Positions 1-64,000 of a stretch of 64,000 bases of DNA are shown here, piece after piece. The notes beneath the pieces were generated by a model. The model worked only from the letters and a program-made list of their open reading frames with translations. It was not told the origin of the DNA and searched no databases. This stretch comes from an uncultured Dehalococcoidia bacterium. Lineage in GTDB: Bacteria; Chloroflexota; Dehalococcoidia; Lucifugimonadales; GCA-2712585. Positions within the stretch are counted from its first letter, which is position 1; the number at the start of each line of letters is the position of its first letter. The stretch is from assembly GCA_958295715.1 (NCBI GenBank), contig OY282371.1, positions 1,175,261 through 1,239,260 of the forward strand, written 5' to 3'. The position numbers were made by a program, and so were the translations under genes.

Positions 1-11
1 TCTACACCAGA

Positions 12-755
12 GTGGTGGGAAGGCGCATCCTCTACTTTGACAGCCTCTCCTCCACTATGGACCAGGCCGCCAAAGAAGCCGAAAAGGGGATAGTCGAGGG
101 AGCCGTGGTCATGTGCCGCCGGCAGCGGGCGGGCAGAGGCAGGTTCGGACGCGCCTGGGTCTCCGACGACGGCGGCCTGCTCCTATCCGTGGTCTTCTAC
201 CCCTCCACCGAGGCCCTGCCCTTCATCAGCGTCATCACGGCCCTCGCCGTGGCCAGGACCATTGAGAGGGAAACGGAGCTTTTCCCGGTAATCAAGTGGC
301 CCAACGACGTAATGGTTAACGGCAAGAAGGTCTGCGGCGTCCTGGTGGAGAACGTGTCGGAGGGCGCGGCCACCCGCTCCATCGCCGGCATAGGTCTCAA
401 CGTGAACATGGACCCGAAGGACGCGCCGGACATCGCGGACACAGCCGCCAGCCTCCGCTCCGAGACGGGGCGAGAGATGAACGACGGAACGCTGCTGAGG
501 CGGCTCCTCCACGAACTCGACGCCCTGTACGTTGACCTGAAGCAGGGCCGGTCGCCCGTGGAGGAGTGGCGCCGCCGGCTGGACACCCTGGGCAAACGCG
601 TGAAGGTCCGGTGGGGCGGAGAGGTCATGGAGGGCGTCGCCGAGGACGTGGACTCGCTGGGGCATCTGCGGCTGCGGCAGGACAACGGCGCCCTCGTCAC
701 CCTGCCGGCGGGTGAGGTCACCCTCAACCCCCACGCCCCAACGAACCCCAACTGA
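12..755 (+). CDS. birA: Biotin--[acetyl-CoA-carboxylase] ligase (N-terminus may extend beyond window)
   Basis: Q.AGRGRFGRAW, KWPND and KVCGVL motifs; C-terminal G.L.L...AGEV domain. Confidence 0.93.
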   Translation: MVGRRILYFDSLSSTMDQAAKEAEKGIVEGAVVMCRRQRAGRGRFGRAWVSDDGGLLLSVVFYPSTEALPFISVITALAVARTIERETELFPVIKWPNDVMVNGKKVCGVLVENVSEGAATRSIAGIGLNVNMDPKDAPDIADTAASLRSETGREMNDGTLLRRLLHELDALYVDLKQGRSPVEEWRRRLDTLGKRVKVRWGGEVMEGVAEDVDSLGHLRLRQDNGALVTLPAGEVTLNPHAPTNPN

Positions 756-813
756 GCGGCCTTGGCCTAACCGTCGCCGCCGCCAGCCCCGCCACCCTTC
801 CCACCGCCCCGTG

Positions 814-1292
814 TCGTCATTCCCGCGCAGGCGGGAAGGGCGCGTGCGCCCACTTAGGTTTTGCGGAGCGTTGGTTCTGCGTTGGCCTCCCATACGCGCT
901 CCTGTTCCTATCCGTCATTCCCGTGAAAACGGGAATCCAGGAAGCCTTATCCCAGAACCAACGCCTCAAACTCCAGCCGTCCGTAGGGGAGCACCCGCGC
1001 CCGTCTCCCTTCCGTCATTCTCGCGCAGGCGGGAAGGGCGCGTGCGCCCACTTTGTTTTGAAGAGCGTTGGTCCTGCGGCGCGAGGTTTCTGCCGTCCCC
1101 ACTTTTTCCGTCATTCCCGCGCAGGCGGGAATCCATCCCCGGCCCCGATGCGCCGGCAACCCCGCGCCGGTAAGGGCCGGTCCCGTCACGGTCAGGGCCT
1201 CGTTAGGGTAGCGTCTACGGGTGACGCCGGAGTTGGGGGGTTGGTTCTGCTGTGTGGGCTTCCTGGATTCCCGCCTTCGCGGGAATGACGGA
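814..1292. repeat. Palindromic repeat cluster 1 (ATTCCC-N8-GGGAAT family)
   Basis: Four forward copies of GTCATTCCCG..CGGGAA (~815, 913, 1013, 1109) and one inverted copy (~1263-1291). Confidence 0.92.
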
Positions 1293-1402
1293 AAGGGGGG
1301 CGGGAATCCATCCCCCCCCAAACCGTCGGCTTTGCGGAAACAGGCCCTCTTCCCCTATAGTGTCTCTCACGGGTTTATTCAGGGTCTCATTGAGGAGGGG
1401 TT

Positions 1403-2218
1403 ATGCTCGATAGGCTGAGTCTTGACGGTAAGGTGACCATAGTCACCGGCGGCGGCACGGGGTTGGGGCGGGCCATGGTCGTCGCCCTGGCCAGGGCCGG
1501 CTCCGACGTGGTGATAGCTTCACGGCGGCCAGGCCCCATCCAAGACGCCGCCGCGGAGGTCGAAGCCCTGGGCCGGCGCGCCTTGGCCGTTCCCACAGAC
1601 GTCACCTCGTCGGACCAGGTGAACGCCATGGCCCGGCAGTGCTTGGACGAGTTCGGGAGGGTGGACGTACTCATCAACAACGCCGCCATGCTCGGCGCCC
1701 CCCGCACCCCCATTTGGGACATGACCGATGAGGAGTGGCGGTTGGGCATAGACGCCAACCTCACCGGGGCCTTCTACTGCGCCCGCGCCGTGGCCCGCCA
1801 CATGGTGGAACGAGGGCAGGGCAAGATAATAAACGTGGCGTCGGGCTTCGGGCTGCGCGGCGGAAGGGACATGTACACCTACACCTGCGGTAAGGGCGGC
1901 CTAATGCAGTTCACCCGTACCCTGGCCATGAGCTTGGGGCCTTACGGGGTCACGGCCAGCGCCATAGTCCCCGGCTTCATACCCACCAAGGGCGTCGAGT
2001 CCATGAGAGACGCCCTCCCAACGGCCGCCGACCGCGTCCCCATAGGCGAGTTCCCCAAGCCCGCCGACGTGGGGCCTATAGCCGTTTTTCTGGCGTCGGC
2101 GGCCTCCGACTACATGAACGGAGAGGCCATCACCATAGACAGCGGCGGGCTGGCGGCGGGCTTCGCGCCCACGGGTCACGCCCCCATCATACCCTTGGAA
2201 TCGCTTCAGAGGAGGTAG
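1403..2218 (+). CDS. Short-chain dehydrogenase/reductase (catalytic motifs intact)
   Basis: TGGGTGLG, INNAA, Ser in NVAS, YTCGK (YxxxK); GAGGAGG RBS. Confidence 0.9.
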   Translation: MLDRLSLDGKVTIVTGGGTGLGRAMVVALARAGSDVVIASRRPGPIQDAAAEVEALGRRALAVPTDVTSSDQVNAMARQCLDEFGRVDVLINNAAMLGAPRTPIWDMTDEEWRLGIDANLTGAFYCARAVARHMVERGQGKIINVASGFGLRGGRDMYTYTCGKGGLMQFTRTLAMSLGPYGVTASAIVPGFIPTKGVESMRDALPTAADRVPIGEFPKPADVGPIAVFLASAASDYMNGEAITIDSGGLAAGFAPTGHAPIIPLESLQRR

Positions 2219-2220
2219 AA

Positions 2221-2982
2221 ATGCCCGTTATTCCCGAATATCGTTTGGATGGCAAGGTGGCCTTCCTGGCAGGAGAGGGCGACGGCCTCACGCCCACCCT
2301 GGCCGGGGCGCTAGTGGAGGCGGGCGCCAAGGTCTTTGTGATGGGGCCTCATCAGCCGGTGGTGGAAGGGGGTATGCTGGAAGCAGCCAAGCGCGGCGGC
2401 CACGCCCTGGGCCTCTTCGGCGACCCCGCCGACCCCGTGTCCCTTGAGCGGGCCTTGGAAGCCCTGCTGCCCCTGTGGGGCCGGGTGGACGTGCTCGTCA
2501 ACAACTGCCGCGCGCCCTTCGCCAAGCCCTTCGAGTCGGTGGAGGCCGCCGAGTGGGACGAGACCATACGCCGCAACCTCGGCTCCGCCTATCTCCTCTC
2601 CCACCGGATAGGCCGCGAGATGCTCAAGCAGGGTGGAGGCAGGATTATCAACGTCATCTCCGGCCTTGCCGAGCGGGGGATGCAGAACTCCACCGCCTTT
2701 TGCGCCAGCCAGGGGGCCGTTTTGCAACTCACCCGCTCCCTGGCCCTGGACTGGGCGCGGCGCGGCGTCCGGGTCAACGCCGTGGGGCTGGGCTGGATGG
2801 ACGACGCGGAATCCGGCGATCCGGAGCCGCAAAGCGACCTCCTGACGCGGTACATCCCCCTCAAGCGCAAGGCCGTCCCCGAAGACCTGGCCCCGCTGGT
2901 GGTGTGGCTGGCCTCCGACGCCTGCGCCTTCACCACAGGGCAGCCCATCTACCTCGACGGCGGCCTCATGGCCCATCCCTAA
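2221..2982 (+). CDS. SDR-fold protein with degenerate catalytic motifs
   Basis: SDR fold (VDVLVNN, GGRIINV, VRVNAV, TGQPIYLDGG) but FCASQ replaces YxxxK. Confidence 0.85.
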   Translation: MPVIPEYRLDGKVAFLAGEGDGLTPTLAGALVEAGAKVFVMGPHQPVVEGGMLEAAKRGGHALGLFGDPADPVSLERALEALLPLWGRVDVLVNNCRAPFAKPFESVEAAEWDETIRRNLGSAYLLSHRIGREMLKQGGGRIINVISGLAERGMQNSTAFCASQGAVLQLTRSLALDWARRGVRVNAVGLGWMDDAESGDPEPQSDLLTRYIPLKRKAVPEDLAPLVVWLASDACAFTTGQPIYLDGGLMAHP

Positions 2983-3010
2983 GCGGCGGCCTTATAGCTC
3001 CATGCCCCTT

Positions 3011-3065
3011 CTTGTGGAGGCCCTTTTTGTGGAGGCCCCTCTTGTGGAGGCCCCTCTTGTGGAGG
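3011..3065 (+). repeat. 15-bp tandem repeat x4 (TTGTGGAGGCCCCTC)
   Basis: TTGTGGAGG at 3012, 3027, 3042 and 3057. Confidence 0.9.
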
Positions 3066-3195
3066 AAGAATGCGGCAGCTTGGCCGTTCCCTCCTCCCGA
3101 TTTCGGGGGGATGGCGGTTACCCACGCCTCTTACCGGGAGAGGGTGGAAGCCGTAGGGAACCGTCCAACCAAAGAGACCCCAAACGCCCATCGCC

Positions 3196-3224
3196 TTGAG
3201 CGATAGAAACCTCTGGTATACAAT
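3196..3224 (+). promoter_or_regulatory. Putative sigma70 promoter of his operon (near-leaderless)
   Basis: TTGAGC-N17-TACAAT, 7 nt before the GTG at 3232. Confidence 0.55.
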
Positions 3225-3231
3225 CGGGGCC

Positions 3232-4704
3232 GTGAAGACTGAAACGCCGCAAAACCCACCAGCCCTACGCCGCCCCGGTGAAGAGGACGGGCTGTCCCTA
3301 ACCGGGGCCTACGGGCTGCTAACGTCCCTATTCTCCAGCCACGGCTACACCCTGGTCGACACACCCATTCTGGAGCCTGCCGAACTGTTCGTCCGCAAGG
3401 GCGGCGGCGAGTTGGCGGCCCGGATGCACTCCTTCACCGACCCCGGCGGCAACTGGTTGAGCCTGCGCCCCGAGTTCACCTCATCGATAGTCCGCTCATG
3501 CCTGGAAAACAACCTGCTCCGGTCCCTGCCCTTCCGCGCCCAGTACGGCGGCCCCGTATTCCGGTACGGCGGGGAACGGGAGCCGAGGCGCCAGTTCCAC
3601 CAGGCCGGCGTTGAACTCATCGGGTCGGGACACCCCCGGGCCGACGCCGAGGCCCTGGTCTTGGCGTGTCAGGGGCTGGCGGCCCTGGGAATCCGGGGCG
3701 GCGTGAAGCTAACCCTTGGCGACCTTGGCCCCTACAACGAGTTGGCGGGGCGCCTGGGCCTGTCGGAACGCGCGCGGCTCTTTGTCCTAGACAACGTGAG
3801 CAGGCTCAAGGGCGGCGCCCAGGAACTGGAGGCGGCTCAGCAGAGGGCCCACGAGTTCCGGCTCATCTCCAAGGACGGCCTCAGCGACCCCGTTCTGGCT
3901 CAGCCCGTTCTGGTCCAGCCCGTTCTCGCCCAGATAGAGGGACTTGACGAGGGCCGAGCCCGCGACCTCATCGCCGCCATGATAGAGCAGACGGAACCCG
4001 GTTTCCTGGGCCAACGGACGGCTGAGGAGATAGCCGAGCGGCTGCTCAACAAGCTCCGGGGCGCGCAGGACAGGGAGAAGATGACCCGCGCCCTGCGGCT
4101 GGCCTCCCAACTGGCCGCTATAGAGGGGGAACCGGCGGCGGCCTTGGAACAGGCGCGGGGGCTGCTGAAGGCCGAGGCTCCCCGCTCCGAGGCCCTTGAC
4201 CGCTTGGAAGAGGTGGTGTCCCTCATGGATGGCGAGGATCTGGGCGGCGCCGAGGCGCGCGTCGACTTTGGCATGACCCGCGGAATCGCCTACTACACCG
4301 GAGTCCTCTTTGAACTGGTGGACGTGAACAGCGGCCTCTCCCTCGGCGGCGGCGGCCGCTACGACGACCTGATAGGCGCCCTGGGAGGCCGCGACCTGCC
4401 CGCCTTTGGCTTCGCCTACGACGTGGAGCATATCCTGGCCATGACGCAGGACCAGCCGCACCTTGGAGACGCCGCGCCCCAACGGTCAGGCGTCCTGGCG
4501 CTTCCCGCCACTCCGGACGCCTTCAAGGAGGCGCGGCGGGTGGCCGCGGAGCTACGGGACAGCCGCCGCGAACCCGTGGAGATGGAGGTCTCCGGCCGGA
4601 GCCTCCAAGAATGCCTCGCCTACGCCGCGGCCAAGGGCATAAGCGAGGTCATCGAAGTCTTCCCCAACTCCGAAAGGAAAACCCACCTCCTTGACGTCAA
4701 ATAA
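3232..4704 (+). CDS. hisZ: ATP phosphoribosyltransferase regulatory subunit HisZ (HisRS-like)
   Basis: LRPEFT, GPVFRY, QAGVELIG, YYTG and GGGRYDDL motifs; overlaps hisG; start could instead be TTG at 3196. Confidence 0.75.
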   Translation: MKTETPQNPPALRRPGEEDGLSLTGAYGLLTSLFSSHGYTLVDTPILEPAELFVRKGGGELAARMHSFTDPGGNWLSLRPEFTSSIVRSCLENNLLRSLPFRAQYGGPVFRYGGEREPRRQFHQAGVELIGSGHPRADAEALVLACQGLAALGIRGGVKLTLGDLGPYNELAGRLGLSERARLFVLDNVSRLKGGAQELEAAQQRAHEFRLISKDGLSDPVLAQPVLVQPVLAQIEGLDEGRARDLIAAMIEQTEPGFLGQRTAEEIAERLLNKLRGAQDREKMTRALRLASQLAAIEGEPAAALEQARGLLKAEAPRSEALDRLEEVVSLMDGEDLGGAEARVDFGMTRGIAYYTGVLFELVDVNSGLSLGGGGRYDDLIGALGGRDLPAFGFAYDVEHILAMTQDQPHLGDAAPQRSGVLALPATPDAFKEARRVAAELRDSRREPVEMEVSGRSLQECLAYAAAKGISEVIEVFPNSERKTHLLDVK

Positions 4705-5719
4705 CTCGACGCCCGGCAACTCGTCTATCCGGCTGATGCTGCCCAGCGCGGGGGCGCTCTACGAGTCCACGCGGGAGTTCCTGAACGCCTGCAACCTGCC
4801 GGTGGACAGGCCAAGCGCCCGGCGGTACACGGGCCGGATTCCCAGCCTAAACGGCGTCACGGTCCTATTTCAGCGAACGGCGGACATCGCCTCCAAGGTG
4901 GAGGACGGCAGGGCGGACCTGGGCGTCACCGGCTTGGACAGGTTCCTAGAGTATCGTCGAGAGGCCGGAGGGGCCGCCATCCTAATAGAAGACCTGGGCT
5001 TTGGCCGGTGCAAGCTGTGCCTGGCCGCGCCCAGCGCCTGGCTGGACGTGACGGCCATGAGCGACTTGGCAGACCTGGCCTTGGAGTTTCGCCAACGGGG
5101 CAGGCAGCTACGCATCGCCACCAAGTACCCCCGGCTGGTGAACCGGTATCTGCTCAAGAACGGCATCAACCACTTCCGGCTGGTCATGGCCACCGGGGCC
5201 ATAGAGGCCACCGTCGGCACCGGCTTCGCCGACCTGGTGGCAGACATAACGTCCAGCGGCGAGACCCTGCGGGAGAACCGGCTCAGACCCCTGGAGGACG
5301 GCTGCATCCTCACCTCCCAAGCGTGTCTAATCGGCAACCGGGCCACCATCGGCAGAAGCCCCGCGGCCCTTGGGCGCGTGAGGGACCTGCTGGAAATGAT
5401 GTCGGGACACCTTCAAGCCAAGTCCCACTACCGCCTATCCGCCAACATCCGGGCCGGCTCCCCGGAAGAGTTGGCGGCCAAGGCCCTGAAGCAGCCTAAT
5501 TTGGCGGGAGTGCGGGGCCCAACCGTTTCCAAGGTGTATAATGTGGACGGTGAAGGATGGTACGACGTGAGCCTGATAGTGGCTCAGGACAACCTGTTGC
5601 AGGTGGTGGACCATCTCCGGGGGATTGGCGCCACGGAGATATCCACCACGCGCCTCGGCTACATGTTCCGGGAGCGCTGCTTCCCCTATGAAGCCCTTCT
5701 CGCCAAGCTGGAGGGATAG
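4691..5719 (+). CDS. hisG: ATP phosphoribosyltransferase, long form
   Basis: ADLGVTGLD, LGFGRC, IATKYP, DITSSGETLREN and GPTVS C-terminal domain. Confidence 0.95.
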   Translation: MTSNNSTPGNSSIRLMLPSAGALYESTREFLNACNLPVDRPSARRYTGRIPSLNGVTVLFQRTADIASKVEDGRADLGVTGLDRFLEYRREAGGAAILIEDLGFGRCKLCLAAPSAWLDVTAMSDLADLALEFRQRGRQLRIATKYPRLVNRYLLKNGINHFRLVMATGAIEATVGTGFADLVADITSSGETLRENRLRPLEDGCILTSQACLIGNRATIGRSPAALGRVRDLLEMMSGHLQAKSHYRLSANIRAGSPEELAAKALKQPNLAGVRGPTVSKVYNVDGEGWYDVSLIVAQDNLLQVVDHLRGIGATEISTTRLGYMFRERCFPYEALLAKLEG

Positions 5720-6475
5720 ATGCCCAACCTGCCAACCCATTTCAACTTCGCCCTCGACACCCTAACCGCCCTGAACGACCCGTCTATCCAGTCCCACGTC
5801 GGGAGTTTCCTTTTGGGAAGCGCCACCCCGGACATTCGCGCCCTCACCAAGGGCAAGCGTTCCCACACCCACTTCGCCCCTTTGGAGGTGGACAGGGTTG
5901 GCGTCGGCGCCCAGGCGTTGTTCCGCTCCCATCCCCACCTGCGCCGCGCGCCCCGGCTGAGCGGGGCCACCCGCTCCTTCCTGGCCGGGTACATCAGCCA
6001 CCTTGTCACCGACGAGACATGGATAACCCGCATCTACCAGCCCTATTTCGCCAACCGGGGCGTATTCCCCGAACCCGTGGAGGCCAACGTGTTGGACAGG
6101 GCCTTGCAGCTGGACATGGACCGGCAGGCGCGGGAGGCCGCCCCGGGAATGGACAGGATTATCGAGCAGTTGCAGCAATCAGACCGGGACGTGCAGGTGG
6201 GCTTCATTGACGCCGCCCTCCTCAGCGACTGGCGGGCGTGGGTGTCGGACTTCAGCGCCCGCCCCTTTTCGTGGGACAGGCTCTTCTTCCTGGCGCGGCG
6301 TCGCAACGCCGGCGGCCCGGAGACCCGCGCCATTGTGGAGGACTTTATCTCATCGCCCCACTCCAACCTTCAAAAGGTCCATCGCAGAGTCCCGAAGGAG
6401 GAAGTCAAGGAGTTCCGCGAGAGGGCCATAGCCGAGTCCGCCAGACTCATACGGGAGCATCTGAATGTATCCTAA
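5720..6475 (+). CDS. Zinc-dependent phospholipase C-like family protein
   Basis: MP...H N-terminus, LGS..PD, THF and GY.SHL..D motifs. Confidence 0.7.
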   Translation: MPNLPTHFNFALDTLTALNDPSIQSHVGSFLLGSATPDIRALTKGKRSHTHFAPLEVDRVGVGAQALFRSHPHLRRAPRLSGATRSFLAGYISHLVTDETWITRIYQPYFANRGVFPEPVEANVLDRALQLDMDRQAREAAPGMDRIIEQLQQSDRDVQVGFIDAALLSDWRAWVSDFSARPFSWDRLFFLARRRNAGGPETRAIVEDFISSPHSNLQKVHRRVPKEEVKEFRERAIAESARLIREHLNVS

Positions 6476-7799
6476 ACTGCTTCACGGCCTGGACGAGGGC
6501 AAAAGATTCCTCTCCCTTAGAGGCTCGCCGGATCCGGACGGCCCTTCAGAGCAAGACCGGGCGCGCTCCCTGGAACTCTTTGGCGAACCCCTCTCCCTTG
6601 AGGAGTCCGTCCGGCGCATACTGGAGGACGTGCGGCGCGACGGCGCCCCCGCGGCCCTCCGCTACTCCCGGATTCTGGACGGCCTGGACTCGCCCGACCT
6701 TGAGGTTCCCCAAGAGGAGAGGGACAGGGCCGCCGCCAGCGTAGACCGTTCCCTCATAGATGCCCTTAAGTTCTCCGCCCGCCGCGTGAAGGAGTACCAC
6801 CGGGCCACCCTGCCCAAGAGTTGGGTCGACCACGAACGGGGCCTGGGCGAGCGGGTTGTGCCCATGGACACGGTGGGGGTCTACGCCCCCGGCGGCAGCG
6901 CCTCGTATCCCTCAACCGTCATAATGACCGTAGTTCCCGCGCGGGTGGCCGGCGTTGAAAACGTCATCCTCTGCACGCCATCGGCGACCCCGGCGGTGAT
7001 GGCCGCGGCGGCCATAGCCGGCGTGGACCGGGTCTTCCGCATCGGCGGCGTCCAGGCCATCGGCGCCATGGCCTACGGCGCCGGCGCCGTGCCAAAGGTG
7101 AACATGGTCTGCGGGCCGGGCAACGCCTTCGTCACCCTGGCCAAGAAGATGGTCTACGGCGAGGTGGCCATCGACGGCCTCTACGGCCCCACCGAGACCG
7201 TTCTGGTGGCCGACGGCGCCGCCAATCCCGTCCACTGCGCCGCCGACCTCCTGGCCCAGGCTGAACACGACCCTCTGGCCTCCCCCATCCTCATCACCGA
7301 CTCCCCCGCTATGGCCGACGACGTCCGGCGGGAGGTGGAGCGGCAGCTGCCCGGTTTGGAGCGCCGCGACGTGGCCGTCAACTCACTGGCAAACGGCGGC
7401 CGCGTCATCCTGGTGGACAACCTGTCCCAGGCCATGGAGTTGGCCAACTTCGCGGCCCCCGAGCACCTGTGCCTTATGGTGGAAGACCCCTGGCGCTGGG
7501 CGGAGGAGGCGCGGAACGCCGGCGGCCTCTTCCTGGGGACCCACTCCCCGGAGGTGGTCGGGGACTACGTCGCCGGGCCTAGCCACGTTATGCCCACGGG
7601 AGGAACGGCGCGCTTCTCCTCGGCCCTGGGAGTCCGCCAGTTCCTCAAGACCATGCCCGTCGTCGGCCTGAAGGCCCACGGGTTTGAGGAGATGGCCCGC
7701 GCCGCCTCTATTATCGCCAGGCGAGAGGGCTTTACGGCCCACGCCAGGGCCATGGAGATACGGCTGGAAAACGGAAGGGAGGCCTCGGCCGATGAGTGA
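6465..7799 (+). CDS. hisD: Histidinol dehydrogenase
   Basis: YAPGG..YPS, GPGNAFV, DLLAQAEHD, APEHL and GDYVAGPSHVMPT motifs. Confidence 0.97.
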   Translation: MYPKLLHGLDEGKRFLSLRGSPDPDGPSEQDRARSLELFGEPLSLEESVRRILEDVRRDGAPAALRYSRILDGLDSPDLEVPQEERDRAAASVDRSLIDALKFSARRVKEYHRATLPKSWVDHERGLGERVVPMDTVGVYAPGGSASYPSTVIMTVVPARVAGVENVILCTPSATPAVMAAAAIAGVDRVFRIGGVQAIGAMAYGAGAVPKVNMVCGPGNAFVTLAKKMVYGEVAIDGLYGPTETVLVADGAANPVHCAADLLAQAEHDPLASPILITDSPAMADDVRREVERQLPGLERRDVAVNSLANGGRVILVDNLSQAMELANFAAPEHLCLMVEDPWRWAEEARNAGGLFLGTHSPEVVGDYVAGPSHVMPTGGTARFSSALGVRQFLKTMPVVGLKAHGFEEMARAASIIARREGFTAHARAMEIRLENGREASADE

Positions 7800-8889
7800 C
7801 GCTTTGAATCTGGTTCTGCCCCACCTCAGAACGCCCCAAGGGTACGACGGGGTACGCTCACTGGAGGCCATGGCCGCGGAGGCCGGGATACGCCCGGAAA
7901 ACGTCATCCGGCTCAACGGCAACGAGAACTCCTACGGCCCATCCCCCAAAGTCGCCGAGGCCCTGGCGACCTTCGACCAGTACAACCGCTATCCCGACCC
8001 GGAGCAGAAGGCCCTGCGCGAGGCCCTGTCCGAATACACCGGCGCCCCCGCCGAGGGGATTGTGGCCGGAAACGGCAGCGACGAGCTTATCGACCTGGTT
8101 ATCAGGCTCTTCGTGGGACCCGGCGACCGGATTATCGAGCCAACGCCCACCTTCGGCATGTACCGCTTCTCCGCCCGGCTGGTGAACGCCGAGGTGGTCA
8201 CGGTTCCCAGGTATCCGAACTTTGAGCTTAACGTGGAAGGCATCCGATTGGCCTTGGACAAGCGAACCAAGATCATCTTCCTGGCGTCTCCCAACAACCC
8301 CACCGGCAACATGGCCGCCGAAAGCGAGGTCCGGAGGCTGCTGGAACTTCCCGCCGTGGTGGTGGTCGACGAAGCCTACTACGAGTATTGCGGCCGAACG
8401 GCCATGCCCCTGCTCGCCGAATATCCCAACCTCATAGTCCTGCGCACCTTCAGCAAATGGGCGGGGCTGGCGGGACTGAGGGTCGGCCTGGGGGCCATGA
8501 GCCCCGACGTGGCCGGCCTGATGATGACCATCAAGCCGCCCTATAACATGAACCGCGCCGCCGAGGTGGCCATGCTGGCCTCCCTCCAAGACACGGACCT
8601 ACTCATGGAACGCATCAAGCCGGTGGTTGAGGAGCGTGAGCGCATGTTTTCCCTCCTCAAGGCCATCCCAGGCGTCACACCCATACCGTCCCAGGCCAAC
8701 TTCATGATGGTCAGGCTTCCCGAGGGAAGGGGGGAGGAGATCTTCTACCGGCTGGCCCGCGGCGGCGTTTTCGTGCGCTGCTACGCCGACGAGGAGATGA
8801 AGGACTGCATACGGGTCAGCGTGGGCCTTCCTTGGGAGACCGACGGATTCGTCAAGGCCCTTGAGGAAGCGTTGGAGGCGCAGCCGTGA
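7792..8889 (+). CDS. hisC: Histidinol-phosphate aminotransferase
   Basis: NEN, NRYPD, GNGSDELI, PNNPTG, DEAY and RTFSK motifs; ATG 7792 overlaps hisD end. Confidence 0.95.
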   Translation: MSDALNLVLPHLRTPQGYDGVRSLEAMAAEAGIRPENVIRLNGNENSYGPSPKVAEALATFDQYNRYPDPEQKALREALSEYTGAPAEGIVAGNGSDELIDLVIRLFVGPGDRIIEPTPTFGMYRFSARLVNAEVVTVPRYPNFELNVEGIRLALDKRTKIIFLASPNNPTGNMAAESEVRRLLELPAVVVVDEAYYEYCGRTAMPLLAEYPNLIVLRTFSKWAGLAGLRVGLGAMSPDVAGLMMTIKPPYNMNRAAEVAMLASLQDTDLLMERIKPVVEERERMFSLLKAIPGVTPIPSQANFMMVRLPEGRGEEIFYRLARGGVFVRCYADEEMKDCIRVSVGLPWETDGFVKALEEALEAQP

Positions 8890-9485
8890 AGCCCCGCAAA
8901 GCGACGCTGGAGCGTGAGACCCGCGAGACCCGGATAAGCCTGTCAATCAATTTGGACGGCCGGGGCGCGTCGGAGGTGCGAACCGGGAACGGTATGCTGG
9001 ACCACCTGATAGCCCAGCTTAGCCGCCACGGGCTTATTGACATAACGCTGCGCGCCCAGGGCGACCTGGAAACGGGCTGGCATCACCTGGTGGAAGACGC
9101 CGGCATCTGTTTGGGGCGCGCCTTCCGCGAGGCCTTGGGCGACGGGGCGGGCATCCACCGGATGGGACACGCCATCGTGCCCCTTGACGAGAGCCTCGCC
9201 ACCGTGGCCGTGGACCTCAGCGGCCGAGGCTACGCCGCCATCGACTCCCAACTGAACGGCCGCATGGTCGAGACCCTACCGGGTGAGATGGTGGACCACT
9301 TCCTGGAGTCCTTCGCGCTAGAGGCCAAGATGAACCTCCACGCCAGGATAACGACGGGAGAGAACGCCCACCACAAGGCTGAAGCCCTGTTCAAGGCCCT
9401 GGCCAAGGCCCTCCGCCGCGCCTTGGAGCCGGACCCCCGGAACGCGGGCCAGGTCCCCAGCACCAAAGGCTCCATCACCACCTAG
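8886..9485 (+). CDS. hisB: Imidazoleglycerol-phosphate dehydratase
   Basis: RET.ET, HHLVED, NAHHKAEA.FKA and PSTKG motifs. Confidence 0.97.
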   Translation: MKPRKATLERETRETRISLSINLDGRGASEVRTGNGMLDHLIAQLSRHGLIDITLRAQGDLETGWHHLVEDAGICLGRAFREALGDGAGIHRMGHAIVPLDESLATVAVDLSGRGYAAIDSQLNGRMVETLPGEMVDHFLESFALEAKMNLHARITTGENAHHKAEALFKALAKALRRALEPDPRNAGQVPSTKGSITT

Positions 9486-9552
9486 CGGCCAGGCGCCTGC
9501 GCCCTCTGCCCCCCGTCCCTACATCCCCACCTCTCGCCACTGCGACCCCCTA

Positions 9553-10137
9553 TCCGTCATTCCCGCCTCCCCTTCCGTCATTCCCGCGCAGGCGGGAAGG
9601 GCGCGCGCGCCCACTTAGGTTTTGAGGAGGGCCGGTTCTGCGTTGCGGCTCTTGGTTGGCGCCGTCCCTGCGCAAACAGGCGACCCCGGTCACGCCCGCC
9701 TCTCCCCCTCTTTTCCGTCATTCCCGCTCCCTGTCCTCGTCATTCCCGCGCAGGCGGGAAGGGCGCGTGTGCCCATTTATGTTTTGAAGAGGGTCGGTTC
9801 TGCGTTGGAGGCCTGGCGCCACTATCCGCATTCCCACACCCCTTTCCGTCATTCCCGCGCAGGCGGGAATCCATCCCCATCCCCCGATGCGTTGGCAACC
9901 GCACATCGGCGCGCGCCGTTCCCCCGCAACCACACCGCCCCTCTCGTCAAGGGAGAGTGGTGGCGGCGATGAGAGTATCTCGGTGATGAATCGGCAGGCG
10001 GGAAGATGGATTCCCGCCTGCGCGGGAATGACTGGAAGGGGGGTCGGGAGGGGCAACGTGTGCCCACTTAGTTTTGAAGAGCGTTGGTCCTACGTTGTGA
10101 GCTTCCTGGATTCCCGTTTTCACGGGAATGACGGATA
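9553..10137. repeat. Palindromic repeat cluster 2, between convergent hisB and purS
   Basis: Forward full and half copies at 9553-9875; inverted copies at ~9992-10035 and 10105-10137. Confidence 0.92.
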
Positions 10138-10144
10138 AGAGGCG

Positions 10145-10420
10145 TTAGGGGGGTGGCCCCTCCCCCTCATCCACCGCGCTGAGCCGGTAGGAAAAGTCCT
10201 CAATCACAGGGTTGGCCAACAGCTTGTCGCACATGCCTTGGACCTGCTCCTCGGCGTCCGAGAGGCTGGGCGCGTCCAGCAGGGCCTCAATGCGCTTGCC
10301 CACCCTGACGCTCCGCAGCGAATCGAACCCCAGGGTCTTCAGACCGGCCAACACCGTCTGCCCCTGGGGGTCGTTGACGGTGGGCTTCAGGGTAACGTAA
10401 ATCTCGGCCAGATACCGCAA
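10145..10420 (-). CDS. purS: Phosphoribosylformylglycinamidine synthase subunit PurS
   Basis: VTLKPTVNDPQG, VRVGK and LLANPVIE motifs; TTG start at 10420. Confidence 0.93.
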   Translation of the reverse strand: MRYLAEIYVTLKPTVNDPQGQTVLAGLKTLGFDSLRSVRVGKRIEALLDAPSLSDAEEQVQGMCDKLLANPVIEDFSYRLSAVDEGEGPPP

Positions 10421-10422
10421 GC

Positions 10423-11136
10423 CTAGCTCATGAAGTCGCCGCAGGGTATCGACTCCACCCCCGAGTTGTTGCGGTGAGCGTCGTAGAAGGCCCGGATGCG
10501 CTCCTCGCCCTCGCCCTGGAACTGGAATCTGTCCAACCATCTCCACGCGGTCAGGACCACCTCGCCCTCAGCTATCTTCGAGTACGGGTGCAGTATCATC
10601 CAGCTTCTCCTGCCGGGGAGACCCCTGGCTATCTCCCTCAACCGCTCAATCTCCGCATCGTCACTCAGGTTGTAGCTGATGATTACCTGGCCGTGCTCCA
10701 TGTTGTGGACTATCTGCTCATCCGGCAGTTCCTCTTGAAAGATGCCGCACCCCGCCCATCCAATGCCCCAGTGAGGCCCGGAGGTCGGCGGCGTGGAGTT
10801 GTAGGTTCCTTCAAAATCGGTTCCTTGCGGAATGTGGTTGCTGGGCGGGTAGATAAGGGGCATGGCGGCTATGCGCTGCCCCACCTCGTCGCCCGTGCCG
10901 GTTCCACCCCCGCCGCCGCCGGTGCCGGCGAAACCCTGCACCACAAAGCTGGCGATGATGGCCGCGGCGAACAGCGTCAGGGCGATATAAAGCCCCCAAC
11001 GCCTAACCTTCTTCCAGGTGCGAGGGCGTATCTTGGGTTTGGAGCCGCCGCTTGAGGACTGGGAGGAAGGGCCTCTGGACCGGTTTGGCGAGTGGCGGCC
11101 GCGCCTGTTCCTGTTGCGCCTACTGCTTTCAGGCAA
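10423..11136 (-). CDS. DUF3105-like membrane-anchored protein
   Basis: YNSTPPTSGPHW, VHNMEHG and LTAW motifs; basic N-terminus followed by a TM helix. Confidence 0.8.
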   Translation of the reverse strand: MPESSRRNRNRRGRHSPNRSRGPSSQSSSGGSKPKIRPRTWKKVRRWGLYIALTLFAAAIIASFVVQGFAGTGGGGGGTGTGDEVGQRIAAMPLIYPPSNHIPQGTDFEGTYNSTPPTSGPHWGIGWAGCGIFQEELPDEQIVHNMEHGQVIISYNLSDDAEIERLREIARGLPGRRSWMILHPYSKIAEGEVVLTAWRWLDRFQFQGEGEERIRAFYDAHRNNSGVESIPCGDFMS

Positions 11137-11151
11137 TTTGGATGCTCCTCC

Positions 11152-12069
11152 TCAACTCGTAAGCTCCTGGCCCGTGAGCCGGCGGTAGGCCTCCCGGTAG
11201 CGGTCGGCGGTCCTCTCCACCACGTCATCCGGCAGGGCCGGGGCGGGCGGCTCCCGGTCCCAACCCTGGTCTATCAGCCAGTCCCGCACGTACTGCTTGT
11301 CGAAGTTGGGCTGCGACTGGCCGGGCCGGTATCCCTCGGCGTCCCAAAAGCGGCTGGAGTCGGGCGTGAATATCTCGTCAATCAGCGTTAGTTCCCCGTC
11401 AATATAGCCAAACTCCAACTTGGTGTCGGCAAGAATGATGCCCCTCCCGGCGGCGTAGTCGCGGGCGAACCGGTACACCGCGAGGCTCTTCTCCTCCAGG
11501 TCGCGGGCGGTCTCCACCCCAACCATCCCCTCCACCTCTGCGATGCTGATGTTCTCGTCGTGGCCCTCCTCGGCCTTGGTGGTGGGCGTAAAGAAGGGCT
11601 CGGGGAACATCTGCCCCTCGAGGAGGCCGCCGGGCATGGTCTTTCCAAACACAGTCCCATTCTTCCGGTACTCGGCCCACGCCGACCCCGCCAGGTAGCC
11701 CCTAACGATGCACTCCACGTCCACCCTCTCGGCCCTGCGGACAATCATCGCGCGGCTCGCTATCTCCGGGGGGACGCTGCCAAGGGGGGAGTCATCGGGA
11801 AGGGCGCCGGGGTCGTCTCCCAAGGCTATGAGGTGGTTGGGGACGAGGTGGGCCGTTTCGTTGAACCAGAAGGCCGACATGCGGCTGAGGACCACACCCT
11901 TGCCGGGTATGCCCGTGGGCAGGACCACGTCGAAGGCGGATATGCGGTCAGAGGCCACCATGAAGAGGCGCCCGCCGCCCAGGTCGTAGGTGTCCCTGAC
12001 CTTGCCCCGGTACAGGCGGTTGGGCAGTTGCGTTTCCAGTATAGACTCTCTGTTCATATCACCTTCCAA
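11152..12069 (-). CDS. purC: SAICAR synthetase
   Basis: GKVRD.Y, SDRISAFD, ADTKLEFG, TPDSSRFW and DKQYVRDW motifs. Confidence 0.97.
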   Translation of the reverse strand: MEGDMNRESILETQLPNRLYRGKVRDTYDLGGGRLFMVASDRISAFDVVLPTGIPGKGVVLSRMSAFWFNETAHLVPNHLIALGDDPGALPDDSPLGSVPPEIASRAMIVRRAERVDVECIVRGYLAGSAWAEYRKNGTVFGKTMPGGLLEGQMFPEPFFTPTTKAEEGHDENISIAEVEGMVGVETARDLEEKSLAVYRFARDYAAGRGIILADTKLEFGYIDGELTLIDEIFTPDSSRFWDAEGYRPGQSQPNFDKQYVRDWLIDQGWDREPPAPALPDDVVERTADRYREAYRRLTGQELTS

Positions 12070-12087
12070 AACGGTTTTTTGACGGGA

Positions 12088-13401
12088 CTAGGACCCGGCG
12101 GCCGCCAGGCCCTGAAGTCCCAACCGGTGAAACACGTCGTCCACGTACTTTACATAGTAACCGTAGTCAAAGACAGCGTCTAGTTCCGCCGCCGACATGA
12201 CGGAGGAGACCTCCTCGTCTCGCCGCGCCAGGTCCGGGAAGGCGCCGCCCTCGTCCCAGGCCTGCATTGAGCGCGTCTGCACTATCTTGTAGGCCCGCTC
12301 CCGCGCGAGTCCCTTCTCCACCAGGGCCAGCATCAGCCGTTGGCTGAACACCAGCCCGCCGGAGCTCTCCATGTTGCGCCTCATCCGCTCAGGATAGACC
12401 TTGAGTCCACGGATGACGCCGGTGAACAGGTCCAAAACGTAGTCGAGGGCCAGGCAGGAGTCCGGCAATATGACGCGCTCCGCCGAGGAGTGGCTGATGT
12501 CCCGCTCGTGCCACAGGGCCACGTTTTCCAGGGCCGTGACGGCGTTGCCGCGGATGAGGCGGGCCAGCCCGCACACCCTTTCGCTAAGCTCCGGGTTCCG
12601 CTTGTGGGGCATGGAGGAGGAACCCGTTTGCCCCTCGCCGAAAGGCTCCTCCACCTCCCTGACCTCGGTGCGCTGGAGGGAGCGTATCTCGGTGGCGAAC
12701 TTCTCAAGGGACGCGGACATCAGGGCCAAGGTGGTCACGAAGTGGGCGTGGCGGTCTCGCTGCAACACCTGGTTGGAAACCGGCGCCGGCCTCAGTCCCA
12801 GCCGCCTGCACACCGACTCCTCGATGGCCGGCGGGGCCGTGGCGTGAGTGCCGACGGCGCCGGATATCTTGCCCACCGCCGCGCCGTCCCGCGCCGCCCT
12901 CAGCCGCTCCTGCTGACGCCGCATCTCGTCCCACCATAGGGCCATCTTCAGGCCGAAGGTGATGGGCTCGGCGTGGATCCCGTGAGTCCTGCCCATCATT
13001 GGCGTATGCTTGTGGGCCAGGGCCTGGGAAAGGATCGCCTCCGAAAGCAGGGCCGCTTCCTCCAGCAGGAGGTCGGCGGCCTCCACCATTTGGAGGCTCA
13101 AGGCGGTGTCCAGAACGTCGCTTGAGGTAAGCCCCAGATGCACCCAACGGCCCTCGTCGCCCAGCCCGGACGTGACCGAGTGGAGGAAGGCGGTGACGTC
13201 GTGGCGGGTGCGGTGAAAGGCCTCATCCATCAACTGCTGGTCGAAGGAGGCGCGGCGGAGCTTAACCATGTCCTCGGCGGGGATGACCCCGGCCTCCGTC
13301 CACGCCTCGCAGACGGCAAGCTCAACCTGAAGCCACCGGCCATGCTTGCTCTCGTCGGACCAGACGGCCTTCATCCTGGGCCGGGAGTATCGCTCAATCA
13401 C
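12088..13401 (-). CDS. purB: Adenylosuccinate lyase
   Basis: MIERY, GRTHG.HAEP and GSSSMPHKRNP motifs. Confidence 0.97.
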   Translation of the reverse strand: MIERYSRPRMKAVWSDESKHGRWLQVELAVCEAWTEAGVIPAEDMVKLRRASFDQQLMDEAFHRTRHDVTAFLHSVTSGLGDEGRWVHLGLTSSDVLDTALSLQMVEAADLLLEEAALLSEAILSQALAHKHTPMMGRTHGIHAEPITFGLKMALWWDEMRRQQERLRAARDGAAVGKISGAVGTHATAPPAIEESVCRRLGLRPAPVSNQVLQRDRHAHFVTTLALMSASLEKFATEIRSLQRTEVREVEEPFGEGQTGSSSMPHKRNPELSERVCGLARLIRGNAVTALENVALWHERDISHSSAERVILPDSCLALDYVLDLFTGVIRGLKVYPERMRRNMESSGGLVFSQRLMLALVEKGLARERAYKIVQTRSMQAWDEGGAFPDLARRDEEVSSVMSAAELDAVFDYGYYVKYVDDVFHRLGLQGLAAAGS

Positions 13402-14102
13402 CGCCGCGGCTCCTCACGCCCCGCGTTTTCAAAGGCGTCCAGCGACTCTATCACCTTGGAGAAGTCGGTGAGCGGGACGTAGGGCTGCCCCTTTTCCCGC
13501 CGGCTCTCCTCAAGGAAGCGGAGGGCGAACACCGCGTCGGCCTTCTCCGCAGGGCAGATGTCCGTCTTGCCGTCGCCGGCGAACAGAATCTTGTGGCCCC
13601 TGCGCCTGTACCGTTCCAGCACAAGACACTTGCAGTTGCCCGGCTGCCAACACCCGCTCCAGGTGTAGCGGTAGGTGAAGTTGATGCCCGCGCCGGTGAA
13701 CTCGGTGTCCACGGCGTAACACGAAATAGACTCCATCCCCTCGCGCTCCAAGAGGGCCTGGACGTAGAAGTCAAGCCCCATGCTGGCGATGGCCAGGGGG
13801 ATGTTGGACCTACGGCACCGCTCATACAGGGCCTTGAAGCCGGGCCGGAGGGTGGCCCGCTCCTTCACCAGGTCCTTCATGGCCTCCCGTCCCACCGTGA
13901 CGGTCTGAAAGGCCAACTCCTGGTACTCCTTGAGGCTGATGGCCCCGGTGGAGTTCCGCCGACGGATATCCTCCCAACCCTGGCCGCCGAACTCCTTCAG
14001 CAACAGTTCAGCCACGTTCTCCAGGGCCGTGGTGTCGTCAAAGTCGCAGATGACGGCGGGGCCGGCCTCAGGCGGCTTGCAGTTTCCGGCGGTACTCCTC
14101 AT
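13398..14102 (-). CDS. HAD-IB family phosphatase (MtnX-like)
   Basis: CDFDDT, CKC and GDG.TD.CPA motifs; start uncertain. Confidence 0.8.
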   Translation of the reverse strand: MRSTAGNCKPPEAGPAVICDFDDTTALENVAELLLKEFGGQGWEDIRRRNSTGAISLKEYQELAFQTVTVGREAMKDLVKERATLRPGFKALYERCRRSNIPLAIASMGLDFYVQALLEREGMESISCYAVDTEFTGAGINFTYRYTWSGCWQPGNCKCLVLERYRRRGHKILFAGDGKTDICPAEKADAVFALRFLEESRREKGQPYVPLTDFSKVIESLDAFENAGREEPRR

Positions 14103-14526
14103 AAGCCTCTCTAACGTCGTCGTGCTTAAGGGCCAGTATCTCGGCGGCGAGGTAGGCCGCGTTCCTGGCGCCCCAGGACCCCACCGCAACGCAGGCCACG
14201 GGCACGCCCGGCGGCATCTGGGCGATGGCGGTCAGGGCGTCCATACCCTTCAACTCACTGCTGGCCAGGGGCACGCCGATGACCGGCAAGGTGCTCCAAG
14301 CGGCCAAAACGCCGGGCAGGGCCGCGGAGCCGCCCGCCGCGCCTATGAGCACCTCGATGCCCCGTTCCCGCGCCGTCACGGCGTACTCCATGACCTGCTT
14401 GGGCTTGCGGTGAGCGGACATAACCCGCACCTCGTAATCAATGCCCAACTCCTCCAGGGTCTTCACCGTGTCCCGAACCGTAGGCTCATCGGACGCGCTG
14501 CCCATTACAACGCCAACTCTGCTCAT
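14068..14526 (-). CDS. purE: N5-carboxyaminoimidazole ribonucleotide mutase
   Basis: MGSASD, SAHR, LPVIGVP and QMPPGVPV motifs. Confidence 0.96.
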   Translation of the reverse strand: MSRVGVVMGSASDEPTVRDTVKTLEELGIDYEVRVMSAHRKPKQVMEYAVTARERGIEVLIGAAGGSAALPGVLAAWSTLPVIGVPLASSELKGMDALTAIAQMPPGVPVACVAVGSWGARNAAYLAAEILALKHDDVREAYEEYRRKLQAA

Positions 14527-15827
14527 CTTCTTCCTATCACCCTCCTGTTGGTTGGAACCATCTTTTCCGTCATGCCAATGTCCTTGCGGTAGTGGTGCCC
14601 TTGGAAGGACACCCGCTCAACGTTTTCGTAGACGCGCTGGCGCGCCTCATCAAGCGTGGGGCCTGAAGCCACCACTGTCAACACCCGGCCGCCGCTGGTG
14701 AGAAGCTGCGACGCCTTTCGCTGGGGTCTAACCGTGCCCCCGTGAAACACCAAGATATCCTCGTCCAACTCCTCAAGCCCCTGGATCTCAAGCCATCGCC
14801 GGTAGTCGCCGGGGTATCCGCGGGAAGCAATGACCACCCCGACGCACGACTGATTCCCCCAGTCCACCTTGACCTTGTTCAGGCCGCCGTTGACGGTGGC
14901 AGACATAACCGCCGCCAAGTCCGACCGCATGGGAGGCAGGACAACCTGGGTCTCCGGGTCACCGAGGCGGCAGTTGAACTCCAAGGCCCTAATCCCGGCG
15001 GACGTGACCATCAGCCCGGCGTACAGAATCCCCTTGTAGGGGGCGCCCTCCTGGGCCATGCCCCTAACGGCCGGGAGCATGACCTCACGCCGCACCTGAG
15101 CTTCCATCTCCTTGGTCCAAAAGTCCGGAGGGGCGTAGCTGCCCATGCCCCCGGTGTTCGGCCCCCGGTCGCCGTCCAAGAGGCGCTTGTAGTCACAAGC
15201 GGCCGTCAATGCGGATACGTTCTCGCCGTCGGTGAAGGCGAACACGCTCACCTCCTCCCCCTCCAGAAACTCCTCCACCACCACCTTGGCCCCCGCGTTC
15301 CCAAAGATGCGGTCCTGCATACAGTCATACAGGGCGTTGATGGCGGCCTCCCGGTCGCGGCACACCAGCGCGCCCTTCCCGGCGGCCAGGCCGTCGGCCT
15401 TGACCACAATGGGGCCTTCGTGCTTGGACAGGAACTCGTAGCCGTCGCCGTAGGACTGAAACACCTTGAAGTCGGGCGAGGGGATGTTGTGCCTGTCCAT
15501 AAGCTGCCGGGCAAAGGCCTTGCTGGACTCTATCCGCGCCCCGTCTCTGGTGGGCCCAAAAATTTGGAAGCCCTTCTGCCCGAACACGTCCACGATGCCC
15601 TTGGCCAACGGGACCTCCGAGCCGACCACCGTCAAATCTATGTCGTACTGCTTGGCGGCCAAGAGCAGGGTTGGAATGTCCTCGGCCTGGGCCGACAGGT
15701 TAGACGCGATGGCGCGGGTCCCGGCGTTGCCCGGGGCCACGAAGACCCGGTCCACCGAGGGACACCCGCTCAGCTTCCACGCTATAGCGTGCTCCCTCGC
15801 CCCCGAACCTATCACCATAACCCTCAT
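14523..15827 (-). CDS. purD: Phosphoribosylamine--glycine ligase
   Basis: GSGAREHA, KADGLAAGKG, GPNTGGMG and EFNCRLGDPE motifs. Confidence 0.97.
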   Translation of the reverse strand: MRVMVIGSGAREHAIAWKLSGCPSVDRVFVAPGNAGTRAIASNLSAQAEDIPTLLLAAKQYDIDLTVVGSEVPLAKGIVDVFGQKGFQIFGPTRDGARIESSKAFARQLMDRHNIPSPDFKVFQSYGDGYEFLSKHEGPIVVKADGLAAGKGALVCRDREAAINALYDCMQDRIFGNAGAKVVVEEFLEGEEVSVFAFTDGENVSALTAACDYKRLLDGDRGPNTGGMGSYAPPDFWTKEMEAQVRREVMLPAVRGMAQEGAPYKGILYAGLMVTSAGIRALEFNCRLGDPETQVVLPPMRSDLAAVMSATVNGGLNKVKVDWGNQSCVGVVIASRGYPGDYRRWLEIQGLEELDEDILVFHGGTVRPQRKASQLLTSGGRVLTVVASGPTLDEARQRVYENVERVSFQGHHYRKDIGMTEKMVPTNRRVIGRR

Positions 15828-15854
15828 ATCACCATAACCCCCATACGGACGCCA

Positions 15855-17519
15855 CTACTCCCATTCTATGGTCCCGGGCGGCTTGCTGGTAATGTCGTAC
15901 ACCACCCTGTTCACCTGGGGGACCTCGTTGACTATCCTGCGGGAAATGCGGGCCAAGGCCTCGTAGGGAAGGCGCGCCCAATCGGCGGTCATGGCGTCGT
16001 CGCTGGACACCGCGCGAATGGCCACCACGTTGCCGTAGGTCCTGAAGTCACCCATCACCCCAACGCTGCGGGCGTCGGTGAGTACGGCGAAGGTCTGCCA
16101 AAGCTCCCGGTACAGGTTGGCCGCCTTTATCTCATCAATGACTATCCAGTCGCAGGCGCGAAGGACCTCCAGCTTCTCCTCCGTCACCTCGCCAAGGACG
16201 CGGATGGCCAGGCCCGGCCCCGGGAAGGGCTGACGCTGCACTATCTCCTCAGGGAGGCCCAGGACCTCTCCAACGCCCCTTATCTCATCCTTAAATAGGA
16301 ACCTCAGCGGCTCCACCAGCTTCAGGTTCATCTCCTTGGGCAGGCCGCCAACGTTATGATGGGTCTTTATCTTGGCGGCGGACATGTTCCCGGAGCCGGC
16401 GCTCTCGATAACGTCCGGGTACAGGGTGCCCTGGGCCAGGTACTCGGCCTCGCTCAACTCCTCCGCCGCGTCCTCAAACACGCGGATGAACTCCTCGCCG
16501 ATAACCTTTCTCTTCTCCTCCGGGTCCGTGACCCCCTTCAACCGCCCAAGGAACCTCTGGGACGCGTCAACGTAGAGCAGGTCCATGTTCATGTTTCGCT
16601 GGAAGGTCCTCTGAACCCGCTCCGCCTCCTCGCGGCGCAGCAGGCCGTTGTTCACAAATATGCAGGTGAGCTGGCTCCCCACGGCCTTGTGCAGCAAGGT
16701 GGCCGTAACCGCCGAGTCCACCCCGCCGGAAAGGGCGCATATCACCCGGCCGTTCCCCACCTGGCCGCGTATCCGTTGAATCGCCGACCTGACAAAGCTG
16801 TCGGGAGTCCAACCGCCGCGGCAGCCACAGACCCGGTACAGGAAGTTCTCCAAAATGCTCCTGCCCTGGGGAGTGTGGGCCACCTCAGGGTGGAACTGGA
16901 TGCCGTACATCTCCCCGCCGCGCATCGCCGCGATGGGGGAGTTGTCAGTGTAGGCCAGGGCCTCGAACCCCGGCGGCAGGCTCTGAATCCGGTCGCCGTG
17001 GCTCATCCACACCGGCATCGAGCCGTCCATGCCCTCAAAGAGGGGCGAGGCGCCGATGCCCTGGTGAAGGACGGCGTGGCCGTATTCCCGCTTCAGGCCC
17101 GGCGTCACCTTGCCGCCCAACTGGTGGGCCAACGCCTGCATCCCATAGCATATGCCAAGGGCCGGAATCCCCGCCTCATACACCCAACCGGGGACCATCG
17201 GGGCGCCCTCGTCGTAGACGCTGGCGGGGCCGCCGGAAAGTATGACGCCCTTGGGGTTTATGGACTTCACCTCGTCCCAGGTGGAGTCGGGGGACGCCAC
17301 CTCGCTGTACACCTCAAGCTCCCGCACTCGCCGGGCGATGAGGTGGCTGTACTGGGAGCCAAAATCGACTATCACCACCCCTTCGGACACCCGGGCCGCC
17401 TCCTCCCCCCGCTCCGAACCCTGCCCCTCCTTCTCCTTGGCTATCTCCAGGTAGGTGGATATCTCCAGGTCGTCGCTGGTGGCCACCCGGTGGCTGGGGG
17501 CCGGCTCTTGAACTACCAT
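15855..17519 (-). CDS. guaA: GMP synthase (glutamine-hydrolysing)
   Basis: DFGSQY, GICYG, QFHPEV, SGGVDS and KPPGTIEWE motifs; AAGGAGG RBS before ATG 17519. Confidence 0.97.
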
Positions 17520-17531
17520 GCCCTCCTTCAT

Positions 17532-17661
17532 AACAAACAGCGGGCGCTGGCCCGCTGCTTTACATAAGCCGAATATGTGGGACTGGCCTTACACTTTGCC
17601 ATGTTGCGCCGGATGCCGCTCACTCTCGACCCAAGATAGCGCCTATGCTATACTCAGTCAA
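17532..17661 (-). promoter_or_regulatory. Putative promoter and 5' leader with terminator-like hairpin for the guaA-pur operon
   Basis: TTGACT-N17-TATCTT (17661-17633); CAGCGGG/CCCGCTG stem followed by TTTGTT just before the RBS. Confidence 0.5.
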
Positions 17662-17693
17662 GTTGGCCCGCTCCCGGGGCGCGCCCCGCATAT

Positions 17694-18320
17694 ATGATGG
17701 TATCGTTGAATATCAAGGGTTATTTTGAGGAAGCCGTCGACATGCTACGCAACGACGGCGTAATCAGCTATCCTACCGACACTCTCTACGGCCTGGGGGC
17801 CGACCCCTTCTCTCCAAAGGCCCTCTCCCGCCTCCTTGAAGTCAAGGGCAGGAGTAGGGACAAGGGGCTTCCCCTCCTGCTGGCCGACGCTGACGACGCG
17901 CGGGCCGTGGCCCTGCCCAACTCCGACCTGTGGCTGCTCCTGGCCCGGGCCTTCTGGCCGGGACCACTAACCCTGCTCCTCCCGCCGGCCCGGAAGACGC
18001 CCCGCGAGGTCTTGGGGGCCACCGGCGCCGTGGGCCTCCGCGTTCCCGACCACCCCGTTCCCCGCGCCTTGGCCGGGGCCTTGGGCGCGCCCATCGTCGG
18101 CACCAGCGCCAACCCCTCAGGCGGCCCCGACCCCGTGACCGCCCAGGACGTGGAGAGGCTCCTCGGCGGGCGGGTGGACTGCATCCTGGACGGCGGCCCC
18201 GCTCATCGCGGGCAACCCTCCACCGTGATTGACCTCACAGGCCCCGCGCCCAGGATGGTCCGCGCCGGGGCCCTCTCCGCCGAGCGCATCCAAGAGGTGT
18301 GCGGAGTCCTTCCGGAGTGA
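17694..18320 (+). CDS. tsaC: Threonylcarbamoyl-AMP synthase (Sua5/YrdC)
   Basis: YPTDTLYGL, K.R, FWPGPLT, LRVPDHP and TSAN motifs. Confidence 0.92.
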   Translation: MMVSLNIKGYFEEAVDMLRNDGVISYPTDTLYGLGADPFSPKALSRLLEVKGRSRDKGLPLLLADADDARAVALPNSDLWLLLARAFWPGPLTLLLPPARKTPREVLGATGAVGLRVPDHPVPRALAGALGAPIVGTSANPSGGPDPVTAQDVERLLGGRVDCILDGGPAHRGQPSTVIDLTGPAPRMVRAGALSAERIQEVCGVLPE

Positions 18321-18405
18321 GGGCGGCGGCGGACTTGGCGGCGCGGGAGGGCAGTTGCGCTTCCCAACCCTCATCCAGCGCCCTCTTCGCGTCCCAGGAC
18401 CGGCG

Positions 18406-19470
18406 ATGAAGCAGCCCAACGCGTCCCTTGAACAGCGCCACGACGCCTTGGACGCCGAACTCTCGGAGATACTCGGCCGGCGTGAGGGGCTTCTCTATGA
18501 CATGATGCTCTACCAACTGGGATGGGTGGACAAGCTAGGCGAGCCGCTGCCCCGCTCCCGACCCCTCCGCCCCTACTCCACCCTCTGCCTCCTCTCCTGC
18601 GAGGCCGTGGGAGGCGACTACCGCCCGGCCCTGTCCGCCGCGGCGGCCCTGGAACTGGTCAACGCCTTCATCCTGGTCCACAAGGACGTGCAGGACGGCA
18701 GCCCTCACGACGACTCCAGGCCCTCCGTCTGGTGGGTGTGGGGGCCGGGCCAGGCCATCAACGTGGGCGACGGCCTCCACGCCCTTGGACGCAGCGCCCT
18801 GTTCCGGCTCTCCGACGCCGGGCTGCCGCCGGGCCGGGTCCTAAAGGCCCTCAACATCCTTGACGAGGCCTGCCTGCAACTGTGCGAGGGCCAGTACCTT
18901 GACCTCTCCTACCAGGAGCGGCTGGACGTGCCCTCCTCAGCGTATCTCAGAATGGCGGAGGGAATGACCGGGGCCATAACCGCCGGGGCCATGGCCTTGG
19001 GCGCCCTCGCCGCCACCGGCGACCGGGAAATCGTGGACGCCTTCCACGCCGCCGGCCTCAAGCTGGGCGTCGCCTACCAGATAAGAAGGGACATTCAGGC
19101 CCTGTGGGGCGCGGGGGAGGGAGGGGCGCCAAGCCCTCAGATACTGAACAAGAACAAGACCTATCCCGTCGTCCTGCTCCTGGAAACCGCCGACCTCAAG
19201 ACCAAGCGCAGGCTGGGCGGCATCTATTTCAAGCGCGTCTTGGAGCCTTCCGACGCCGCCGACATACTGGCCCTGCTGGAGGAGGCCGGCGCCCGCCAGT
19301 CGGCCGAAAGCGCCGTCCGGAACTACTGCCGGCAGTCCATGGAGGCCTTAGAAAGGCTCTCACTGCCCCAGGAAGGGCTTCAGGGGCTGGCGCGGATGGC
19401 CGAATGCATCACCGGCGACCGCCCAGCGACCCCGGAAGGGCTGGCGGCGAGTCAAGGCGCCCATGAATAA
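18406..19470 (+). CDS. Polyprenyl synthetase-family protein with degenerate Asp-rich motifs
   Basis: ALELV, AINVGD, EGQYLD and G.AYQI motifs, but HKDVQD and RRDIQ replace DDxxD. Confidence 0.8.
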   Translation: MKQPNASLEQRHDALDAELSEILGRREGLLYDMMLYQLGWVDKLGEPLPRSRPLRPYSTLCLLSCEAVGGDYRPALSAAAALELVNAFILVHKDVQDGSPHDDSRPSVWWVWGPGQAINVGDGLHALGRSALFRLSDAGLPPGRVLKALNILDEACLQLCEGQYLDLSYQERLDVPSSAYLRMAEGMTGAITAGAMALGALAATGDREIVDAFHAAGLKLGVAYQIRRDIQALWGAGEGGAPSPQILNKNKTYPVVLLLETADLKTKRRLGGIYFKRVLEPSDAADILALLEEAGARQSAESAVRNYCRQSMEALERLSLPQEGLQGLARMAECITGDRPATPEGLAASQGAHE

Positions 19471-20695
19471 GAGAACCCTTGAAGACCTGGAGGTTGAAGG
19501 GAAGGTCGTACTCCTACGCGCCGACTTCAACATCCCCATACCCGACTCCGGGCCTGAAGCCCTTGGGGGCCGCGACCACCGGCTCCGAGCGGCCCTGCCC
19601 ACCATCCGGCGCCTGCTGGACAGGAACTGCAAGATACTGCTGTGTTCGCACCTGGGCAGACCCAAGGGCAGGGTGGTGGAGGCCCTGCGAATGGCCCCCA
19701 TAGCCGCCCGCCTAGCCGGCATCCTCTCCCGGCCCGTGGAGGCCCTTGACGACTGCATAGGCCCCGGCGTGGAGGGCCGCGTCTCCCGGATGAGGCCGGG
19801 GGACATCCTAATGCTGGAAAACCTGCGGTTCCACCCCGGAGAGGAGGCGAACGACCCTGAATTCGCCAAGGCCCTGGCGTCACTGGCCGGCGTATTCGTC
19901 CTCGACGCCTTCGGGGCCGCCCATCGCGCCCACGCCTCCATAGTGGGGCCGCCTCAGCATCTGCCCTCGGCCATGGGCCTGCTGCTGCAACGTGAAGTGG
20001 AGGCCATAGGCGGGGCCTTGGAGTCCCCCCAACGCCCCCTCGCCACGGTCCTCGGCGGGGCCAAGGTCAGCGACAAGATAAAGCTCATCGAGAACCTGGT
20101 CGCACGGGCAGACCTGCTGCTCATTGGCGGCGGGATGGGGGCCGCCTTCCTCAAGGCCCAGGGCGTCTCCGTTGGCGCCTCGCCCGTGGAGGAGGACCAG
20201 TTGGACCGCGCCGCCGGCCTCTTGGCGGCGGCTAGGGGGAAAAATACGCCTATCCATCTACCCGTGGACGTCGTAGTATCCTCGGAATTCAGCCGCGACC
20301 CTTCTAAAGTCCAATGCGCGCCCGTCGACCGGATACCGGAGGGATGCCAGATAATGGACATTGGCCCCCGAACGGTTGAGGAGTTTTCCGACCGCCTGTC
20401 CCGGTGCGGGACCGTCATATGGAACGGGCCCGTGGGCGTCTTTGAATATCCCAGGTTCTCCGCCGGCACCAAGGGCGTGGCCGAGGCCTTGGCGTCCCTC
20501 GACGCCACAACTATAATTGGGGGCGGCTCGACGGCGGAGGCAGTCGCTTCCCTCGGCTTGAGCCACCGCATGACCCACGTTTCCAGCGGCGGCGGCGCCA
20601 TGATAGAGTTCATGGAGGGTAAAGACCTGCCGGGAATCGCGGCCCTGCCGCGTAAGCAAAACGCCTTAGCCCATTCCCAAGAGAAGATTTATTGA
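19463..20695 (+). CDS. pgk: Phosphoglycerate kinase
   Basis: RADFN.P, SHLGRPKG, LENLRF, GGAKVSDK, WNGP and SGGGA motifs. Confidence 0.97.
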   Translation: MNKRTLEDLEVEGKVVLLRADFNIPIPDSGPEALGGRDHRLRAALPTIRRLLDRNCKILLCSHLGRPKGRVVEALRMAPIAARLAGILSRPVEALDDCIGPGVEGRVSRMRPGDILMLENLRFHPGEEANDPEFAKALASLAGVFVLDAFGAAHRAHASIVGPPQHLPSAMGLLLQREVEAIGGALESPQRPLATVLGGAKVSDKIKLIENLVARADLLLIGGGMGAAFLKAQGVSVGASPVEEDQLDRAAGLLAAARGKNTPIHLPVDVVVSSEFSRDPSKVQCAPVDRIPEGCQIMDIGPRTVEEFSDRLSRCGTVIWNGPVGVFEYPRFSAGTKGVAEALASLDATTIIGGGSTAEAVASLGLSHRMTHVSSGGGAMIEFMEGKDLPGIAALPRKQNALAHSQEKIY

Positions 20696-20728
20696 CATAA
20701 GCGGCACCGCCATGAAGAAGAGCGCCCA

Positions 20729-21937
20729 ATGATTGACCTCCCCCTGCTCCGGGACTGCTTCGCCAGTTCCGACGCGAAAATCGTCATGCTGGTCGTAGAC
20801 GGCTTGGGCGGCGCGCCCCACCCCGACACGGGGAAATCCGAGTTGGAAGCGGCCAAGCTTCCCAATCTAAACGCCCTCGCTCAACGGAGCGCCTTGGGAC
20901 TCACCATCCCCGTCCTCCCCGGCGTCACCCCGGGCAGCGGCCCCGGGCACATGGCCCTGTTCGGCTACGACCCCCTCAAGCACGTCATCGGCCGGGGCGC
21001 CCTGGAGGCCATGGGCGTGGCGGGCGTGGATTTTCAGGATGGCGACGTGGTGGCCAGGGGCAACTTCTGCACCGTGGACGCCAACGGCCTCCTGGTGGAC
21101 CGCAGGGCCGGGCGCATCCCCTCCAGGCTCAGCGAACCCCTCTGCCGCGAGTTGGACAGGATAAAGGTGGATTCCATCGATATCCGAGTCTATCCGGTAA
21201 TGGACTACAGGTTCGTGCTGCGTATGCGCGGCGACGGCCTCTCCGACGACCTCACGGAGATGGACCCCCAGCGCACCGGGGTTCCCCTTCAAAACGTGAA
21301 GGCCCTCAGCATAAAGGCCAAGAGCGCCGCCGAGGCCTGCAACGAGTTCGTGCGCCAGGCCCGCCAACTCCTCATGGACGAGGAACGGGCCAACATGGTT
21401 ATACTCAGAGGCTTCTCCGGAATGCCCCACATGCCATCCATGGCCCGCGCCTACGGGCTCAACCCCGCCGCCATCGCCGCCTACCCCATGTACAGGGGGC
21501 TGGCGTCTATCTTGGGAATGACGGTCCTGCCCACCGGGGCCACCTTTGAGGATGAGTTGGATACCCTGGAGGCGCGCTACCACGAGCACGACTTCTTCTT
21601 CATCCACTACAAGCACACCGACACCGCCGGGGAGGACGGCGATTTTGACGCCAAGATGAAGGCCCTGGAGGATTTGGACTCCTATCTGCCGCGGCTCCTC
21701 GACCTGCGCCCCGACGTTCTGCTCATAGCGGGTGACCACTCCACCCCGTCAATCATGGCCAACCACAGCTGGCACCCGGTCCCGTTGCTGCTGCACTCCA
21801 AGTGGACCGGCGGCGAGAGGTCGGACGGCTTCAGCGAGAGGACGTGCGCCCGCGGCTCTCTGGGAACCATCAAGGCCATACACGTCATGCTCATGGCCAT
21901 GGCCCACGCGGGGAAGATGTCCAGGTTCGGAGCCTAG
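20729..21937 (+). CDS. apgM: 2,3-bisphosphoglycerate-independent phosphoglycerate mutase (ApgM type)
   Basis: DGLGG, TPGSGPGH, LFGYDP, GDHSTP and HSWHPVP motifs. Confidence 0.9.
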   Translation: MIDLPLLRDCFASSDAKIVMLVVDGLGGAPHPDTGKSELEAAKLPNLNALAQRSALGLTIPVLPGVTPGSGPGHMALFGYDPLKHVIGRGALEAMGVAGVDFQDGDVVARGNFCTVDANGLLVDRRAGRIPSRLSEPLCRELDRIKVDSIDIRVYPVMDYRFVLRMRGDGLSDDLTEMDPQRTGVPLQNVKALSIKAKSAAEACNEFVRQARQLLMDEERANMVILRGFSGMPHMPSMARAYGLNPAAIAAYPMYRGLASILGMTVLPTGATFEDELDTLEARYHEHDFFFIHYKHTDTAGEDGDFDAKMKALEDLDSYLPRLLDLRPDVLLIAGDHSTPSIMANHSWHPVPLLLHSKWTGGERSDGFSERTCARGSLGTIKAIHVMLMAMAHAGKMSRFGA

Positions 21938-21941
21938 CCCC

Positions 21942-22715
21942 ATGCCTCCATGCCTAGCCGTCGGCAACTGGAAGATGAACACCGGCGTCGCCGAGGCGGT
22001 GGCCCTGGCATCATCCATAAGAAATGGGCTGGAAAGCCCGGCCCCCCGCGGCGTGGAGACCGTCATCTGCCCCCCCTTCATATCACTGGCCCCCGTGATG
22101 GACGCCATTAGCGGCTCGCCCATAAAGCTCGGCGCCCAAAACGCCTACTCACGGCCCAGCGGGGCCTTCACCGGCGAGATATCGCCCCAAATGCTGGCCG
22201 ACTTCTGCCAGTACGTCATCCTTGGGCACTCGGAGCGCAGGCACGTTATGGGGGAAGACGAGGGCCTGATAGCGGAAAAGACCGTGGCCGCCGTAGCCGC
22301 CGGTCTCCAGCCCATCCTCTGCGTTGGAGAGACCCTGGAGGAGCGACAGCGCGGCGACGCCGGCGCGGTGACACGGCGGCAGATAAGGACGGCCTTGGCC
22401 GGCGTCCCCACCGCCGGTGGGCTGGTCATCGCCTACGAGCCGGTTTGGGCCATCGGAACCGGCGTCCCCGCCACCCCCGCCGCCGTGGTTGACATAACCG
22501 CCGGCGCCATACGGGAGGAGCTGGCCGACCGCTACGGCGAGACGGCTTCCAGCCAAGTCCCGGTCCTCTATGGAGGAAGCGTGAATCCCCAAAACGTGGC
22601 TGACTTCCTGCGGGAACCCAGCATCCAGGGCGCCCTTGTGGGGGGAGCCAGCCTCAACGCCGGCCAGTTTATCCAGATAGTGAGGCTCACCGCAGAGATA
22701 AAAGGGCCGGCCTAA
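21942..22715 (+). CDS. tpiA: Triosephosphate isomerase
   Basis: GNWKMN, GHSERR, AYEPVWAIGTG and YGGSV motifs. Confidence 0.97.
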   Translation: MPPCLAVGNWKMNTGVAEAVALASSIRNGLESPAPRGVETVICPPFISLAPVMDAISGSPIKLGAQNAYSRPSGAFTGEISPQMLADFCQYVILGHSERRHVMGEDEGLIAEKTVAAVAAGLQPILCVGETLEERQRGDAGAVTRRQIRTALAGVPTAGGLVIAYEPVWAIGTGVPATPAAVVDITAGAIREELADRYGETASSQVPVLYGGSVNPQNVADFLREPSIQGALVGGASLNAGQFIQIVRLTAEIKGPA

Positions 22716-23678
22716 GTGGACCGCGCCAACCCTCCCCTCATTGCCATCGTGGGGCCAACCGCCGTGGGCAAGAGCCGCCTGGCCCTCGCCTTGGCCCGGT
22801 CCCTGGGCGGCGAGATAATCAACGCCGACAGCCGCCAGGTCTACCTTGGCATGGACATAGGCTCGGCAAAGCCCACGCCCGAGGAACGCTCCCTGGCCCC
22901 GCACCACCTGCTAGACGTCCGCCGCCCCGACGAGACCTTCAGCCTGGGCATCTTCCTCCAAATGGCCAAGGACGCCATCCAAGAGGCGCGGGGCCGCGGC
23001 CGAGTCCCCCTGCTGGTGGGCGGCTCCGGGCAGTACGTGTGGGCCCTGCTGGAGGGTTGGCGGCTTCCCAAGGCGGCCCCCAACCCAACCCTCAGGGCCG
23101 ACCTAGAGCTTCAGGCCAGCCGCCGCGGCCTCTGGCCCCTCTACCAGCTGCTCCAGGCCGTCGCGCCCCAGGCAGCCGGGAAAACCGACCCCAAGAACCC
23201 GCGCCGGGTCATCCGCGCCCTTGAAGTCCACTTTGCGGGAGGAACCAACCCGCCCCTCAAAACAGCCGCAGACGCCGCCCCGGGGCCATCCCTGGTTCTG
23301 GGGCTTACCCTAGACCGGCCAGAGTTGTACCGCAGAATCGATGCCCGCGTAGACCGGATGATGGCCCAAGGCTTCGTTGAGGAGACCCGGCGTCTGCTTG
23401 ATGCGGGATACCCCCCCGACCTGCCCTCCATGTCGGCCGTTGGCTACCGCGAGTTGGCCACCCACATCCGGGGAGACATCCCCCTCGACGAGGCGGTGAG
23501 GGCCATAAAATACGCCACCCACCGGATAGCGCGCAAACAATACGCCTGGTTCCGGCCCAAAGACCCCCGCATCCACTGGATCCAGGCCGACGGCCACGAG
23601 ACGGAGGCCGCCCTAGAGAAGGCCCGTGAGTTCCTGGGCCGGTGTGATAAAATAGCCCCTAAAGAGGCCATAGCGTAA
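22716..23678 (+). CDS. miaA: tRNA dimethylallyltransferase
   Basis: GPTAVGKS, DSRQVY.GMDIG.AKP and ARKQ..WF motifs. Confidence 0.96.
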   Translation: MDRANPPLIAIVGPTAVGKSRLALALARSLGGEIINADSRQVYLGMDIGSAKPTPEERSLAPHHLLDVRRPDETFSLGIFLQMAKDAIQEARGRGRVPLLVGGSGQYVWALLEGWRLPKAAPNPTLRADLELQASRRGLWPLYQLLQAVAPQAAGKTDPKNPRRVIRALEVHFAGGTNPPLKTAADAAPGPSLVLGLTLDRPELYRRIDARVDRMMAQGFVEETRRLLDAGYPPDLPSMSAVGYRELATHIRGDIPLDEAVRAIKYATHRIARKQYAWFRPKDPRIHWIQADGHETEAALEKAREFLGRCDKIAPKEAIA

Positions 23679-23705
23679 CCACAATGCCCGCCAACCATAC
23701 CCACC

Positions 23706-24003
23706 CTATCCGTCATTCCCGCGCAGGCGGGAATCCAGGAAGCCCACACCGCAAACCAACCCTCTTCAAACCAAAGTGGGCGCACGCGCCCTGCCCCCCC
23801 TATCCGCATTCCCGCGCAGGCGGGAATCCAGGAAGCCCACACCGCAAACCAACCCTCTTCAAACCAAAGTGGGCGCACGCGCCCTGCCCCCCCTATCCGC
23901 ATTCCCGCCCCCCCTTTCCGTCATTCCCGCGCAGGCGGGAATCCATCCCGGCCCGGGGGGACGCCTATCTGCCCGCGCCGGTCATTCCCGCGCAGACGGG
24001 AGG
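23706..24003. repeat. Palindromic repeat cluster 3 with a ~92-bp tandem duplication
   Basis: ATTCCCGCGCAGGCGGGAATCCAGGAAG...GTGGGCGCACGCGCCC unit duplicated, plus further copies. Confidence 0.92.
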
Positions 24004-24085
24004 AAGCCAGGCCATCAAGGCCGCCCATAACCGCCACACACCCTGATATCTGTCCAAAAAACCCAAAGAAGGAGACGCGCCGCCA

Positions 24086-24946
24086 ATGAAGTTCACCAAG
24101 ATGGAGGGCTGCGGCAACGACTACATATACGTGGACGCCCGCGCCACTGAAGCCGACTGGCCGGCCCTCTCCCGCGCCATGAGCGACCGGCACTTCGGCA
24201 TTGGCAGCGACGGCCTCATCCTGGTCATGGAGTCCCAGCGCGCCGACCTGAAGATGCGCATGTTCAACGCCGACGGCTCCGAGGGCGAGATGTGCGGCAA
24301 CGGCATCCGCTGCTTCACGAAGTTCGCCCTTGAGCGGGACATGGCCGCGGCCTCCGACAACGGCCTAAGGGTGGAAACCATGTCGGGGGTCCGCACCGTG
24401 GTCCCCATACGACAGGAGGGCGTCATCACCGGGGCCAGGGTGTCCATGGGCGCGCCGCGGCTCCTTCCCCACGAGACGCCGGTGACGGTGGACCTGGCCC
24501 AGGCGCAGCGCGTCGGCGACGCCGTGGTCGACTACCCCCTCACCATCGACGGCGTCGACCTCCGGCTGACCTTCGTATCCATGGGGAACCCTCACGCCGT
24601 GGCCTTCATCCAACAGCCCGTGAGCCGGTTTCCCCTGCGCGAAATCGGCCCCAAGGTAGAGAACCACCCCATGTTTCCCAACCGTGTCAACTTCGAGATA
24701 GTAAACCCGGTGGAGAGGGGTAGGGTGGACGCCAGGGTGTGGGAGCGGGGAAGCGGCGAGACCATGGCCTGCGGCAGCGGGGCCTGCGCCATCACCGTGG
24801 CCGCCAGGCTTAAGGGCTTGAGCGACGGCGCCCTTGAAGTCCGACTGCCCGGCGGCGCCCTCGCCGTCGAGTGGGACGGCATTGGTGAAGTGTTCCTGCA
24901 AGGCCCGGCCACCGAGGTCTTCACCGGCCACTGGAAGACTCCCTAG
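24086..24946 (+). CDS. dapF: Diaminopimelate epimerase
   Basis: KMEG.GND, EMCGNGIRC, SMGNPH and ERGSGET.ACGSG motifs. Confidence 0.97.
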   Translation: MKFTKMEGCGNDYIYVDARATEADWPALSRAMSDRHFGIGSDGLILVMESQRADLKMRMFNADGSEGEMCGNGIRCFTKFALERDMAAASDNGLRVETMSGVRTVVPIRQEGVITGARVSMGAPRLLPHETPVTVDLAQAQRVGDAVVDYPLTIDGVDLRLTFVSMGNPHAVAFIQQPVSRFPLREIGPKVENHPMFPNRVNFEIVNPVERGRVDARVWERGSGETMACGSGACAITVAARLKGLSDGALEVRLPGGALAVEWDGIGEVFLQGPATEVFTGHWKTP

Positions 24947-25078
24947 CCCCTGCACGGCCGCCATACGCCCCCGGGCCGCGCGCCAACCGCGCGCCGCCCT
25001 GGTCTTGGCAGACGACGCGTCCCCTGTGGGCGGCGTCCTCCCCTGGCCCCTCTCTCCCCGGCCTCGCGCAACCCGCCT

Positions 25079-25160
25079 GCATTCCCGCTCCCTCTCATCC
25101 GTCATTCCCGCCCCCCCCCTCCTGTCCGTCATTCCCGCGCAGGCGGGAATCCAGGAAGCC
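25079..25160 (+). repeat. Palindromic repeat cluster 4
   Basis: Two half-sites plus a full GTCATTCCCGCGCAGGCGGGAATCCAGG. Confidence 0.88.
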
Positions 25161-25372
25161 TACACAGCAAAACCAACGCCCCAAACTCCAAGGCCACCCG
25201 TTGGGGCTTCTCTCGTGGCCGCCCTTCTCCCCCCAACCGGACGGGAAAGGGGTAGAGGGGCATGGCAGCCGGCATTCGCGCCCTTCCCCCATCCCCCAGC
25301 CCCCTCTAAAGTTGCGCCCCAAAGCCTCAACCGATATATTCTAGCCGAGGATACCTGAACAAGGAGGTCACC

Positions 25373-25705
25373 ATGCCTTTGCCAGCCTTTCTCATTGCAG
25401 CGCTCAAAGCCGCTCCCCTGCTTGCGACAGCGGCGGCCAAGGTGCATGAAACCCTTAGCAAGGCCAAGCCGAAGACGGCCCCAACGGAGGACGTCCGGGC
25501 CGCTCTTGACCACCTCAGAGAGCAGGTTGAGCGGCTAGAGGCCAACTCCCTTCAGCAGGCGGAGCTGGTCTCCCAGATAGCAGCCCAAGGCGAAGCCCTC
25601 GCCCAGGGTGTCAGCGCGCTGGCCCGCCGCATCAAGCTAATGGAACTGTCCATCGCCGGGGCCTCCATGGTCGCCGTAACCGCCCTGGTAGTGGCCCTGG
25701 TATAG
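25373..25705 (+). CDS. Hypothetical coiled-coil protein with C-terminal TM helix
   Basis: AAGGAGG RBS; heptad-like middle; hydrophobic tail. Confidence 0.7.
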   Translation: MPLPAFLIAALKAAPLLATAAAKVHETLSKAKPKTAPTEDVRAALDHLREQVERLEANSLQQAELVSQIAAQGEALAQGVSALARRIKLMELSIAGASMVAVTALVVALV

Positions 25706-25754
25706 GCGTGCATTTTTACACTTCGCGCCAAAATTAGACACACGAGTTGACATA

Positions 25755-26933
25755 ATGAAATTTTCGAAACGCCTGGACCAACTCCCCGCCTATCCCTTCG
25801 TGGAGATATCCCGCGTCATCGCCCGGAAGCGGGCCGAGGGGGCCGACGTGGTGACCTTTGGCATCGGCGACCCCGACATCCCCACACCATCCCCCATCAT
25901 CGACCGGCTGGCCCGCGCGTCCCGCGACCCCGCCAACCACCGCTACCCCGAGACCGACGGCCTTCCCCAGGTCCGGGAGGCCATCGCCGCCTGGTACAAG
26001 ACCCGATTCGGCGTTGACCACCTGGACCCCGCCTCTGAGACCCTGCCCCTGATAGGCGCCAAGGAGGGCATCGGCCACGCCGCCTTCTGCTTCCTGGACC
26101 CGGGCGACGTGGCCCTGGTTCCCGACCCCGCCTATCCCGTCTACGACGCCGGGACCCTCTTCGCCGGCGCCGACTCCCACCACATGCCCCTCACCCAGGA
26201 GAACGGCTGGCTGCCGGACCTGAGCGCCGTTCCCGCCGAAGTGGCCAAAAGGGCCAAGGTCCTTTGGCTCAACTACCCCAACAACCCCACGGGGGCCGTG
26301 GCCGGGGCCGGCTACTATCGACAGGCCATCGACTTCGCCCGCCAGCACGACGTAGCCCTCCTCCACGACGCCGCCTATAGCGAGGTGGTCTACGACGGCT
26401 ACAAGGCCCTGAGCTTCATGGAGATAGACGGCGCAAAGGACGTGGGCATCGAGTTCCACTCCCTCTCCAAGTGCTTCAACATGACCGGCTGGCGCTTCGG
26501 CTCCGTGGTGGGCAACGCCGACATGATTCAGGCCCTATTCAAGATAAAGTCCAACCTAGACTCCGGCATCCCCCAGGCCATTCAGGAGATGGCCATTGAG
26601 GCCCTCACAGGCCCGCAGAACCACATTGACGAGAACAACGCCATATACCAGAGCCGCCGGGACAGGGTGATGGACGCCCTCATCCATATAGGACTCCGGG
26701 TGGAGGCTCCGAAGGCCGCCCTGTACCTGTGGGCGAGAGTCCCGGAAGGATACACCTCGGCCTCCTTCACCGCCCAACTCCTTGACGACACGGACATCGT
26801 GGTGACGCCGGGCTCCAGCTACGGCGCCGGCGGCGAGGGGTACATACGCCTATCCCTCACCACCCCCGACGAGATGGTGGACAAGGGAATTCAACGGCTG
26901 CGCTCCTGGCGTATCCCGCCGCCCAAGGAGTAA
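25755..26933 (+). CDS. dapL: LL-diaminopimelate aminotransferase
   Basis: [19 protein letters not shown] and SLSK.FNMTGWR motifs; next to dapF. Confidence 0.88.
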
Positions 26934-26938
26934 GGCCA

Positions 26939-28069
26939 ATACCCAAGAGAACCCTGCCGAACCTGTCCGAACCCGAAGGCGCCCTGCTGGTTGGGGCGCA
27001 TCTAAAGGGAACTGGCGCCCTGTGGGGGCTGGAAAGCTCCCTTGAGGAACTGGCCCAACTCACCGCGACGGCCGGCGGCCGGGTAGTGGCCACCGTCAGC
27101 CAGCAGTTGGAAAAGCCCACCCCCTACTACGTGGGCAAGGGCAAGCTGGAGGAGATAAGGGAACTCAAGGCAGACCTGCACGCGGACCTTGTCATCTTTG
27201 ACGACGAGCTCACCCCTACCCAGCAGCGAAACTTGGAGCAGGCCCTGGGCGAAAAGGTCATCGACCGCACCGCCTTGATACTAGACATCTTCGCCCGTCA
27301 CGCCCGCACCCGCGAGGGGCAGTTGCAGGTGAGGCTGGCCCAACACCAGTACCTGCTGCCGCGGCTGGCGGGCCAGTGGTCCCACCTGGAGCGGCTGGGA
27401 GGCGGCATCGGCACCCGCGGCCCCGGCGAGACCCAGATAGAAACTGACCGCCGCCTTATACGAGGGGCCATCAAGCGGCTGAAGGCCGAGATAGACGGGG
27501 TGAAACGCAGCAGAACCCTCCACCGCAACCGGCGCAGGAAGTCGGGGCTGCCGGTGACCTCCTTGGTGGGCTACACCAACGCGGGCAAGAGCACCCTCTT
27601 CAACACCCTATCCAGGGCCGGCGTGACCTCCGAGAACCGGCTCTTCTCCACCCTCGACACGGTCACCCGGCGGATACGGCTCCCCTTCGGCGACGAGATG
27701 CTCTTGACCGACACGGTGGGCTTCATCAACAAGCTGCCCCCCACCGTGGTGTCGGCCTTCCACGCCACCCTTGAAGACTTGCAGGACGCCGACCTCCTTC
27801 TACACGTCGTCGACGCGTCCAACCCCATGGCCTCGCAGCAGGCCCAGGCCGTTGAGGAAACCTTGGAGCAGTTGGGGCTGGAGGACAGGGCCAAGCTCCT
27901 GGTCCTCAACAAGATAGACGCGGCCCAGGGCAACGGCGCCCGCGACATACCCTTGAACCCCCGCTACCGGAGAGTGTCCGTCTCCGCCACGAAGGGGTGG
28001 AACATCGACGGCCTCCTGAACGGCATTCAGGACGTCCTGGTCAGGGAATGGGTCGCAAAAGCCATCTAA
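26939..28069 (+). CDS. hflX: Ribosome-splitting GTPase HflX (probable ATA start)
   Basis: [33 protein letters not shown] and NKID motifs; N-terminal homology extends upstream of GTG 27086. Confidence 0.93.
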
Positions 28070-28330
28070 CCGGCCAATGGGGTGGAACATTGACGGCCTG
28101 CTGGACGGCATTCAGGACGTCCTGGTTAGAGAATGGGTCGCCAAAGTCGTCTGACCGGCCAATGGGATGGAACATCAACGGCCTACTGGACGGCATTCAG
28201 GACGTCCTGGTCAGGGAATGGGTCGCCAAAGCCATCTAACCGGCCGATGAGATGGAACATCGACGGCCTGCTGGACGGCATTCAGGACGTCCTGGTCAGG
28301 GAATGGGTCGCCAAAGCCGTCTGACCGGCC
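27995..28330 (+). repeat. 85-bp tandem array x4 of the hflX 3' end
   Basis: Units start at 27995, 28080, 28165 and 28250. Confidence 0.95.
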
Positions 28331-28540
28331 TGTAACCCGATATTCAAAAAATTACCTGTTGGTTCGCACAATAAATGTTATGTTATCTAAGGGCCTCGTT
28401 TTTTCCAGGGTTTACATAATAACGCCCCTCCCCGGCTGAATCCGCCCCCCACCCCCCGCATCCCCTTCCCCTCCGCCAAGCAGGGCGGCCGGCGTTCCCC
28501 GCCACGCGCCCGCCACCCCATGTCGTTCCGCGCCCTCCTT

Positions 28541-29250
28541 CCGGCATTCCCGCGCAGGCGGGAAGGGCGCGTGCGCCCACTTAGTTTTGAAGAGCGATGG
28601 TTCTCCGGCGCGAGGTTTCTGCCGTCCCGCCCACCTTCCCGTCATTCCCGCGAAGGCGGGAATCCATCCCCTCCTGTTACCGTTTGACGCCGGCTCCCTT
28701 GGCTTGATGGGGCGTGAGAAGGGCGCAGTGGCGATTGGCGAAGGGTTTCTGGATTCCCGTTTCGGCGGGGGTGACGGGCAGGTGGGTGGGAATTAAAGAG
28801 AAGTGACGCAGTTATGAGGCTGGCGGGGCGCGCTCCGCCGGCTGGATTCGCGATGAAGGGGGAGGGGATGGATTCCCGCCTGCGCGGGAATGACGGAAAG
28901 GGGGGGAATGCGGATAGGGGGCCAGAAGCCTCCAACGCAGAACCGGCCCTCTTCGAAACTTACGTGCGCGCACGCGCCCTTCCCGCCTGCGCGGGAATGA
29001 CGGAAAGGGGGGTGGTCGGGAATGCGGATAGTGGGGCCAGAAGCCTCCAACGCAGAACCGGCCCTCTTCGAAACTTACGTGGGCGCACGCGCCCTTCCCG
29101 CCTGCGCGGGAATGACGGGAAGGGGGGCGGGAATGCGGATAGGGGGGCCAGAAGCCCCCAGCCAGAACCAACGCTCTTGAAAACTAAGTGGGCGCACGCG
29201 CCCTTCCCGCCTGCGCGGGAGTGACGGATGAGAGGGGTCGGGAATGCGGA
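28541..29250. repeat. Palindromic repeat cluster 5
   Basis: Forward copies at 28545-28668; inverted copies at 28748-29250, including ~120-bp tandem units. Confidence 0.92.
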
Positions 29251-29353
29251 AAGGGGCAGGCCGCCGGCCCCGGCGCGGCGTCCCTCTATGCCATTCTCAT
29301 AGAGTGGTACAATGGGGGGAGATTTCCTGGCGCGACGAGGTGCGATAGCTCCC

Positions 29354-30541
29354 ATGTCTAAGACCTCCCTATGGCTCATCCTGGCGGTGGGGCTGCTGAC
29401 CGCCGCCGCGGCCGGCTGCGTCCTATACGCCGAAAACCAACCCGCGCCCGCGCCCACCATAGAGCTTCCTGAGGAGGCGCCCCCTGAGTTCGGCGTCCTC
29501 TTTGAGGTCTACTCAGCCCTCATGGAGGACCACTACAACCGCGCCGGCCTCGACCCCACCACCCTCAGCCGCGGGGCCATTCGCGGGATGCTCGACGCCT
29601 TGGACGACGACCACGCCGCCTACCTCGACCCGGAACTCTTCAACACCGAACAGGAGCGGTTCAGAGGCTCCTTTGAGGGCATCGGCGCCGAGGTGAGCGC
29701 GCGGAACGGCCGGATTATAGTCGTGGCCCCCATTCCCAACACCCCGGCCGAGGCCGCCGGCATCCGCTCCGGCGACGAGATCCTTGAGGTCGACGGCGTG
29801 AGCACCGAGGGCATGGGCATCTTCGACGTGGTAGCCAAGATTCGCGGCCCCGAGGGAACCCCCGTAACCCTCCTGGTGCTCCACCAGAACGACTCCTCCC
29901 CCGTCCTCATCACCATCACCCGGGGCGTCGTAAAGGTGTCCACCGTGGATGTTAGGATACTGAGCGGCGGCATCGCCCATCTTCAGGTCCACTTCTTTGG
30001 GGAAAACACCAGCAGCGACTTCAACGAGGCCCTCGACAGGATAAGGCGTCTGAAGGCGCGGGGGCTGGTGTTGGACATCCGCGACAACCCCGGCGGGCGT
30101 GTCGACGCGGTGGTGGCGATGACCAGCCAGTTCCTGAACTCCGGCCTCGTCCTCTACCAGGTCGACGGGTGGGACAGGCGCACCGACTACGCCGTGCGGT
30201 CCGGCGGCCGGGCCAAAGACATCCCCATGGTGACGCTGATAAACGACTTCAGCGCCAGCAGCAGCGAGATTATGGCCGGCGCCCTCCGCGACCACAACCG
30301 GTCCCAACTCATCGGGGTCAAGACCTTCGGCAAGGGCAGCGTCAACGTTCAGCGCTCCCTCAGCGACGGGTCGGGCATCTACTACAGCATCGCCCGGTGG
30401 TTCACCCCCAGTGGCTCCCTCATAGAGGGCGAGGGCATTGAGCCGGACATAGAGGTCCCATCGGACCCGGAGGGGACGGCGGACCCTCAGCTGGACAGGG
30501 CCATTGAAGAGTTGCAGGCCCTCATAGCGGCCGGGAGTTAA
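29354..30541 (+). CDS. ctpA: Carboxy-terminal processing protease (S41A, PDZ)
   Basis: FEGIG, DIRDNPGG, catalytic SASSSE and TFGKG motifs; N-terminal signal/lipobox. Confidence 0.9.
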   Translation: MSKTSLWLILAVGLLTAAAAGCVLYAENQPAPAPTIELPEEAPPEFGVLFEVYSALMEDHYNRAGLDPTTLSRGAIRGMLDALDDDHAAYLDPELFNTEQERFRGSFEGIGAEVSARNGRIIVVAPIPNTPAEAAGIRSGDEILEVDGVSTEGMGIFDVVAKIRGPEGTPVTLLVLHQNDSSPVLITITRGVVKVSTVDVRILSGGIAHLQVHFFGENTSSDFNEALDRIRRLKARGLVLDIRDNPGGRVDAVVAMTSQFLNSGLVLYQVDGWDRRTDYAVRSGGRAKDIPMVTLINDFSASSSEIMAGALRDHNRSQLIGVKTFGKGSVNVQRSLSDGSGIYYSIARWFTPSGSLIEGEGIEPDIEVPSDPEGTADPQLDRAIEELQALIAAGS

Positions 30542-30544
30542 ACC

Positions 30545-31000
30545 GTGGCGCCCACCAAGCAGATATCTGTTAATCGCCAGGCCCTGTTCAACTATGAGAT
30601 CCTGGAGCGGTACGAAGCAGGCATAGAACTGACCGGCTCCGAGATAAAGTCCGTCCGCGCGGGCAGGATAGACCTCAGAGGCAGCCACGCGCGGATTACC
30701 GGCAACGAGTTATGGCTCCACGGCCTCCACATAGCCCTATACGACCCGGCCAGCCGGCAAAACCACGAACCCAAGCGGCCACGCAAACTCCTCCTCCACC
30801 GCAGCGAGATAACGGAGGTGGCGGGCAAGATAGCGCAGAAGGGCTTGACCCTGGTTCCCCTGCGTTTTTATGTTAAGAACCACTGGGCCAAGGTGGAGCT
30901 TGGGCTGGCCCGGGGCAAGCGCAAGTACGATAAGCGCAGGGCCATTATTGAGCGGGATAGGGAGCGGGAAGCGCGGCGGGCCCTTCGCCAAGTGGTGTAG
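30545..31000 (+). CDS. smpB: SsrA-binding protein
   Basis: NR.A.FNY, EAGIEL.G.E.KS.R, RKLLLH and GKRKYDKR motifs. Confidence 0.97.
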   Translation: MAPTKQISVNRQALFNYEILERYEAGIELTGSEIKSVRAGRIDLRGSHARITGNELWLHGLHIALYDPASRQNHEPKRPRKLLLHRSEITEVAGKIAQKGLTLVPLRFYVKNHWAKVELGLARGKRKYDKRRAIIERDREREARRALRQVV

Positions 31001-31054
31001 CCAAACCGGCGCTAGACATATGGCCGTTGTAGGTGGATAATAGGGGCAGGACAT

Positions 31055-31411
31055 GGGGACGCGTGGTTTCGACAGGGGAAGGTCCTGAAGGATTGCAGGC
31101 CGGGGCGCCACCCACCCCGTTAATAAGGTGGTAAAAAAGTAACCGGCGAAAGAGAATTCGCTCTAGCCGTCTAAGCATTTAGACGGCTCGTCTGCCCCCG
31201 CTAACCCCGGGTGCGGGGAGCCAGGCGCAAGAAGGCCGGGGGGCATCCATCCGGAGTCCGGTTAGGGATGGCCTGAGAGCAATCGGATAGCCCTTCAAGA
31301 CTGCGCCGATAGAGGGTTGAAGAGGCGAAAAAAGATTACCGGCTAAGCCTGTAGCATATCCTTGCTAGACTTCTTCTGGACGGGGAGTTCGACCCTCCCC
31401 CGTCTCCACCA
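31055..31411 (+). ncRNA. ssrA: tmRNA; tag (A)GEREFALAV*
   Basis: 5' GGGGACG..TTCGAC; 3' T-arm GGGGAG-TTCGACC-CTCCCC and CGTCTCCACCA; tag ORF ggc gaa aga gaa ttc gct cta gcc gtc taa; follows smpB. Confidence 0.95.
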
Positions 31412-31476
31412 ACCACCTCTTTCACTGCCTAACCCACACCCTTGAGACCACACCACCCTACTGTAGAGGCGCGCCA

Positions 31477-32568
31477 ATGATATGGATAAGAACCGGAACC
31501 GTGTGGGGCCCGGCTTCCCCCCAACCGGTGTTGGAAGAAAAAGGCTTAGAGCGCCTCATCGCAGAGAACCCGGAGTTTCTGCCGCTGGCCGGCTCACCCC
31601 GCCTTTTCGTCCTCGGACGTCAAGTTACCCTAGGAACGGGTGCGGCGGATATCGTCGCGGTGGAGTCGACGGGCCGGCCCGTGATTATAGAGGTGAAGCT
31701 CGCGCGCAACTCCGAGGAGCGAAGGACCATCGTTGCCCAAACGCTTGATTACGCATCCTCACTCCACGGGTACAGCATCAAGGAGTTGGAGGATGGCCCC
31801 CTTTTCTGGCATCTCGCAAACAAGGGCGGGTCCATCATTGAAGCCGTACAGAGCCAAGATAAAGAGGTGGACAAAGAGTCCTTTGAGTCTTCAATGGAGG
31901 GCTACTTAGAGAGGGGAGCCTTCAGACTGGTATTTGCTTTTGACGAGCCGCCGCGACGCGCGTTGGAAAGGTTGGTTAGCTACCTGGACGCGATAACCAT
32001 TGATGAGCTAACCATAGACCTCGTTGCCCTTAGGCTTAGGCGCTACGACATAAATGGCGTAGAAGTCGCTTCACCTAAGCGCATCATCCCAGGTGTGAGA
32101 GAGTATCAACTTAAAGCCTCATCGAAAAGAGCGCGGTCTCAGCGAAGCGAAGCAATCGAATCAGAAGGTGCCGACGACTTCAAAAGGTACCTAGAAGGGG
32201 TCAGCGACGCGGAACGCGAAGGGTACGAACCGTTGATTGCTTGGGCGGAAGAGATAGCGTCGTTGCCTAACGTACACATACTCAGCAGAACCTACAAAAC
32301 CGGAAACGCCAGCCTGATACCCAAGATACGCGCCGATGATACCCGCCTCGTTTTAATATGGAAAGCAGGAAAGCGCCCATCCATGGAATTGAGGTGGGAA
32401 GCGCTTGAAAGGCTGGCGCCCAACTCTATCGAGGCCATTGAAGCGGCCATTGTCACTGAGAGGCTAGAATCCTATAGCACAACGATTCATGAATTCACAT
32501 CGGAGGTTCTGGAGGCGTTGACCGCGGCTTACAAAGAGGCCACCGGCTATCAGGACGAACAGCCCTAA
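31477..32568 (+). CDS. PD-(D/E)xK nuclease-like protein (NucS/DUF91-like N-domain)
   Basis: E..LE..I..NP, ADIVAV...G..VIIEVK and Q.LDYA motifs; visibly lower GC than neighbours. Confidence 0.7.
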   Translation: MIWIRTGTVWGPASPQPVLEEKGLERLIAENPEFLPLAGSPRLFVLGRQVTLGTGAADIVAVESTGRPVIIEVKLARNSEERRTIVAQTLDYASSLHGYSIKELEDGPLFWHLANKGGSIIEAVQSQDKEVDKESFESSMEGYLERGAFRLVFAFDEPPRRALERLVSYLDAITIDELTIDLVALRLRRYDINGVEVASPKRIIPGVREYQLKASSKRARSQRSEAIESEGADDFKRYLEGVSDAEREGYEPLIAWAEEIASLPNVHILSRTYKTGNASLIPKIRADDTRLVLIWKAGKRPSMELRWEALERLAPNSIEAIEAAIVTERLESYSTTIHEFTSEVLEALTAAYKEATGYQDEQP

Positions 32569-32668
32569 CCCGCGCCCTCCGCCGGCGCGTCGCTGACCAA
32601 GGCAGCCGCTAAAGGCCGGCCCCCGGCGCTTATGTCAACAAGCCGCCCGAACTAGCCGGGCCCGTCCC

Positions 32669-33859
32669 TCAGTTCAGGATTCGCTGCCCGTACAGCCTCA
32701 CCGCGTTGTCCCACAATATCTTGCGCTTGCTCTCCTCGGATATGGGCTGCACGATAAAGTCGGGCAAGGCCCTGTCCGGGTCGGGGGCGTCGGGGTGGGA
32801 GTAGTCGGTGTTCCACACAATGTTGTCGTCCCCCAAGGCGTCCACCACGCCCTTCAGGTGGAACTCGTCGGGGTCGCAGGCCACAAATCCCTGCCGCAGG
32901 AAGTACTCGCTGGGACTCAGGGGAAGCGGCTCCAGGTCGTACCACATCCCTTGGCGGCGGTCGCGCAACCCGTGGTCGTTGAGCCGGCCCAGCCAGAAGG
33001 GGAGCCAGCCGGCGTTGCCCTCCAAGAAGGAGACCCGCAGCTTGGGGAAACGTTCCAAGACGCCCAGGAAGATGAGGTGTCCCAGGGATATCATGTTCTC
33101 GAAGGGAAAGCCGATAGCGTGGTCCAGGGCGACCTCAGGCCCCGACACGCTCTGCCGGGGCTGGTAGCGGGAGCCGGTGTGCGGTTCCCCGCTCATGACG
33201 CCGTGGAAGGACACGGGGAAGTCCAACTCCTCGGCCAAGGCCCAGAAGGGGTCATAGGCGGGGTCGTGCCAGGGCCTGCCCTTCGCGGGCTTGGGCATAG
33301 TCACCGTCACGGCTCCCAGACTCTCAACGGCCCGCCGGGTCTCAGCCACCAGACCCTCCACGTCATGCTGGTGAGGCAGCACGCCAACCATCTTGATTCT
33401 GCCGGGGTCCGTGTCGCAAAAGGCCCTGGAAAAGTTGTTATACGCCCGGGCGCAGGCCCACATTAGGCCCTGGTCCATATCGGCGCCAACCCTGAGAGGG
33501 AGGGGCGCGTTGTCAATGCAGACCTGCTTGTCCCAGCCGAGCCTGTCCATGTGCTCAATGCGGCTCTCCGGGGTGAAGCCCGCCTCGTAGGCGGCGCCGT
33601 ACTTCTGCGGCATGAAGTCATCCAAGTCAATGGCGGCCTTGCGGTTGACTCCCGCCCCCTGGATTGTGGTCGTGGTCCTGTTGCCCTTGGGGAAGATCTC
33701 GCACTCCATGAAGCTGCGGCTGGCCCCGGGGCGGCTCTCCTCCGCAGGGCCGACTATGGGCCTGCGGCCGTAGTACTCAGGCTCCATGAATTCGCTCCAC
33801 AGGTCGTGAGGCTCGGTGATGTGCGCGTCGGCGTCTATGACTTTGAAACCCTTGTACAT
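32669..33859 (-). CDS. Amidohydrolase_2-family metal-dependent hydrolase/decarboxylase
   Basis: IDADAH, AYN, FH, ERFP.L...LE..GW and TDY.H motifs; ATG 33859. Confidence 0.88.
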   Translation of the reverse strand: MYKGFKVIDADAHITEPHDLWSEFMEPEYYGRRPIVGPAEESRPGASRSFMECEIFPKGNRTTTTIQGAGVNRKAAIDLDDFMPQKYGAAYEAGFTPESRIEHMDRLGWDKQVCIDNAPLPLRVGADMDQGLMWACARAYNNFSRAFCDTDPGRIKMVGVLPHQHDVEGLVAETRRAVESLGAVTVTMPKPAKGRPWHDPAYDPFWALAEELDFPVSFHGVMSGEPHTGSRYQPRQSVSGPEVALDHAIGFPFENMISLGHLIFLGVLERFPKLRVSFLEGNAGWLPFWLGRLNDHGLRDRRQGMWYDLEPLPLSPSEYFLRQGFVACDPDEFHLKGVVDALGDDNIVWNTDYSHPDAPDPDRALPDFIVQPISEESKRKILWDNAVRLYGQRILN

Positions 33860-33984
33860 GGCTTTGCCCTCCCTACTTTTGTTAACGCTGTTGGGGTATG
33901 ATGCCGGGGCGGTTAACTTGTTGGGATTATAAGCGTCAAACGGGCATTTTGCCACCTTCCGGGGGGAAGGGGCGAGGAGGCGGG

Positions 33985-35226
33985 ATGATAGCCATCGCAG
34001 GGGCAACGCTGCTCGACGGGTCCGGCGGCCCGCCCAAGCCCAACGCCGTGGTGGTCGTGCGGGACGACAGGATAGAGGAGGTGGCTTGGGGAAGCGGCGC
34101 CCGGTTCCCTAAGGACGCCGTCCTCATAGACGCGCCGGGGATGACCCTCATGCCGGGGCTGATAGACTGCCACGACCACCTGGCCCACTTCGGCCACGAC
34201 CTGGCCACCCGTTGGGGCATAAACGAGCCCCAGAGTCTGCGCGGCGCCCGCGTCTACTCCGTGCTGAAGCAGACCCTGGAAACCGGCTTCACCACGGTGC
34301 GCGACGCCGCCGGGCTGGACGCCGGTTTCAGGGAGGCCGTGGATTCGGGTCTCATGCCCGGCCCCCGGCTTCAGGTGGCCCTGAACTTCATCACCCCCAC
34401 GGGAGGGCAGGCCGACCGGACCAGCCCATCGGGTCACTCGCCAAGCCTTGTTCCCCAGCCCGACCTGCCCCTTGGCATAGCCGACGGCCCCTCGGCCATG
34501 AGGGCGAAGGTCAGGGAGATGGTCCGCGCCGGGGCCGACGTCATCAAGACCGCCGTAACGGGGTGGGGCCGTCCAACCAGGGGTTTGGGGCCTAAAGACC
34601 TGATAATGACTAGGGCGGAACTGGACGCCTTGGTGGACGAGGCCCACGTTATGGGCCGCAAGGTTATGTGCCACGTTCTCGGCGGCCCCGGCCTGCGGAT
34701 GGCCGTTGAGGCGGGGGTCGACTCTATAGAGCACGGCTCCTACCTGAATGAGGACCCGGACCTGCTCCCCATGATGGCGCGAAAGGGCATCTGGCTGATA
34801 CCGACCTTCAGCGTGTTCGTTCATCACGCCGCCAGGGGGACCCCTCACGAAAGCGCGCGGGCCAAGGACTTCAGAGAGCATCACGTCAGCAGCTTGAAGC
34901 TGGCCCTCAAAGCGGGTGTGAAGGTGGCGGCCGGTTCCGACGCCGGGGCGTGGGTCCACGGCAACAACGCCCACGAGTTGAGCTGCCTGGTCGAGTCCGG
35001 CATGACGCCCCTTGACGCCATCACCGCCGCCACGGGAGACGCCGCCCAGTGCCTGGGGATGGCCGACGCTGGAACCATAGCCCCCGGCAAGAAAGCCGAC
35101 CTGATACTGGCCCGGGGCAACCCCTTGCAGGACGTCACCATCTTGGAAAGGGGAAGGGCCGTTGAGTTCGTGATGAAGGACGGGCGGGTGTTCTTGGACC
35201 GCAGGGGAGCCAAGCCCTCCCCATAG
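33985..35226 (+). CDS. Amidohydrolase (Xaa-Pro dipeptidase-like)
   Basis: MPGLIDCHDH, GFTTVRD, GADVIK, SIEHG and GSDAG motifs; GAGGAGG RBS. Confidence 0.88.
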   Translation: MIAIAGATLLDGSGGPPKPNAVVVVRDDRIEEVAWGSGARFPKDAVLIDAPGMTLMPGLIDCHDHLAHFGHDLATRWGINEPQSLRGARVYSVLKQTLETGFTTVRDAAGLDAGFREAVDSGLMPGPRLQVALNFITPTGGQADRTSPSGHSPSLVPQPDLPLGIADGPSAMRAKVREMVRAGADVIKTAVTGWGRPTRGLGPKDLIMTRAELDALVDEAHVMGRKVMCHVLGGPGLRMAVEAGVDSIEHGSYLNEDPDLLPMMARKGIWLIPTFSVFVHHAARGTPHESARAKDFREHHVSSLKLALKAGVKVAAGSDAGAWVHGNNAHELSCLVESGMTPLDAITAATGDAAQCLGMADAGTIAPGKKADLILARGNPLQDVTILERGRAVEFVMKDGRVFLDRRGAKPSP

Positions 35227-35230
35227 CTCT

Positions 35231-35300
35231 AGGCGCTACCGGCTGAAGGGCCAGCGAGTCTGGGTTCCGGCCGCGTGCAGGTAGGCGTCGGCGACCTTCA
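35231..35300 (-). repeat. Downstream duplicate of the amidase 3' end
   Basis: 70-bp near-copy of 35320-35389. Confidence 0.93.
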
Positions 35301-35324
35301 TTCCCTTCCCCATTGCTTCAGGCG

Positions 35325-36722
35325 CTATTGGCTAAAGGGCCAACGGGTCTGGGTTCCGGCCGCGTGCAGGTAGGCGTCGGCGACCTTCAGCAAGATGTCC
35401 TCGTGAAAGTTCGGCCCCACCAGCTGAAGGCCGATGGGCAGGCCGCTCTTGGTGAAGCCGCAGGGAACCGAGATGGCGGGATGCCCGGAGGTGTTGAAGG
35501 GGCGGGTGAGCCTGGAAGCCAGGTCTCCGATATCCCAGTCCTTCCCGGCGTGGCTGAACTCGAACCGGCCCAAGGGGGGCGGCGGCAGAATGGAGGCGGG
35601 GGTTAGCAAGACGTCCGCCTCTTTGAAGGCCGCCTCAATCTCCGCGATGAAGCGGCCCCGCGTCGCCTGGCCGCGAATGTAGTTGGGGGCCGACGCCCTG
35701 GCCCCCTTTTCGATTCGCTGGTAGAGGATATCCGGCGTCTCGGCGGGGAACCCGTCCATTAGCGGCTGGAAGTAGGCCGCCGTCTCAGCCTCCGAGAGCA
35801 TGGCGTGGACCTCGTTCACCTCTTCCACGCTGGGCAGAGACACGTCAACCAGAGAGCAGCCCATCTCGCCAAGGCGGGCGACGGCTCCCCGGAGGGCGGC
35901 CTCCACCTCGGCGTCAAGGTAGTCCCAAAAGTAGTCCCTTGGGACTCCGACCCTGGTTCCCGCCGCGTCGCCGTCCAAAGCGGCGAGGTAGTCGGGAACG
36001 GGGGCGTCGGCGCTGAACGGGTCCCGCGGGTCGTGGCCGGCGATGACCTGCATCACGAGGGCGCAGTCCCGCGCGGTGCGGGTGAGGGGGCCAACGTAGT
36101 CGTTGGGCACGCCGTAGACCCCGGCGCCGTATCGGCTCACGCGTCCAAAGGTGGGCTTCAGCCCCACGACGCCGCAGCAGGCCGCCGGATAGCGCACGGA
36201 GCCGCCCCCGTCGGAGCCGATGGAGGCCAGGTCGCAGCCTGCGGCCACCGCCGCCCCGCCGCCGCTGCTGGAGTAGCCGGGCAGGCGGCCCAGGTCCCAC
36301 GGGTTCTTGGTAAGGCCGTACTCAGGCTCAGGGAAATACTCGCCGTAGAGGGGGTTGGTCTTGCCGACCAGGATGGCCCCGGCGCGCTTCAGCCGCTCAA
36401 CCACGGCGGCGTCATAGCCGGGAACGTGGGACTCCAACCGCTTCTCGCCAAAGGTCGTCCGGACTCCCCTCACGTGGAAGATGTCCTTAACGGATACGGG
36501 GATGCCGTGGAGAGGGCCCCGGTAGCCCCCGCGCAGGATTTCAGCCTCCGCTTCCCGGGCGGCTCCCTCGGCCTCGTCGGAGCAGATGGTCACGTAGGCG
36601 TTGAGCAGCGGGTTGAGCCGGTGGATGCGTTCCAGGCGCTCCCTCACCAGTTCCACCGGTGACAGGGACTTCCGGCGGATAAGCTCCGCCGTCTTATGTA
36701 AAGTTACGCCGCCCGATTCCAT
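35325..36722 (-). CDS. Amidase-signature family enzyme
   Basis: LHGIPVSVKD, GYSSSGG and GSDGGGSVRYPA motifs. Confidence 0.9.
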   Translation of the reverse strand: MESGGVTLHKTAELIRRKSLSPVELVRERLERIHRLNPLLNAYVTICSDEAEGAAREAEAEILRGGYRGPLHGIPVSVKDIFHVRGVRTTFGEKRLESHVPGYDAAVVERLKRAGAILVGKTNPLYGEYFPEPEYGLTKNPWDLGRLPGYSSSGGGAAVAAGCDLASIGSDGGGSVRYPAACCGVVGLKPTFGRVSRYGAGVYGVPNDYVGPLTRTARDCALVMQVIAGHDPRDPFSADAPVPDYLAALDGDAAGTRVGVPRDYFWDYLDAEVEAALRGAVARLGEMGCSLVDVSLPSVEEVNEVHAMLSEAETAAYFQPLMDGFPAETPDILYQRIEKGARASAPNYIRGQATRGRFIAEIEAAFKEADVLLTPASILPPPPLGRFEFSHAGKDWDIGDLASRLTRPFNTSGHPAISVPCGFTKSGLPIGLQLVGPNFHEDILLKVADAYLHAAGTQTRWPFSQ

Positions 36723-36759
36723 ATACGCGGCCCTTCAATCCCTCCAAACGAGGGAGTTG

Positions 36760-37332
36760 TTACGAGGCGGCGATGAGTTCCTCAACCAGTTCCTCCAGCT
36801 TGCTTTCATTCAGGATGCCGGCCCACTCCCTCTGAATCTCCCCGTTGGGCTTGATGAAGAAGGTGGTTGGCATACTCTGGATGCCGTAGTCCATGATAAT
36901 CCTTTCGTACTCCGTGCTGCCCGAAGGGTAGGTTATCCGCAGCTCCTTCAGCAGCTGCTGGCCCTCCTCCCTGGTGCCTAAAAGCTGGAAGGGGCCAACG
37001 TCCAGCCCAAAGAATAAGGCCCTGTCGCCGTATTTCTGGTGCACCCTTTCAAGGTCGGGCATCTCCGCGCGGCAGGGGGGGCACAGGGCCGCCCAGAAGT
37101 TGAGGACCATCGGCTTGCCGAGGGCCAGCATACCGTTGAGGGTGAGGTCGGAAGACCCCAGGGTCTCCTCTCCCTGGTAGAGAAAGATGTCGAAGTCTGT
37201 GGCGCGCTCAGACGCGGCGGGGGCGTCCTCGCTGGCGGGGGAACCGGAGCCGCACGCCGCCAGAGCCAGGGCGGCCACCGCCACCGCCGCCAACAGCGTC
37301 AACCTGCTTATGTGGTTCAAACAGCTGCTCAA
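36760..37332 (-). CDS. TlpA/ResA-like thiol-disulfide oxidoreductase lipoprotein
   Basis: LAAC lipobox, NFWA.LCPPCR.EMP and PTT motifs. Confidence 0.88.
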   Translation of the reverse strand: MSSCLNHISRLTLLAAVAVAALALAACGSGSPASEDAPAASERATDFDIFLYQGEETLGSSDLTLNGMLALGKPMVLNFWAALCPPCRAEMPDLERVHQKYGDRALFFGLDVGPFQLLGTREEGQQLLKELRITYPSGSTEYERIIMDYGIQSMPTTFFIKPNGEIQREWAGILNESKLEELVEELIAAS

Positions 37333-37383
37333 AAGGCCACCTCAGATTACAGGGTTGTTAGAGAGTACGCCCGAAGCGTTCAA

Positions 37384-37857
37384 CTAGTTCCGGTTCTTCC
37401 TGGCTTCTTTGGCCCAGAAGCTCCACCTCATGGCCTCGCACTCTTCGGTGAGCACGCCCCTGACCACCTTCACGGCGCCGCGTCCCACGAAGCTGAGGGC
37501 CTTCTCCACGCTGTAGTCTCCAAACTCCCCGTGATGGCGGCTGTAGTTGCCGCCTAGGACCACCGTTGTTATCCCCGCCGACACTATGGCGCCAACGCAC
37601 ATGATGCACGGCTCCCCGGTGCTGTAGAGGACGCATCCCGTAAGGTCCAGGCTCCCCTGGGCGGGGCCGGCGTTCTTCATGGCGGCTATTTCAGCGTGCG
37701 CGGTAAGGTCCAGGTCGCGCTTGGCCGTGTTGCAGCCCACGGCCACCACCTGCCCATCTCTGACCACAACGGACCCGACCAGGGCCTCACCCTCCTTTTC
37801 CCAACGGTGGGCCTCCTCCAAGGCAATACGCATAAACTTCTCATGCTCTGAAGACAT
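37384..37857 (-). CDS. Zn-dependent nucleoside/nucleobase deaminase (CDA superfamily)
   Basis: HAE and EPCIMC motifs. Confidence 0.88.
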   Translation of the reverse strand: MSSEHEKFMRIALEEAHRWEKEGEALVGSVVVRDGQVVAVGCNTAKRDLDLTAHAEIAAMKNAGPAQGSLDLTGCVLYSTGEPCIMCVGAIVSAGITTVVLGGNYSRHHGEFGDYSVEKALSFVGRGAVKVVRGVLTEECEAMRWSFWAKEARKNRN

Positions 37858-37890
37858 ATCTCGTCCTCCGTTGAATCGTATTCGGGGGGA

Positions 37891-38367
37891 TTAGCCTCTT
37901 TCGCCGCGGGCCATTCTGGCCTTGTACCGCCAAGACATCTCCTCGCACTCCTCAACCAGGACGCCGCGCACCACGCTGACCTTGTCGCCCCACTCCACCA
38001 ACTCGATGGCCTTCTCCACGCTGTAGTCGCCGTAGGAGCCGTAATTTGGGTTGTAGTTGCCGCCCATCACCAGGACGCTGACGCCGGCGAAGACGATGGC
38101 CCCGGCGCACATCATGCACGGCTCAAAGGTGGTGTAGAGGGTGCAGCCGGAGAGGTCCGTGTGGCCCAGAGCGGGGCCGGCGTTGCGCATCGCGTCGGTC
38201 TCGGCGTGGGAGGTGAGGTCAAGGTTGGATATGGCCTGGTTGTGGCCCTTGGCGATGACCCGCCCATCCTTGACAATAACGCTGCCCACGGGCGAGTTGC
38301 CCTTCTCCTCCCCCCGGCGGGCCTCCTCCAAGGCCATTTCCATATACCGCTCGTGCTCAGATGCCAT
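37891..38367 (-). CDS. Zn-dependent nucleoside/nucleobase deaminase, tandem paralog
   Basis: HAE and EPCMMC motifs. Confidence 0.88.
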   Translation of the reverse strand: MASEHERYMEMALEEARRGEEKGNSPVGSVIVKDGRVIAKGHNQAISNLDLTSHAETDAMRNAGPALGHTDLSGCTLYTTFEPCMMCAGAIVFAGVSVLVMGGNYNPNYGSYGDYSVEKAIELVEWGDKVSVVRGVLVEECEEMSWRYKARMARGERG

Positions 38368-38433
38368 GATAACGCCTCCTTACCTTTTTACACTTCTAGG
38401 AATTTTGTTGGAACCGGCGCCCCGGAAACACGC

Positions 38434-39345
38434 CTAGTCGTCCTCCACCAACGAGGGTTGGGGAGTCTCTAGGACCCCGGCGGCGCGGGCCGCGGCGATG
38501 AGCTCCCGCCTGTCATCGTTGGAGAGGGCGGGAATGGGAAGCCGGGGAACGCCGCAGTCCATATCCATCCTGGCGTCCACCAAGGCCTTGCAGGTGGCCT
38601 GCATCCCGTATCGAGCCGCCAGGTCGATGAGGACGTTGGCCTTCCCCTGGTACTCTTGAGCCGTCTTTAAGTCGCCCTGCTTGAAGCTCCTGTAGGCGTT
38701 AACCCAAAGCTCCGGGGCCACGGTGAGGGGGCCATCGACCACGCCGACGGCCCCGGCGGTCAGGGCGGCCAGGAAGAGGGAGCCGCTGCCGGTGAACACG
38801 GCCATGCCCATGCCGGCGAACCGGCGGATGTTGTTGAAGTCGGGGGCCGAGTGCTTAACGCCGGCCACGTTGGGGACGGCCCTCAGGACCTTCTCCATGA
38901 GAGGTGCGGTGAACTCAACCCCGGTGTATTTCGGCTGGTTGTAAATGAACAGGGGCAGCCGCGCCGCGTCCACCACGGCCCGGTAGTGGTCGATGATGGC
39001 CTGGTCTGATGGGTGGTAGAAGAAGGGGGGGACACAGGCCACGGCGTCGGCTCCGGCGTCCCCGGCGCCGCGGGCCATTCGCACGGCGGAGGCGGTCGTC
39101 AGGGCGCCAACGTGGACGATGGAGGTGGCCCTGCCTTTGCAAAGCTCGGCTGATATCTGTGCCGTGCGAATTATCTCGTCCTCCGTCAGCAGGACGCTTT
39201 CGCCGGTGCCTCCGCTTATCCAGAACCCGTCAACGCCCGCCCGGATGTTAGACTCCATCACCCGCCTGAAGGCGTCCTCGTTGAGCCGGCCCTCCGGCGT
39301 GAAGGGGGTGATGGTGGCGGCTACGACGCCTTTGAAATCGCTCAT
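38434..39345 (-). CDS. DapA/NanA-family (class I) aldolase/lyase
   Basis: TPF, GGTGE, YNQP and GVKHS (Schiff-base Lys) motifs. Confidence 0.88.
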   Translation of the reverse strand: MSDFKGVVAATITPFTPEGRLNEDAFRRVMESNIRAGVDGFWISGGTGESVLLTEDEIIRTAQISAELCKGRATSIVHVGALTTASAVRMARGAGDAGADAVACVPPFFYHPSDQAIIDHYRAVVDAARLPLFIYNQPKYTGVEFTAPLMEKVLRAVPNVAGVKHSAPDFNNIRRFAGMGMAVFTGSGSLFLAALTAGAVGVVDGPLTVAPELWVNAYRSFKQGDLKTAQEYQGKANVLIDLAARYGMQATCKALVDARMDMDCGVPRLPIPALSNDDRRELIAAARAAGVLETPQPSLVEDD

Positions 39346-41450
39346 GCCCTGTCTCCTTTTCGCGTATCGATTATCAACTCTCCGATGGAGCCGACGGCGG
39401 CCTCGTGGCCTGGTAGTATGGTAACAGATGAGTGGGCCTCGCAGACCATGGCCGGCCCCCTGATGACATTATCGCACAGCAGCTTAACCCGGTTGTAGTG
39501 GGGGCAGTCCAGCCAGCCGGCGCCCTTGAAAAACACCCTTCTAAGCCCAATGAAGGCGTCCTGCGGGTCGGCGCCGCCTTGGGGAAGGAGGGCGGGCCGG
39601 GGCTTGGGGATTCTTCCGAAGGCCCTGCACTTCACGTTGACCACCTCCACCGGGGCGCGCGGGTCAAAGTGGCCGTAGGCCTGATTATGGAGGCGGTGGA
39701 AGGCGTCCACCACGTCCTGAAGGTCCGACTCGCTGACCAAGTCCTTGGGAGCCGGGACCTCCAGTTCAAAGTTCTGGCGCACGTAACGCATCTCCAAGAA
39801 CCGCTCCACCTCCTGCCGCTCCTCCGGAATGCCCTCAAGGTCCAGGGAGCCGCGGCACCGGGCCACCTGCCGGTTGAGGCTCTCCCTGATGTCCCCCAGG
39901 TTCTCAGGGGACGCGGTGAGGAACCGGGTGGCCGTGGCCACGGTCTGCACGTCGCTGACGATGAGGCCCATGGAGGAAAAGAGGCCGGGAGCGGGTGGAA
40001 TCACAATGCGTCCAATGCCCATCTCCTCGGCCAGGTCGCCGGCGTGTAGAGGCCCGGCGCCGCCGTGGGCCATCAGGATGAACTGCCCCGGGTCGAAGCC
40101 CCTGCTGACGGACACGACCCTGAGTATGCGGACCATGTTGGCGTTGACCACGTCCAGGATCCCCTGGGCGGCCTCGCCGGCGGACATGCCCAGCTTGGCG
40201 CCGACGCGCTCCTCAATGGCGCGGCGCGCAAGGCCGGGATTTATCGCCATGCGGCCTCCGAGGAAGAAGTCGGGGCTGATGCGGCCCAGGACCACGTTGG
40301 CGTCGGTGACGGTGGGCTGCGTTCCGCCGGCGTCATAGCAGGCGGGACCGGGGACTGCCCCGGCGCTCTCAGGGCCCACCTTGAGCAGCCCGGCCACGTC
40401 CACCCGGGCCACGCTTCCACCGCCCGCGCTGCACTCCACCAGGTCTATGGACGGGGCGCGAACGGGAAGGCCGGTAATGCGGATGCCGTAGTAGCCCGTA
40501 GCCTCCTTGCCAATCTCAAGCATACTCACCATAGAGGGCCTGCCGTCCCGTATGAGGCTGGCCTTGGCGGTGGTGCCCCCCATGTCGAAGGAGATGAGGT
40601 CCTTCATGTTGAGGCGGTTGCCCAGGTCCACGGCGGCCAAGGCCCCGGCGGCCGGCCCCGATTCCAGGGTCAGGTGGGGGCGTCCAACCCCAACCTCGGC
40701 CCCGGCCATCCCGCCGGACGACTGCATTATGTAAAGACGCGGGGGCGGGTCCAGTTCCTGGACCAGGGCTTGTTGCAGCCTGCTGACGTACCTCTGAAAC
40801 ACGGGGCCTACGTAGGCCACGGCCGTCGCGGTGCTGGAGCGTTCGAACTCGCGGAACTCCGGGGAGAGTTCTGAGGAGATGGCGAGGTAGACGCCCGGCA
40901 TCTCCTCCTGGAGAAGCTCCTTAATCCTGGACTCGTGGGCGGGGTTGGCGTAGGAGTTGAGGAGGCAGACGGCTACGGCGTCAACGCCTTCCCCCTTGAA
41001 CGCGGTGATGCAGTTCCTAGCGTCCTCTTCGCTGAGGGGATGGATAACGCGCCCCCGGCTGTCTATCCGCTCTGAGACCTCCAAACGAAGGGAGCGGGGA
41101 ACGAGGGGCTCCGGCCTATCCACGTCCCACCGGTAGAAGTGGGGACGGGTCTGGCGGCCGATGGCCAGAACGTCCCTGAAGCCCTTTGTGGTTATGAGGC
41201 CGACCTTGGCGCCGGAGCGGGAGAGGATGGCGTTGGTGTTGACGGTGGTGCCGTGGGCCATGAGCCAAAGGCCCCGCAGCCCACCGGGGGCCGTGGCGTC
41301 AAAATGCCGCGCGCCATCCATAACGGAGCGGGAGGGGTCGCCGGGGGTGGAGGGGGTCTTGAAGACGCGCAGAAGCCCGGACTCCTCGTCAAAAAGGGTG
41401 TGGTCGGTGAAGGTGCCCCCCACGTCCACCCCTATCCGCAGACGGGCCAT
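39342..41450 (-). CDS. Hydantoinase A / oxoprolinase family, ATP-binding subunit
   Basis: GVDVGGTFTD, HGTT, SGPAAG, DMGGTT and GPESAGA.PGP motifs. Confidence 0.92.
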   Translation of the reverse strand: MARLRIGVDVGGTFTDHTLFDEESGLLRVFKTPSTPGDPSRSVMDGARHFDATAPGGLRGLWLMAHGTTVNTNAILSRSGAKVGLITTKGFRDVLAIGRQTRPHFYRWDVDRPEPLVPRSLRLEVSERIDSRGRVIHPLSEEDARNCITAFKGEGVDAVAVCLLNSYANPAHESRIKELLQEEMPGVYLAISSELSPEFREFERSSTATAVAYVGPVFQRYVSRLQQALVQELDPPPRLYIMQSSGGMAGAEVGVGRPHLTLESGPAAGALAAVDLGNRLNMKDLISFDMGGTTAKASLIRDGRPSMVSMLEIGKEATGYYGIRITGLPVRAPSIDLVECSAGGGSVARVDVAGLLKVGPESAGAVPGPACYDAGGTQPTVTDANVVLGRISPDFFLGGRMAINPGLARRAIEERVGAKLGMSAGEAAQGILDVVNANMVRILRVVSVSRGFDPGQFILMAHGGAGPLHAGDLAEEMGIGRIVIPPAPGLFSSMGLIVSDVQTVATATRFLTASPENLGDIRESLNRQVARCRGSLDLEGIPEERQEVERFLEMRYVRQNFELEVPAPKDLVSESDLQDVVDAFHRLHNQAYGHFDPRAPVEVVNVKCRAFGRIPKPRPALLPQGGADPQDAFIGLRRVFFKGAGWLDCPHYNRVKLLCDNVIRGPAMVCEAHSSVTILPGHEAAVGSIGELIIDTRKGDRA

Positions 41451-41453
41451 AGA

Positions 41454-43208
41454 CTAGGCCGCCGGGGAGCGCCGGAGGCGTTGGGTGGCGTCCATGTCCA
41501 CCTCCAGGGTCTGTGGGTCAATGACCACCTTGTAGTCACGGCGCGCCGCCTCCACCGTGACCAGGCCGTTCACCACGTCCTCCCGCACGTGGCGGTGGTC
41601 CCTCTCCAAGGGGTTCCCGTAGCCCCCCCCGCCGCCGGCGAATATAGACACCACGTCGGAGGGGCCTACCGGCACAAAGGTGGCCTCCCTCGGTATCGTC
41701 TCCGGCGAGGGCGAGTCGGGGTTGCGGACTATGCGGGTGAGGGAGCCATCGGCGCCGTTCAGGAGGCCCGGCCCCGGTATCCGGTGGCGGTTGGAGTGGA
41801 CGCCGACGAAAGAGTCCACCAACATACGCCAGTCCTTCCTAACGCCGAGGCCGCCGCGGAAGCGGCCGGGGCCGCCGGAGTCCGGAATATATTCCAGCCT
41901 ATCGGCCATCATCGGGAACTCCTGCTCCATGGCCTCTATGGGCAGGTTGGAGGTTATGTGAACGCCGTTCACGCCGTCCTTGTTGGGCCGTGCGCCGCCG
42001 CCGCCGCCAACAGTCTCGTAGTAGATGAAGGAGTTGGGCGGCTGCGCGCTGAATCCCATGCCGTGGGTGCCGTGTCCGCCGGCCTCGATTCCCTCCGTCA
42101 CCGCCTCCGAAAGGGCCAGGAACAGGGAGTCGGGAAGCTGGGAGGCGACCTCGTACCGCGCGCCCAGGGGGGAAGGCGCCTGGCAGTTGACCAGACAGTT
42201 GTCAGGGGCCAAAACCTTGATGGCGCGCTCGAAGCCGGCGTTGGGCTGGAGGTCCGGGTCTAGGATTGACCGCATCACCCAGAACACGATGGTCACCGTG
42301 CCGTGATAGGGCATGTTGATGCCGTACCTGGCGGGGCCTCCCGTCCCGGCGTAGTCCACGGTCACGGAGGGTTCGGGCTTGTGCCGGACGGTGACCTTGA
42401 CTTTGATGGGAATCGGCTCGTCGCTGTCCATGTCGTCGTCCAGGTGGTCCAGGGCCTCGTACTCCCCCTCGGCCAGGGAGAGGATGCCGTGGCGGGCCTT
42501 GAGTTCCGACACGTCTAGAAGCTGGGCCAGGGCGTCGGAAAGCAGCCGTCCGCCGTACTGGGCGGCCAGGCTCTCCATCCGCCGCACGCCGAGCTTCACG
42601 GAGCCGACGTGGGCGCGAATGTCCCCATCGCGGTTGTCGGGATCCCTGACGTTGAGGAGCGTTAGGTTCAGGATGTCCCGCTGCAACCGGCCCCTCTTGT
42701 GAAGGCGCACGGGGGGAATGCGCAGCCCTTCCTGATATATCTCCGTGGCGTCGCCAAGGGCCGCCTGGCCCGGGGCCTTCCCGCCAACGTCGGGCCAGTG
42801 GCCGGTGTTGCCCACGAAGGCGATGAGCCTTCCCTCGTGAAAGACGGGAGCGACAAAGGTGACGTCGGCCAGGTGAGAGGGGCCGCCGCTGTAGGGGTCG
42901 TTAACGATGAAGACGTCGCCATCGTGGATGTCGTCCTCGGGGAAGCGGTCCAGGATGGCCGCCCCGGTGAACATGAAGGAGCTCAGGTGCATGGGCAGGC
43001 TCATGTCGCTGATGGACACGACCCTTCCTTGAGCGTCCATGATGACGGAGGAGCAGTCCTGGCGTTCCTTGATGTTGGTGGAGAAGGCGGACTTGATGAG
43101 GCCGACGAGTATCTCGTCGGCGATGGAGGCCAGGTTGTTGCCGATTATCTCGACGGTGATGGGGTTGAGTTCGGTTTGAGGCAAGTGGGACGCTTTTCGC
43201 AGGCTCAT
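41454..43208 (-). CDS. Hydantoinase B / oxoprolinase family subunit
   Basis: NIKE..D.S, NDPY.GG.HL.D, HW.D.GG and GGGGGYG.P motifs. Confidence 0.92.
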   Translation of the reverse strand: MSLRKASHLPQTELNPITVEIIGNNLASIADEILVGLIKSAFSTNIKERQDCSSVIMDAQGRVVSISDMSLPMHLSSFMFTGAAILDRFPEDDIHDGDVFIVNDPYSGGPSHLADVTFVAPVFHEGRLIAFVGNTGHWPDVGGKAPGQAALGDATEIYQEGLRIPPVRLHKRGRLQRDILNLTLLNVRDPDNRDGDIRAHVGSVKLGVRRMESLAAQYGGRLLSDALAQLLDVSELKARHGILSLAEGEYEALDHLDDDMDSDEPIPIKVKVTVRHKPEPSVTVDYAGTGGPARYGINMPYHGTVTIVFWVMRSILDPDLQPNAGFERAIKVLAPDNCLVNCQAPSPLGARYEVASQLPDSLFLALSEAVTEGIEAGGHGTHGMGFSAQPPNSFIYYETVGGGGGARPNKDGVNGVHITSNLPIEAMEQEFPMMADRLEYIPDSGGPGRFRGGLGVRKDWRMLVDSFVGVHSNRHRIPGPGLLNGADGSLTRIVRNPDSPSPETIPREATFVPVGPSDVVSIFAGGGGGYGNPLERDHRHVREDVVNGLVTVEAARRDYKVVIDPQTLEVDMDATQRLRRSPAA

Positions 43209-43309
43209 GTAGGGAGAGGGCGTTGGTAAGCGTAGTATAAGGCTGTGGGGCTGTCAACTTGGCGACGCGCCGCCTCTCAGCCCCGTTCCGCCCTTCCCGG
43301 CCCACCCTC

Positions 43310-43786
43310 TCGTCATTCCCGCTCCCTCCGTTCCGTCATTCCCGCGCAGGCGGGAATCCATCTTCCCCCCGTTGCGCCAGGTGGGGAGGGCGACGCGCCC
43401 CTCTCACCTCCGTCCCTTATCTATCGTCATTCCCGCCTCCTCTCTTCCGTCATTCCCGCGCAGGCGGGAATCCATCTTCTCCCCGTTGCGCCAGGTGGGG
43501 AGGGCGAGGATACGCCCATAACAGACGCCCCTAAATTCGGGTGGTGGAAGGGCAAACCGGAGGTTTCACGCGTCGCTTTTAGACGGGCGTTCCCGGATTC
43601 CCGCCTTACGCGGGTTGCCCAACCCCACCCCGGGGATGGATTCCCGCCTACGCGGGAATGACGGATAAGAGGGCGGGGCGGGAATGACGAGAAGGGGGGA
43701 GGCGCAGGGGTGAAACGTCGATCTTGGGTTGGGGCCTTCCTGGATTCCCGTTTTCACGGGAATGACGGATAGGCGGGGCGGGAATG
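43310..43786. repeat. Palindromic repeat cluster 6 in divergent intergenic region
   Basis: Forward copies at 43311-43475 (duplicated ~60-bp unit); inverted copies at 43637-43786. Confidence 0.9.
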
Positions 43787-43865
43787 CCAAGGCAGAGGGC
43801 GGGAGCGCCGAGTAAGGGTGGTTGGCGGCGGCGCCTTCCATTGGGGTCAACCCAAGCCAGCGTAT

Positions 43866-43894
43866 TTGACATTGCCAGGTTGCAACCCTAGTAT
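43866..43894 (+). promoter_or_regulatory. sigma70 promoter with palindromic operator-like spacer
   Basis: TTGACA-N17-TAGTAT; spacer contains GGTTGCAACC. Confidence 0.6.
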
Positions 43895-43979
43895 GTACGC
43901 AACTTGACACCAGCGCATGACCCTGGGCCAGCGCCGCGCTGCCCGGAGGTCTGTCTGTACAGCTTGGAGGCGCCTAATT

Positions 43980-45905
43980 ATGAGCCATATCCAACGGTTA
44001 TTCAGTCGAAAAGCGGTCCTCCTCCTTGGAGGGGCGGCGGTTCTGACGGCCCTCATCATGGCCTGCGGCGGCGACGACGCCACGGCCACGCCATCGCCCA
44101 CGGCCATGGCTACAAGGGCGCCAACGGCCACCGTGGCCCCCAGAGCGACGGCCATGCCAACGGCCACCGCGACGCCGCGTCCAACGGCCACGCCCCGGGC
44201 CACGGCTCGCCCGACCACGGCTCCCACCGCGACCCCCAGGCCGACGGCGACCCCTAGACCCACGGCCACGCCCCGGCCCACGGCTCGCCCGACGCCGGCT
44301 CCCACGGCCACGGTGATGGCCCCCAGGATACCGGTGGAGTCGCGGCTGAGGGTGGCCATTCCACCGCCCCAATACCAGTCGCTGGCCATGTTCGACAGCG
44401 TGGAGGGGATTCTGCCCTACATTGAACACGTCGTGGGCGCGAACCGCGAGACGGGTCTCGAAGACACCAGCCGCCTGGCTGAGGAGTGGAGCATGTCCTC
44501 CGACGGCAGGACCTGGAACTTCAAGCTGCGCCAAGGCGTTCCCTTCCACACGGCCCCGGACTTCAACGGCGCGGAGTTGACGGCGGCTGACATGATAAAG
44601 ACGCTCCAGGTGCTGGGGTCGGACATTTCCAACCGTCCCACCATCTGGACGAACTTCGGAATAGCCGATGAGAACTTTGAAACGGTGGGCCGCCACGAGT
44701 TGAACTGGAAGCTGAACCAGCCGGCGGCGGACATCTCGGTGTGGCTGAGTCCGCAGGCCCCCTCGGGGGTGCTGAGCAAGGACTACTTCGACCTGAAGGG
44801 TGAGCAGGGATACCTGACGCACCCGGTGGGCACCGGACCCTTCAAGTTCGTGGAGGTGAACTTCGGGCAAAACCTGCGGTACGAGCGGGTGGAGAACCAC
44901 TGGCGAAAGACCTCTGAGTTCCCCGAGATGGAGTACCTGTTTGGCCCTGAAGACGCCACCCGGCTGGCCATGCTGTTGGCCCAAGAGGTGCACATAGCCG
45001 ACGTCCCCCGGTCGTTGCTGCCCGAGGCGTCCGAGCGGGGGTTTGTGGTGGTGACGGGTTCACTGCCGGGAATGACGGTGTTCGTGTTCATTGGCGGCCA
45101 GTACTACGACGGGACCAGGCAGTATCTAGCCGGTCCGAAGCAGGGCGAAACGGAGCCTCTAGCCCCCGGCTACGAAGCCACCGACCCCTTCCGAGACGTT
45201 CGGGTGCGGAAGGCCTTGAATTTGGCCATAAACAAGACCGCCATCATAGATACCTTCTGGTCGGGGGCGGCCATACCCCAGGCCATGTTCAGCCTGACGC
45301 CCAACCATCCCCACCACAAGGCCGAGTGGACGCCCTATCCCTACGACCCCGACCAGGCCCGGCAGCTGCTGGCCGAGGCGGGGTACGCCGACGGCTTTGA
45401 GTTTGACTTCCAGACGGCCAAGGTGAGCGGGGTGCCGGAGATTCCAGAGGTGGCCGAGGTCATCACTCAGAACTGGGCGCAGGTAGGTCTGGAGCCCAAG
45501 CTGCTAGAGTTGGGTTCCTTCAGCCAAATACGGTCTCTGTACCGGGCGCGCGACATCGGCAGATACGCCTACCCGGTGCGGTACAGCATCCAGCGGTTCG
45601 CCACCAACACCTGCTACCCCATGAGCAACGTGGCGGGCGGGTGCGGGTCGCCCCAGTGGGAGTACGACGAGTTGGACCAGATCTTCATCAACTTGAGGAA
45701 CGCGGTTCAGCCCGACGACATCGAAAGGTACACCCACGAGATGGGAGACTTCCTGTACAACAACTACGTGATAATCCCCATCGCCTTCCTGTTCCCACAG
45801 GCGGCCTACAACCCCAACGTGATATCCGACCCGGGGTTCGCCAGGTACATGGTGGACCAGGGACCCACCGAGGGGTTGGAGTACACCGTGCCTGTCTACA
45901 GGTAA
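43980..45905 (+). CDS. ABC transporter substrate-binding lipoprotein (family 5) with Pro/Thr/Ala stalk
   Basis: LIMAC lipobox; (PTATPR)n stalk; LAE.W, GTGPFK and VR.AL..AI motifs. Confidence 0.9.
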   Translation: MSHIQRLFSRKAVLLLGGAAVLTALIMACGGDDATATPSPTAMATRAPTATVAPRATAMPTATATPRPTATPRATARPTTAPTATPRPTATPRPTATPRPTARPTPAPTATVMAPRIPVESRLRVAIPPPQYQSLAMFDSVEGILPYIEHVVGANRETGLEDTSRLAEEWSMSSDGRTWNFKLRQGVPFHTAPDFNGAELTAADMIKTLQVLGSDISNRPTIWTNFGIADENFETVGRHELNWKLNQPAADISVWLSPQAPSGVLSKDYFDLKGEQGYLTHPVGTGPFKFVEVNFGQNLRYERVENHWRKTSEFPEMEYLFGPEDATRLAMLLAQEVHIADVPRSLLPEASERGFVVVTGSLPGMTVFVFIGGQYYDGTRQYLAGPKQGETEPLAPGYEATDPFRDVRVRKALNLAINKTAIIDTFWSGAAIPQAMFSLTPNHPHHKAEWTPYPYDPDQARQLLAEAGYADGFEFDFQTAKVSGVPEIPEVAEVITQNWAQVGLEPKLLELGSFSQIRSLYRARDIGRYAYPVRYSIQRFATNTCYPMSNVAGGCGSPQWEYDELDQIFINLRNAVQPDDIERYTHEMGDFLYNNYVIIPIAFLFPQAAYNPNVISDPGFARYMVDQGPTEGLEYTVPVYR

Positions 45906-45934
45906 GTCCGGGAACACGCTTAGCAGGAATATCC

Positions 45935-45971
45935 GAAGGCCCCTCCCGTCGCTGGAGGGGCCTTCTCATTT
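45935..45971 (+). terminator. Hairpin/terminator after the SBP gene
   Basis: GAAGGCCCCTCC-N7-GGAGGGGCCTTC followed by TCATTT. Confidence 0.7.
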
Positions 45972-45989
45972 CAAGGAGGATGCGACGAG

Positions 45990-47378
45990 ATGAGGGCGTC
46001 TTCAGAGGAACTCTGCTTCCTGAGCGTCAGGGAGGTTGGCGACCTGTACCGGTCTCGCCGGCTTTCCGCACGGGAGCTTGTGGAGGCCCACGTGGAGCGG
46101 GTCGAGGAGTTGGACGGCCGGTTGAAGACTTATGTCAACTTCCTGCCTGAGCAGGCGCTGGCCCAAGCGCGGGCGGTTGATGAGGAGATGGGAAGGGGGG
46201 AGTGGCGGGGGCCGCTGCACGGGATGCCCTTCGGTCTGAAGGACCTGTTTCACACCAAGGGGATACGGAGCGAGGCCCACTCCAAGGTGATGGAGGGCTG
46301 CGTGTTTCCCGAAGACGCCGCGGCGGTGGCGCGCCTTCGAGGGGCCGGCGGGATACTGTTGGGCAAGCAGGCCATGGGGGAGTTCGCCGTGGGCAGCTTG
46401 AGGACTGAGCTTTACGACAGGCCCAGGAATCCGTGGAGCTTGGAACACGACACCGGAGGGTCGAGCAGCGGCTCGGCGGCGGGGGTCGCGGCGGGGCTGG
46501 CCATGGCCGCCCTCGGAACGGACACGGGCGGGTCTATTCGCGGGCCGGCGTCCTACTGCGGCGTGGTGGGGCTGAAGCCGACCTACGGCCTCGTCAGTCG
46601 TCACGGTGTGGTTCCCTTAAGCTGGTCCCTGGACCACTGCGGGCCTATTACGCGAAGGGTGGAGGACGCCGCCTTGGTTCTGGGGGCCATCGCCGGTGCC
46701 GGGCCGGTGGACGCGGCGGGTTTAGACTATGCGAAAGGGCTTACCGGCGAGTTGAAGGGTGTGGTGATTGGGACGCCTCGCGGCTTCTACTCGTCGGCTG
46801 AGGTTGGGGTTGATAGGGAGGTCCTGGACGCGGTGGAGCGGGCCTTGGCGGATATGGAGGGGCTGGGCGCCGAGGTGCGGGAGGTGGAGATTCCTAGCCT
46901 GAAGCAGTACCGGATGGCCCACACGGTGATAATGATGTCGGAGGGTTTCGCCCTCCACCGGGACAACCTCCATTCACGCGCCCGGGACTATGCGGACGTC
47001 ACCTGGAACCACCTGGCCTCCGGGGGCCTCTTCACCGCGGCGGAGTACGTGCAGGCCCAACGGGTTAGAAGCAGGCTCGCCGGGGAGTTCCGCCGGGCCC
47101 TGGAGGAGGTGGACCTGGTGGCCATGCCAACCTGTCCCGGGACGGCATGGCGAATCCGCGAGGTGGACGAGGCGGGGCCGTTGGAGGCACAGAATCTGCG
47201 TGCGCCTTTCGACATGACGGGTATGCCGGCGATAACGACGCCGTGCGGGTTCAGCCGCGAGAGCCTCCCCATAGGCCTTCAGCTGGCGGCCAGGCCCTTC
47301 GACGAGGGGCGGCTCCTCAACGCGGCCCACGCCTACGAGATGCACAGCCCATGGGCAGAGCGGCGCCCAAAGTTTTGA
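45990..47378 (+). CDS. Amidase-signature family enzyme
   Basis: LHG.P.GLKD, GGSSSGS and GTDTGGSIR.PA motifs. Confidence 0.9.
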   Translation: MRASSEELCFLSVREVGDLYRSRRLSARELVEAHVERVEELDGRLKTYVNFLPEQALAQARAVDEEMGRGEWRGPLHGMPFGLKDLFHTKGIRSEAHSKVMEGCVFPEDAAAVARLRGAGGILLGKQAMGEFAVGSLRTELYDRPRNPWSLEHDTGGSSSGSAAGVAAGLAMAALGTDTGGSIRGPASYCGVVGLKPTYGLVSRHGVVPLSWSLDHCGPITRRVEDAALVLGAIAGAGPVDAAGLDYAKGLTGELKGVVIGTPRGFYSSAEVGVDREVLDAVERALADMEGLGAEVREVEIPSLKQYRMAHTVIMMSEGFALHRDNLHSRARDYADVTWNHLASGGLFTAAEYVQAQRVRSRLAGEFRRALEEVDLVAMPTCPGTAWRIREVDEAGPLEAQNLRAPFDMTGMPAITTPCGFSRESLPIGLQLAARPFDEGRLLNAAHAYEMHSPWAERRPKF

Positions 47379-47439
47379 GGCGAGACGGGGAGGTCTGCAA
47401 GGGCCGCTCCCTTCGCCGTTCCCGCCTCCCCTCTCCGTT

Positions 47440-47897
47440 CCGTCATTCCCCGCACCCTCTCCCTCCCGTCATTCCCGCGCAGGCGGGAAGGGCGCGTGCG
47501 CCCACCTAGTTTTGAAGAGCGTTGGCTCTGTGTTGGGGTTTCTGCTTCCCGCGCCCCCCTTCCGTCATTCCCGTGAAAACGGGAATCCAGGAAGGCCCCA
47601 ACCCCAAACAGCCAATGTGTCGCTCTCACACCTTCGGCCCACGCTGCCGCCTCGACCCTACGGTCTGTCAAAGGAAACCGATGGCGCTAGAAGAGAATCG
47701 GGAAAGATGGATTCCCGCCTTCGCGGGAATGACGGATAAGAAGGCGGGGGAACGACGAGGAGGGAGAACGGGAATGACGGATAGGGGGCGGGGGAATGCG
47801 GATAGGGGTGGGCAGAAGCCTCAAACGCAGAACCAACACTCTTCAAAACATGAGTGGGCGCACGCGCCCTTCCCGCCTGCGCGGGAATGACGGATAA
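47440..47897. repeat. Palindromic repeat cluster 7
   Basis: Forward copies at 47440-47595; inverted copies at 47708-47897. Confidence 0.92.
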
Positions 47898-47970
47898 GAA
47901 GGCGGGGTTGACGTGGCCAGGGGCTTCCGGTGGAGGGGGCAGAGGGCAATGACGAGGGAGGGGGAGGGTC

Positions 47971-48045
47971 TGGAGCCAACGGTGGGACTCGAACCCACGA
48001 CCTGCGGTTTACGAAACCGCTGCTCTACCACTGAGCTACGTTGGC
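47971..48045 (-). tRNA. tRNA-Thr(CGT)
   Basis: GCCAACG acceptor, TAGCTCAGTGGTAGAGC D-arm, GCGGT-TTCGTAA-ACCGC anticodon arm, GGTTCGAGTCC, CCA. Confidence 0.96.
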
Positions 48046-48180
48046 TTCCCGGCTATTGTAAGGCCAACGGGGGGTTTTTTCCAAGGCCGCGGGGGAACGG
48101 CTGAAGTCGTTAGTGTTCCCAACGCTCCCGTCACGCTTTTTCCAAGCCGCGCGGGGAACGGCGCTTATGTAAACTCCTTA

Positions 48181-49233
48181 TCAGGCGGGAGCCGGCGGTT
48201 GCGGCGGAGGGTGGGGAGCCTCGGTAGGCGCCGAGTCGTAGCCCGGGTCTCTGATGCAGGCGGCCCAGTGGTCGGGGGCAACCTCCTTCAGGACGGGGGC
48301 TTCCCGCGAACACCTCTCGATGGCTATGGGGCAACGGGGATGGAACACGCAGCCGGTGGGCGGGTTGATGGGGCTGGGGGTCTCGCCGGCGAGGACGAAC
48401 CGCTCCCTGGTGGCTTCAACCTCGGGGTCCGGTATGGGCACGGCGGCGAGGAGGGCCTGGGTGTAGGGGTGCCTGGGGTTGACGTAGATGTCGTCGCGCT
48501 TGGCCAGTTCCACCACGTGGCCCAGGTACATAACCGCCACCCTGTCGCTGATGTGCCGCACCACGGAGAGGTCGTGGGCGATGAAAAGATAGGTGAGGCT
48601 GAAGCGGCGTTGCAGTTCCTCCAAGAGGTTGATTATCTGGGCCTGAATCGATACGTCCAGGGCGGACACCGGCTCGTCGGCGACGATGAACTCCGGGTTG
48701 AGGGCAAGGGCCCTGGCGACGCCGATGCGCTGTCGCTGGCCGCTGCTGAACTGGTGGGGGAAGCGGTCCAGCATAGAGGGGTGGAATCCCACCGTATCGG
48801 CGAGTTCGGCCACCCTGGCTCGCAGCTCCTCCTTGCCGTTGACGGCCTTGTGGATTAGCAGCGGCTCGCCGATGATGGCCCCGGCGGTCATCCGCGGGTT
48901 GAGGGAGGCGTAGGGGTCCTGGAAGATGACCTGCATACGGCGCCGCAGGGGCCTGACCTCCCGGCTGCTCATGGCGGTGAGGTCGTGGCCGTTGAAAAGT
49001 ATCCGGCCGGCGGTAGGCCTGTAGAGCCGGAGGATGCAGCGTCCCAAGGTGGTCTTGCCGCAGCCGCTTTCGCCGACCAGCCCCAGGGTCTCGCCGCGGC
49101 GGATGGATAGGGAGACGCCATCCACGGCCTTTACCCACGCCTTGGGGCGCTGGAAGAAGACGCCGCCGGTCAGGGGGAAGTGCATCTTCAGGTCCCTAAC
49201 GTGGAGGATGTCGTCGTCGTGGCGCGGGTCCAC
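48181..49233 (-). CDS. oppF: Oligopeptide/dipeptide ABC ATPase
   Basis: [32 protein letters not shown] and GCVFHPRC motifs. Confidence 0.88.
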
Positions 49234-49239
49234 CGGCGC

Positions 49240-50229
49240 CTACCTCCCGGCGGGTCCGGCCTGCATGGGGGCCTCCCAGCAGGCGGACCAGTGGTCGGGG
49301 ACGACTTCAATGAGGGGTGGAACCTCGTTCAGGCAGCGTTCCACGGCGTAGCGGCACCTGTCGTTGAAGGCGCAGCCGTGGGGGAGGCGGGCCAGGTTGG
49401 GCGGCTGGCCGGGTATCGGTTGGAGCTTTTCCTTCCGCTCCTCGTCCAGCCTCGGGATGGACTGCTGTAGGCCGATGGTGTACGGATGCTGGGGGGTCTT
49501 GAACACGCCTGTCACCGAGGCCCGCTCCACGATTTTCCCAGCGTACATGATGGCCACGCGGTCTACGTACCTGGCGACTATCCCCATGTCGTGGCTGATG
49601 ATTATGAGGGTGGCGTTGAACTCGCGGGTGAGGTCTTTCATCAGGTCTAGGAGTTGGGCCTGTATGGTGACGTCCACGGCGGTGGTGGGTTCGTCGGCGA
49701 TGATGAGGTCGGGGCCGCAGCTGAGGGCCATGGCAATCATCACGCGCTGGCGCATCCCCCCGCTGAGCCTGTAGGGATGGTCTTTGACGCGGCTCTTGGG
49801 GTCGGGGATGCCGACCCTGTCGAGGAGGTCTACGGCCCGCGCCCGCGCCTGGTCCCTCCTCATGCCCAGGTGGGCCTGGAGGGTCTCGGTTAGCTGGCGC
49901 TCTATGGTGAGCACGGGGTTCAGGGAAGTCATCGGTTCCTGGAAAATCATCCCGATGCGCCGGCCTCTAACCCGGCGCATCTCCCGGTCGTTGAGGGTGA
50001 GGAGGTCGGCCCCCTGGAACAGTACGCTCCCGCTAACGACGCGTCCCGGGTACGGGACCAGGCCCAGGATGGCGAGGGCCGTTACACTTTTACCGCTGCC
50101 GCTTTCCCCCACTATGCCGATGGTCTCGCCGGCGTGGATGGCGTGGGAGAGGCCGTTTACCGCCTTGACCACGCCTTCCTCAGTGGGAAAGTGGACGCTG
50201 AGGTCCCGTATCTCCAGCAGAGGCGTCAT
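49240..50229 (-). CDS. oppD: Oligopeptide/dipeptide ABC ATPase
   Basis: [26 protein letters not shown] and DEPTTA motifs. Confidence 0.88.
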
Positions 50230-50255
50230 GGGTCAGGGACGGCGCGGCCCACGGG

Positions 50256-51026
50256 TCAACGGGCCTGCCTCACCTTGTCAATCTCCTCGGCCAAGGCGTC
50301 GGCGTCTATGCCGAGTTCAACGGCCCTGTCGGAGTCGGCCTGGGCTTCGGCGGCGTTCCCCAGTGCGGCGTGGGTGATGGCCCTGTGGGCGTAGGGGTCG
50401 TCAAAGTCGGGCTTCAGGCGAATGGCCGCGTCAAAGTCCTGAAGCGCCTCCTCAAACCTGTTTAGACCGAGCAGGGCGAACCCCCTGGCGTTATGGGCCT
50501 CCGCGTGGTTTGGACGAAGGCGCAGGGCCTCGTCGAAGTCCCTGATGGCGGATTCTAAGCGGCCCATGGAGCCGTAGACCCTGCCCCGCTCGAAGTAGGC
50601 GGCAGGCAGGTCGGGGTCGAGGGCGATGGCCGCGCTTAAGCTGCCCCGGGCTTCGTCATACTCGCCGCGCATACCGTGGGCCACGCCCTTCCCCATTAAG
50701 GCCTGCACGTGGTTTGGGTCCAGGTCGGTGGCGCCGTTGTACTCCCGTATGGCGGCTCCGAGGAGTCCCCGGTCAAAGAGGGCCTCGCCCCGTTGGAAAC
50801 GCTCCTCGGCGGAGAGGACGGGCGTCTGCTGGGGCGTGGCGCGCGTGGATGTGGGCGTTTCGTCGGGGACCGGCCCGTTCCCGCCTCCGGAGGTTGACGT
50901 GCGCGCCGGGATGGGGGACGGGTCGGCGCCGCCCCCGCATGAGGCGATGACTAGAAGGACGACCAGCAGGGCCGGCAGTAGGAGCCACGGCGCCGGGCGA
51001 TGTGTAGGTGGGCATTTTAGGCTAAT
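50256..51026 (-). CDS. TPR-repeat lipoprotein (probable ATT start)
   Basis: Frame stays open upstream of GTG 50708 through another TPR, a Pro/Thr linker and the signal LLLPALLVVLLVIASC. Confidence 0.72.
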   Translation of the reverse strand: MSLKCPPTHRPAPWLLLPALLVVLLVIASCGGGADPSPIPARTSTSGGGNGPVPDETPTSTRATPQQTPVLSAEERFQRGEALFDRGLLGAAIREYNGATDLDPNHVQALMGKGVAHGMRGEYDEARGSLSAAIALDPDLPAAYFERGRVYGSMGRLESAIRDFDEALRLRPNHAEAHNARGFALLGLNRFEEALQDFDAAIRLKPDFDDPYAHRAITHAALGNAAEAQADSDRAVELGIDADALAEEIDKVRQAR

Positions 51027-51141
51027 AGGACTGCTCCATTGGTTGGTTTATGGACTGCCGGTTCTCTTGTGGGCAGAGGGGCTATTTTCGCAGGAATGGC
51101 GGGATTAGGGAAGGGGGCGGCCTCCGGCGACGCCAACACAG

Positions 51142-51232
51142 GAACAACCCTCTTCAAAACTAAGTGGGCGCACGCGCCCTTCCCGCCTGCGCGGGAATGA
51201 CGGGAGGAGAGGGGCGGGAATGACGGATAGGA
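51142..51232 (-). repeat. Palindromic repeat cluster 8
   Basis: Inverted composite copy CTCTTCAAAACTAAGTGGGCGCACGCGCCCTTCCCGCCTGCGCGGGAATGAC plus a half-site. Confidence 0.9.
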
Positions 51233-51344
51233 TGGGGAAGCGACCATGGTCCTACTCCCCAATGCCGGATAAAGAGGGCGGCAAGGATGGGAGGGGGAAG
51301 CGGCCACCGTCCTATGCCGCCCTCTTTATGCTGCGCGGGGAGGG

Positions 51345-52715
51345 TCACCTGAAGGCGGGCAGGTTCTCGTCCAGGTATTCGTAGGCCCTGGCCAGTTGAC
51401 TGTCCCTGCTCATGAGCAGGTCTTCGCGGCTGAGGGGCGCCAGGATGTCCGGCACAATGCCATCCTGAATTATCGCCTTGCCCGAGGGGGTGTGCCACCG
51501 GGAGACGGGGAAGAGGAGGGCGCCGCCGTTGCTGAGTCCGGCGTAGCTGTTGGTGAAACCCCGGCCTCTGGTGGTGTCGCCGATGACGATGCCCCTGCCG
51601 GAGTCCTGCAACGCCCCCGCGAGGGCCTCGGCGGCCTCCGCCGTGCCCTCGTTCACCAGCACGACCAACCGGATGTCGGGGTTGAGGGCGCCGCTGGCGT
51701 CTATGGAGAGGTCCGTTCGCTGCTGGAGGTTGTCTATCTCGTAGAGGAAGAGGCCCTCGGGGAGGAACTGGGCGGCCACGTCTCGGGCCACGTTGAGGGG
51801 ACCCTCCTCATTGCTCCGGAGGTCCAACACCATGCCCAGGGTTTCCAACTGGTTGAAGGTCTCGAGGGCGTCTAGCACCTCGTTCATGGTGTTCTCGCCA
51901 AAGGACTTGATGTAGAGGTAGCCGACGGAGCTGGGCAGCAGGGACATGTCCACGGTGGGGATGTCCAGCAGGGCGCGGGTGACGGTCACCTCCCTGGGTT
52001 CGCTTTCGGTGGCGCGGTTAATGAGGAAGGAGACCCTGGTTCCCGCAGAGCCTTTGATGTTGGCGGCGGCCTCTGCCAGGCTGCGGCCGGCCACCGGCTG
52101 GTCGTTGACTTCAAGGATCACGTCGTTGCGCTGGAGGCCGGCCCTCTCGGCCGGGCCGCCGCTCACGAGGGAGACGACGGTTAGGCTGCCGTCTTCAATG
52201 CCGATAACGGCCCCCACGCCCTCGTAGCTGGTGTCAGTCCGCTCCTGGGACATCCGGTAGGCCTCGGGGGTCAGGTAGGCGCTGACGTTGTCATCCAGGG
52301 ACTGCATCATGCTCCGGAGAGCGGCCTCGGCGAGGAGGTTGGAGTCAACTTCGGGCCACGTGTCGCGGACGAGGGTCCAGGCGCGCCACACGTCTTCCAG
52401 CCCGTCGGGGACCTCGGCGGGGGGACGACGGCGCACGTTGTCCAACTGGGTTAGAAAGGGGTACGCGGGCTTTTCCGCAAAGTCGAGCATTCCCAGGATG
52501 ATGTCGCCGGAAACGGCCTCTGCATCCAAGGAGGCGGTGTTTACGTATGACTTATTGACGACCTCCCAACCCTCCCAAACGACGGCCTCAGGGCTGAACG
52601 CGGGGGCCTCCCGGCGGGTGAAGCAGCCGGAGAGGATGATAAGGAGCGCGCCGCATGAAAGGACTAGAAGGGCGAGGGACTTGAGCTTACGGCCTGTTGT
52701 TATTGAAGCTATCAT
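51345..52715 (-). CDS. S41/CtpA-like PDZ lipoprotein with substituted catalytic residues
   Basis: YEGVG PDZ motif, DLRSN, TAEAAE and TRGRG; LSGC lipobox. Confidence 0.85.
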   Translation of the reverse strand: MIASITTGRKLKSLALLVLSCGALLIILSGCFTRREAPAFSPEAVVWEGWEVVNKSYVNTASLDAEAVSGDIILGMLDFAEKPAYPFLTQLDNVRRRPPAEVPDGLEDVWRAWTLVRDTWPEVDSNLLAEAALRSMMQSLDDNVSAYLTPEAYRMSQERTDTSYEGVGAVIGIEDGSLTVVSLVSGGPAERAGLQRNDVILEVNDQPVAGRSLAEAAANIKGSAGTRVSFLINRATESEPREVTVTRALLDIPTVDMSLLPSSVGYLYIKSFGENTMNEVLDALETFNQLETLGMVLDLRSNEEGPLNVARDVAAQFLPEGLFLYEIDNLQQRTDLSIDASGALNPDIRLVVLVNEGTAEAAEALAGALQDSGRGIVIGDTTRGRGFTNSYAGLSNGGALLFPVSRWHTPSGKAIIQDGIVPDILAPLSREDLLMSRDSQLARAYEYLDENLPAFR

Positions 52716-52833
52716 ATGCCTGCCATGACCTCCGAATGGTGAGCGCTTGATAGGCGCGGGGCTGTGACTTGCGTCAAATTTGTTACGTATTGTAGCATCC
52801 AACGGATTGATTTAGAATTCAGAGGCTAGAGAG

Positions 52834-54606
52834 ATGAAGTTTACCCGTTCAACGCACTTGAACCAAGGTCAGGCTATCAAGGGGGCCGGCAAGTCCATAG
52901 CGTCCCGGTTGTGGATGGCGCTGCTCGTGGGGTTGGTCCTGGCCGCCGCGGCCTGCGCGCCGAGGGCCGGCGACGACGCCACGGAGCCAGCGACCACGGC
53001 GGCAACGGCCGCCCCGGGGCAGGCGGCCACCGGCCAGGCATCCACCCCGGCGGCGGCGACGGCCGCGCCAGCCCCGGCAGGCGGCGGGGAGTCGCGGAGC
53101 GGCTATGAGAGGGGAACCCTGCGTCGCCTCTACTCCGACCCGCCGACCCTGGACCCGCACCTGGCCACCGACGCCACGTCGTCGGCCATCATCGTGGAGG
53201 TGTTCGGCGGGCTGGTGACCATCGACCTCGACCTGAAGGTGGCCCCGGACGTCGCGAGGGACTGGTTGGTGAGCGACGATGGGCTGGTGTACACCTTCTA
53301 CCTGCGGGAAGACGCCGTGTTCCACGACGGCAAGCCCATTACGGCTCACGACTTCAAGTGGTCCCTAGAGCGGGCCACCGACGTGGTGACGGAGGCCCTC
53401 GGCGTGGAGCAGTACCTTGGCGACATTGTGGGCGTGGACGCGAAGGTGAGCGGGGAGGCGCGGGAGGTGTCGGGCGTGAGGGCCGTTGACGACCACACGC
53501 TGGAGATAACTATAGACGAGCCCAAGTCCTACTTCCTGTCCAAGCTCACCTATCCCATAGCCTTCGTGCTGGACAGGGAGAACGTGGAGTCGGGGAACCG
53601 GTGGGTGAGGACGCCCAACGGCTCAGGGCCTTTCAAGCTGGAGGAGTACGTGCCCGGCGAGCGGATAACGCTGGCGCGGAATCCCAACTATCACCTGGGC
53701 CCGCCGCATCTTGAGCGGGTGAGGCTCATCCTGAGCGGCGGCACCTCTATGCTGATGTACGAGAACGACGAGATAGACGTGACGGGTATCGGCCTTGCTG
53801 ACTTGGACCGGATTCTGGACCCCAACCACAGCCTGAACTCGGAGTTGATGACGAGCGCCCCGTCCTTCAGCACCACCTACATCGGCATGAACACCACCAT
53901 GCCGCCCTTTGACGACGTGAAGGTGCGCCAGGCGTTGAACTACGCCATCAACCGAGAGGAGATAGCAAGCCTGGTGCTGGCCGACCTGGTGGAGCCCGCC
54001 AAGGGCATCCTGCCGCCGGGGTTTCCCGGCTACAACCCCGACCTGCCGGGGTACGAGTACAACCCTGAGAAGGCGCAGCAGCTTCTGGCCGAGTCCAAGT
54101 ACGCCGGCAACATTGATGACTACCCGATAGTGTTGACCGTCGCGGGGGGCCTCGGGGCGTCGGTGGACCTGGACTTGGAGAGCATCACGCGCTCGTGGAG
54201 CGAGATCCTTGGGGTGGACGTGCAGTTCCAGCAGACGGAGTGGGCCACGTATCTACAGGACCTCTACAAGAACCGGTTCGACATGTTCCAAGTGGGATGG
54301 GTGGCGGACTACCCCGATCCTCAGAACTTCCTGGACATCCTGTTCCACAGCGAGAGCAGCAACAACCATACCCAGTACAGCAACCCGGAGGTTGACCGGC
54401 TCCTAGAGCAGGCCCGCACGGAGAGAGACCAGGCGACCCGCTTCAGGCTCTACCAGGAGGCGGAGGCCATTATAGTTGACGAGGCGCCTTGGGCGTCCCT
54501 GTGGCACAGCGGCGAGCGGTACACCCTGGTGAAGCCGTGGATCAATGACTACTACCAACTGCAATTGATCATCCCCAAACTGCGATTCGTCCGCCTAACG
54601 GAGTAG
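52834..54606 (+). CDS. oppA: Peptide ABC transporter substrate-binding lipoprotein
   Basis: AAAC lipobox, DPPTLDP, GSGPFKL, VRQAL and W.ADYPDP motifs; start may be later. Confidence 0.88.
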   Translation: MKFTRSTHLNQGQAIKGAGKSIASRLWMALLVGLVLAAAACAPRAGDDATEPATTAATAAPGQAATGQASTPAAATAAPAPAGGGESRSGYERGTLRRLYSDPPTLDPHLATDATSSAIIVEVFGGLVTIDLDLKVAPDVARDWLVSDDGLVYTFYLREDAVFHDGKPITAHDFKWSLERATDVVTEALGVEQYLGDIVGVDAKVSGEAREVSGVRAVDDHTLEITIDEPKSYFLSKLTYPIAFVLDRENVESGNRWVRTPNGSGPFKLEEYVPGERITLARNPNYHLGPPHLERVRLILSGGTSMLMYENDEIDVTGIGLADLDRILDPNHSLNSELMTSAPSFSTTYIGMNTTMPPFDDVKVRQALNYAINREEIASLVLADLVEPAKGILPPGFPGYNPDLPGYEYNPEKAQQLLAESKYAGNIDDYPIVLTVAGGLGASVDLDLESITRSWSEILGVDVQFQQTEWATYLQDLYKNRFDMFQVGWVADYPDPQNFLDILFHSESSNNHTQYSNPEVDRLLEQARTERDQATRFRLYQEAEAIIVDEAPWASLWHSGERYTLVKPWINDYYQLQLIIPKLRFVRLTE

Positions 54607-54621
54607 GCCGCCGCCGCTTTC

Positions 54622-55548
54622 ATGGGGGCCTACGTATTAAGACGGCTGGCCTGGACGCCGGTCCTGCTCATGGTAGTGGCCTTCATTACCTTTCTGTTGG
54701 GCGTCTACGGCCCGGGAGACCCGGTGGAGGTGCTGCAAGGCCAGTACAACAATCCGGAAGTGGTGGAACGCATCCGCGAGCGGCGCGGGCTGAACAGGAA
54801 CGTGTTCGTCCAGTACGCCGTTTATGTCAAGAACATCTTCCAAGGCGACCTGGGGGAGAGCTTCAAGTACCGCGGCCGGACGGTGAGCGAGTTGATATGG
54901 AAGCGGATGTGGGTGTCGGCGCAGCTGGGGATGGCGGCTTCCATCATATCGGTGGCCCTGGGCATACCCTTAGGCGTCTACGCGGCTATGAAGCAGGGCA
55001 CGTGGGCCGACGTGACGACGGTGAGCGCGACCCTGTTGTTCATGTCCCTGCCGGTGTTCATCACGGCGCCGGTGCTGCTGCTGACCTTGGGCCTGTGGCT
55101 GGGCATACTTCCCATATCGGGTTGGGGAGGGTTCTTTGACCCGCGCATAGTGATGCCGGCCCTGGCCCTGGGCGTCCCCGGCATAGCGGTTATCACCCGG
55201 CTGACGCGGGCAAGCACCCTGGAGGTCCTGTCCCAGGATTACGTGCGTACGGCGCGGGCCAAGGGGCTAAGTGAGTTCGTGGTGAGGCGGCGCCACATCT
55301 TGAGGAACTCGCTCATACCCGTTTTCACGGTGGTGGGGCTTTCCCTGGCCACGCTGGTGGAGGGGGCCTTCATAACCGAGGGGTACTTCGGGATTCCGGG
55401 GATAGGCAGCCTGGCCATCGAGTCCTTCTTCTCGCGGGACTACCCCGTCATCACGGCCCTGGCCCTGGTCATCGCCGCGGCCTTTGTCGCGGCCAACCTG
55501 ATTGTCGACATCGGATACCGGTTCCTCGACCCCCGGATAAGGTACTAG
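54622..55548 (+). CDS. oppB: Peptide ABC permease
   Basis: PGDP, GDLG.S, DYVRTARAKGL and LDPRIR motifs. Confidence 0.9.
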   Translation: MGAYVLRRLAWTPVLLMVVAFITFLLGVYGPGDPVEVLQGQYNNPEVVERIRERRGLNRNVFVQYAVYVKNIFQGDLGESFKYRGRTVSELIWKRMWVSAQLGMAASIISVALGIPLGVYAAMKQGTWADVTTVSATLLFMSLPVFITAPVLLLTLGLWLGILPISGWGGFFDPRIVMPALALGVPGIAVITRLTRASTLEVLSQDYVRTARAKGLSEFVVRRRHILRNSLIPVFTVVGLSLATLVEGAFITEGYFGIPGIGSLAIESFFSRDYPVITALALVIAAAFVAANLIVDIGYRFLDPRIRY

Positions 55549-55564
55549 GGAGCCACGCCGGGGA

Positions 55565-56554
55565 ATGGCAAGGGCAGAGACGGATACGGGGCTGCCGGAG
55601 ACGGGCGGGGGGTCGGGGAGCCTGTGGGCCCTGGCCCTGCGGCGGCTGATTCGCAACAAGATAGCCTTGGCCTGCATGACGGTGATAGGCGTGATGTATC
55701 TCGCGGGGACGCTTACCATCTTCACGTCGCCCACGCCCTACGGCTACAACGACCAGGACCTCCGCAAGGAGTCGGTGAAGCAGGGGCCGAGCCTGAGCCA
55801 TCCCTTTGGCACCGACAGGCTGGGAAGGGACCTGCTGACGCGGGTCATCTACGGCCTGCGCACCACGGTTATCATCACGGTGGCGGGGATGCTGACGGGC
55901 GGGTTGTTCCTGGGCGTCGGGCTGGGCCTGATAGCCGGGTATTTCGGGCGGTGGATGGACGCGGTCATCATGCGGGTGGGGGAGGTGTTCTTAGCCTTCC
56001 CCGGGCTGCTGCTGGTCATGCTCATCGCGGCCACGGTGAAGCCGCGGGTGAAGGACTGGGCCCAGGGGTGGTCGGGCGGCCTCGAGCGGCTCACGGGCAT
56101 AGACATCATACAGTTGGGCGTGGTGGACTACGTGGTCATCTTCGGCGCCCTGTCGGCCTTCTCGTGGGTGGGCATGGCGCGGCTGGTGAGGGGGCAGGTC
56201 CTCTACGTGAAGGGAAGCCAGTACATAGAGGCGGCCATGGCCATGGGAGCGTCCAACCGGCGCATCCTGCTGTCCCACGTGCTGCCCAACATCATCAGCC
56301 CGGTGATAGTGGTCGTGTCCATGGGCATGGGGGCGACGGCGGGGTCGGAGATAGTGCTTAGCTGGCTTGGAATCGGTATCCAGCCTCCGACGCCGAGTTT
56401 GGGCGTGATGATATTTCAGAACGGGAACATCAGCGTCCTGCGGTCGGACCCGCACCTAATCCTATTCCCGGTGCTGACGGTCACGGCCCTGATTTTCGCC
56501 TTCAACCTGCTGGGCGACGCCCTGAACGACGCCTTTAACCCTCGCACCCGGTGA
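55565..56554 (+). CDS. oppC: Peptide ABC permease
   Basis: HPFGTD.LGRD, YIEAA.A.G, H.LPN and NLLGDAL.DA motifs. Confidence 0.9.
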   Translation: MARAETDTGLPETGGGSGSLWALALRRLIRNKIALACMTVIGVMYLAGTLTIFTSPTPYGYNDQDLRKESVKQGPSLSHPFGTDRLGRDLLTRVIYGLRTTVIITVAGMLTGGLFLGVGLGLIAGYFGRWMDAVIMRVGEVFLAFPGLLLVMLIAATVKPRVKDWAQGWSGGLERLTGIDIIQLGVVDYVVIFGALSAFSWVGMARLVRGQVLYVKGSQYIEAAMAMGASNRRILLSHVLPNIISPVIVVVSMGMGATAGSEIVLSWLGIGIQPPTPSLGVMIFQNGNISVLRSDPHLILFPVLTVTALIFAFNLLGDALNDAFNPRTR

Positions 56555-57074
56555 GGGGCCAGTTCAAGCAGGACTCAGGCCGCTGGGCGACGCCCTGAAC
56601 GACGCCTTTAACCCTGTTCCCGGCGCTGACGGTCACGGCCCTGATTTTCGCCTTCAACCTGCCGGGCGACGCCCTGAACGACGCGTTTAACCCACGGACC
56701 CGGTGAGGGGCTATTCAAGCAGGACTCAACCTGGCGGGCGACGCCCTGAACGACGCCTTTAATCCACGCACCCGGTGAGGGGCTAGTTCAGGCAGGACTC
56801 AGGCCGCTGGGGGACGCCCTGAACGACGCGTTTAACCCACGCACCCGCTGAGGCGACAGTTCAAGCAGGACTCAGGCGGCTAGAAGACGCCCTGAACGAC
56901 ACCTTTAATCCACAGACTCGGTGAGGCGCCAGTTCAAGCAGGACTCAACCTGCTGGGCGACGCCCTGAACGACGCGTTTAACCCACGCACCCGGTGAGGG
57001 GCCAGTTCAAGCAGGACTCAGGCTGCTGGCCGACGCCCTGAGCGACGCGTTTAATCCACGGACACGGTGAGGGG
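56508..57074 (+). repeat. ~73-bp tandem array x8 of the oppC 3' end
   Basis: GACGCCCTGA(A/G)CGAC at 56516, 56589, 56668, 56740, 56813, 56886, 56959 and 57032. Confidence 0.95.
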
Positions 57075-57103
57075 CAGGGAGTCCGCCGGCGGCCGGCCCT
57101 TGG

Positions 57104-58480
57104 CTACTTGGGCCTTCTGATGCGGCGCAGGGGCAGAAGTCCGAGGGGGCCGGCGAGGGCCAGCAACAGAAAGGGTTCCACCGGCGCGTTGGCGTTGGGC
57201 CCGCCGCCGCGTCCACAACCGGGGCTGCGGGACGCTTCCTCCTCCTTGGGCGCAGGCGTCCCCGTGGGTTCGGGAACGGGGGTGGCCTCGGCCAGGGCCG
57301 GGGTTGGGGGTGGAGGGGTGGAGGGAACCGTTGGCGCGGCGGGGGCGGCGTCCTCCGCAAAGGGCCTTAGTCCCATGCGCGAACGCCATTGAGTGTCCAG
57401 CCCATGCTGGTCGAAGCCGTAGACGGCCATCATAGCGTCGTCAACGGAAAGCCGCTGGTCTAGGGCGTCCATCAGGAGGCTGATTTTATCCTCGCCGTAT
57501 GCCCCGATGAGGTAAGAGACCACGGAGCTTGAGTGCCCGTAGGCGATGACGATGTCGTTGGGGTCGCCGCGGAAGCTGGAGAGGTGGGCCAGGGGCTTGA
57601 GGCGGCGGGTGTAGATGCCGTAGAGGAGGGCGTTCTCGTAGCTTTCGCTGGGAGACGTGTTGCCGAACTCCGCAAGCCCCTCGTTGAGCCAGGCGGGAAC
57701 GAGCCTCTCGGCCCTCCCGGCGGCGTCATCCACCAGGACGTGGATGATTTCGTGGGCGGTAATGCCTTCAATCCCCTCGTCGGAGGCCAGCACCAGGAGG
57801 ACCCTTAGGTTGGTGAAGGCCTGGCCCTGGGTTACGAGGCCTTCGCGCACAGACTGGGACCTGGGCGGCAGGGCCGAGGCCATGTGCCTGTAGTTGCTGT
57901 AGGCCATTATGTTAATAGGCTCAACCTCGTCCAAGCCCAGGATTCCGGACATTTTCCCGGTGGCGCTGATGGAGGCGGCAAGTATAATCTCGGCGCGGGT
58001 CTCGGTGGGGCCGTAGTAGTAAACGGTCACGGGGCCTTCGGAGATGGAGTCCCACTCAAAGCGTGAGTCGATATAAACGAACTCCTTCTCCTCGGTCGTG
58101 AGGGTGTTTCCGGCCTGGTCGGTGACCTCGTAAGAGTAGCTGAAGGTCGTGCCCGGCGGTATAAAGGCGACCCCGCTCTGGCCGCCTACGCTGGTGTCTA
58201 GGAAGAAGCTGCCGGCGGCTCCGGAGCCTGTGGCCTCAATATCCAGGTGGCCGTAGGCGGTGGTCCGCTCTCCGCGGGACGTGTAGAAGACCCTGACGTC
58301 GTCAATGGGCACCGGGCTTTGGAGGGACAGTTCGAAGGAGATGCCGTCGGGGAATTGGCTGGTGACCTCATCGGACAGGACGACGATGTTCCCCCCCTCG
58401 TCGGCGGAGGCCAAGGCGCCGGGTAGGAGCAGGGCAAGCATCACGGCCGCCAAGGCCGCAAGTGTGCGAAAGGCCGTCAC
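57104..58480 (-). CDS. Secreted peptidase MA-like (gluzincin) protein with C-terminal anchor
   Basis: Signal peptide, HEIIH and WLNEGLAE motifs; Pro-rich linker, GC..GGG, TM helix, basic tail. Confidence 0.85.
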   Translation of the reverse strand: MTAFRTLAALAAVMLALLLPGALASADEGGNIVVLSDEVTSQFPDGISFELSLQSPVPIDDVRVFYTSRGERTTAYGHLDIEATGSGAAGSFFLDTSVGGQSGVAFIPPGTTFSYSYEVTDQAGNTLTTEEKEFVYIDSRFEWDSISEGPVTVYYYGPTETRAEIILAASISATGKMSGILGLDEVEPINIMAYSNYRHMASALPPRSQSVREGLVTQGQAFTNLRVLLVLASDEGIEGITAHEIIHVLVDDAAGRAERLVPAWLNEGLAEFGNTSPSESYENALLYGIYTRRLKPLAHLSSFRGDPNDIVIAYGHSSSVVSYLIGAYGEDKISLLMDALDQRLSVDDAMMAVYGFDQHGLDTQWRSRMGLRPFAEDAAPAAPTVPSTPPPPTPALAEATPVPEPTGTPAPKEEEASRSPGCGRGGGPNANAPVEPFLLLALAGPLGLLPLRRIRRPK

Positions 58481-58620
58481 GCTGCGCTCATCCCCCTTGA
58501 GTAGCTAAGTATGGTTTTAGGAAGCCGTGCATCGTGGCTTTGATGAGTCTACGTCTGAACTCCCCGGAAGGATTGCCGGCATGGGAACCCGGCGCCGAGC
58601 CGTTTCCCGCCTAAAGGAGG

Positions 58621-59772
58621 TTACCAGTTTATGAACATCGGCATGACCAGATGCAGGTAGTCATCAGAGTCGGGGGCCTTGAAGACCCCGGCGCGGGAGG
58701 GGCCGCTGGTTTGAATGCAGACCTGCTCGGTGGCCATGGCCGCCAGCACGTCGATGAGATAGGCGCTGTTGAAGGCTATCTTGGCCTCCTCACCCTCAAT
58801 GTCGCCATCAACGTCAATAGTGTTCTCCCCCAACTCCTCCGCGCGGGCCGAGATGGTGATTCTGCCGGGGGAGCCGTCGACGCCGGGGGTCATCAGCAGC
58901 CTTACGATGTTGTTGCTGTCGCGGGCGAATATGGCGGCCGACCTGGAGGCGGCCAGCATGTCCGAAAGGTTTATCACCGCCTGGGCCGTGGTGTCCTTCA
59001 TGGCGTCGGCCAGCAGGTCCGCATAGGGGGGGAAGTTACCCTGGATTATCTGGGAAACCAACTCTATGTTGTCCAGCTTGAACAGGGCCTGGGACTTGGA
59101 GGAGGAGACGAGTATCAGCAAGGTCTGGTCCTTGTCGTCAAGGAAGCGGTTAAGCTCGTTCAGGGTTCGGGCCGGGATGATGAAGCTGACCGGTTCGGCA
59201 GCCGCGCGGTTGACCTTCCCACTGTGAACGGCGAGGCGGAATCCGTCGGCGGCGGCGAGGGTGAGCCGGTCGCCCTCAACCTCCACCTTTATGCCTGCGA
59301 GGACGGGGCGGGACTCCTCCGTGGCGGCGGCGAAGGCCGTTTGGCCGATGGCCCGTCTGATGTCGCCGCCGTCCATCTGAACCTCAGTCCCCTCGTCAGA
59401 GGAGACGGAGGGAATGGGCGGGAACTCCTCGGCGTCCGTGCCGCTTATGCGGGCCTTGAAGCGGCCGCTCTGGAGGCTCATGCCCTTGTTGGGCCGCTCG
59501 GAGGTGGCGATCTCTATGGTTCCCGTGGGAAGGGAGCCTATGAACTCGGTGAGGAGGCGGGCGGGCACGGTTATAGACCCCTCCTCCTCTATCATTGCGC
59601 CGACCCAGGTGGTGATGCCGATTTCCAGGTTGGTGGCCGAAAGCTTGAGCATACCGCCATCAGTGGACAGAAGAACGTTTTGGGTGATGGGCAAGGTGGC
59701 CCTGACAGCCACGGCGCGGCCCACCACGGCCAAGCCCTGGCTGAGGTTCTCCTGAAGACACGACAACTTCAT
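58621..59772 (-). CDS. dnaN: DNA polymerase III beta clamp
   Basis: ATNLE, EEFP, ESRPVL.G, AADGFRLA, FN..YL and MPM motifs. Confidence 0.96.
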   Translation of the reverse strand: MKLSCLQENLSQGLAVVGRAVAVRATLPITQNVLLSTDGGMLKLSATNLEIGITTWVGAMIEEEGSITVPARLLTEFIGSLPTGTIEIATSERPNKGMSLQSGRFKARISGTDAEEFPPIPSVSSDEGTEVQMDGGDIRRAIGQTAFAAATEESRPVLAGIKVEVEGDRLTLAAADGFRLAVHSGKVNRAAAEPVSFIIPARTLNELNRFLDDKDQTLLILVSSSKSQALFKLDNIELVSQIIQGNFPPYADLLADAMKDTTAQAVINLSDMLAASRSAAIFARDSNNIVRLLMTPGVDGSPGRITISARAEELGENTIDVDGDIEGEEAKIAFNSAYLIDVLAAMATEQVCIQTSGPSRAGVFKAPDSDDYLHLVMPMFINW

Positions 59773-59860
59773 AGAGCAGTCCTCCCTGTGGAAGTGGAAG
59801 TATCATAAGCGGTAGTGGATAAGGCGTCAACACGGCGCCAGGGCGGCGGCGGCCCTGCGC

Positions 59861-61007
59861 CCCCTCCCTTGACCAGAGCCGGGGGTATGCCTGCCCGGTT
59901 CGCGTGGCTCAAAGGTCTGATTTCCACGGTGCCAAGGTAGGGCGGCTCTGCCCACCCTCACCTTGCCCCCTCCCCCGACCGGAGCCGGGATACGCTTGCC
60001 CGGTTCGCGGCAGAAGACCAGACGCCAGGGCACACCTGCCCACCCCCACCTTGCTCATCTCCCTCAACCGTAGCCAAGGTACGCCGGCGTGCTTCACCCT
60101 AACCTTGCCCCCCCTCGTCGGGAGCCGGGATACGCTTGCGCGGTTCACGGCGCCCAACGGCGGCGGCTCTGCCCACCCTCACTTTGCCACCCTCCCTTGA
60201 CCGGAGCCGGGGGTATGCTTGCCCGGGCCGGCGCCCAACGGCCCGCCTTCAAAGCGGCACCTAGGAGGGCGTTACAAGCTCAGGCCGGCGCGGGCCGGCG
60301 GCAGAGGGTCAGACGCCAAGGCGGCTCTGCCCACCCCCACCTTGCCCCCCTCCTTTGACTGGAGACGGGGGGATGCCTACGTGGTTCACGGCGCCCAACG
60401 GCCCGCTTTCCACGGCGGCCTCAGCGTAGGGCGGCCCTGTTCACCCTCACCTGCCACCTTCTCCCTCGACCGGAGCCGGGGGTATGCCTGCCCGGTTCAC
60501 GGCAGAAGGCCAGACGCCAGCGTAGGGCGGCTCTGCTCACCCTCACCTTGCCACCTCCCCCTCGACCGGAGCCGGGGGGATGCCTGCGTGGTTCACGGCA
60601 GAAGGCCAGACGCCGGGGTAGGGCGGATCTGCCCACCCCCACCTTGCCACCTCTCCCCCACCGGAGGCGGGGGGATGCCTGCGTGGTTCTCGGCTCCCAA
60701 CGGCCTGTTTTCCACGGCGGCGCCGAGGAGGGCGTTACAAGCCCAGGCCGGCGCGGGCCGGCGGCAGAGGATCCTCTTCCACGGCGGGACCAGGCCGACG
60801 CAGGCCACCAGCAGGACACCCCCTCTCCCTCGTCGGGAGCCGCGGGGATGCCTGCGTGGTTCACGGCGCGCGAAGGCCTGCCTTGCAGCGGCGGCGCCGC
60901 CAAAGGTCTGTTTCCACGGCTCACCCTCACCTTGCCACCCTCCCTTGACCGGAGCCGGGGGATGCCTGCGCGGTTCGCGGCGCCCAACGGCCTGATTTCC
61001 ACGGCGG
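59861..61007. repeat. Degenerate array of ~10 modular ~90-bp units
   Basis: Recurrent CTCTGCCCACCCTCACCTTGCC..GACCGGAGCCGGGGGATGCCTGC..GGTTCACGGC. Confidence 0.85.
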
Positions 61008-61133
61008 TACTGAAAAATGCAGGGCTGAAACAGGATTAGCGTAATAAGGTAACGCGGCGCGTAGCGGGGTGTAGTTAAAGGGTCGACTTCGGAGATGTGT
61101 CTGGTGGAGCATCGGATGGAATGGGAACTTGGT

Positions 61134-61180
61134 AAAAAAGCAAAGCGGCAAGGCTTGTAGTTCGCCTTGCCGCCTTCGCT
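61134..61180 (-). terminator. Rho-independent terminator of the small HTH gene
   Basis: GCGGCAAGGC-N9-GCCTTGCCGC followed by TTTGCTTTTTT on the minus strand. Confidence 0.8.
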
Positions 61181-61201
61181 CGGCAGGTTGAATTTCGACG
61201 G

Positions 61202-61426
61202 TTAGCTCAGGCGCTTGACCTCCAGGGTTTCGCCGGGAGCGAGGGCCACCCTCCTCACGTTGATCCCCATCTTCAGAAGCCAGTAGCTCAGGGTGGCCTT
61301 ACTGACTTTCAGCCTGTTCGCGGTCTCCGTAAGGCCATATTCGTTGACCATTTCAGGGAGAAGCCGCTCTAGGGGACGCCTATGGGTAGTCTCCACGCGC
61401 TGCATAAGTTTGGTCTTCTTGGCCAA
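61202..61426 (-). CDS. Small helix-turn-helix protein
   Basis: LTETANRLKVSKATLSYW HTH; AAGGGGG RBS and TTG start; own promoter and terminator. Confidence 0.8.
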   Translation of the reverse strand: MAKKTKLMQRVETTHRRPLERLLPEMVNEYGLTETANRLKVSKATLSYWLLKMGINVRRVALAPGETLEVKRLS

Positions 61427-61468
61427 AACTACACCCCCTTCAGTCCGTATTTGAACCTGAGTAGGGGG

Positions 61469-61498
61469 ATGATAGCGCTCGTTCTAACCGAATGTCAA
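61469..61498 (-). promoter_or_regulatory. Putative sigma70 promoter of the HTH gene
   Basis: TTGACA-N18-TATCAT on the minus strand, next to an AT-rich tract. Confidence 0.55.
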
Positions 61499-61758
61499 GA
61501 GTATTCGCCAAGATTGTTATAGATTATTTTCAAAAAAGATTAAACTTTGTTTGGAACAGTCCCCTGTAATTAGAACAGCCGGGTTTTGCGGGATACATTT
61601 CTACCTTATGGCCTGATAAGGGGTGTGTAACGGCTCTGGGAAAAGGGTAGTCCGGCGCCGGGGATTTTGGAGCGCCGGTGGAAAGGATACAAGGGTTGCA
61701 TTTTTGCCGCTTCTGCTTGGCGGGGCGCCGGTTGCGGGTGGAGAAGCGAAATAGGGGG

Positions 61759-62309
61759 GTCTGGCGCTCTTGAGGGTGTAGATGATGGCCAGGGGGTTTT
61801 GAAGCGGCTCTAAGGGCCGCCTCTTGCCACCGGATTCCTCACGTGGCACGATTCCCCCAAAACATCGAGGGCTGGCCCTCTTGAGGGTGTAGATGATGGC
61901 TAGGGGCTTTGAAGCGGCTCTAAGGGCCGTGTCTTGCCACCGGATTCCTCACGTGGCACGATTCCCCCCAAACATCAAGGGCTGGCCCTGTTACGGGCGG
62001 TAGATGATGGCCAACGGGCTTTGAAGCGGCTCTAAGGGCCGTGTCTTGCCACCGGATTCCTCACGTGGCACGATTCCCCCCAAACATCAAGGGCTGGCCC
62101 TGTTACGGGCGGTAGATGATGGCCAACGGGCTTTGAAGCGGCTCTAAGGGCCGTGTCTTGCCACCGGATTCCTCACGTGGCACGATTCCCCCCAAACATC
62201 AAGGGCTGGCCCTGTTACGGGCGGTAGATGATGGCCAACGGGCTTTGAAGCGGCTCTAAGGGCCGTGTCTTGCCACCGGATTCCTCACGTGGCACGATTC
62301 CCCCAAAAC
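61759..62309 (+). repeat. 110-112-bp tandem array x5 containing a promoter-like motif
   Basis: GTAGATGATGGC at 61778, 61889, 62000, 62112 and 62224. Confidence 0.95.
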
Positions 62310-62323
62310 ATAGGAGATGAACC

Positions 62324-63328
62324 GTGAAGCTTGGGAAGATACCCCCCGAGATGCTGGAGGATATGCTGGGGCAGGTGAAGCTCACTGACAGCCGCGTTCT
62401 TCTGGGGCCTCGGCTGGGTGAAGACGCCGCCCTCATTGACTACGGAGAGCGGGTCTTGGTGGCCAAAACCGACCCGATAACCTTCGCCACGGACCTGATA
62501 GGCTGGTACGTGGTCCACATCAACGCCAACGACGTCGCCTGCATGGGCGCCAAGCCACGGTGGTTCATGGCCACCCTCCTCTTGCCTCAATCCTCAGACG
62601 AGGCGGGGGTGAGGGACATATTCAAGCAGATAACCGGGGCCTGCGACTCGCTGGGGGTAACCCTGGTGGGCGGTCACACCGAGGTGACGCGCGGGCTTGA
62701 GAGGCCCGTCATAGTGGGTTGCATGTTGGGAGAAGCTGAAAAAGGTAAAATAGTAACCACTTCCGGCGCCAGGATTGGGGATAGCATCGTGCTGACCAAG
62801 GGGATAGCGTTGGAAGGCTCCGCGGCTCTGGCCCGGGAACTGCCCCACGACCTGAGGGCCGCCGGGGTCGCGGAGGTGGCCATAGCTCAGGCCGCCGAGT
62901 TTCTCTTTACGCCGGGGATAAGCGTGGTGCGGGACGCCAGCGTGGCCTGCTCCGCGGCCGAGGCGCACTCCATGCACGACCCGACGGAGGGAGGGTTGGC
63001 CACGGGGCTGCATGAGGTGGCCAAGGCCGCCGGGGTGGGGATGGTTATTGAGGAGGAGCTTATCCCCATCGCTCCCCAGTGCCGCCTCATCTGCGACGCG
63101 CTAGGGCTGGACCCCTTGGGCCTCTTGGCGTCGGGATGCCTGGCGCTAACCCTCTCGCCGCAGGACGCGCCGGGGCTTCTGTCGGCCCTAGAGAAGGCAG
63201 GCGTCCAGGCGTGGGAGATAGGGCGGGTCACCGGAGCGGAGGGAGGCGTTCTTCTGAGGGGACCCGAAGGAGTTAAGCCCATGCCAACCTTCGAACGGGA
63301 TGAGTTGGCCCGCTACCTGGACGGCTAA
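62324..63328 (+). CDS. AIR synthase-related (PurM/HypE-like) protein
   Basis: GEDAA, TDPIT, NAND, GGHTE and MHDPTEGG motifs; AGGAGA RBS. Confidence 0.85.
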   Translation: MKLGKIPPEMLEDMLGQVKLTDSRVLLGPRLGEDAALIDYGERVLVAKTDPITFATDLIGWYVVHINANDVACMGAKPRWFMATLLLPQSSDEAGVRDIFKQITGACDSLGVTLVGGHTEVTRGLERPVIVGCMLGEAEKGKIVTTSGARIGDSIVLTKGIALEGSAALARELPHDLRAAGVAEVAIAQAAEFLFTPGISVVRDASVACSAAEAHSMHDPTEGGLATGLHEVAKAAGVGMVIEEELIPIAPQCRLICDALGLDPLGLLASGCLALTLSPQDAPGLLSALEKAGVQAWEIGRVTGAEGGVLLRGPEGVKPMPTFERDELARYLDG

Positions 63329-63379
63329 GGAACTGTTATGTCAACTTCTGGGGAGGTGTATGCCAAGGCGGGACGGGGC

Positions 63380-63845
63380 AGGGGTTGGCCGGGCTGAACG
63401 TCGACGCGGCCCGCTAGGGACGCCTATACCGGCAATAGCGCGAGTAGGGCGGGGTATTGGGGGATGGATTCCCGCCTGCGCGGGAATGACGGAGAGGAGG
63501 GGTGGATGTAAGGGGGCGATGGTTGGGGCTGAGGTTGGGCTTGGGGCTGAACGCTGACGCATCGCACGAAGGGCTCCTCTCCGGGGATTGATAGGAGTAG
63601 GGCGGGGTATTGGGGGATGGATTCCCGCCTGCGCGGGAATGACGAAAAGGGGGCAGCGGGAATGACGGATAAGAGGGGTGGATGCAAGGGGGCGATGGTT
63701 GGGGCTGAGGTTGGCCGGGCTGAACGCTGACGCATCGCGCGAGGGGATCCTCTCCGGGGATTGGCGGGAGTAGGCCGGGGTATTGGGGGATGGATTCCCG
63801 TTTCCACGAGAATGACGAAAAGGGGGCAGCGGGAATGACGGATAC
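63380..63845 (-). repeat. Palindromic repeat cluster 9 within three larger tandem units
   Basis: GGGGTATTGGGGGATGGATTCCCG..GAATGAC at ~63451, 63604 and 63777, with shared flanks. Confidence 0.9.
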
Positions 63846-64000
63846 AAGGGAATGGCGATTATGTAAAGGTATCGTCTAGGGAGAGGGGGCTTTCCTTCAG
63901 GCGATGCGCCACAAGAACGCCGGCCAGCGAGTCCCCTAGGCATCGTCGTCGGTTTCTATGTTGACGGTGGTAGGCAGTCCCAGACTAGGGCGGCCCCTAG

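Follow-up and report, generated by a model that had tools for sequence, protein, structure and literature searches.

The window (the whole stretch of 64,000 nucleotides analysed here) contains three genes whose 3' ends are followed by further copies of those same ends: the hflX GTPase gene, an amidase gene and the oppC permease gene (Table 1). In all three arrays the repeated segment runs from the last 16-24 codons of the gene through the stop codon and on for another 10-25 bases. The initial annotation had described four, two and eight units respectively, with a TAA/TGA swap in hflX and with no indels in the hflX and amidase coding parts, and all of these features are real.

Table 1. Coordinates of the gene-tail arrays and associated genes, given as positions in the window.
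Feature	Position	Strand	Description
hflX GTPase gene, live	27086..28069	+	Pfam GTP-bdg_N, GTP-bdg_M, MMR_HSR1; ends within unit 1
hflX unit 1, live end	27994..28078	+	Last 24 codons, TAA 28067-28069, then 9-10 bases
hflX unit 2, spare copy	28079..28163	+	Stop TGA 28152-28154
hflX unit 3, spare copy	28164..28248	+	Stop TAA 28237-28239; Logan contigs span the unit 3/4 junction
hflX unit 4, spare copy	28249..28333	+	Stop TGA 28322-28324
Amidohydrolase gene	33898..35226	+	Pfam Amidohydro_1; convergent to amidase gene
Amidase unit 2, spare copy	35215..35303	-	Stop kept at 35236-35238
Amidase unit 1, live end	35304..35392	-	20 codons, stop 35325-35327, downstream bases
Amidase gene, live	35325..36722	-	Pfam Amidase; ends within proximal unit
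oppC permease gene, live	55565..56554	+	Pfam BPD_transp_1, OppC_N; ends within unit 1
oppC array, 8 units of about 73 bp	56502..57075	+	Units start at 56502, 56575, 56654, 56726, 56799, 56872, 56945, 57018

The end of hflX sits in four exact 85-bp units arranged head-to-tail (27994-28333), each with 24 codons and a stop codon followed by 10 bases. In unit order the stop codons are TAA, TGA, TAA and TGA, there are no indels, and the changed sites fall 4/1/7 at codon positions 1/2/3. At two sites all four combinations are present across the units, which are thus mosaics and not a simple series. An in-frame ATG lies exactly at the junction in all three hflX copies, and no microhomology was seen at the hflX unit borders. 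The amidase array has two 89-bp units (35215-35392), in which 20 codons and the stop are repeated without indels; four of the five coding differences in the spare copy are synonymous (changed sites 0/1/4), and here too an in-frame ATG is placed exactly at the junction. The distal amidase unit also contains the last bases and the stop codon of the convergent amidohydrolase gene. The oppC array is composed of the live end, six complete copies each with a TGA, and one truncated copy fused to a longer copy, with TGA present in seven of the eight units and changed sites distributed 2/8/11. The truncated copy is unit 2, which meets the longer copy at a joint with 6 bases of microhomology, and at least three junction types occur in this array. 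A resemblance of the oppC spacer to downstream DNA of one congener (G012) spans only ~12 bases and was rejected as too weak.

Similar gene-tail copies are found throughout this uncultured Dehalococcoidia genome. TRF identifies 178 array loci, and 15 tandem arrays cover 17 gene ends, overlapping them by 17-142 nt with the stop codon included; at a further 15 gene ends the two copies are separated by an insert of 0.1-15 kb (dispersed tail duplicates). Overall, about thirty ordinary genes carry extra copies of their own last codons. Unit length is constant in most of the arrays, with whole copy numbers at hflX, HPF, 544309, 2215530 and others, and this regularity fits duplication in place equally well. 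Six arrays have half-integer copy numbers (R-S-R-S-R), and periods are mostly not multiples of three. Each of 18 units compared with the genome matched only its own array, apart from short chance matches and one additional nearby copy, and the spacers were rejected as fragments of a dispersed mobile element because the units have no other genomic copies. Unlike the NTS/dRS3 hairpin repeat arrays that this genome also carries, the gene-tail arrays (17 gene ends) all lack the NTS motif, and their unit sequences occur nowhere else in the genome. No motif common to the junctions was seen by eye in the unit alignments, and the only Rfam matches within the window were a tmRNA and one tRNA, neither of them on the arrays. 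The tandem arrays lie at 17 gene tails versus 4 non-NTS heads (p 0.007), or versus an upper bound of 8 heads (p 0.11), figures that depend on crude gene-start calls; the dispersed repeats comprise 29 tail rows and up to 22 head rows (uncurated), and their 3' bias is not clear. Cumulative GC skew over the contig, considered with a replication origin as a possible cause, is noisy and without a clear origin. A second contig (C2) was rejected as a second-strain copy of the first (C1), with which it has no homology.

The genome is a metagenome assembly, and an assembler that concatenated strain variants of a single tail would also generate synonymous differences, but the read data leave this scarcely credible. 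Logan contigs, which are de Bruijn k-mer contigs, were available from four runs, all of the same sample. They read without a single difference through the hflX 3/4 junction (28204-28304) and through the amidase junction (35271-35376); the listed pieces leave out 28050-28203, and with it the order of hflX units 1-3 and how many there are. They carry each copy's own variants, and their depth at the array junctions is like that of the flanks in three of the four runs listed. With two junctions bridged in read contigs, the arrays are not assembler-made. The array interiors show no alternative letters in these contigs, which are of a kind that drops rare variants. In a search of sequencing runs, those containing the sequence came from one sample only, and one further run had almost none of its words. 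Metagenome contigs were scanned twice for exact patterns (the hflX tail and a conserved fabF stretch) with 0 matches, and these searches yielded no conspecific genome or contig in which units could be matched to donor alleles.

The differences among the copies are concentrated at silent sites. The enrichment at third codon positions recorded in the initial annotation is borne out both in the three pooled window arrays (changed sites 6/10/22) and over the tandem arrays of the genome (20/20/45, in 16 tail alignments from 15 arrays and 233 codons). The tandem arrays have 44 synonymous and 41 non-synonymous changes, whereas the substitution spectrum of their own non-coding parts predicts 26.7% synonymous (p 7.6e-7; still p 2.7e-4 if 33% is assumed). 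The excess is also seen when the spare copies are compared among themselves (30:37 synonymous:non-synonymous, p 0.001) and when the three arrays of the window are set aside (23:24, p 9e-4). The 15 dispersed duplicates give 43:29, and the 13 in which the copy lies downstream of the gene give 37:21. At fabF, a 340-nt tail copy located 428 bp downstream has 15 synonymous and 0 non-synonymous differences; the 35 bases past the fabF stop have 0 differences, versus about 4-5 expected at the silent-site rate. Stop codons are retained in 46 of 47 evaluable spare copies. Pooled changes in the genome scan for repeated CDS tails are silent well in excess of the neutral expectation, and the earlier objection to neutral decay of a slippage duplicate is upheld genome-wide, in arrays outside the window and in dispersed copies.

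These ratios bear on a reading in which the arrays result from duplication in place only, such that repeated microhomology-mediated copies of the live end are snapshots of one evolving gene and include no foreign alleles. Such a process accounts for the constant period and whole copy numbers, and it is consistent with the microhomology at the HPF and oppC joints. Microhomology-mediated tandem duplication is reported to be a general source of tandem repeats, and bacterial minisatellites or VNTRs likewise have units that measure tens to hundreds of bases and lie head-to-tail (PMC13167724; 2026 bioRxiv preprint). The gene-tail arrays resemble these in their equal-length head-to-tail units and in being depleted from coding sequence by selection; microhomology occurs at the HPF border and at one oppC joint but not at hflX. 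They differ in that neutral divergence is expected of VNTRs, and duplication alone leaves the silent excess (44:41) and the kept stops unexplained. A simple-decay or snapshot model with apparent dN/dS >= 0.5 is weakly rejected when only tandem arrays are considered (p 0.045, rising to p 0.21 once those of the window are excluded), and it is rejected by the pooled tail copies (81:62, p 3e-4), a result that leans on the 15:0 of fabF (dispersed set without fabF, p 0.15). Against snapshots there are also the mosaic hflX units and the half-integer arrays, whose spacers mismatch the flank after the last repeat, as expected if a spacer arrived with the extra tail. We regard duplication in place only as fairly unlikely. 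The allele archive proposed in the initial annotation is partly supported: the silent excess favors copies that evolved as live gene ends; for the tandem arrays taken by themselves, snapshots of one gene are only weakly disfavored. The apparent dN/dS of the copies is 0.28-0.34, and since values for housekeeping genes between strains are lower, some neutral decay is evidently mixed in.

Selection on the copies themselves, either as translated micro-ORFs or as silent cassettes swapped in to vary the C-terminus, would agree with the retained stops and with the ATG codons at the hflX and amidase junctions. However, an in-frame ATG, GTG or TTG is missing from 25 of 45 copies, including all evaluable oppC copies, and a Shine-Dalgarno-like motif is present in only four, which argues against micro-peptides. 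Swapping would alter little, because the peptide encoded by 22 of 47 copies is identical to that of the live gene and roughly one change in two is silent. Most periods are not multiples of three, and the arrays are absent from congener loci (see below). Functional copies are accordingly extremely improbable, and the swappable C-termini and micro-peptides suggested initially are not upheld. Silent-cassette antigenic variation of the pilE/pilS type was rejected on the same peptide and silent-site counts, and a diversity-generating retroelement was rejected because the genome has no RVT_1 match and adenine is the consensus base at only 12 of 85 coding changes.

Congeners have a single tail at nine hflX loci and at eleven oppC loci, with the arrays absent; these loci belong to other species, at most 83% identical, and not to strains. 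Two congeners are without such tail copies, compared with the many in this genome. As the initial annotation had stated, no integrase, reverse transcriptase or transposase families were found among the 47 window ORFs scanned. In the genome as a whole there are just two tyrosine recombinases (Phage_integrase matches) and no match to serine recombinases (Resolvase), reverse transcriptases (RVT_1) or Ku, so that no machinery dedicated to the arrays came to light; ComEC and DprA are present. Elsewhere in the genome, gene-end direct repeats of 42-375 bp bracket cargo. Thirteen dispersed tail repeats bracket inserts, some with defence-type cargo; the cargo of these inserts is low in GC and includes PycTM, SMODS, a methyltransferase and large ORFs without a family assignment, and no recombinase was found in those scanned.

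Elements that integrate at gene 3' ends, such as e14 and phage 21 at E. coli icd, classically leave behind the gene end a copy of it that has diverged at synonymous sites; they carry a surrogate 3' end, and the two copies are separated by the complete element with its integrase. The arrays could be scars of small integrative elements that supplied a replacement end, used a recombinase in trans and later lost their interiors. Live end and displaced copy do differ mostly at silent sites, as at icd, and the 13 tail repeats around inserts speak for this reading. Unlike e14 and phage 21, the tandem arrays have no integrase and no element between copies, only 3-45 bases separating the tandem tails; the junctions share no motif, the units are locus-specific, and the two Phage_integrase matches, with no Resolvase, lie outside the window and the scanned inserts. 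We consider an origin as attachment-site scars very improbable.

Two published recombination footprints are closer. C-terminal displacement at rhs, CDI and T6SS effector-immunity loci leaves arrays of orphan 3' ends: an incoming end, held by homology to the gene's conserved portion, displaces the previous end to a downstream position, and repetition produces strings of ends (Jackson et al. 2009, PMC2935791; Kirchberger et al. 2017, PMC5361080). The mechanism proposed is recombination that is either one-sided (homology-facilitated illegitimate) or circle-mediated, and no integrase was seen (PMC2935791; PMC5361080). At those loci each tip encodes a different toxin, accompanied by an immunity gene, and selection maintains the tips, whereas the genes here are housekeeping genes. 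The likeness lies in the same-orientation copies downstream of the live end, seen in all three window arrays and in 13 of 15 dispersed duplicates. The ends here differ in being near-identical alleles of 15-47 codons without cargo, in regular-period arrays with no gene between units. Capture of ends from other strains, as in C-terminal displacement, would agree with the silent-site excess, although the searches described above gave no conspecific sequence. The second footprint is insertion with long target duplication, set out in a paper of 2010 that cites Nobusato et al. 2000 on the subject. In the cases given there, variable-length direct repeats of >30 bp flank inserted genes, there is no mobility gene, and the species are mostly naturally competent (Furuta, Abe and Kobayashi 2010, PMC2853133). 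The dispersed loci are similar, with repeats of >30 bp, inserts of <20 kb and no mobility genes, and the single repeat copy at the congener hflX and oppC loci matches as well, with the divergence of those species as given above. The window arrays are unlike such insertions in having an 'insert' of 3-25 bases and up to 8 copies, and allelic (synonymous) differences between repeats are not analysed in the cases set out there (PMC2853133).

On balance, the arrays are probably passive by-products of duplication and between-strain recombination, and not a device. We envisage that an illegitimate event would first duplicate a segment of 50-190 bp across the stop codon of a gene, either by microhomology-mediated tandem duplication or by a one-sided join during integration of DNA from a related strain, which could be homology-facilitated or of Campbell type. 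In the laboratory, homology-facilitated illegitimate recombination may yield target duplications. Signs of illegitimate joining are the three junction types and 6-base microhomology in oppC and the 4-base microhomology at the HPF array border. A duplication spanning the stop would be harmless and would persist because the first copy keeps an intact frame and stop; equivalent duplications within genes or over gene starts would mostly be lost. Unequal crossing-over, to which the array structures point, could then multiply the unit and allow different units to become the live end. Finally, as the substitution statistics suggest, the spare sequences would once have been live gene ends subject to purifying selection, whether in other strains or at an earlier stage of this lineage, and homologous or one-sided recombination would have placed those alleles in the spare positions. 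An origin as live gene ends would explain the mainly silent differences and the kept stops. Where a longer stretch of donor DNA came to lie between the tails, this process may also yield the tail repeats around low-GC cargo genes.

A more elaborate possibility is that the lineage has a recombination habit of its own, which captures conspecific gene 3' ends and stacks them behind the live end as a chronological allele archive, perhaps tied to natural transformation and the highly abundant Ssn/NTS hairpin system, with the same entry points admitting defence cargo without an integrase; this we consider quite improbable. The tail arrays are no evidence for a new molecular system, and the undescribed system suggested initially is not sustained: there is no array-linked enzyme, congeners lack the arrays, and the related recombination footprints, C-terminal displacement and insertion with long target duplication, are already in print.

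In practical terms, tail arrays may mislead gene callers and variant callers. If by-products of duplication and between-strain recombination are the correct reading, harmless tail duplications would be linked with integrase-free insertion of defence genes at gene ends, a process whose mechanism was still treated as open in the 2010 account (PMC2853133). The spare ends would then constitute a built-in record of past allele replacement for some thirty housekeeping genes in a bacterium that has not been cultured. Such a record could gauge the natural frequency of one-sided or out-of-register recombination, events known mainly from laboratory transformation and toxin loci.

Three genes in the window are each followed by tandem copies of their own 3' ends, stops included, and the counts given in the initial annotation (four units at hflX, two at an amidase gene and eight at oppC) are confirmed by TRF, Pfam and unit alignment, with Pfam naming HflX, the amidase and an OppC-type permease at the array borders. 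Each of the four hflX units is exactly 85 bp, with 24 codons, a stop and 10 further bases and no indels, and the stops run TAA, TGA, TAA, TGA. Two variable sites in the alignment occur in all four combinations, and the units have therefore recombined with one another. The 89-bp amidase unit, present twice, carries 20 amidase codons with their stop, together with the final bases and stop of a convergent amidohydrolase gene (identified by Pfam); as it spans the stops of both genes, its duplication keeps both intact. The oppC array is composed of the live end (the unit holding the gene's real end), six complete spare copies further downstream, all with TGA, and one truncated copy, which is joined through a 6-base microhomology to a copy whose start lies ~45 bases more 5' within the gene. 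Junctions of two further types alternate, and the array is the product of at least three separate joining events.

Coordinates of the tail arrays and other features of the window
Feature	Position	Strand	Description	Source
hflX array	27994-28330		period 85, 4.0 copies	TRF
amidase array	35218-35389	minus (gene)	period 89, 1.9 copies	TRF
oppC array	56502-57075		periods 73/146/219	TRF
AT-rich patch	28334-28440		~100 bases, directly 3' of last hflX unit
NTS/dRS3-type hairpin tandem arrays	23700-23930, 28873-29256, 47429-47807, 63480-63844
tmRNA	31055-31411		after smpB; 140.8 bits	Rfam
Paralogous deaminase genes	37384-38367		two, adjacent; 157 and 158 aa
dnaN	58621-59772	minus
Region without called gene	59773-62323		2.5 kb, between dnaN and an AIR-synthase-family gene
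96-bp array	60422-60694		2.9 copies
112-bp array	61778-62311		4.8 copies, 95% alike

In-frame ATG codons are formed exactly at the hflX unit junctions (28079-28081 region, 28164 and 28249) and at the amidase junction (35299-35301), giving frames of 25 codons that repeat the protein tail, a feature that is not general across the arrays. The AT-rich patch beyond the last hflX unit lies in a genome of 64% GC. Local GC skew switches sign near 28-30 kb of the window, and the contig-wide skew is too noisy for an origin call. In the region next to dnaN, the last unit of the 112-bp array continues directly into the downstream gene's ribosome-binding site and start.

That the arrays are an assembler's invention is ruled out at two junctions by read-derived contigs. 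Four public runs from one sample contain 0.89-0.90 of the region's sampled words, and their k-mer contigs run through two array junctions without a single difference: that of the amidase (35271-35376) and that between hflX units 3 and 4 (28204-28304). In 3 of the 4 runs listed, depth at the junctions resembles that of single-copy flanks; each copy's own variants are kept in the contigs. The listed contig pieces skip 28050-28203, so the hflX unit order is only partly independently covered; and as the runs are probably from the same sample as the assembly, the contigs test the assembler and not the biology. Read depth in these contigs climbs to thousands at the window's arrays of NTS, a dRS3-type hairpin repeat motif. 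The contigs also vary, in letters and in joints, at the 3' end of the tmRNA (31369-31376), possibly an entry site for an island. Directly after the tmRNA, in lower-GC DNA, comes a 363-aa ORF without a Pfam family (within the stretch 31055-32568 that also holds the tmRNA), and no repeat of the tmRNA end was found within 5 kb.

A scan for repeated CDS tails, as the initial annotation had proposed, yields 15 tandem arrays and 15 dispersed repeats in the whole source assembly (2.40 Mb in 2 contigs, 64% GC). TRF (period at least 40, score at least 100) returns 178 array loci: 22 CRISPR-array pieces, 35 within coding-like ORFs, 71 with the NTS hairpin motif, 30 other arrays and 20 touching a gene's stop. 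Requiring a coding overlap of at least 17 nt gives the 15 tail arrays, with 17 gene ends and the NTS motif in none. Units overlap the gene by 15-142 nt and include 5-130 nt of non-coding DNA; their borders have no fixed relation to the stop codon, and they have no further copies elsewhere in the genome. Six arrays have a half-integer copy number (tail-spacer-tail-spacer-tail), with a spacer that differs from the DNA after the last tail, as expected if the spacer came in with the extra tail. Self-BLAST gives 31 rows of direct repeats in low copy number, 100 bp-30 kb apart, one copy containing a gene's stop, of which 16 were left out (7 tandem arrays, 7 giant repeat/LRR protein genes and 2 paralogous neighbours); in 13 of the 15 retained the copy lies downstream of the gene. 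A 64-bp repeat pair flanking a nuclease gene at argS is one such dispersed locus.

Two of these loci outside the window have further features. At fabF (C1:1939675-1941768) the 35 bases past the stop are identical, the stretch separating the copies contains NTS hairpins, and the distal copy borders on the start of a short ORF that may be IS30-like. A four-unit 185-bp array at a gene end (C1:1336358-1337100) has 141 coding bases identical in three units and a 9-base spacer patch that differs at 8 positions between units; from its tail peptide, the gene is presumably ribosome-hibernation-factor-like.

Codon-position statistics were compiled from 16 gene tails in 15 arrays (233 codons), with changes counted as the minimum number per column. 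An array of 356-bp period was excluded, since each unit spans a small ORF in full and its copies share 77% identity; oppC unit 2 was used with its non-homologous half masked, and in one array a non-homologous third slice was swapped for a true further copy 100 bp away. Substitutions are not uniform, with 20/20/45 changes at codon positions 1/2/3. There are 44 synonymous to 41 non-synonymous changes and zero new stops, where the expectation from the spectrum of the same arrays' non-coding parts (96 changes in 661 columns) is 26.7% synonymous and 31.7% third-position changes (synonymous excess p 7.6e-7; p 2.7e-4 under an assumed 33%). Without the three window arrays the ratio is 23:24 (p 9e-4). 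The spare copies alone give 30:37 (p 0.001), and the live end is therefore not the only carrier of the excess; many of their non-synonymous changes lie at unit junctions, in the first 1-3 codons. The stop is retained in 46 of the 47 evaluable spare copies, the exception being TAG to CAG. Dispersed copies total 43:29, or 37:21 for the 13 downstream ones, and the 340-nt fabF tail copy, 428 bp downstream, has 15 differences, all synonymous. With position 3 and synonymous changes in excess, neutral decay of a slippage duplicate does not fit, as the initial annotation had argued.

Its proposal that the copies are selected as micro-peptides or as swappable C-termini fares less well. Of the 45 spare copies whose stop is where expected, 25 lack any in-frame ATG, GTG or TTG, among them every evaluable oppC copy; 14 have an ATG and 4 a Shine-Dalgarno-like motif. 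The same peptide as the live end is encoded by 22 of 47 spare copies, which leaves little diversity to swap in. A diversity-generating retroelement is ruled out, with 12 of 85 changes at adenines and no reverse transcriptase.

Relatives were compared at the hflX and oppC loci. The hflX loci of nine congeners have no tail array, and the oppC loci of 11 have a single tail followed by unrelated DNA. One of the nine, G009, carries an unrelated tandem repeat (54 bp x 2.3) that begins 17 bases past the hflX stop and does not include the tail (L004, its hflX locus, 1213-1333). Run over 400 kb each of G009 and a second congener, G004, the same pipeline finds neither tail arrays nor dispersed tail repeats (the zero for G004 is weaker, as the ORF filter covered only 66% of its DNA); five 400-kb slices of the source genome have 1-6 tail arrays each. 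Given their absence from the congeners, the arrays are young and lineage-specific. Tandem arrays overlap 17 gene ends versus at most 8 gene starts (an upper bound from longest-ORF starts; 4 of the 8 are NTS arrays); the bias has p 0.007 if 4 heads are counted and p 0.11 if all 8 are. Uncurated dispersed repeats show no clear bias, with 29 rows that include a tail versus at most 22 a head. Selection alone can explain a bias, because a stop-containing duplication leaves the gene untouched.

Of the 47 window ORFs scanned, none belongs to an integrase, transposase or reverse transcriptase family, as had been stated from the sequence. Across the whole assembly (96.6% complete) there are 2 matches to Phage_integrase and none to Resolvase, RVT_1 or Ku. 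ComEC and DprA are present in the source genome and in most control genomes, so their presence says little. Inserts between dispersed tail repeats, mostly 48-62% GC, carry a Pycsar-effector-like protein, a SMODS protein, a methyltransferase and large ORFs without a family, and no recombinase. Low-GC inserts free of recombinases lie between 109-bp gene-tail repeats at C1:713087-714665 (Pycsar-effector-like protein and a 230-aa no-family ORF) and between 76-bp gene-tail repeats at C1:1621305-1626782 (a 1261-aa no-family ORF and two small ORFs). The paralogous genes at 37384-38367 in the window have a cytidine/dCMP-deaminase fold and also match MafB19-like deaminase. Nothing points to a dedicated system, and the suggestion of an undescribed one finds no dedicated machinery in window or assembly.

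Strings of orphaned 3' ends are described at T6SS and rhs loci (Kirchberger et al. 2017, PMC5361080; Jackson et al. 2009, PMC2935791), in a model where an incoming end, homology-anchored in the conserved part of the gene, displaces the old one; the join is proposed there to be one-sided and illegitimate or to pass through a circular intermediate, with no integrase. Furuta et al. (2010, PMC2853133) report gene insertions, chiefly in competent species, that lack mobility genes and come with long target duplications of variable length, and Johnston et al. (2013) show that transformation can yield tandem duplications via out-of-register pairing. Microhomology-mediated tandem duplication is presented in PMC13167724 and a 2026 bioRxiv preprint as a general and largely neutral origin of tandem repeats, depleted in coding DNA. 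The arrays here resemble C-terminal displacement, but are cargo-free, at housekeeping genes, and multiplied into regular arrays; membership of the toxin-tip family is rejected because their tips do not differ in function.

If the spare copies had been frozen as snapshots of a single evolving gene end and had since decayed neutrally, apparent dN/dS could not be below about 0.5. Pooled tail copies give 0.28, and 81:62 rejects 0.5 (p 3e-4), a rejection that leans on fabF (dispersed set without it, p 0.15); tandem arrays alone give 0.34 (p 0.045; those outside the window, p 0.21). The other reading in the initial annotation was an allele archive, in which each copy is a tail from a different functional allele. 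It is the better of the two readings given there, unproven as it is. That the spare copies passed their live-end stage in other strains is a tentative conclusion; that much of the divergence arose while these sequences acted as live gene ends is a firm one.
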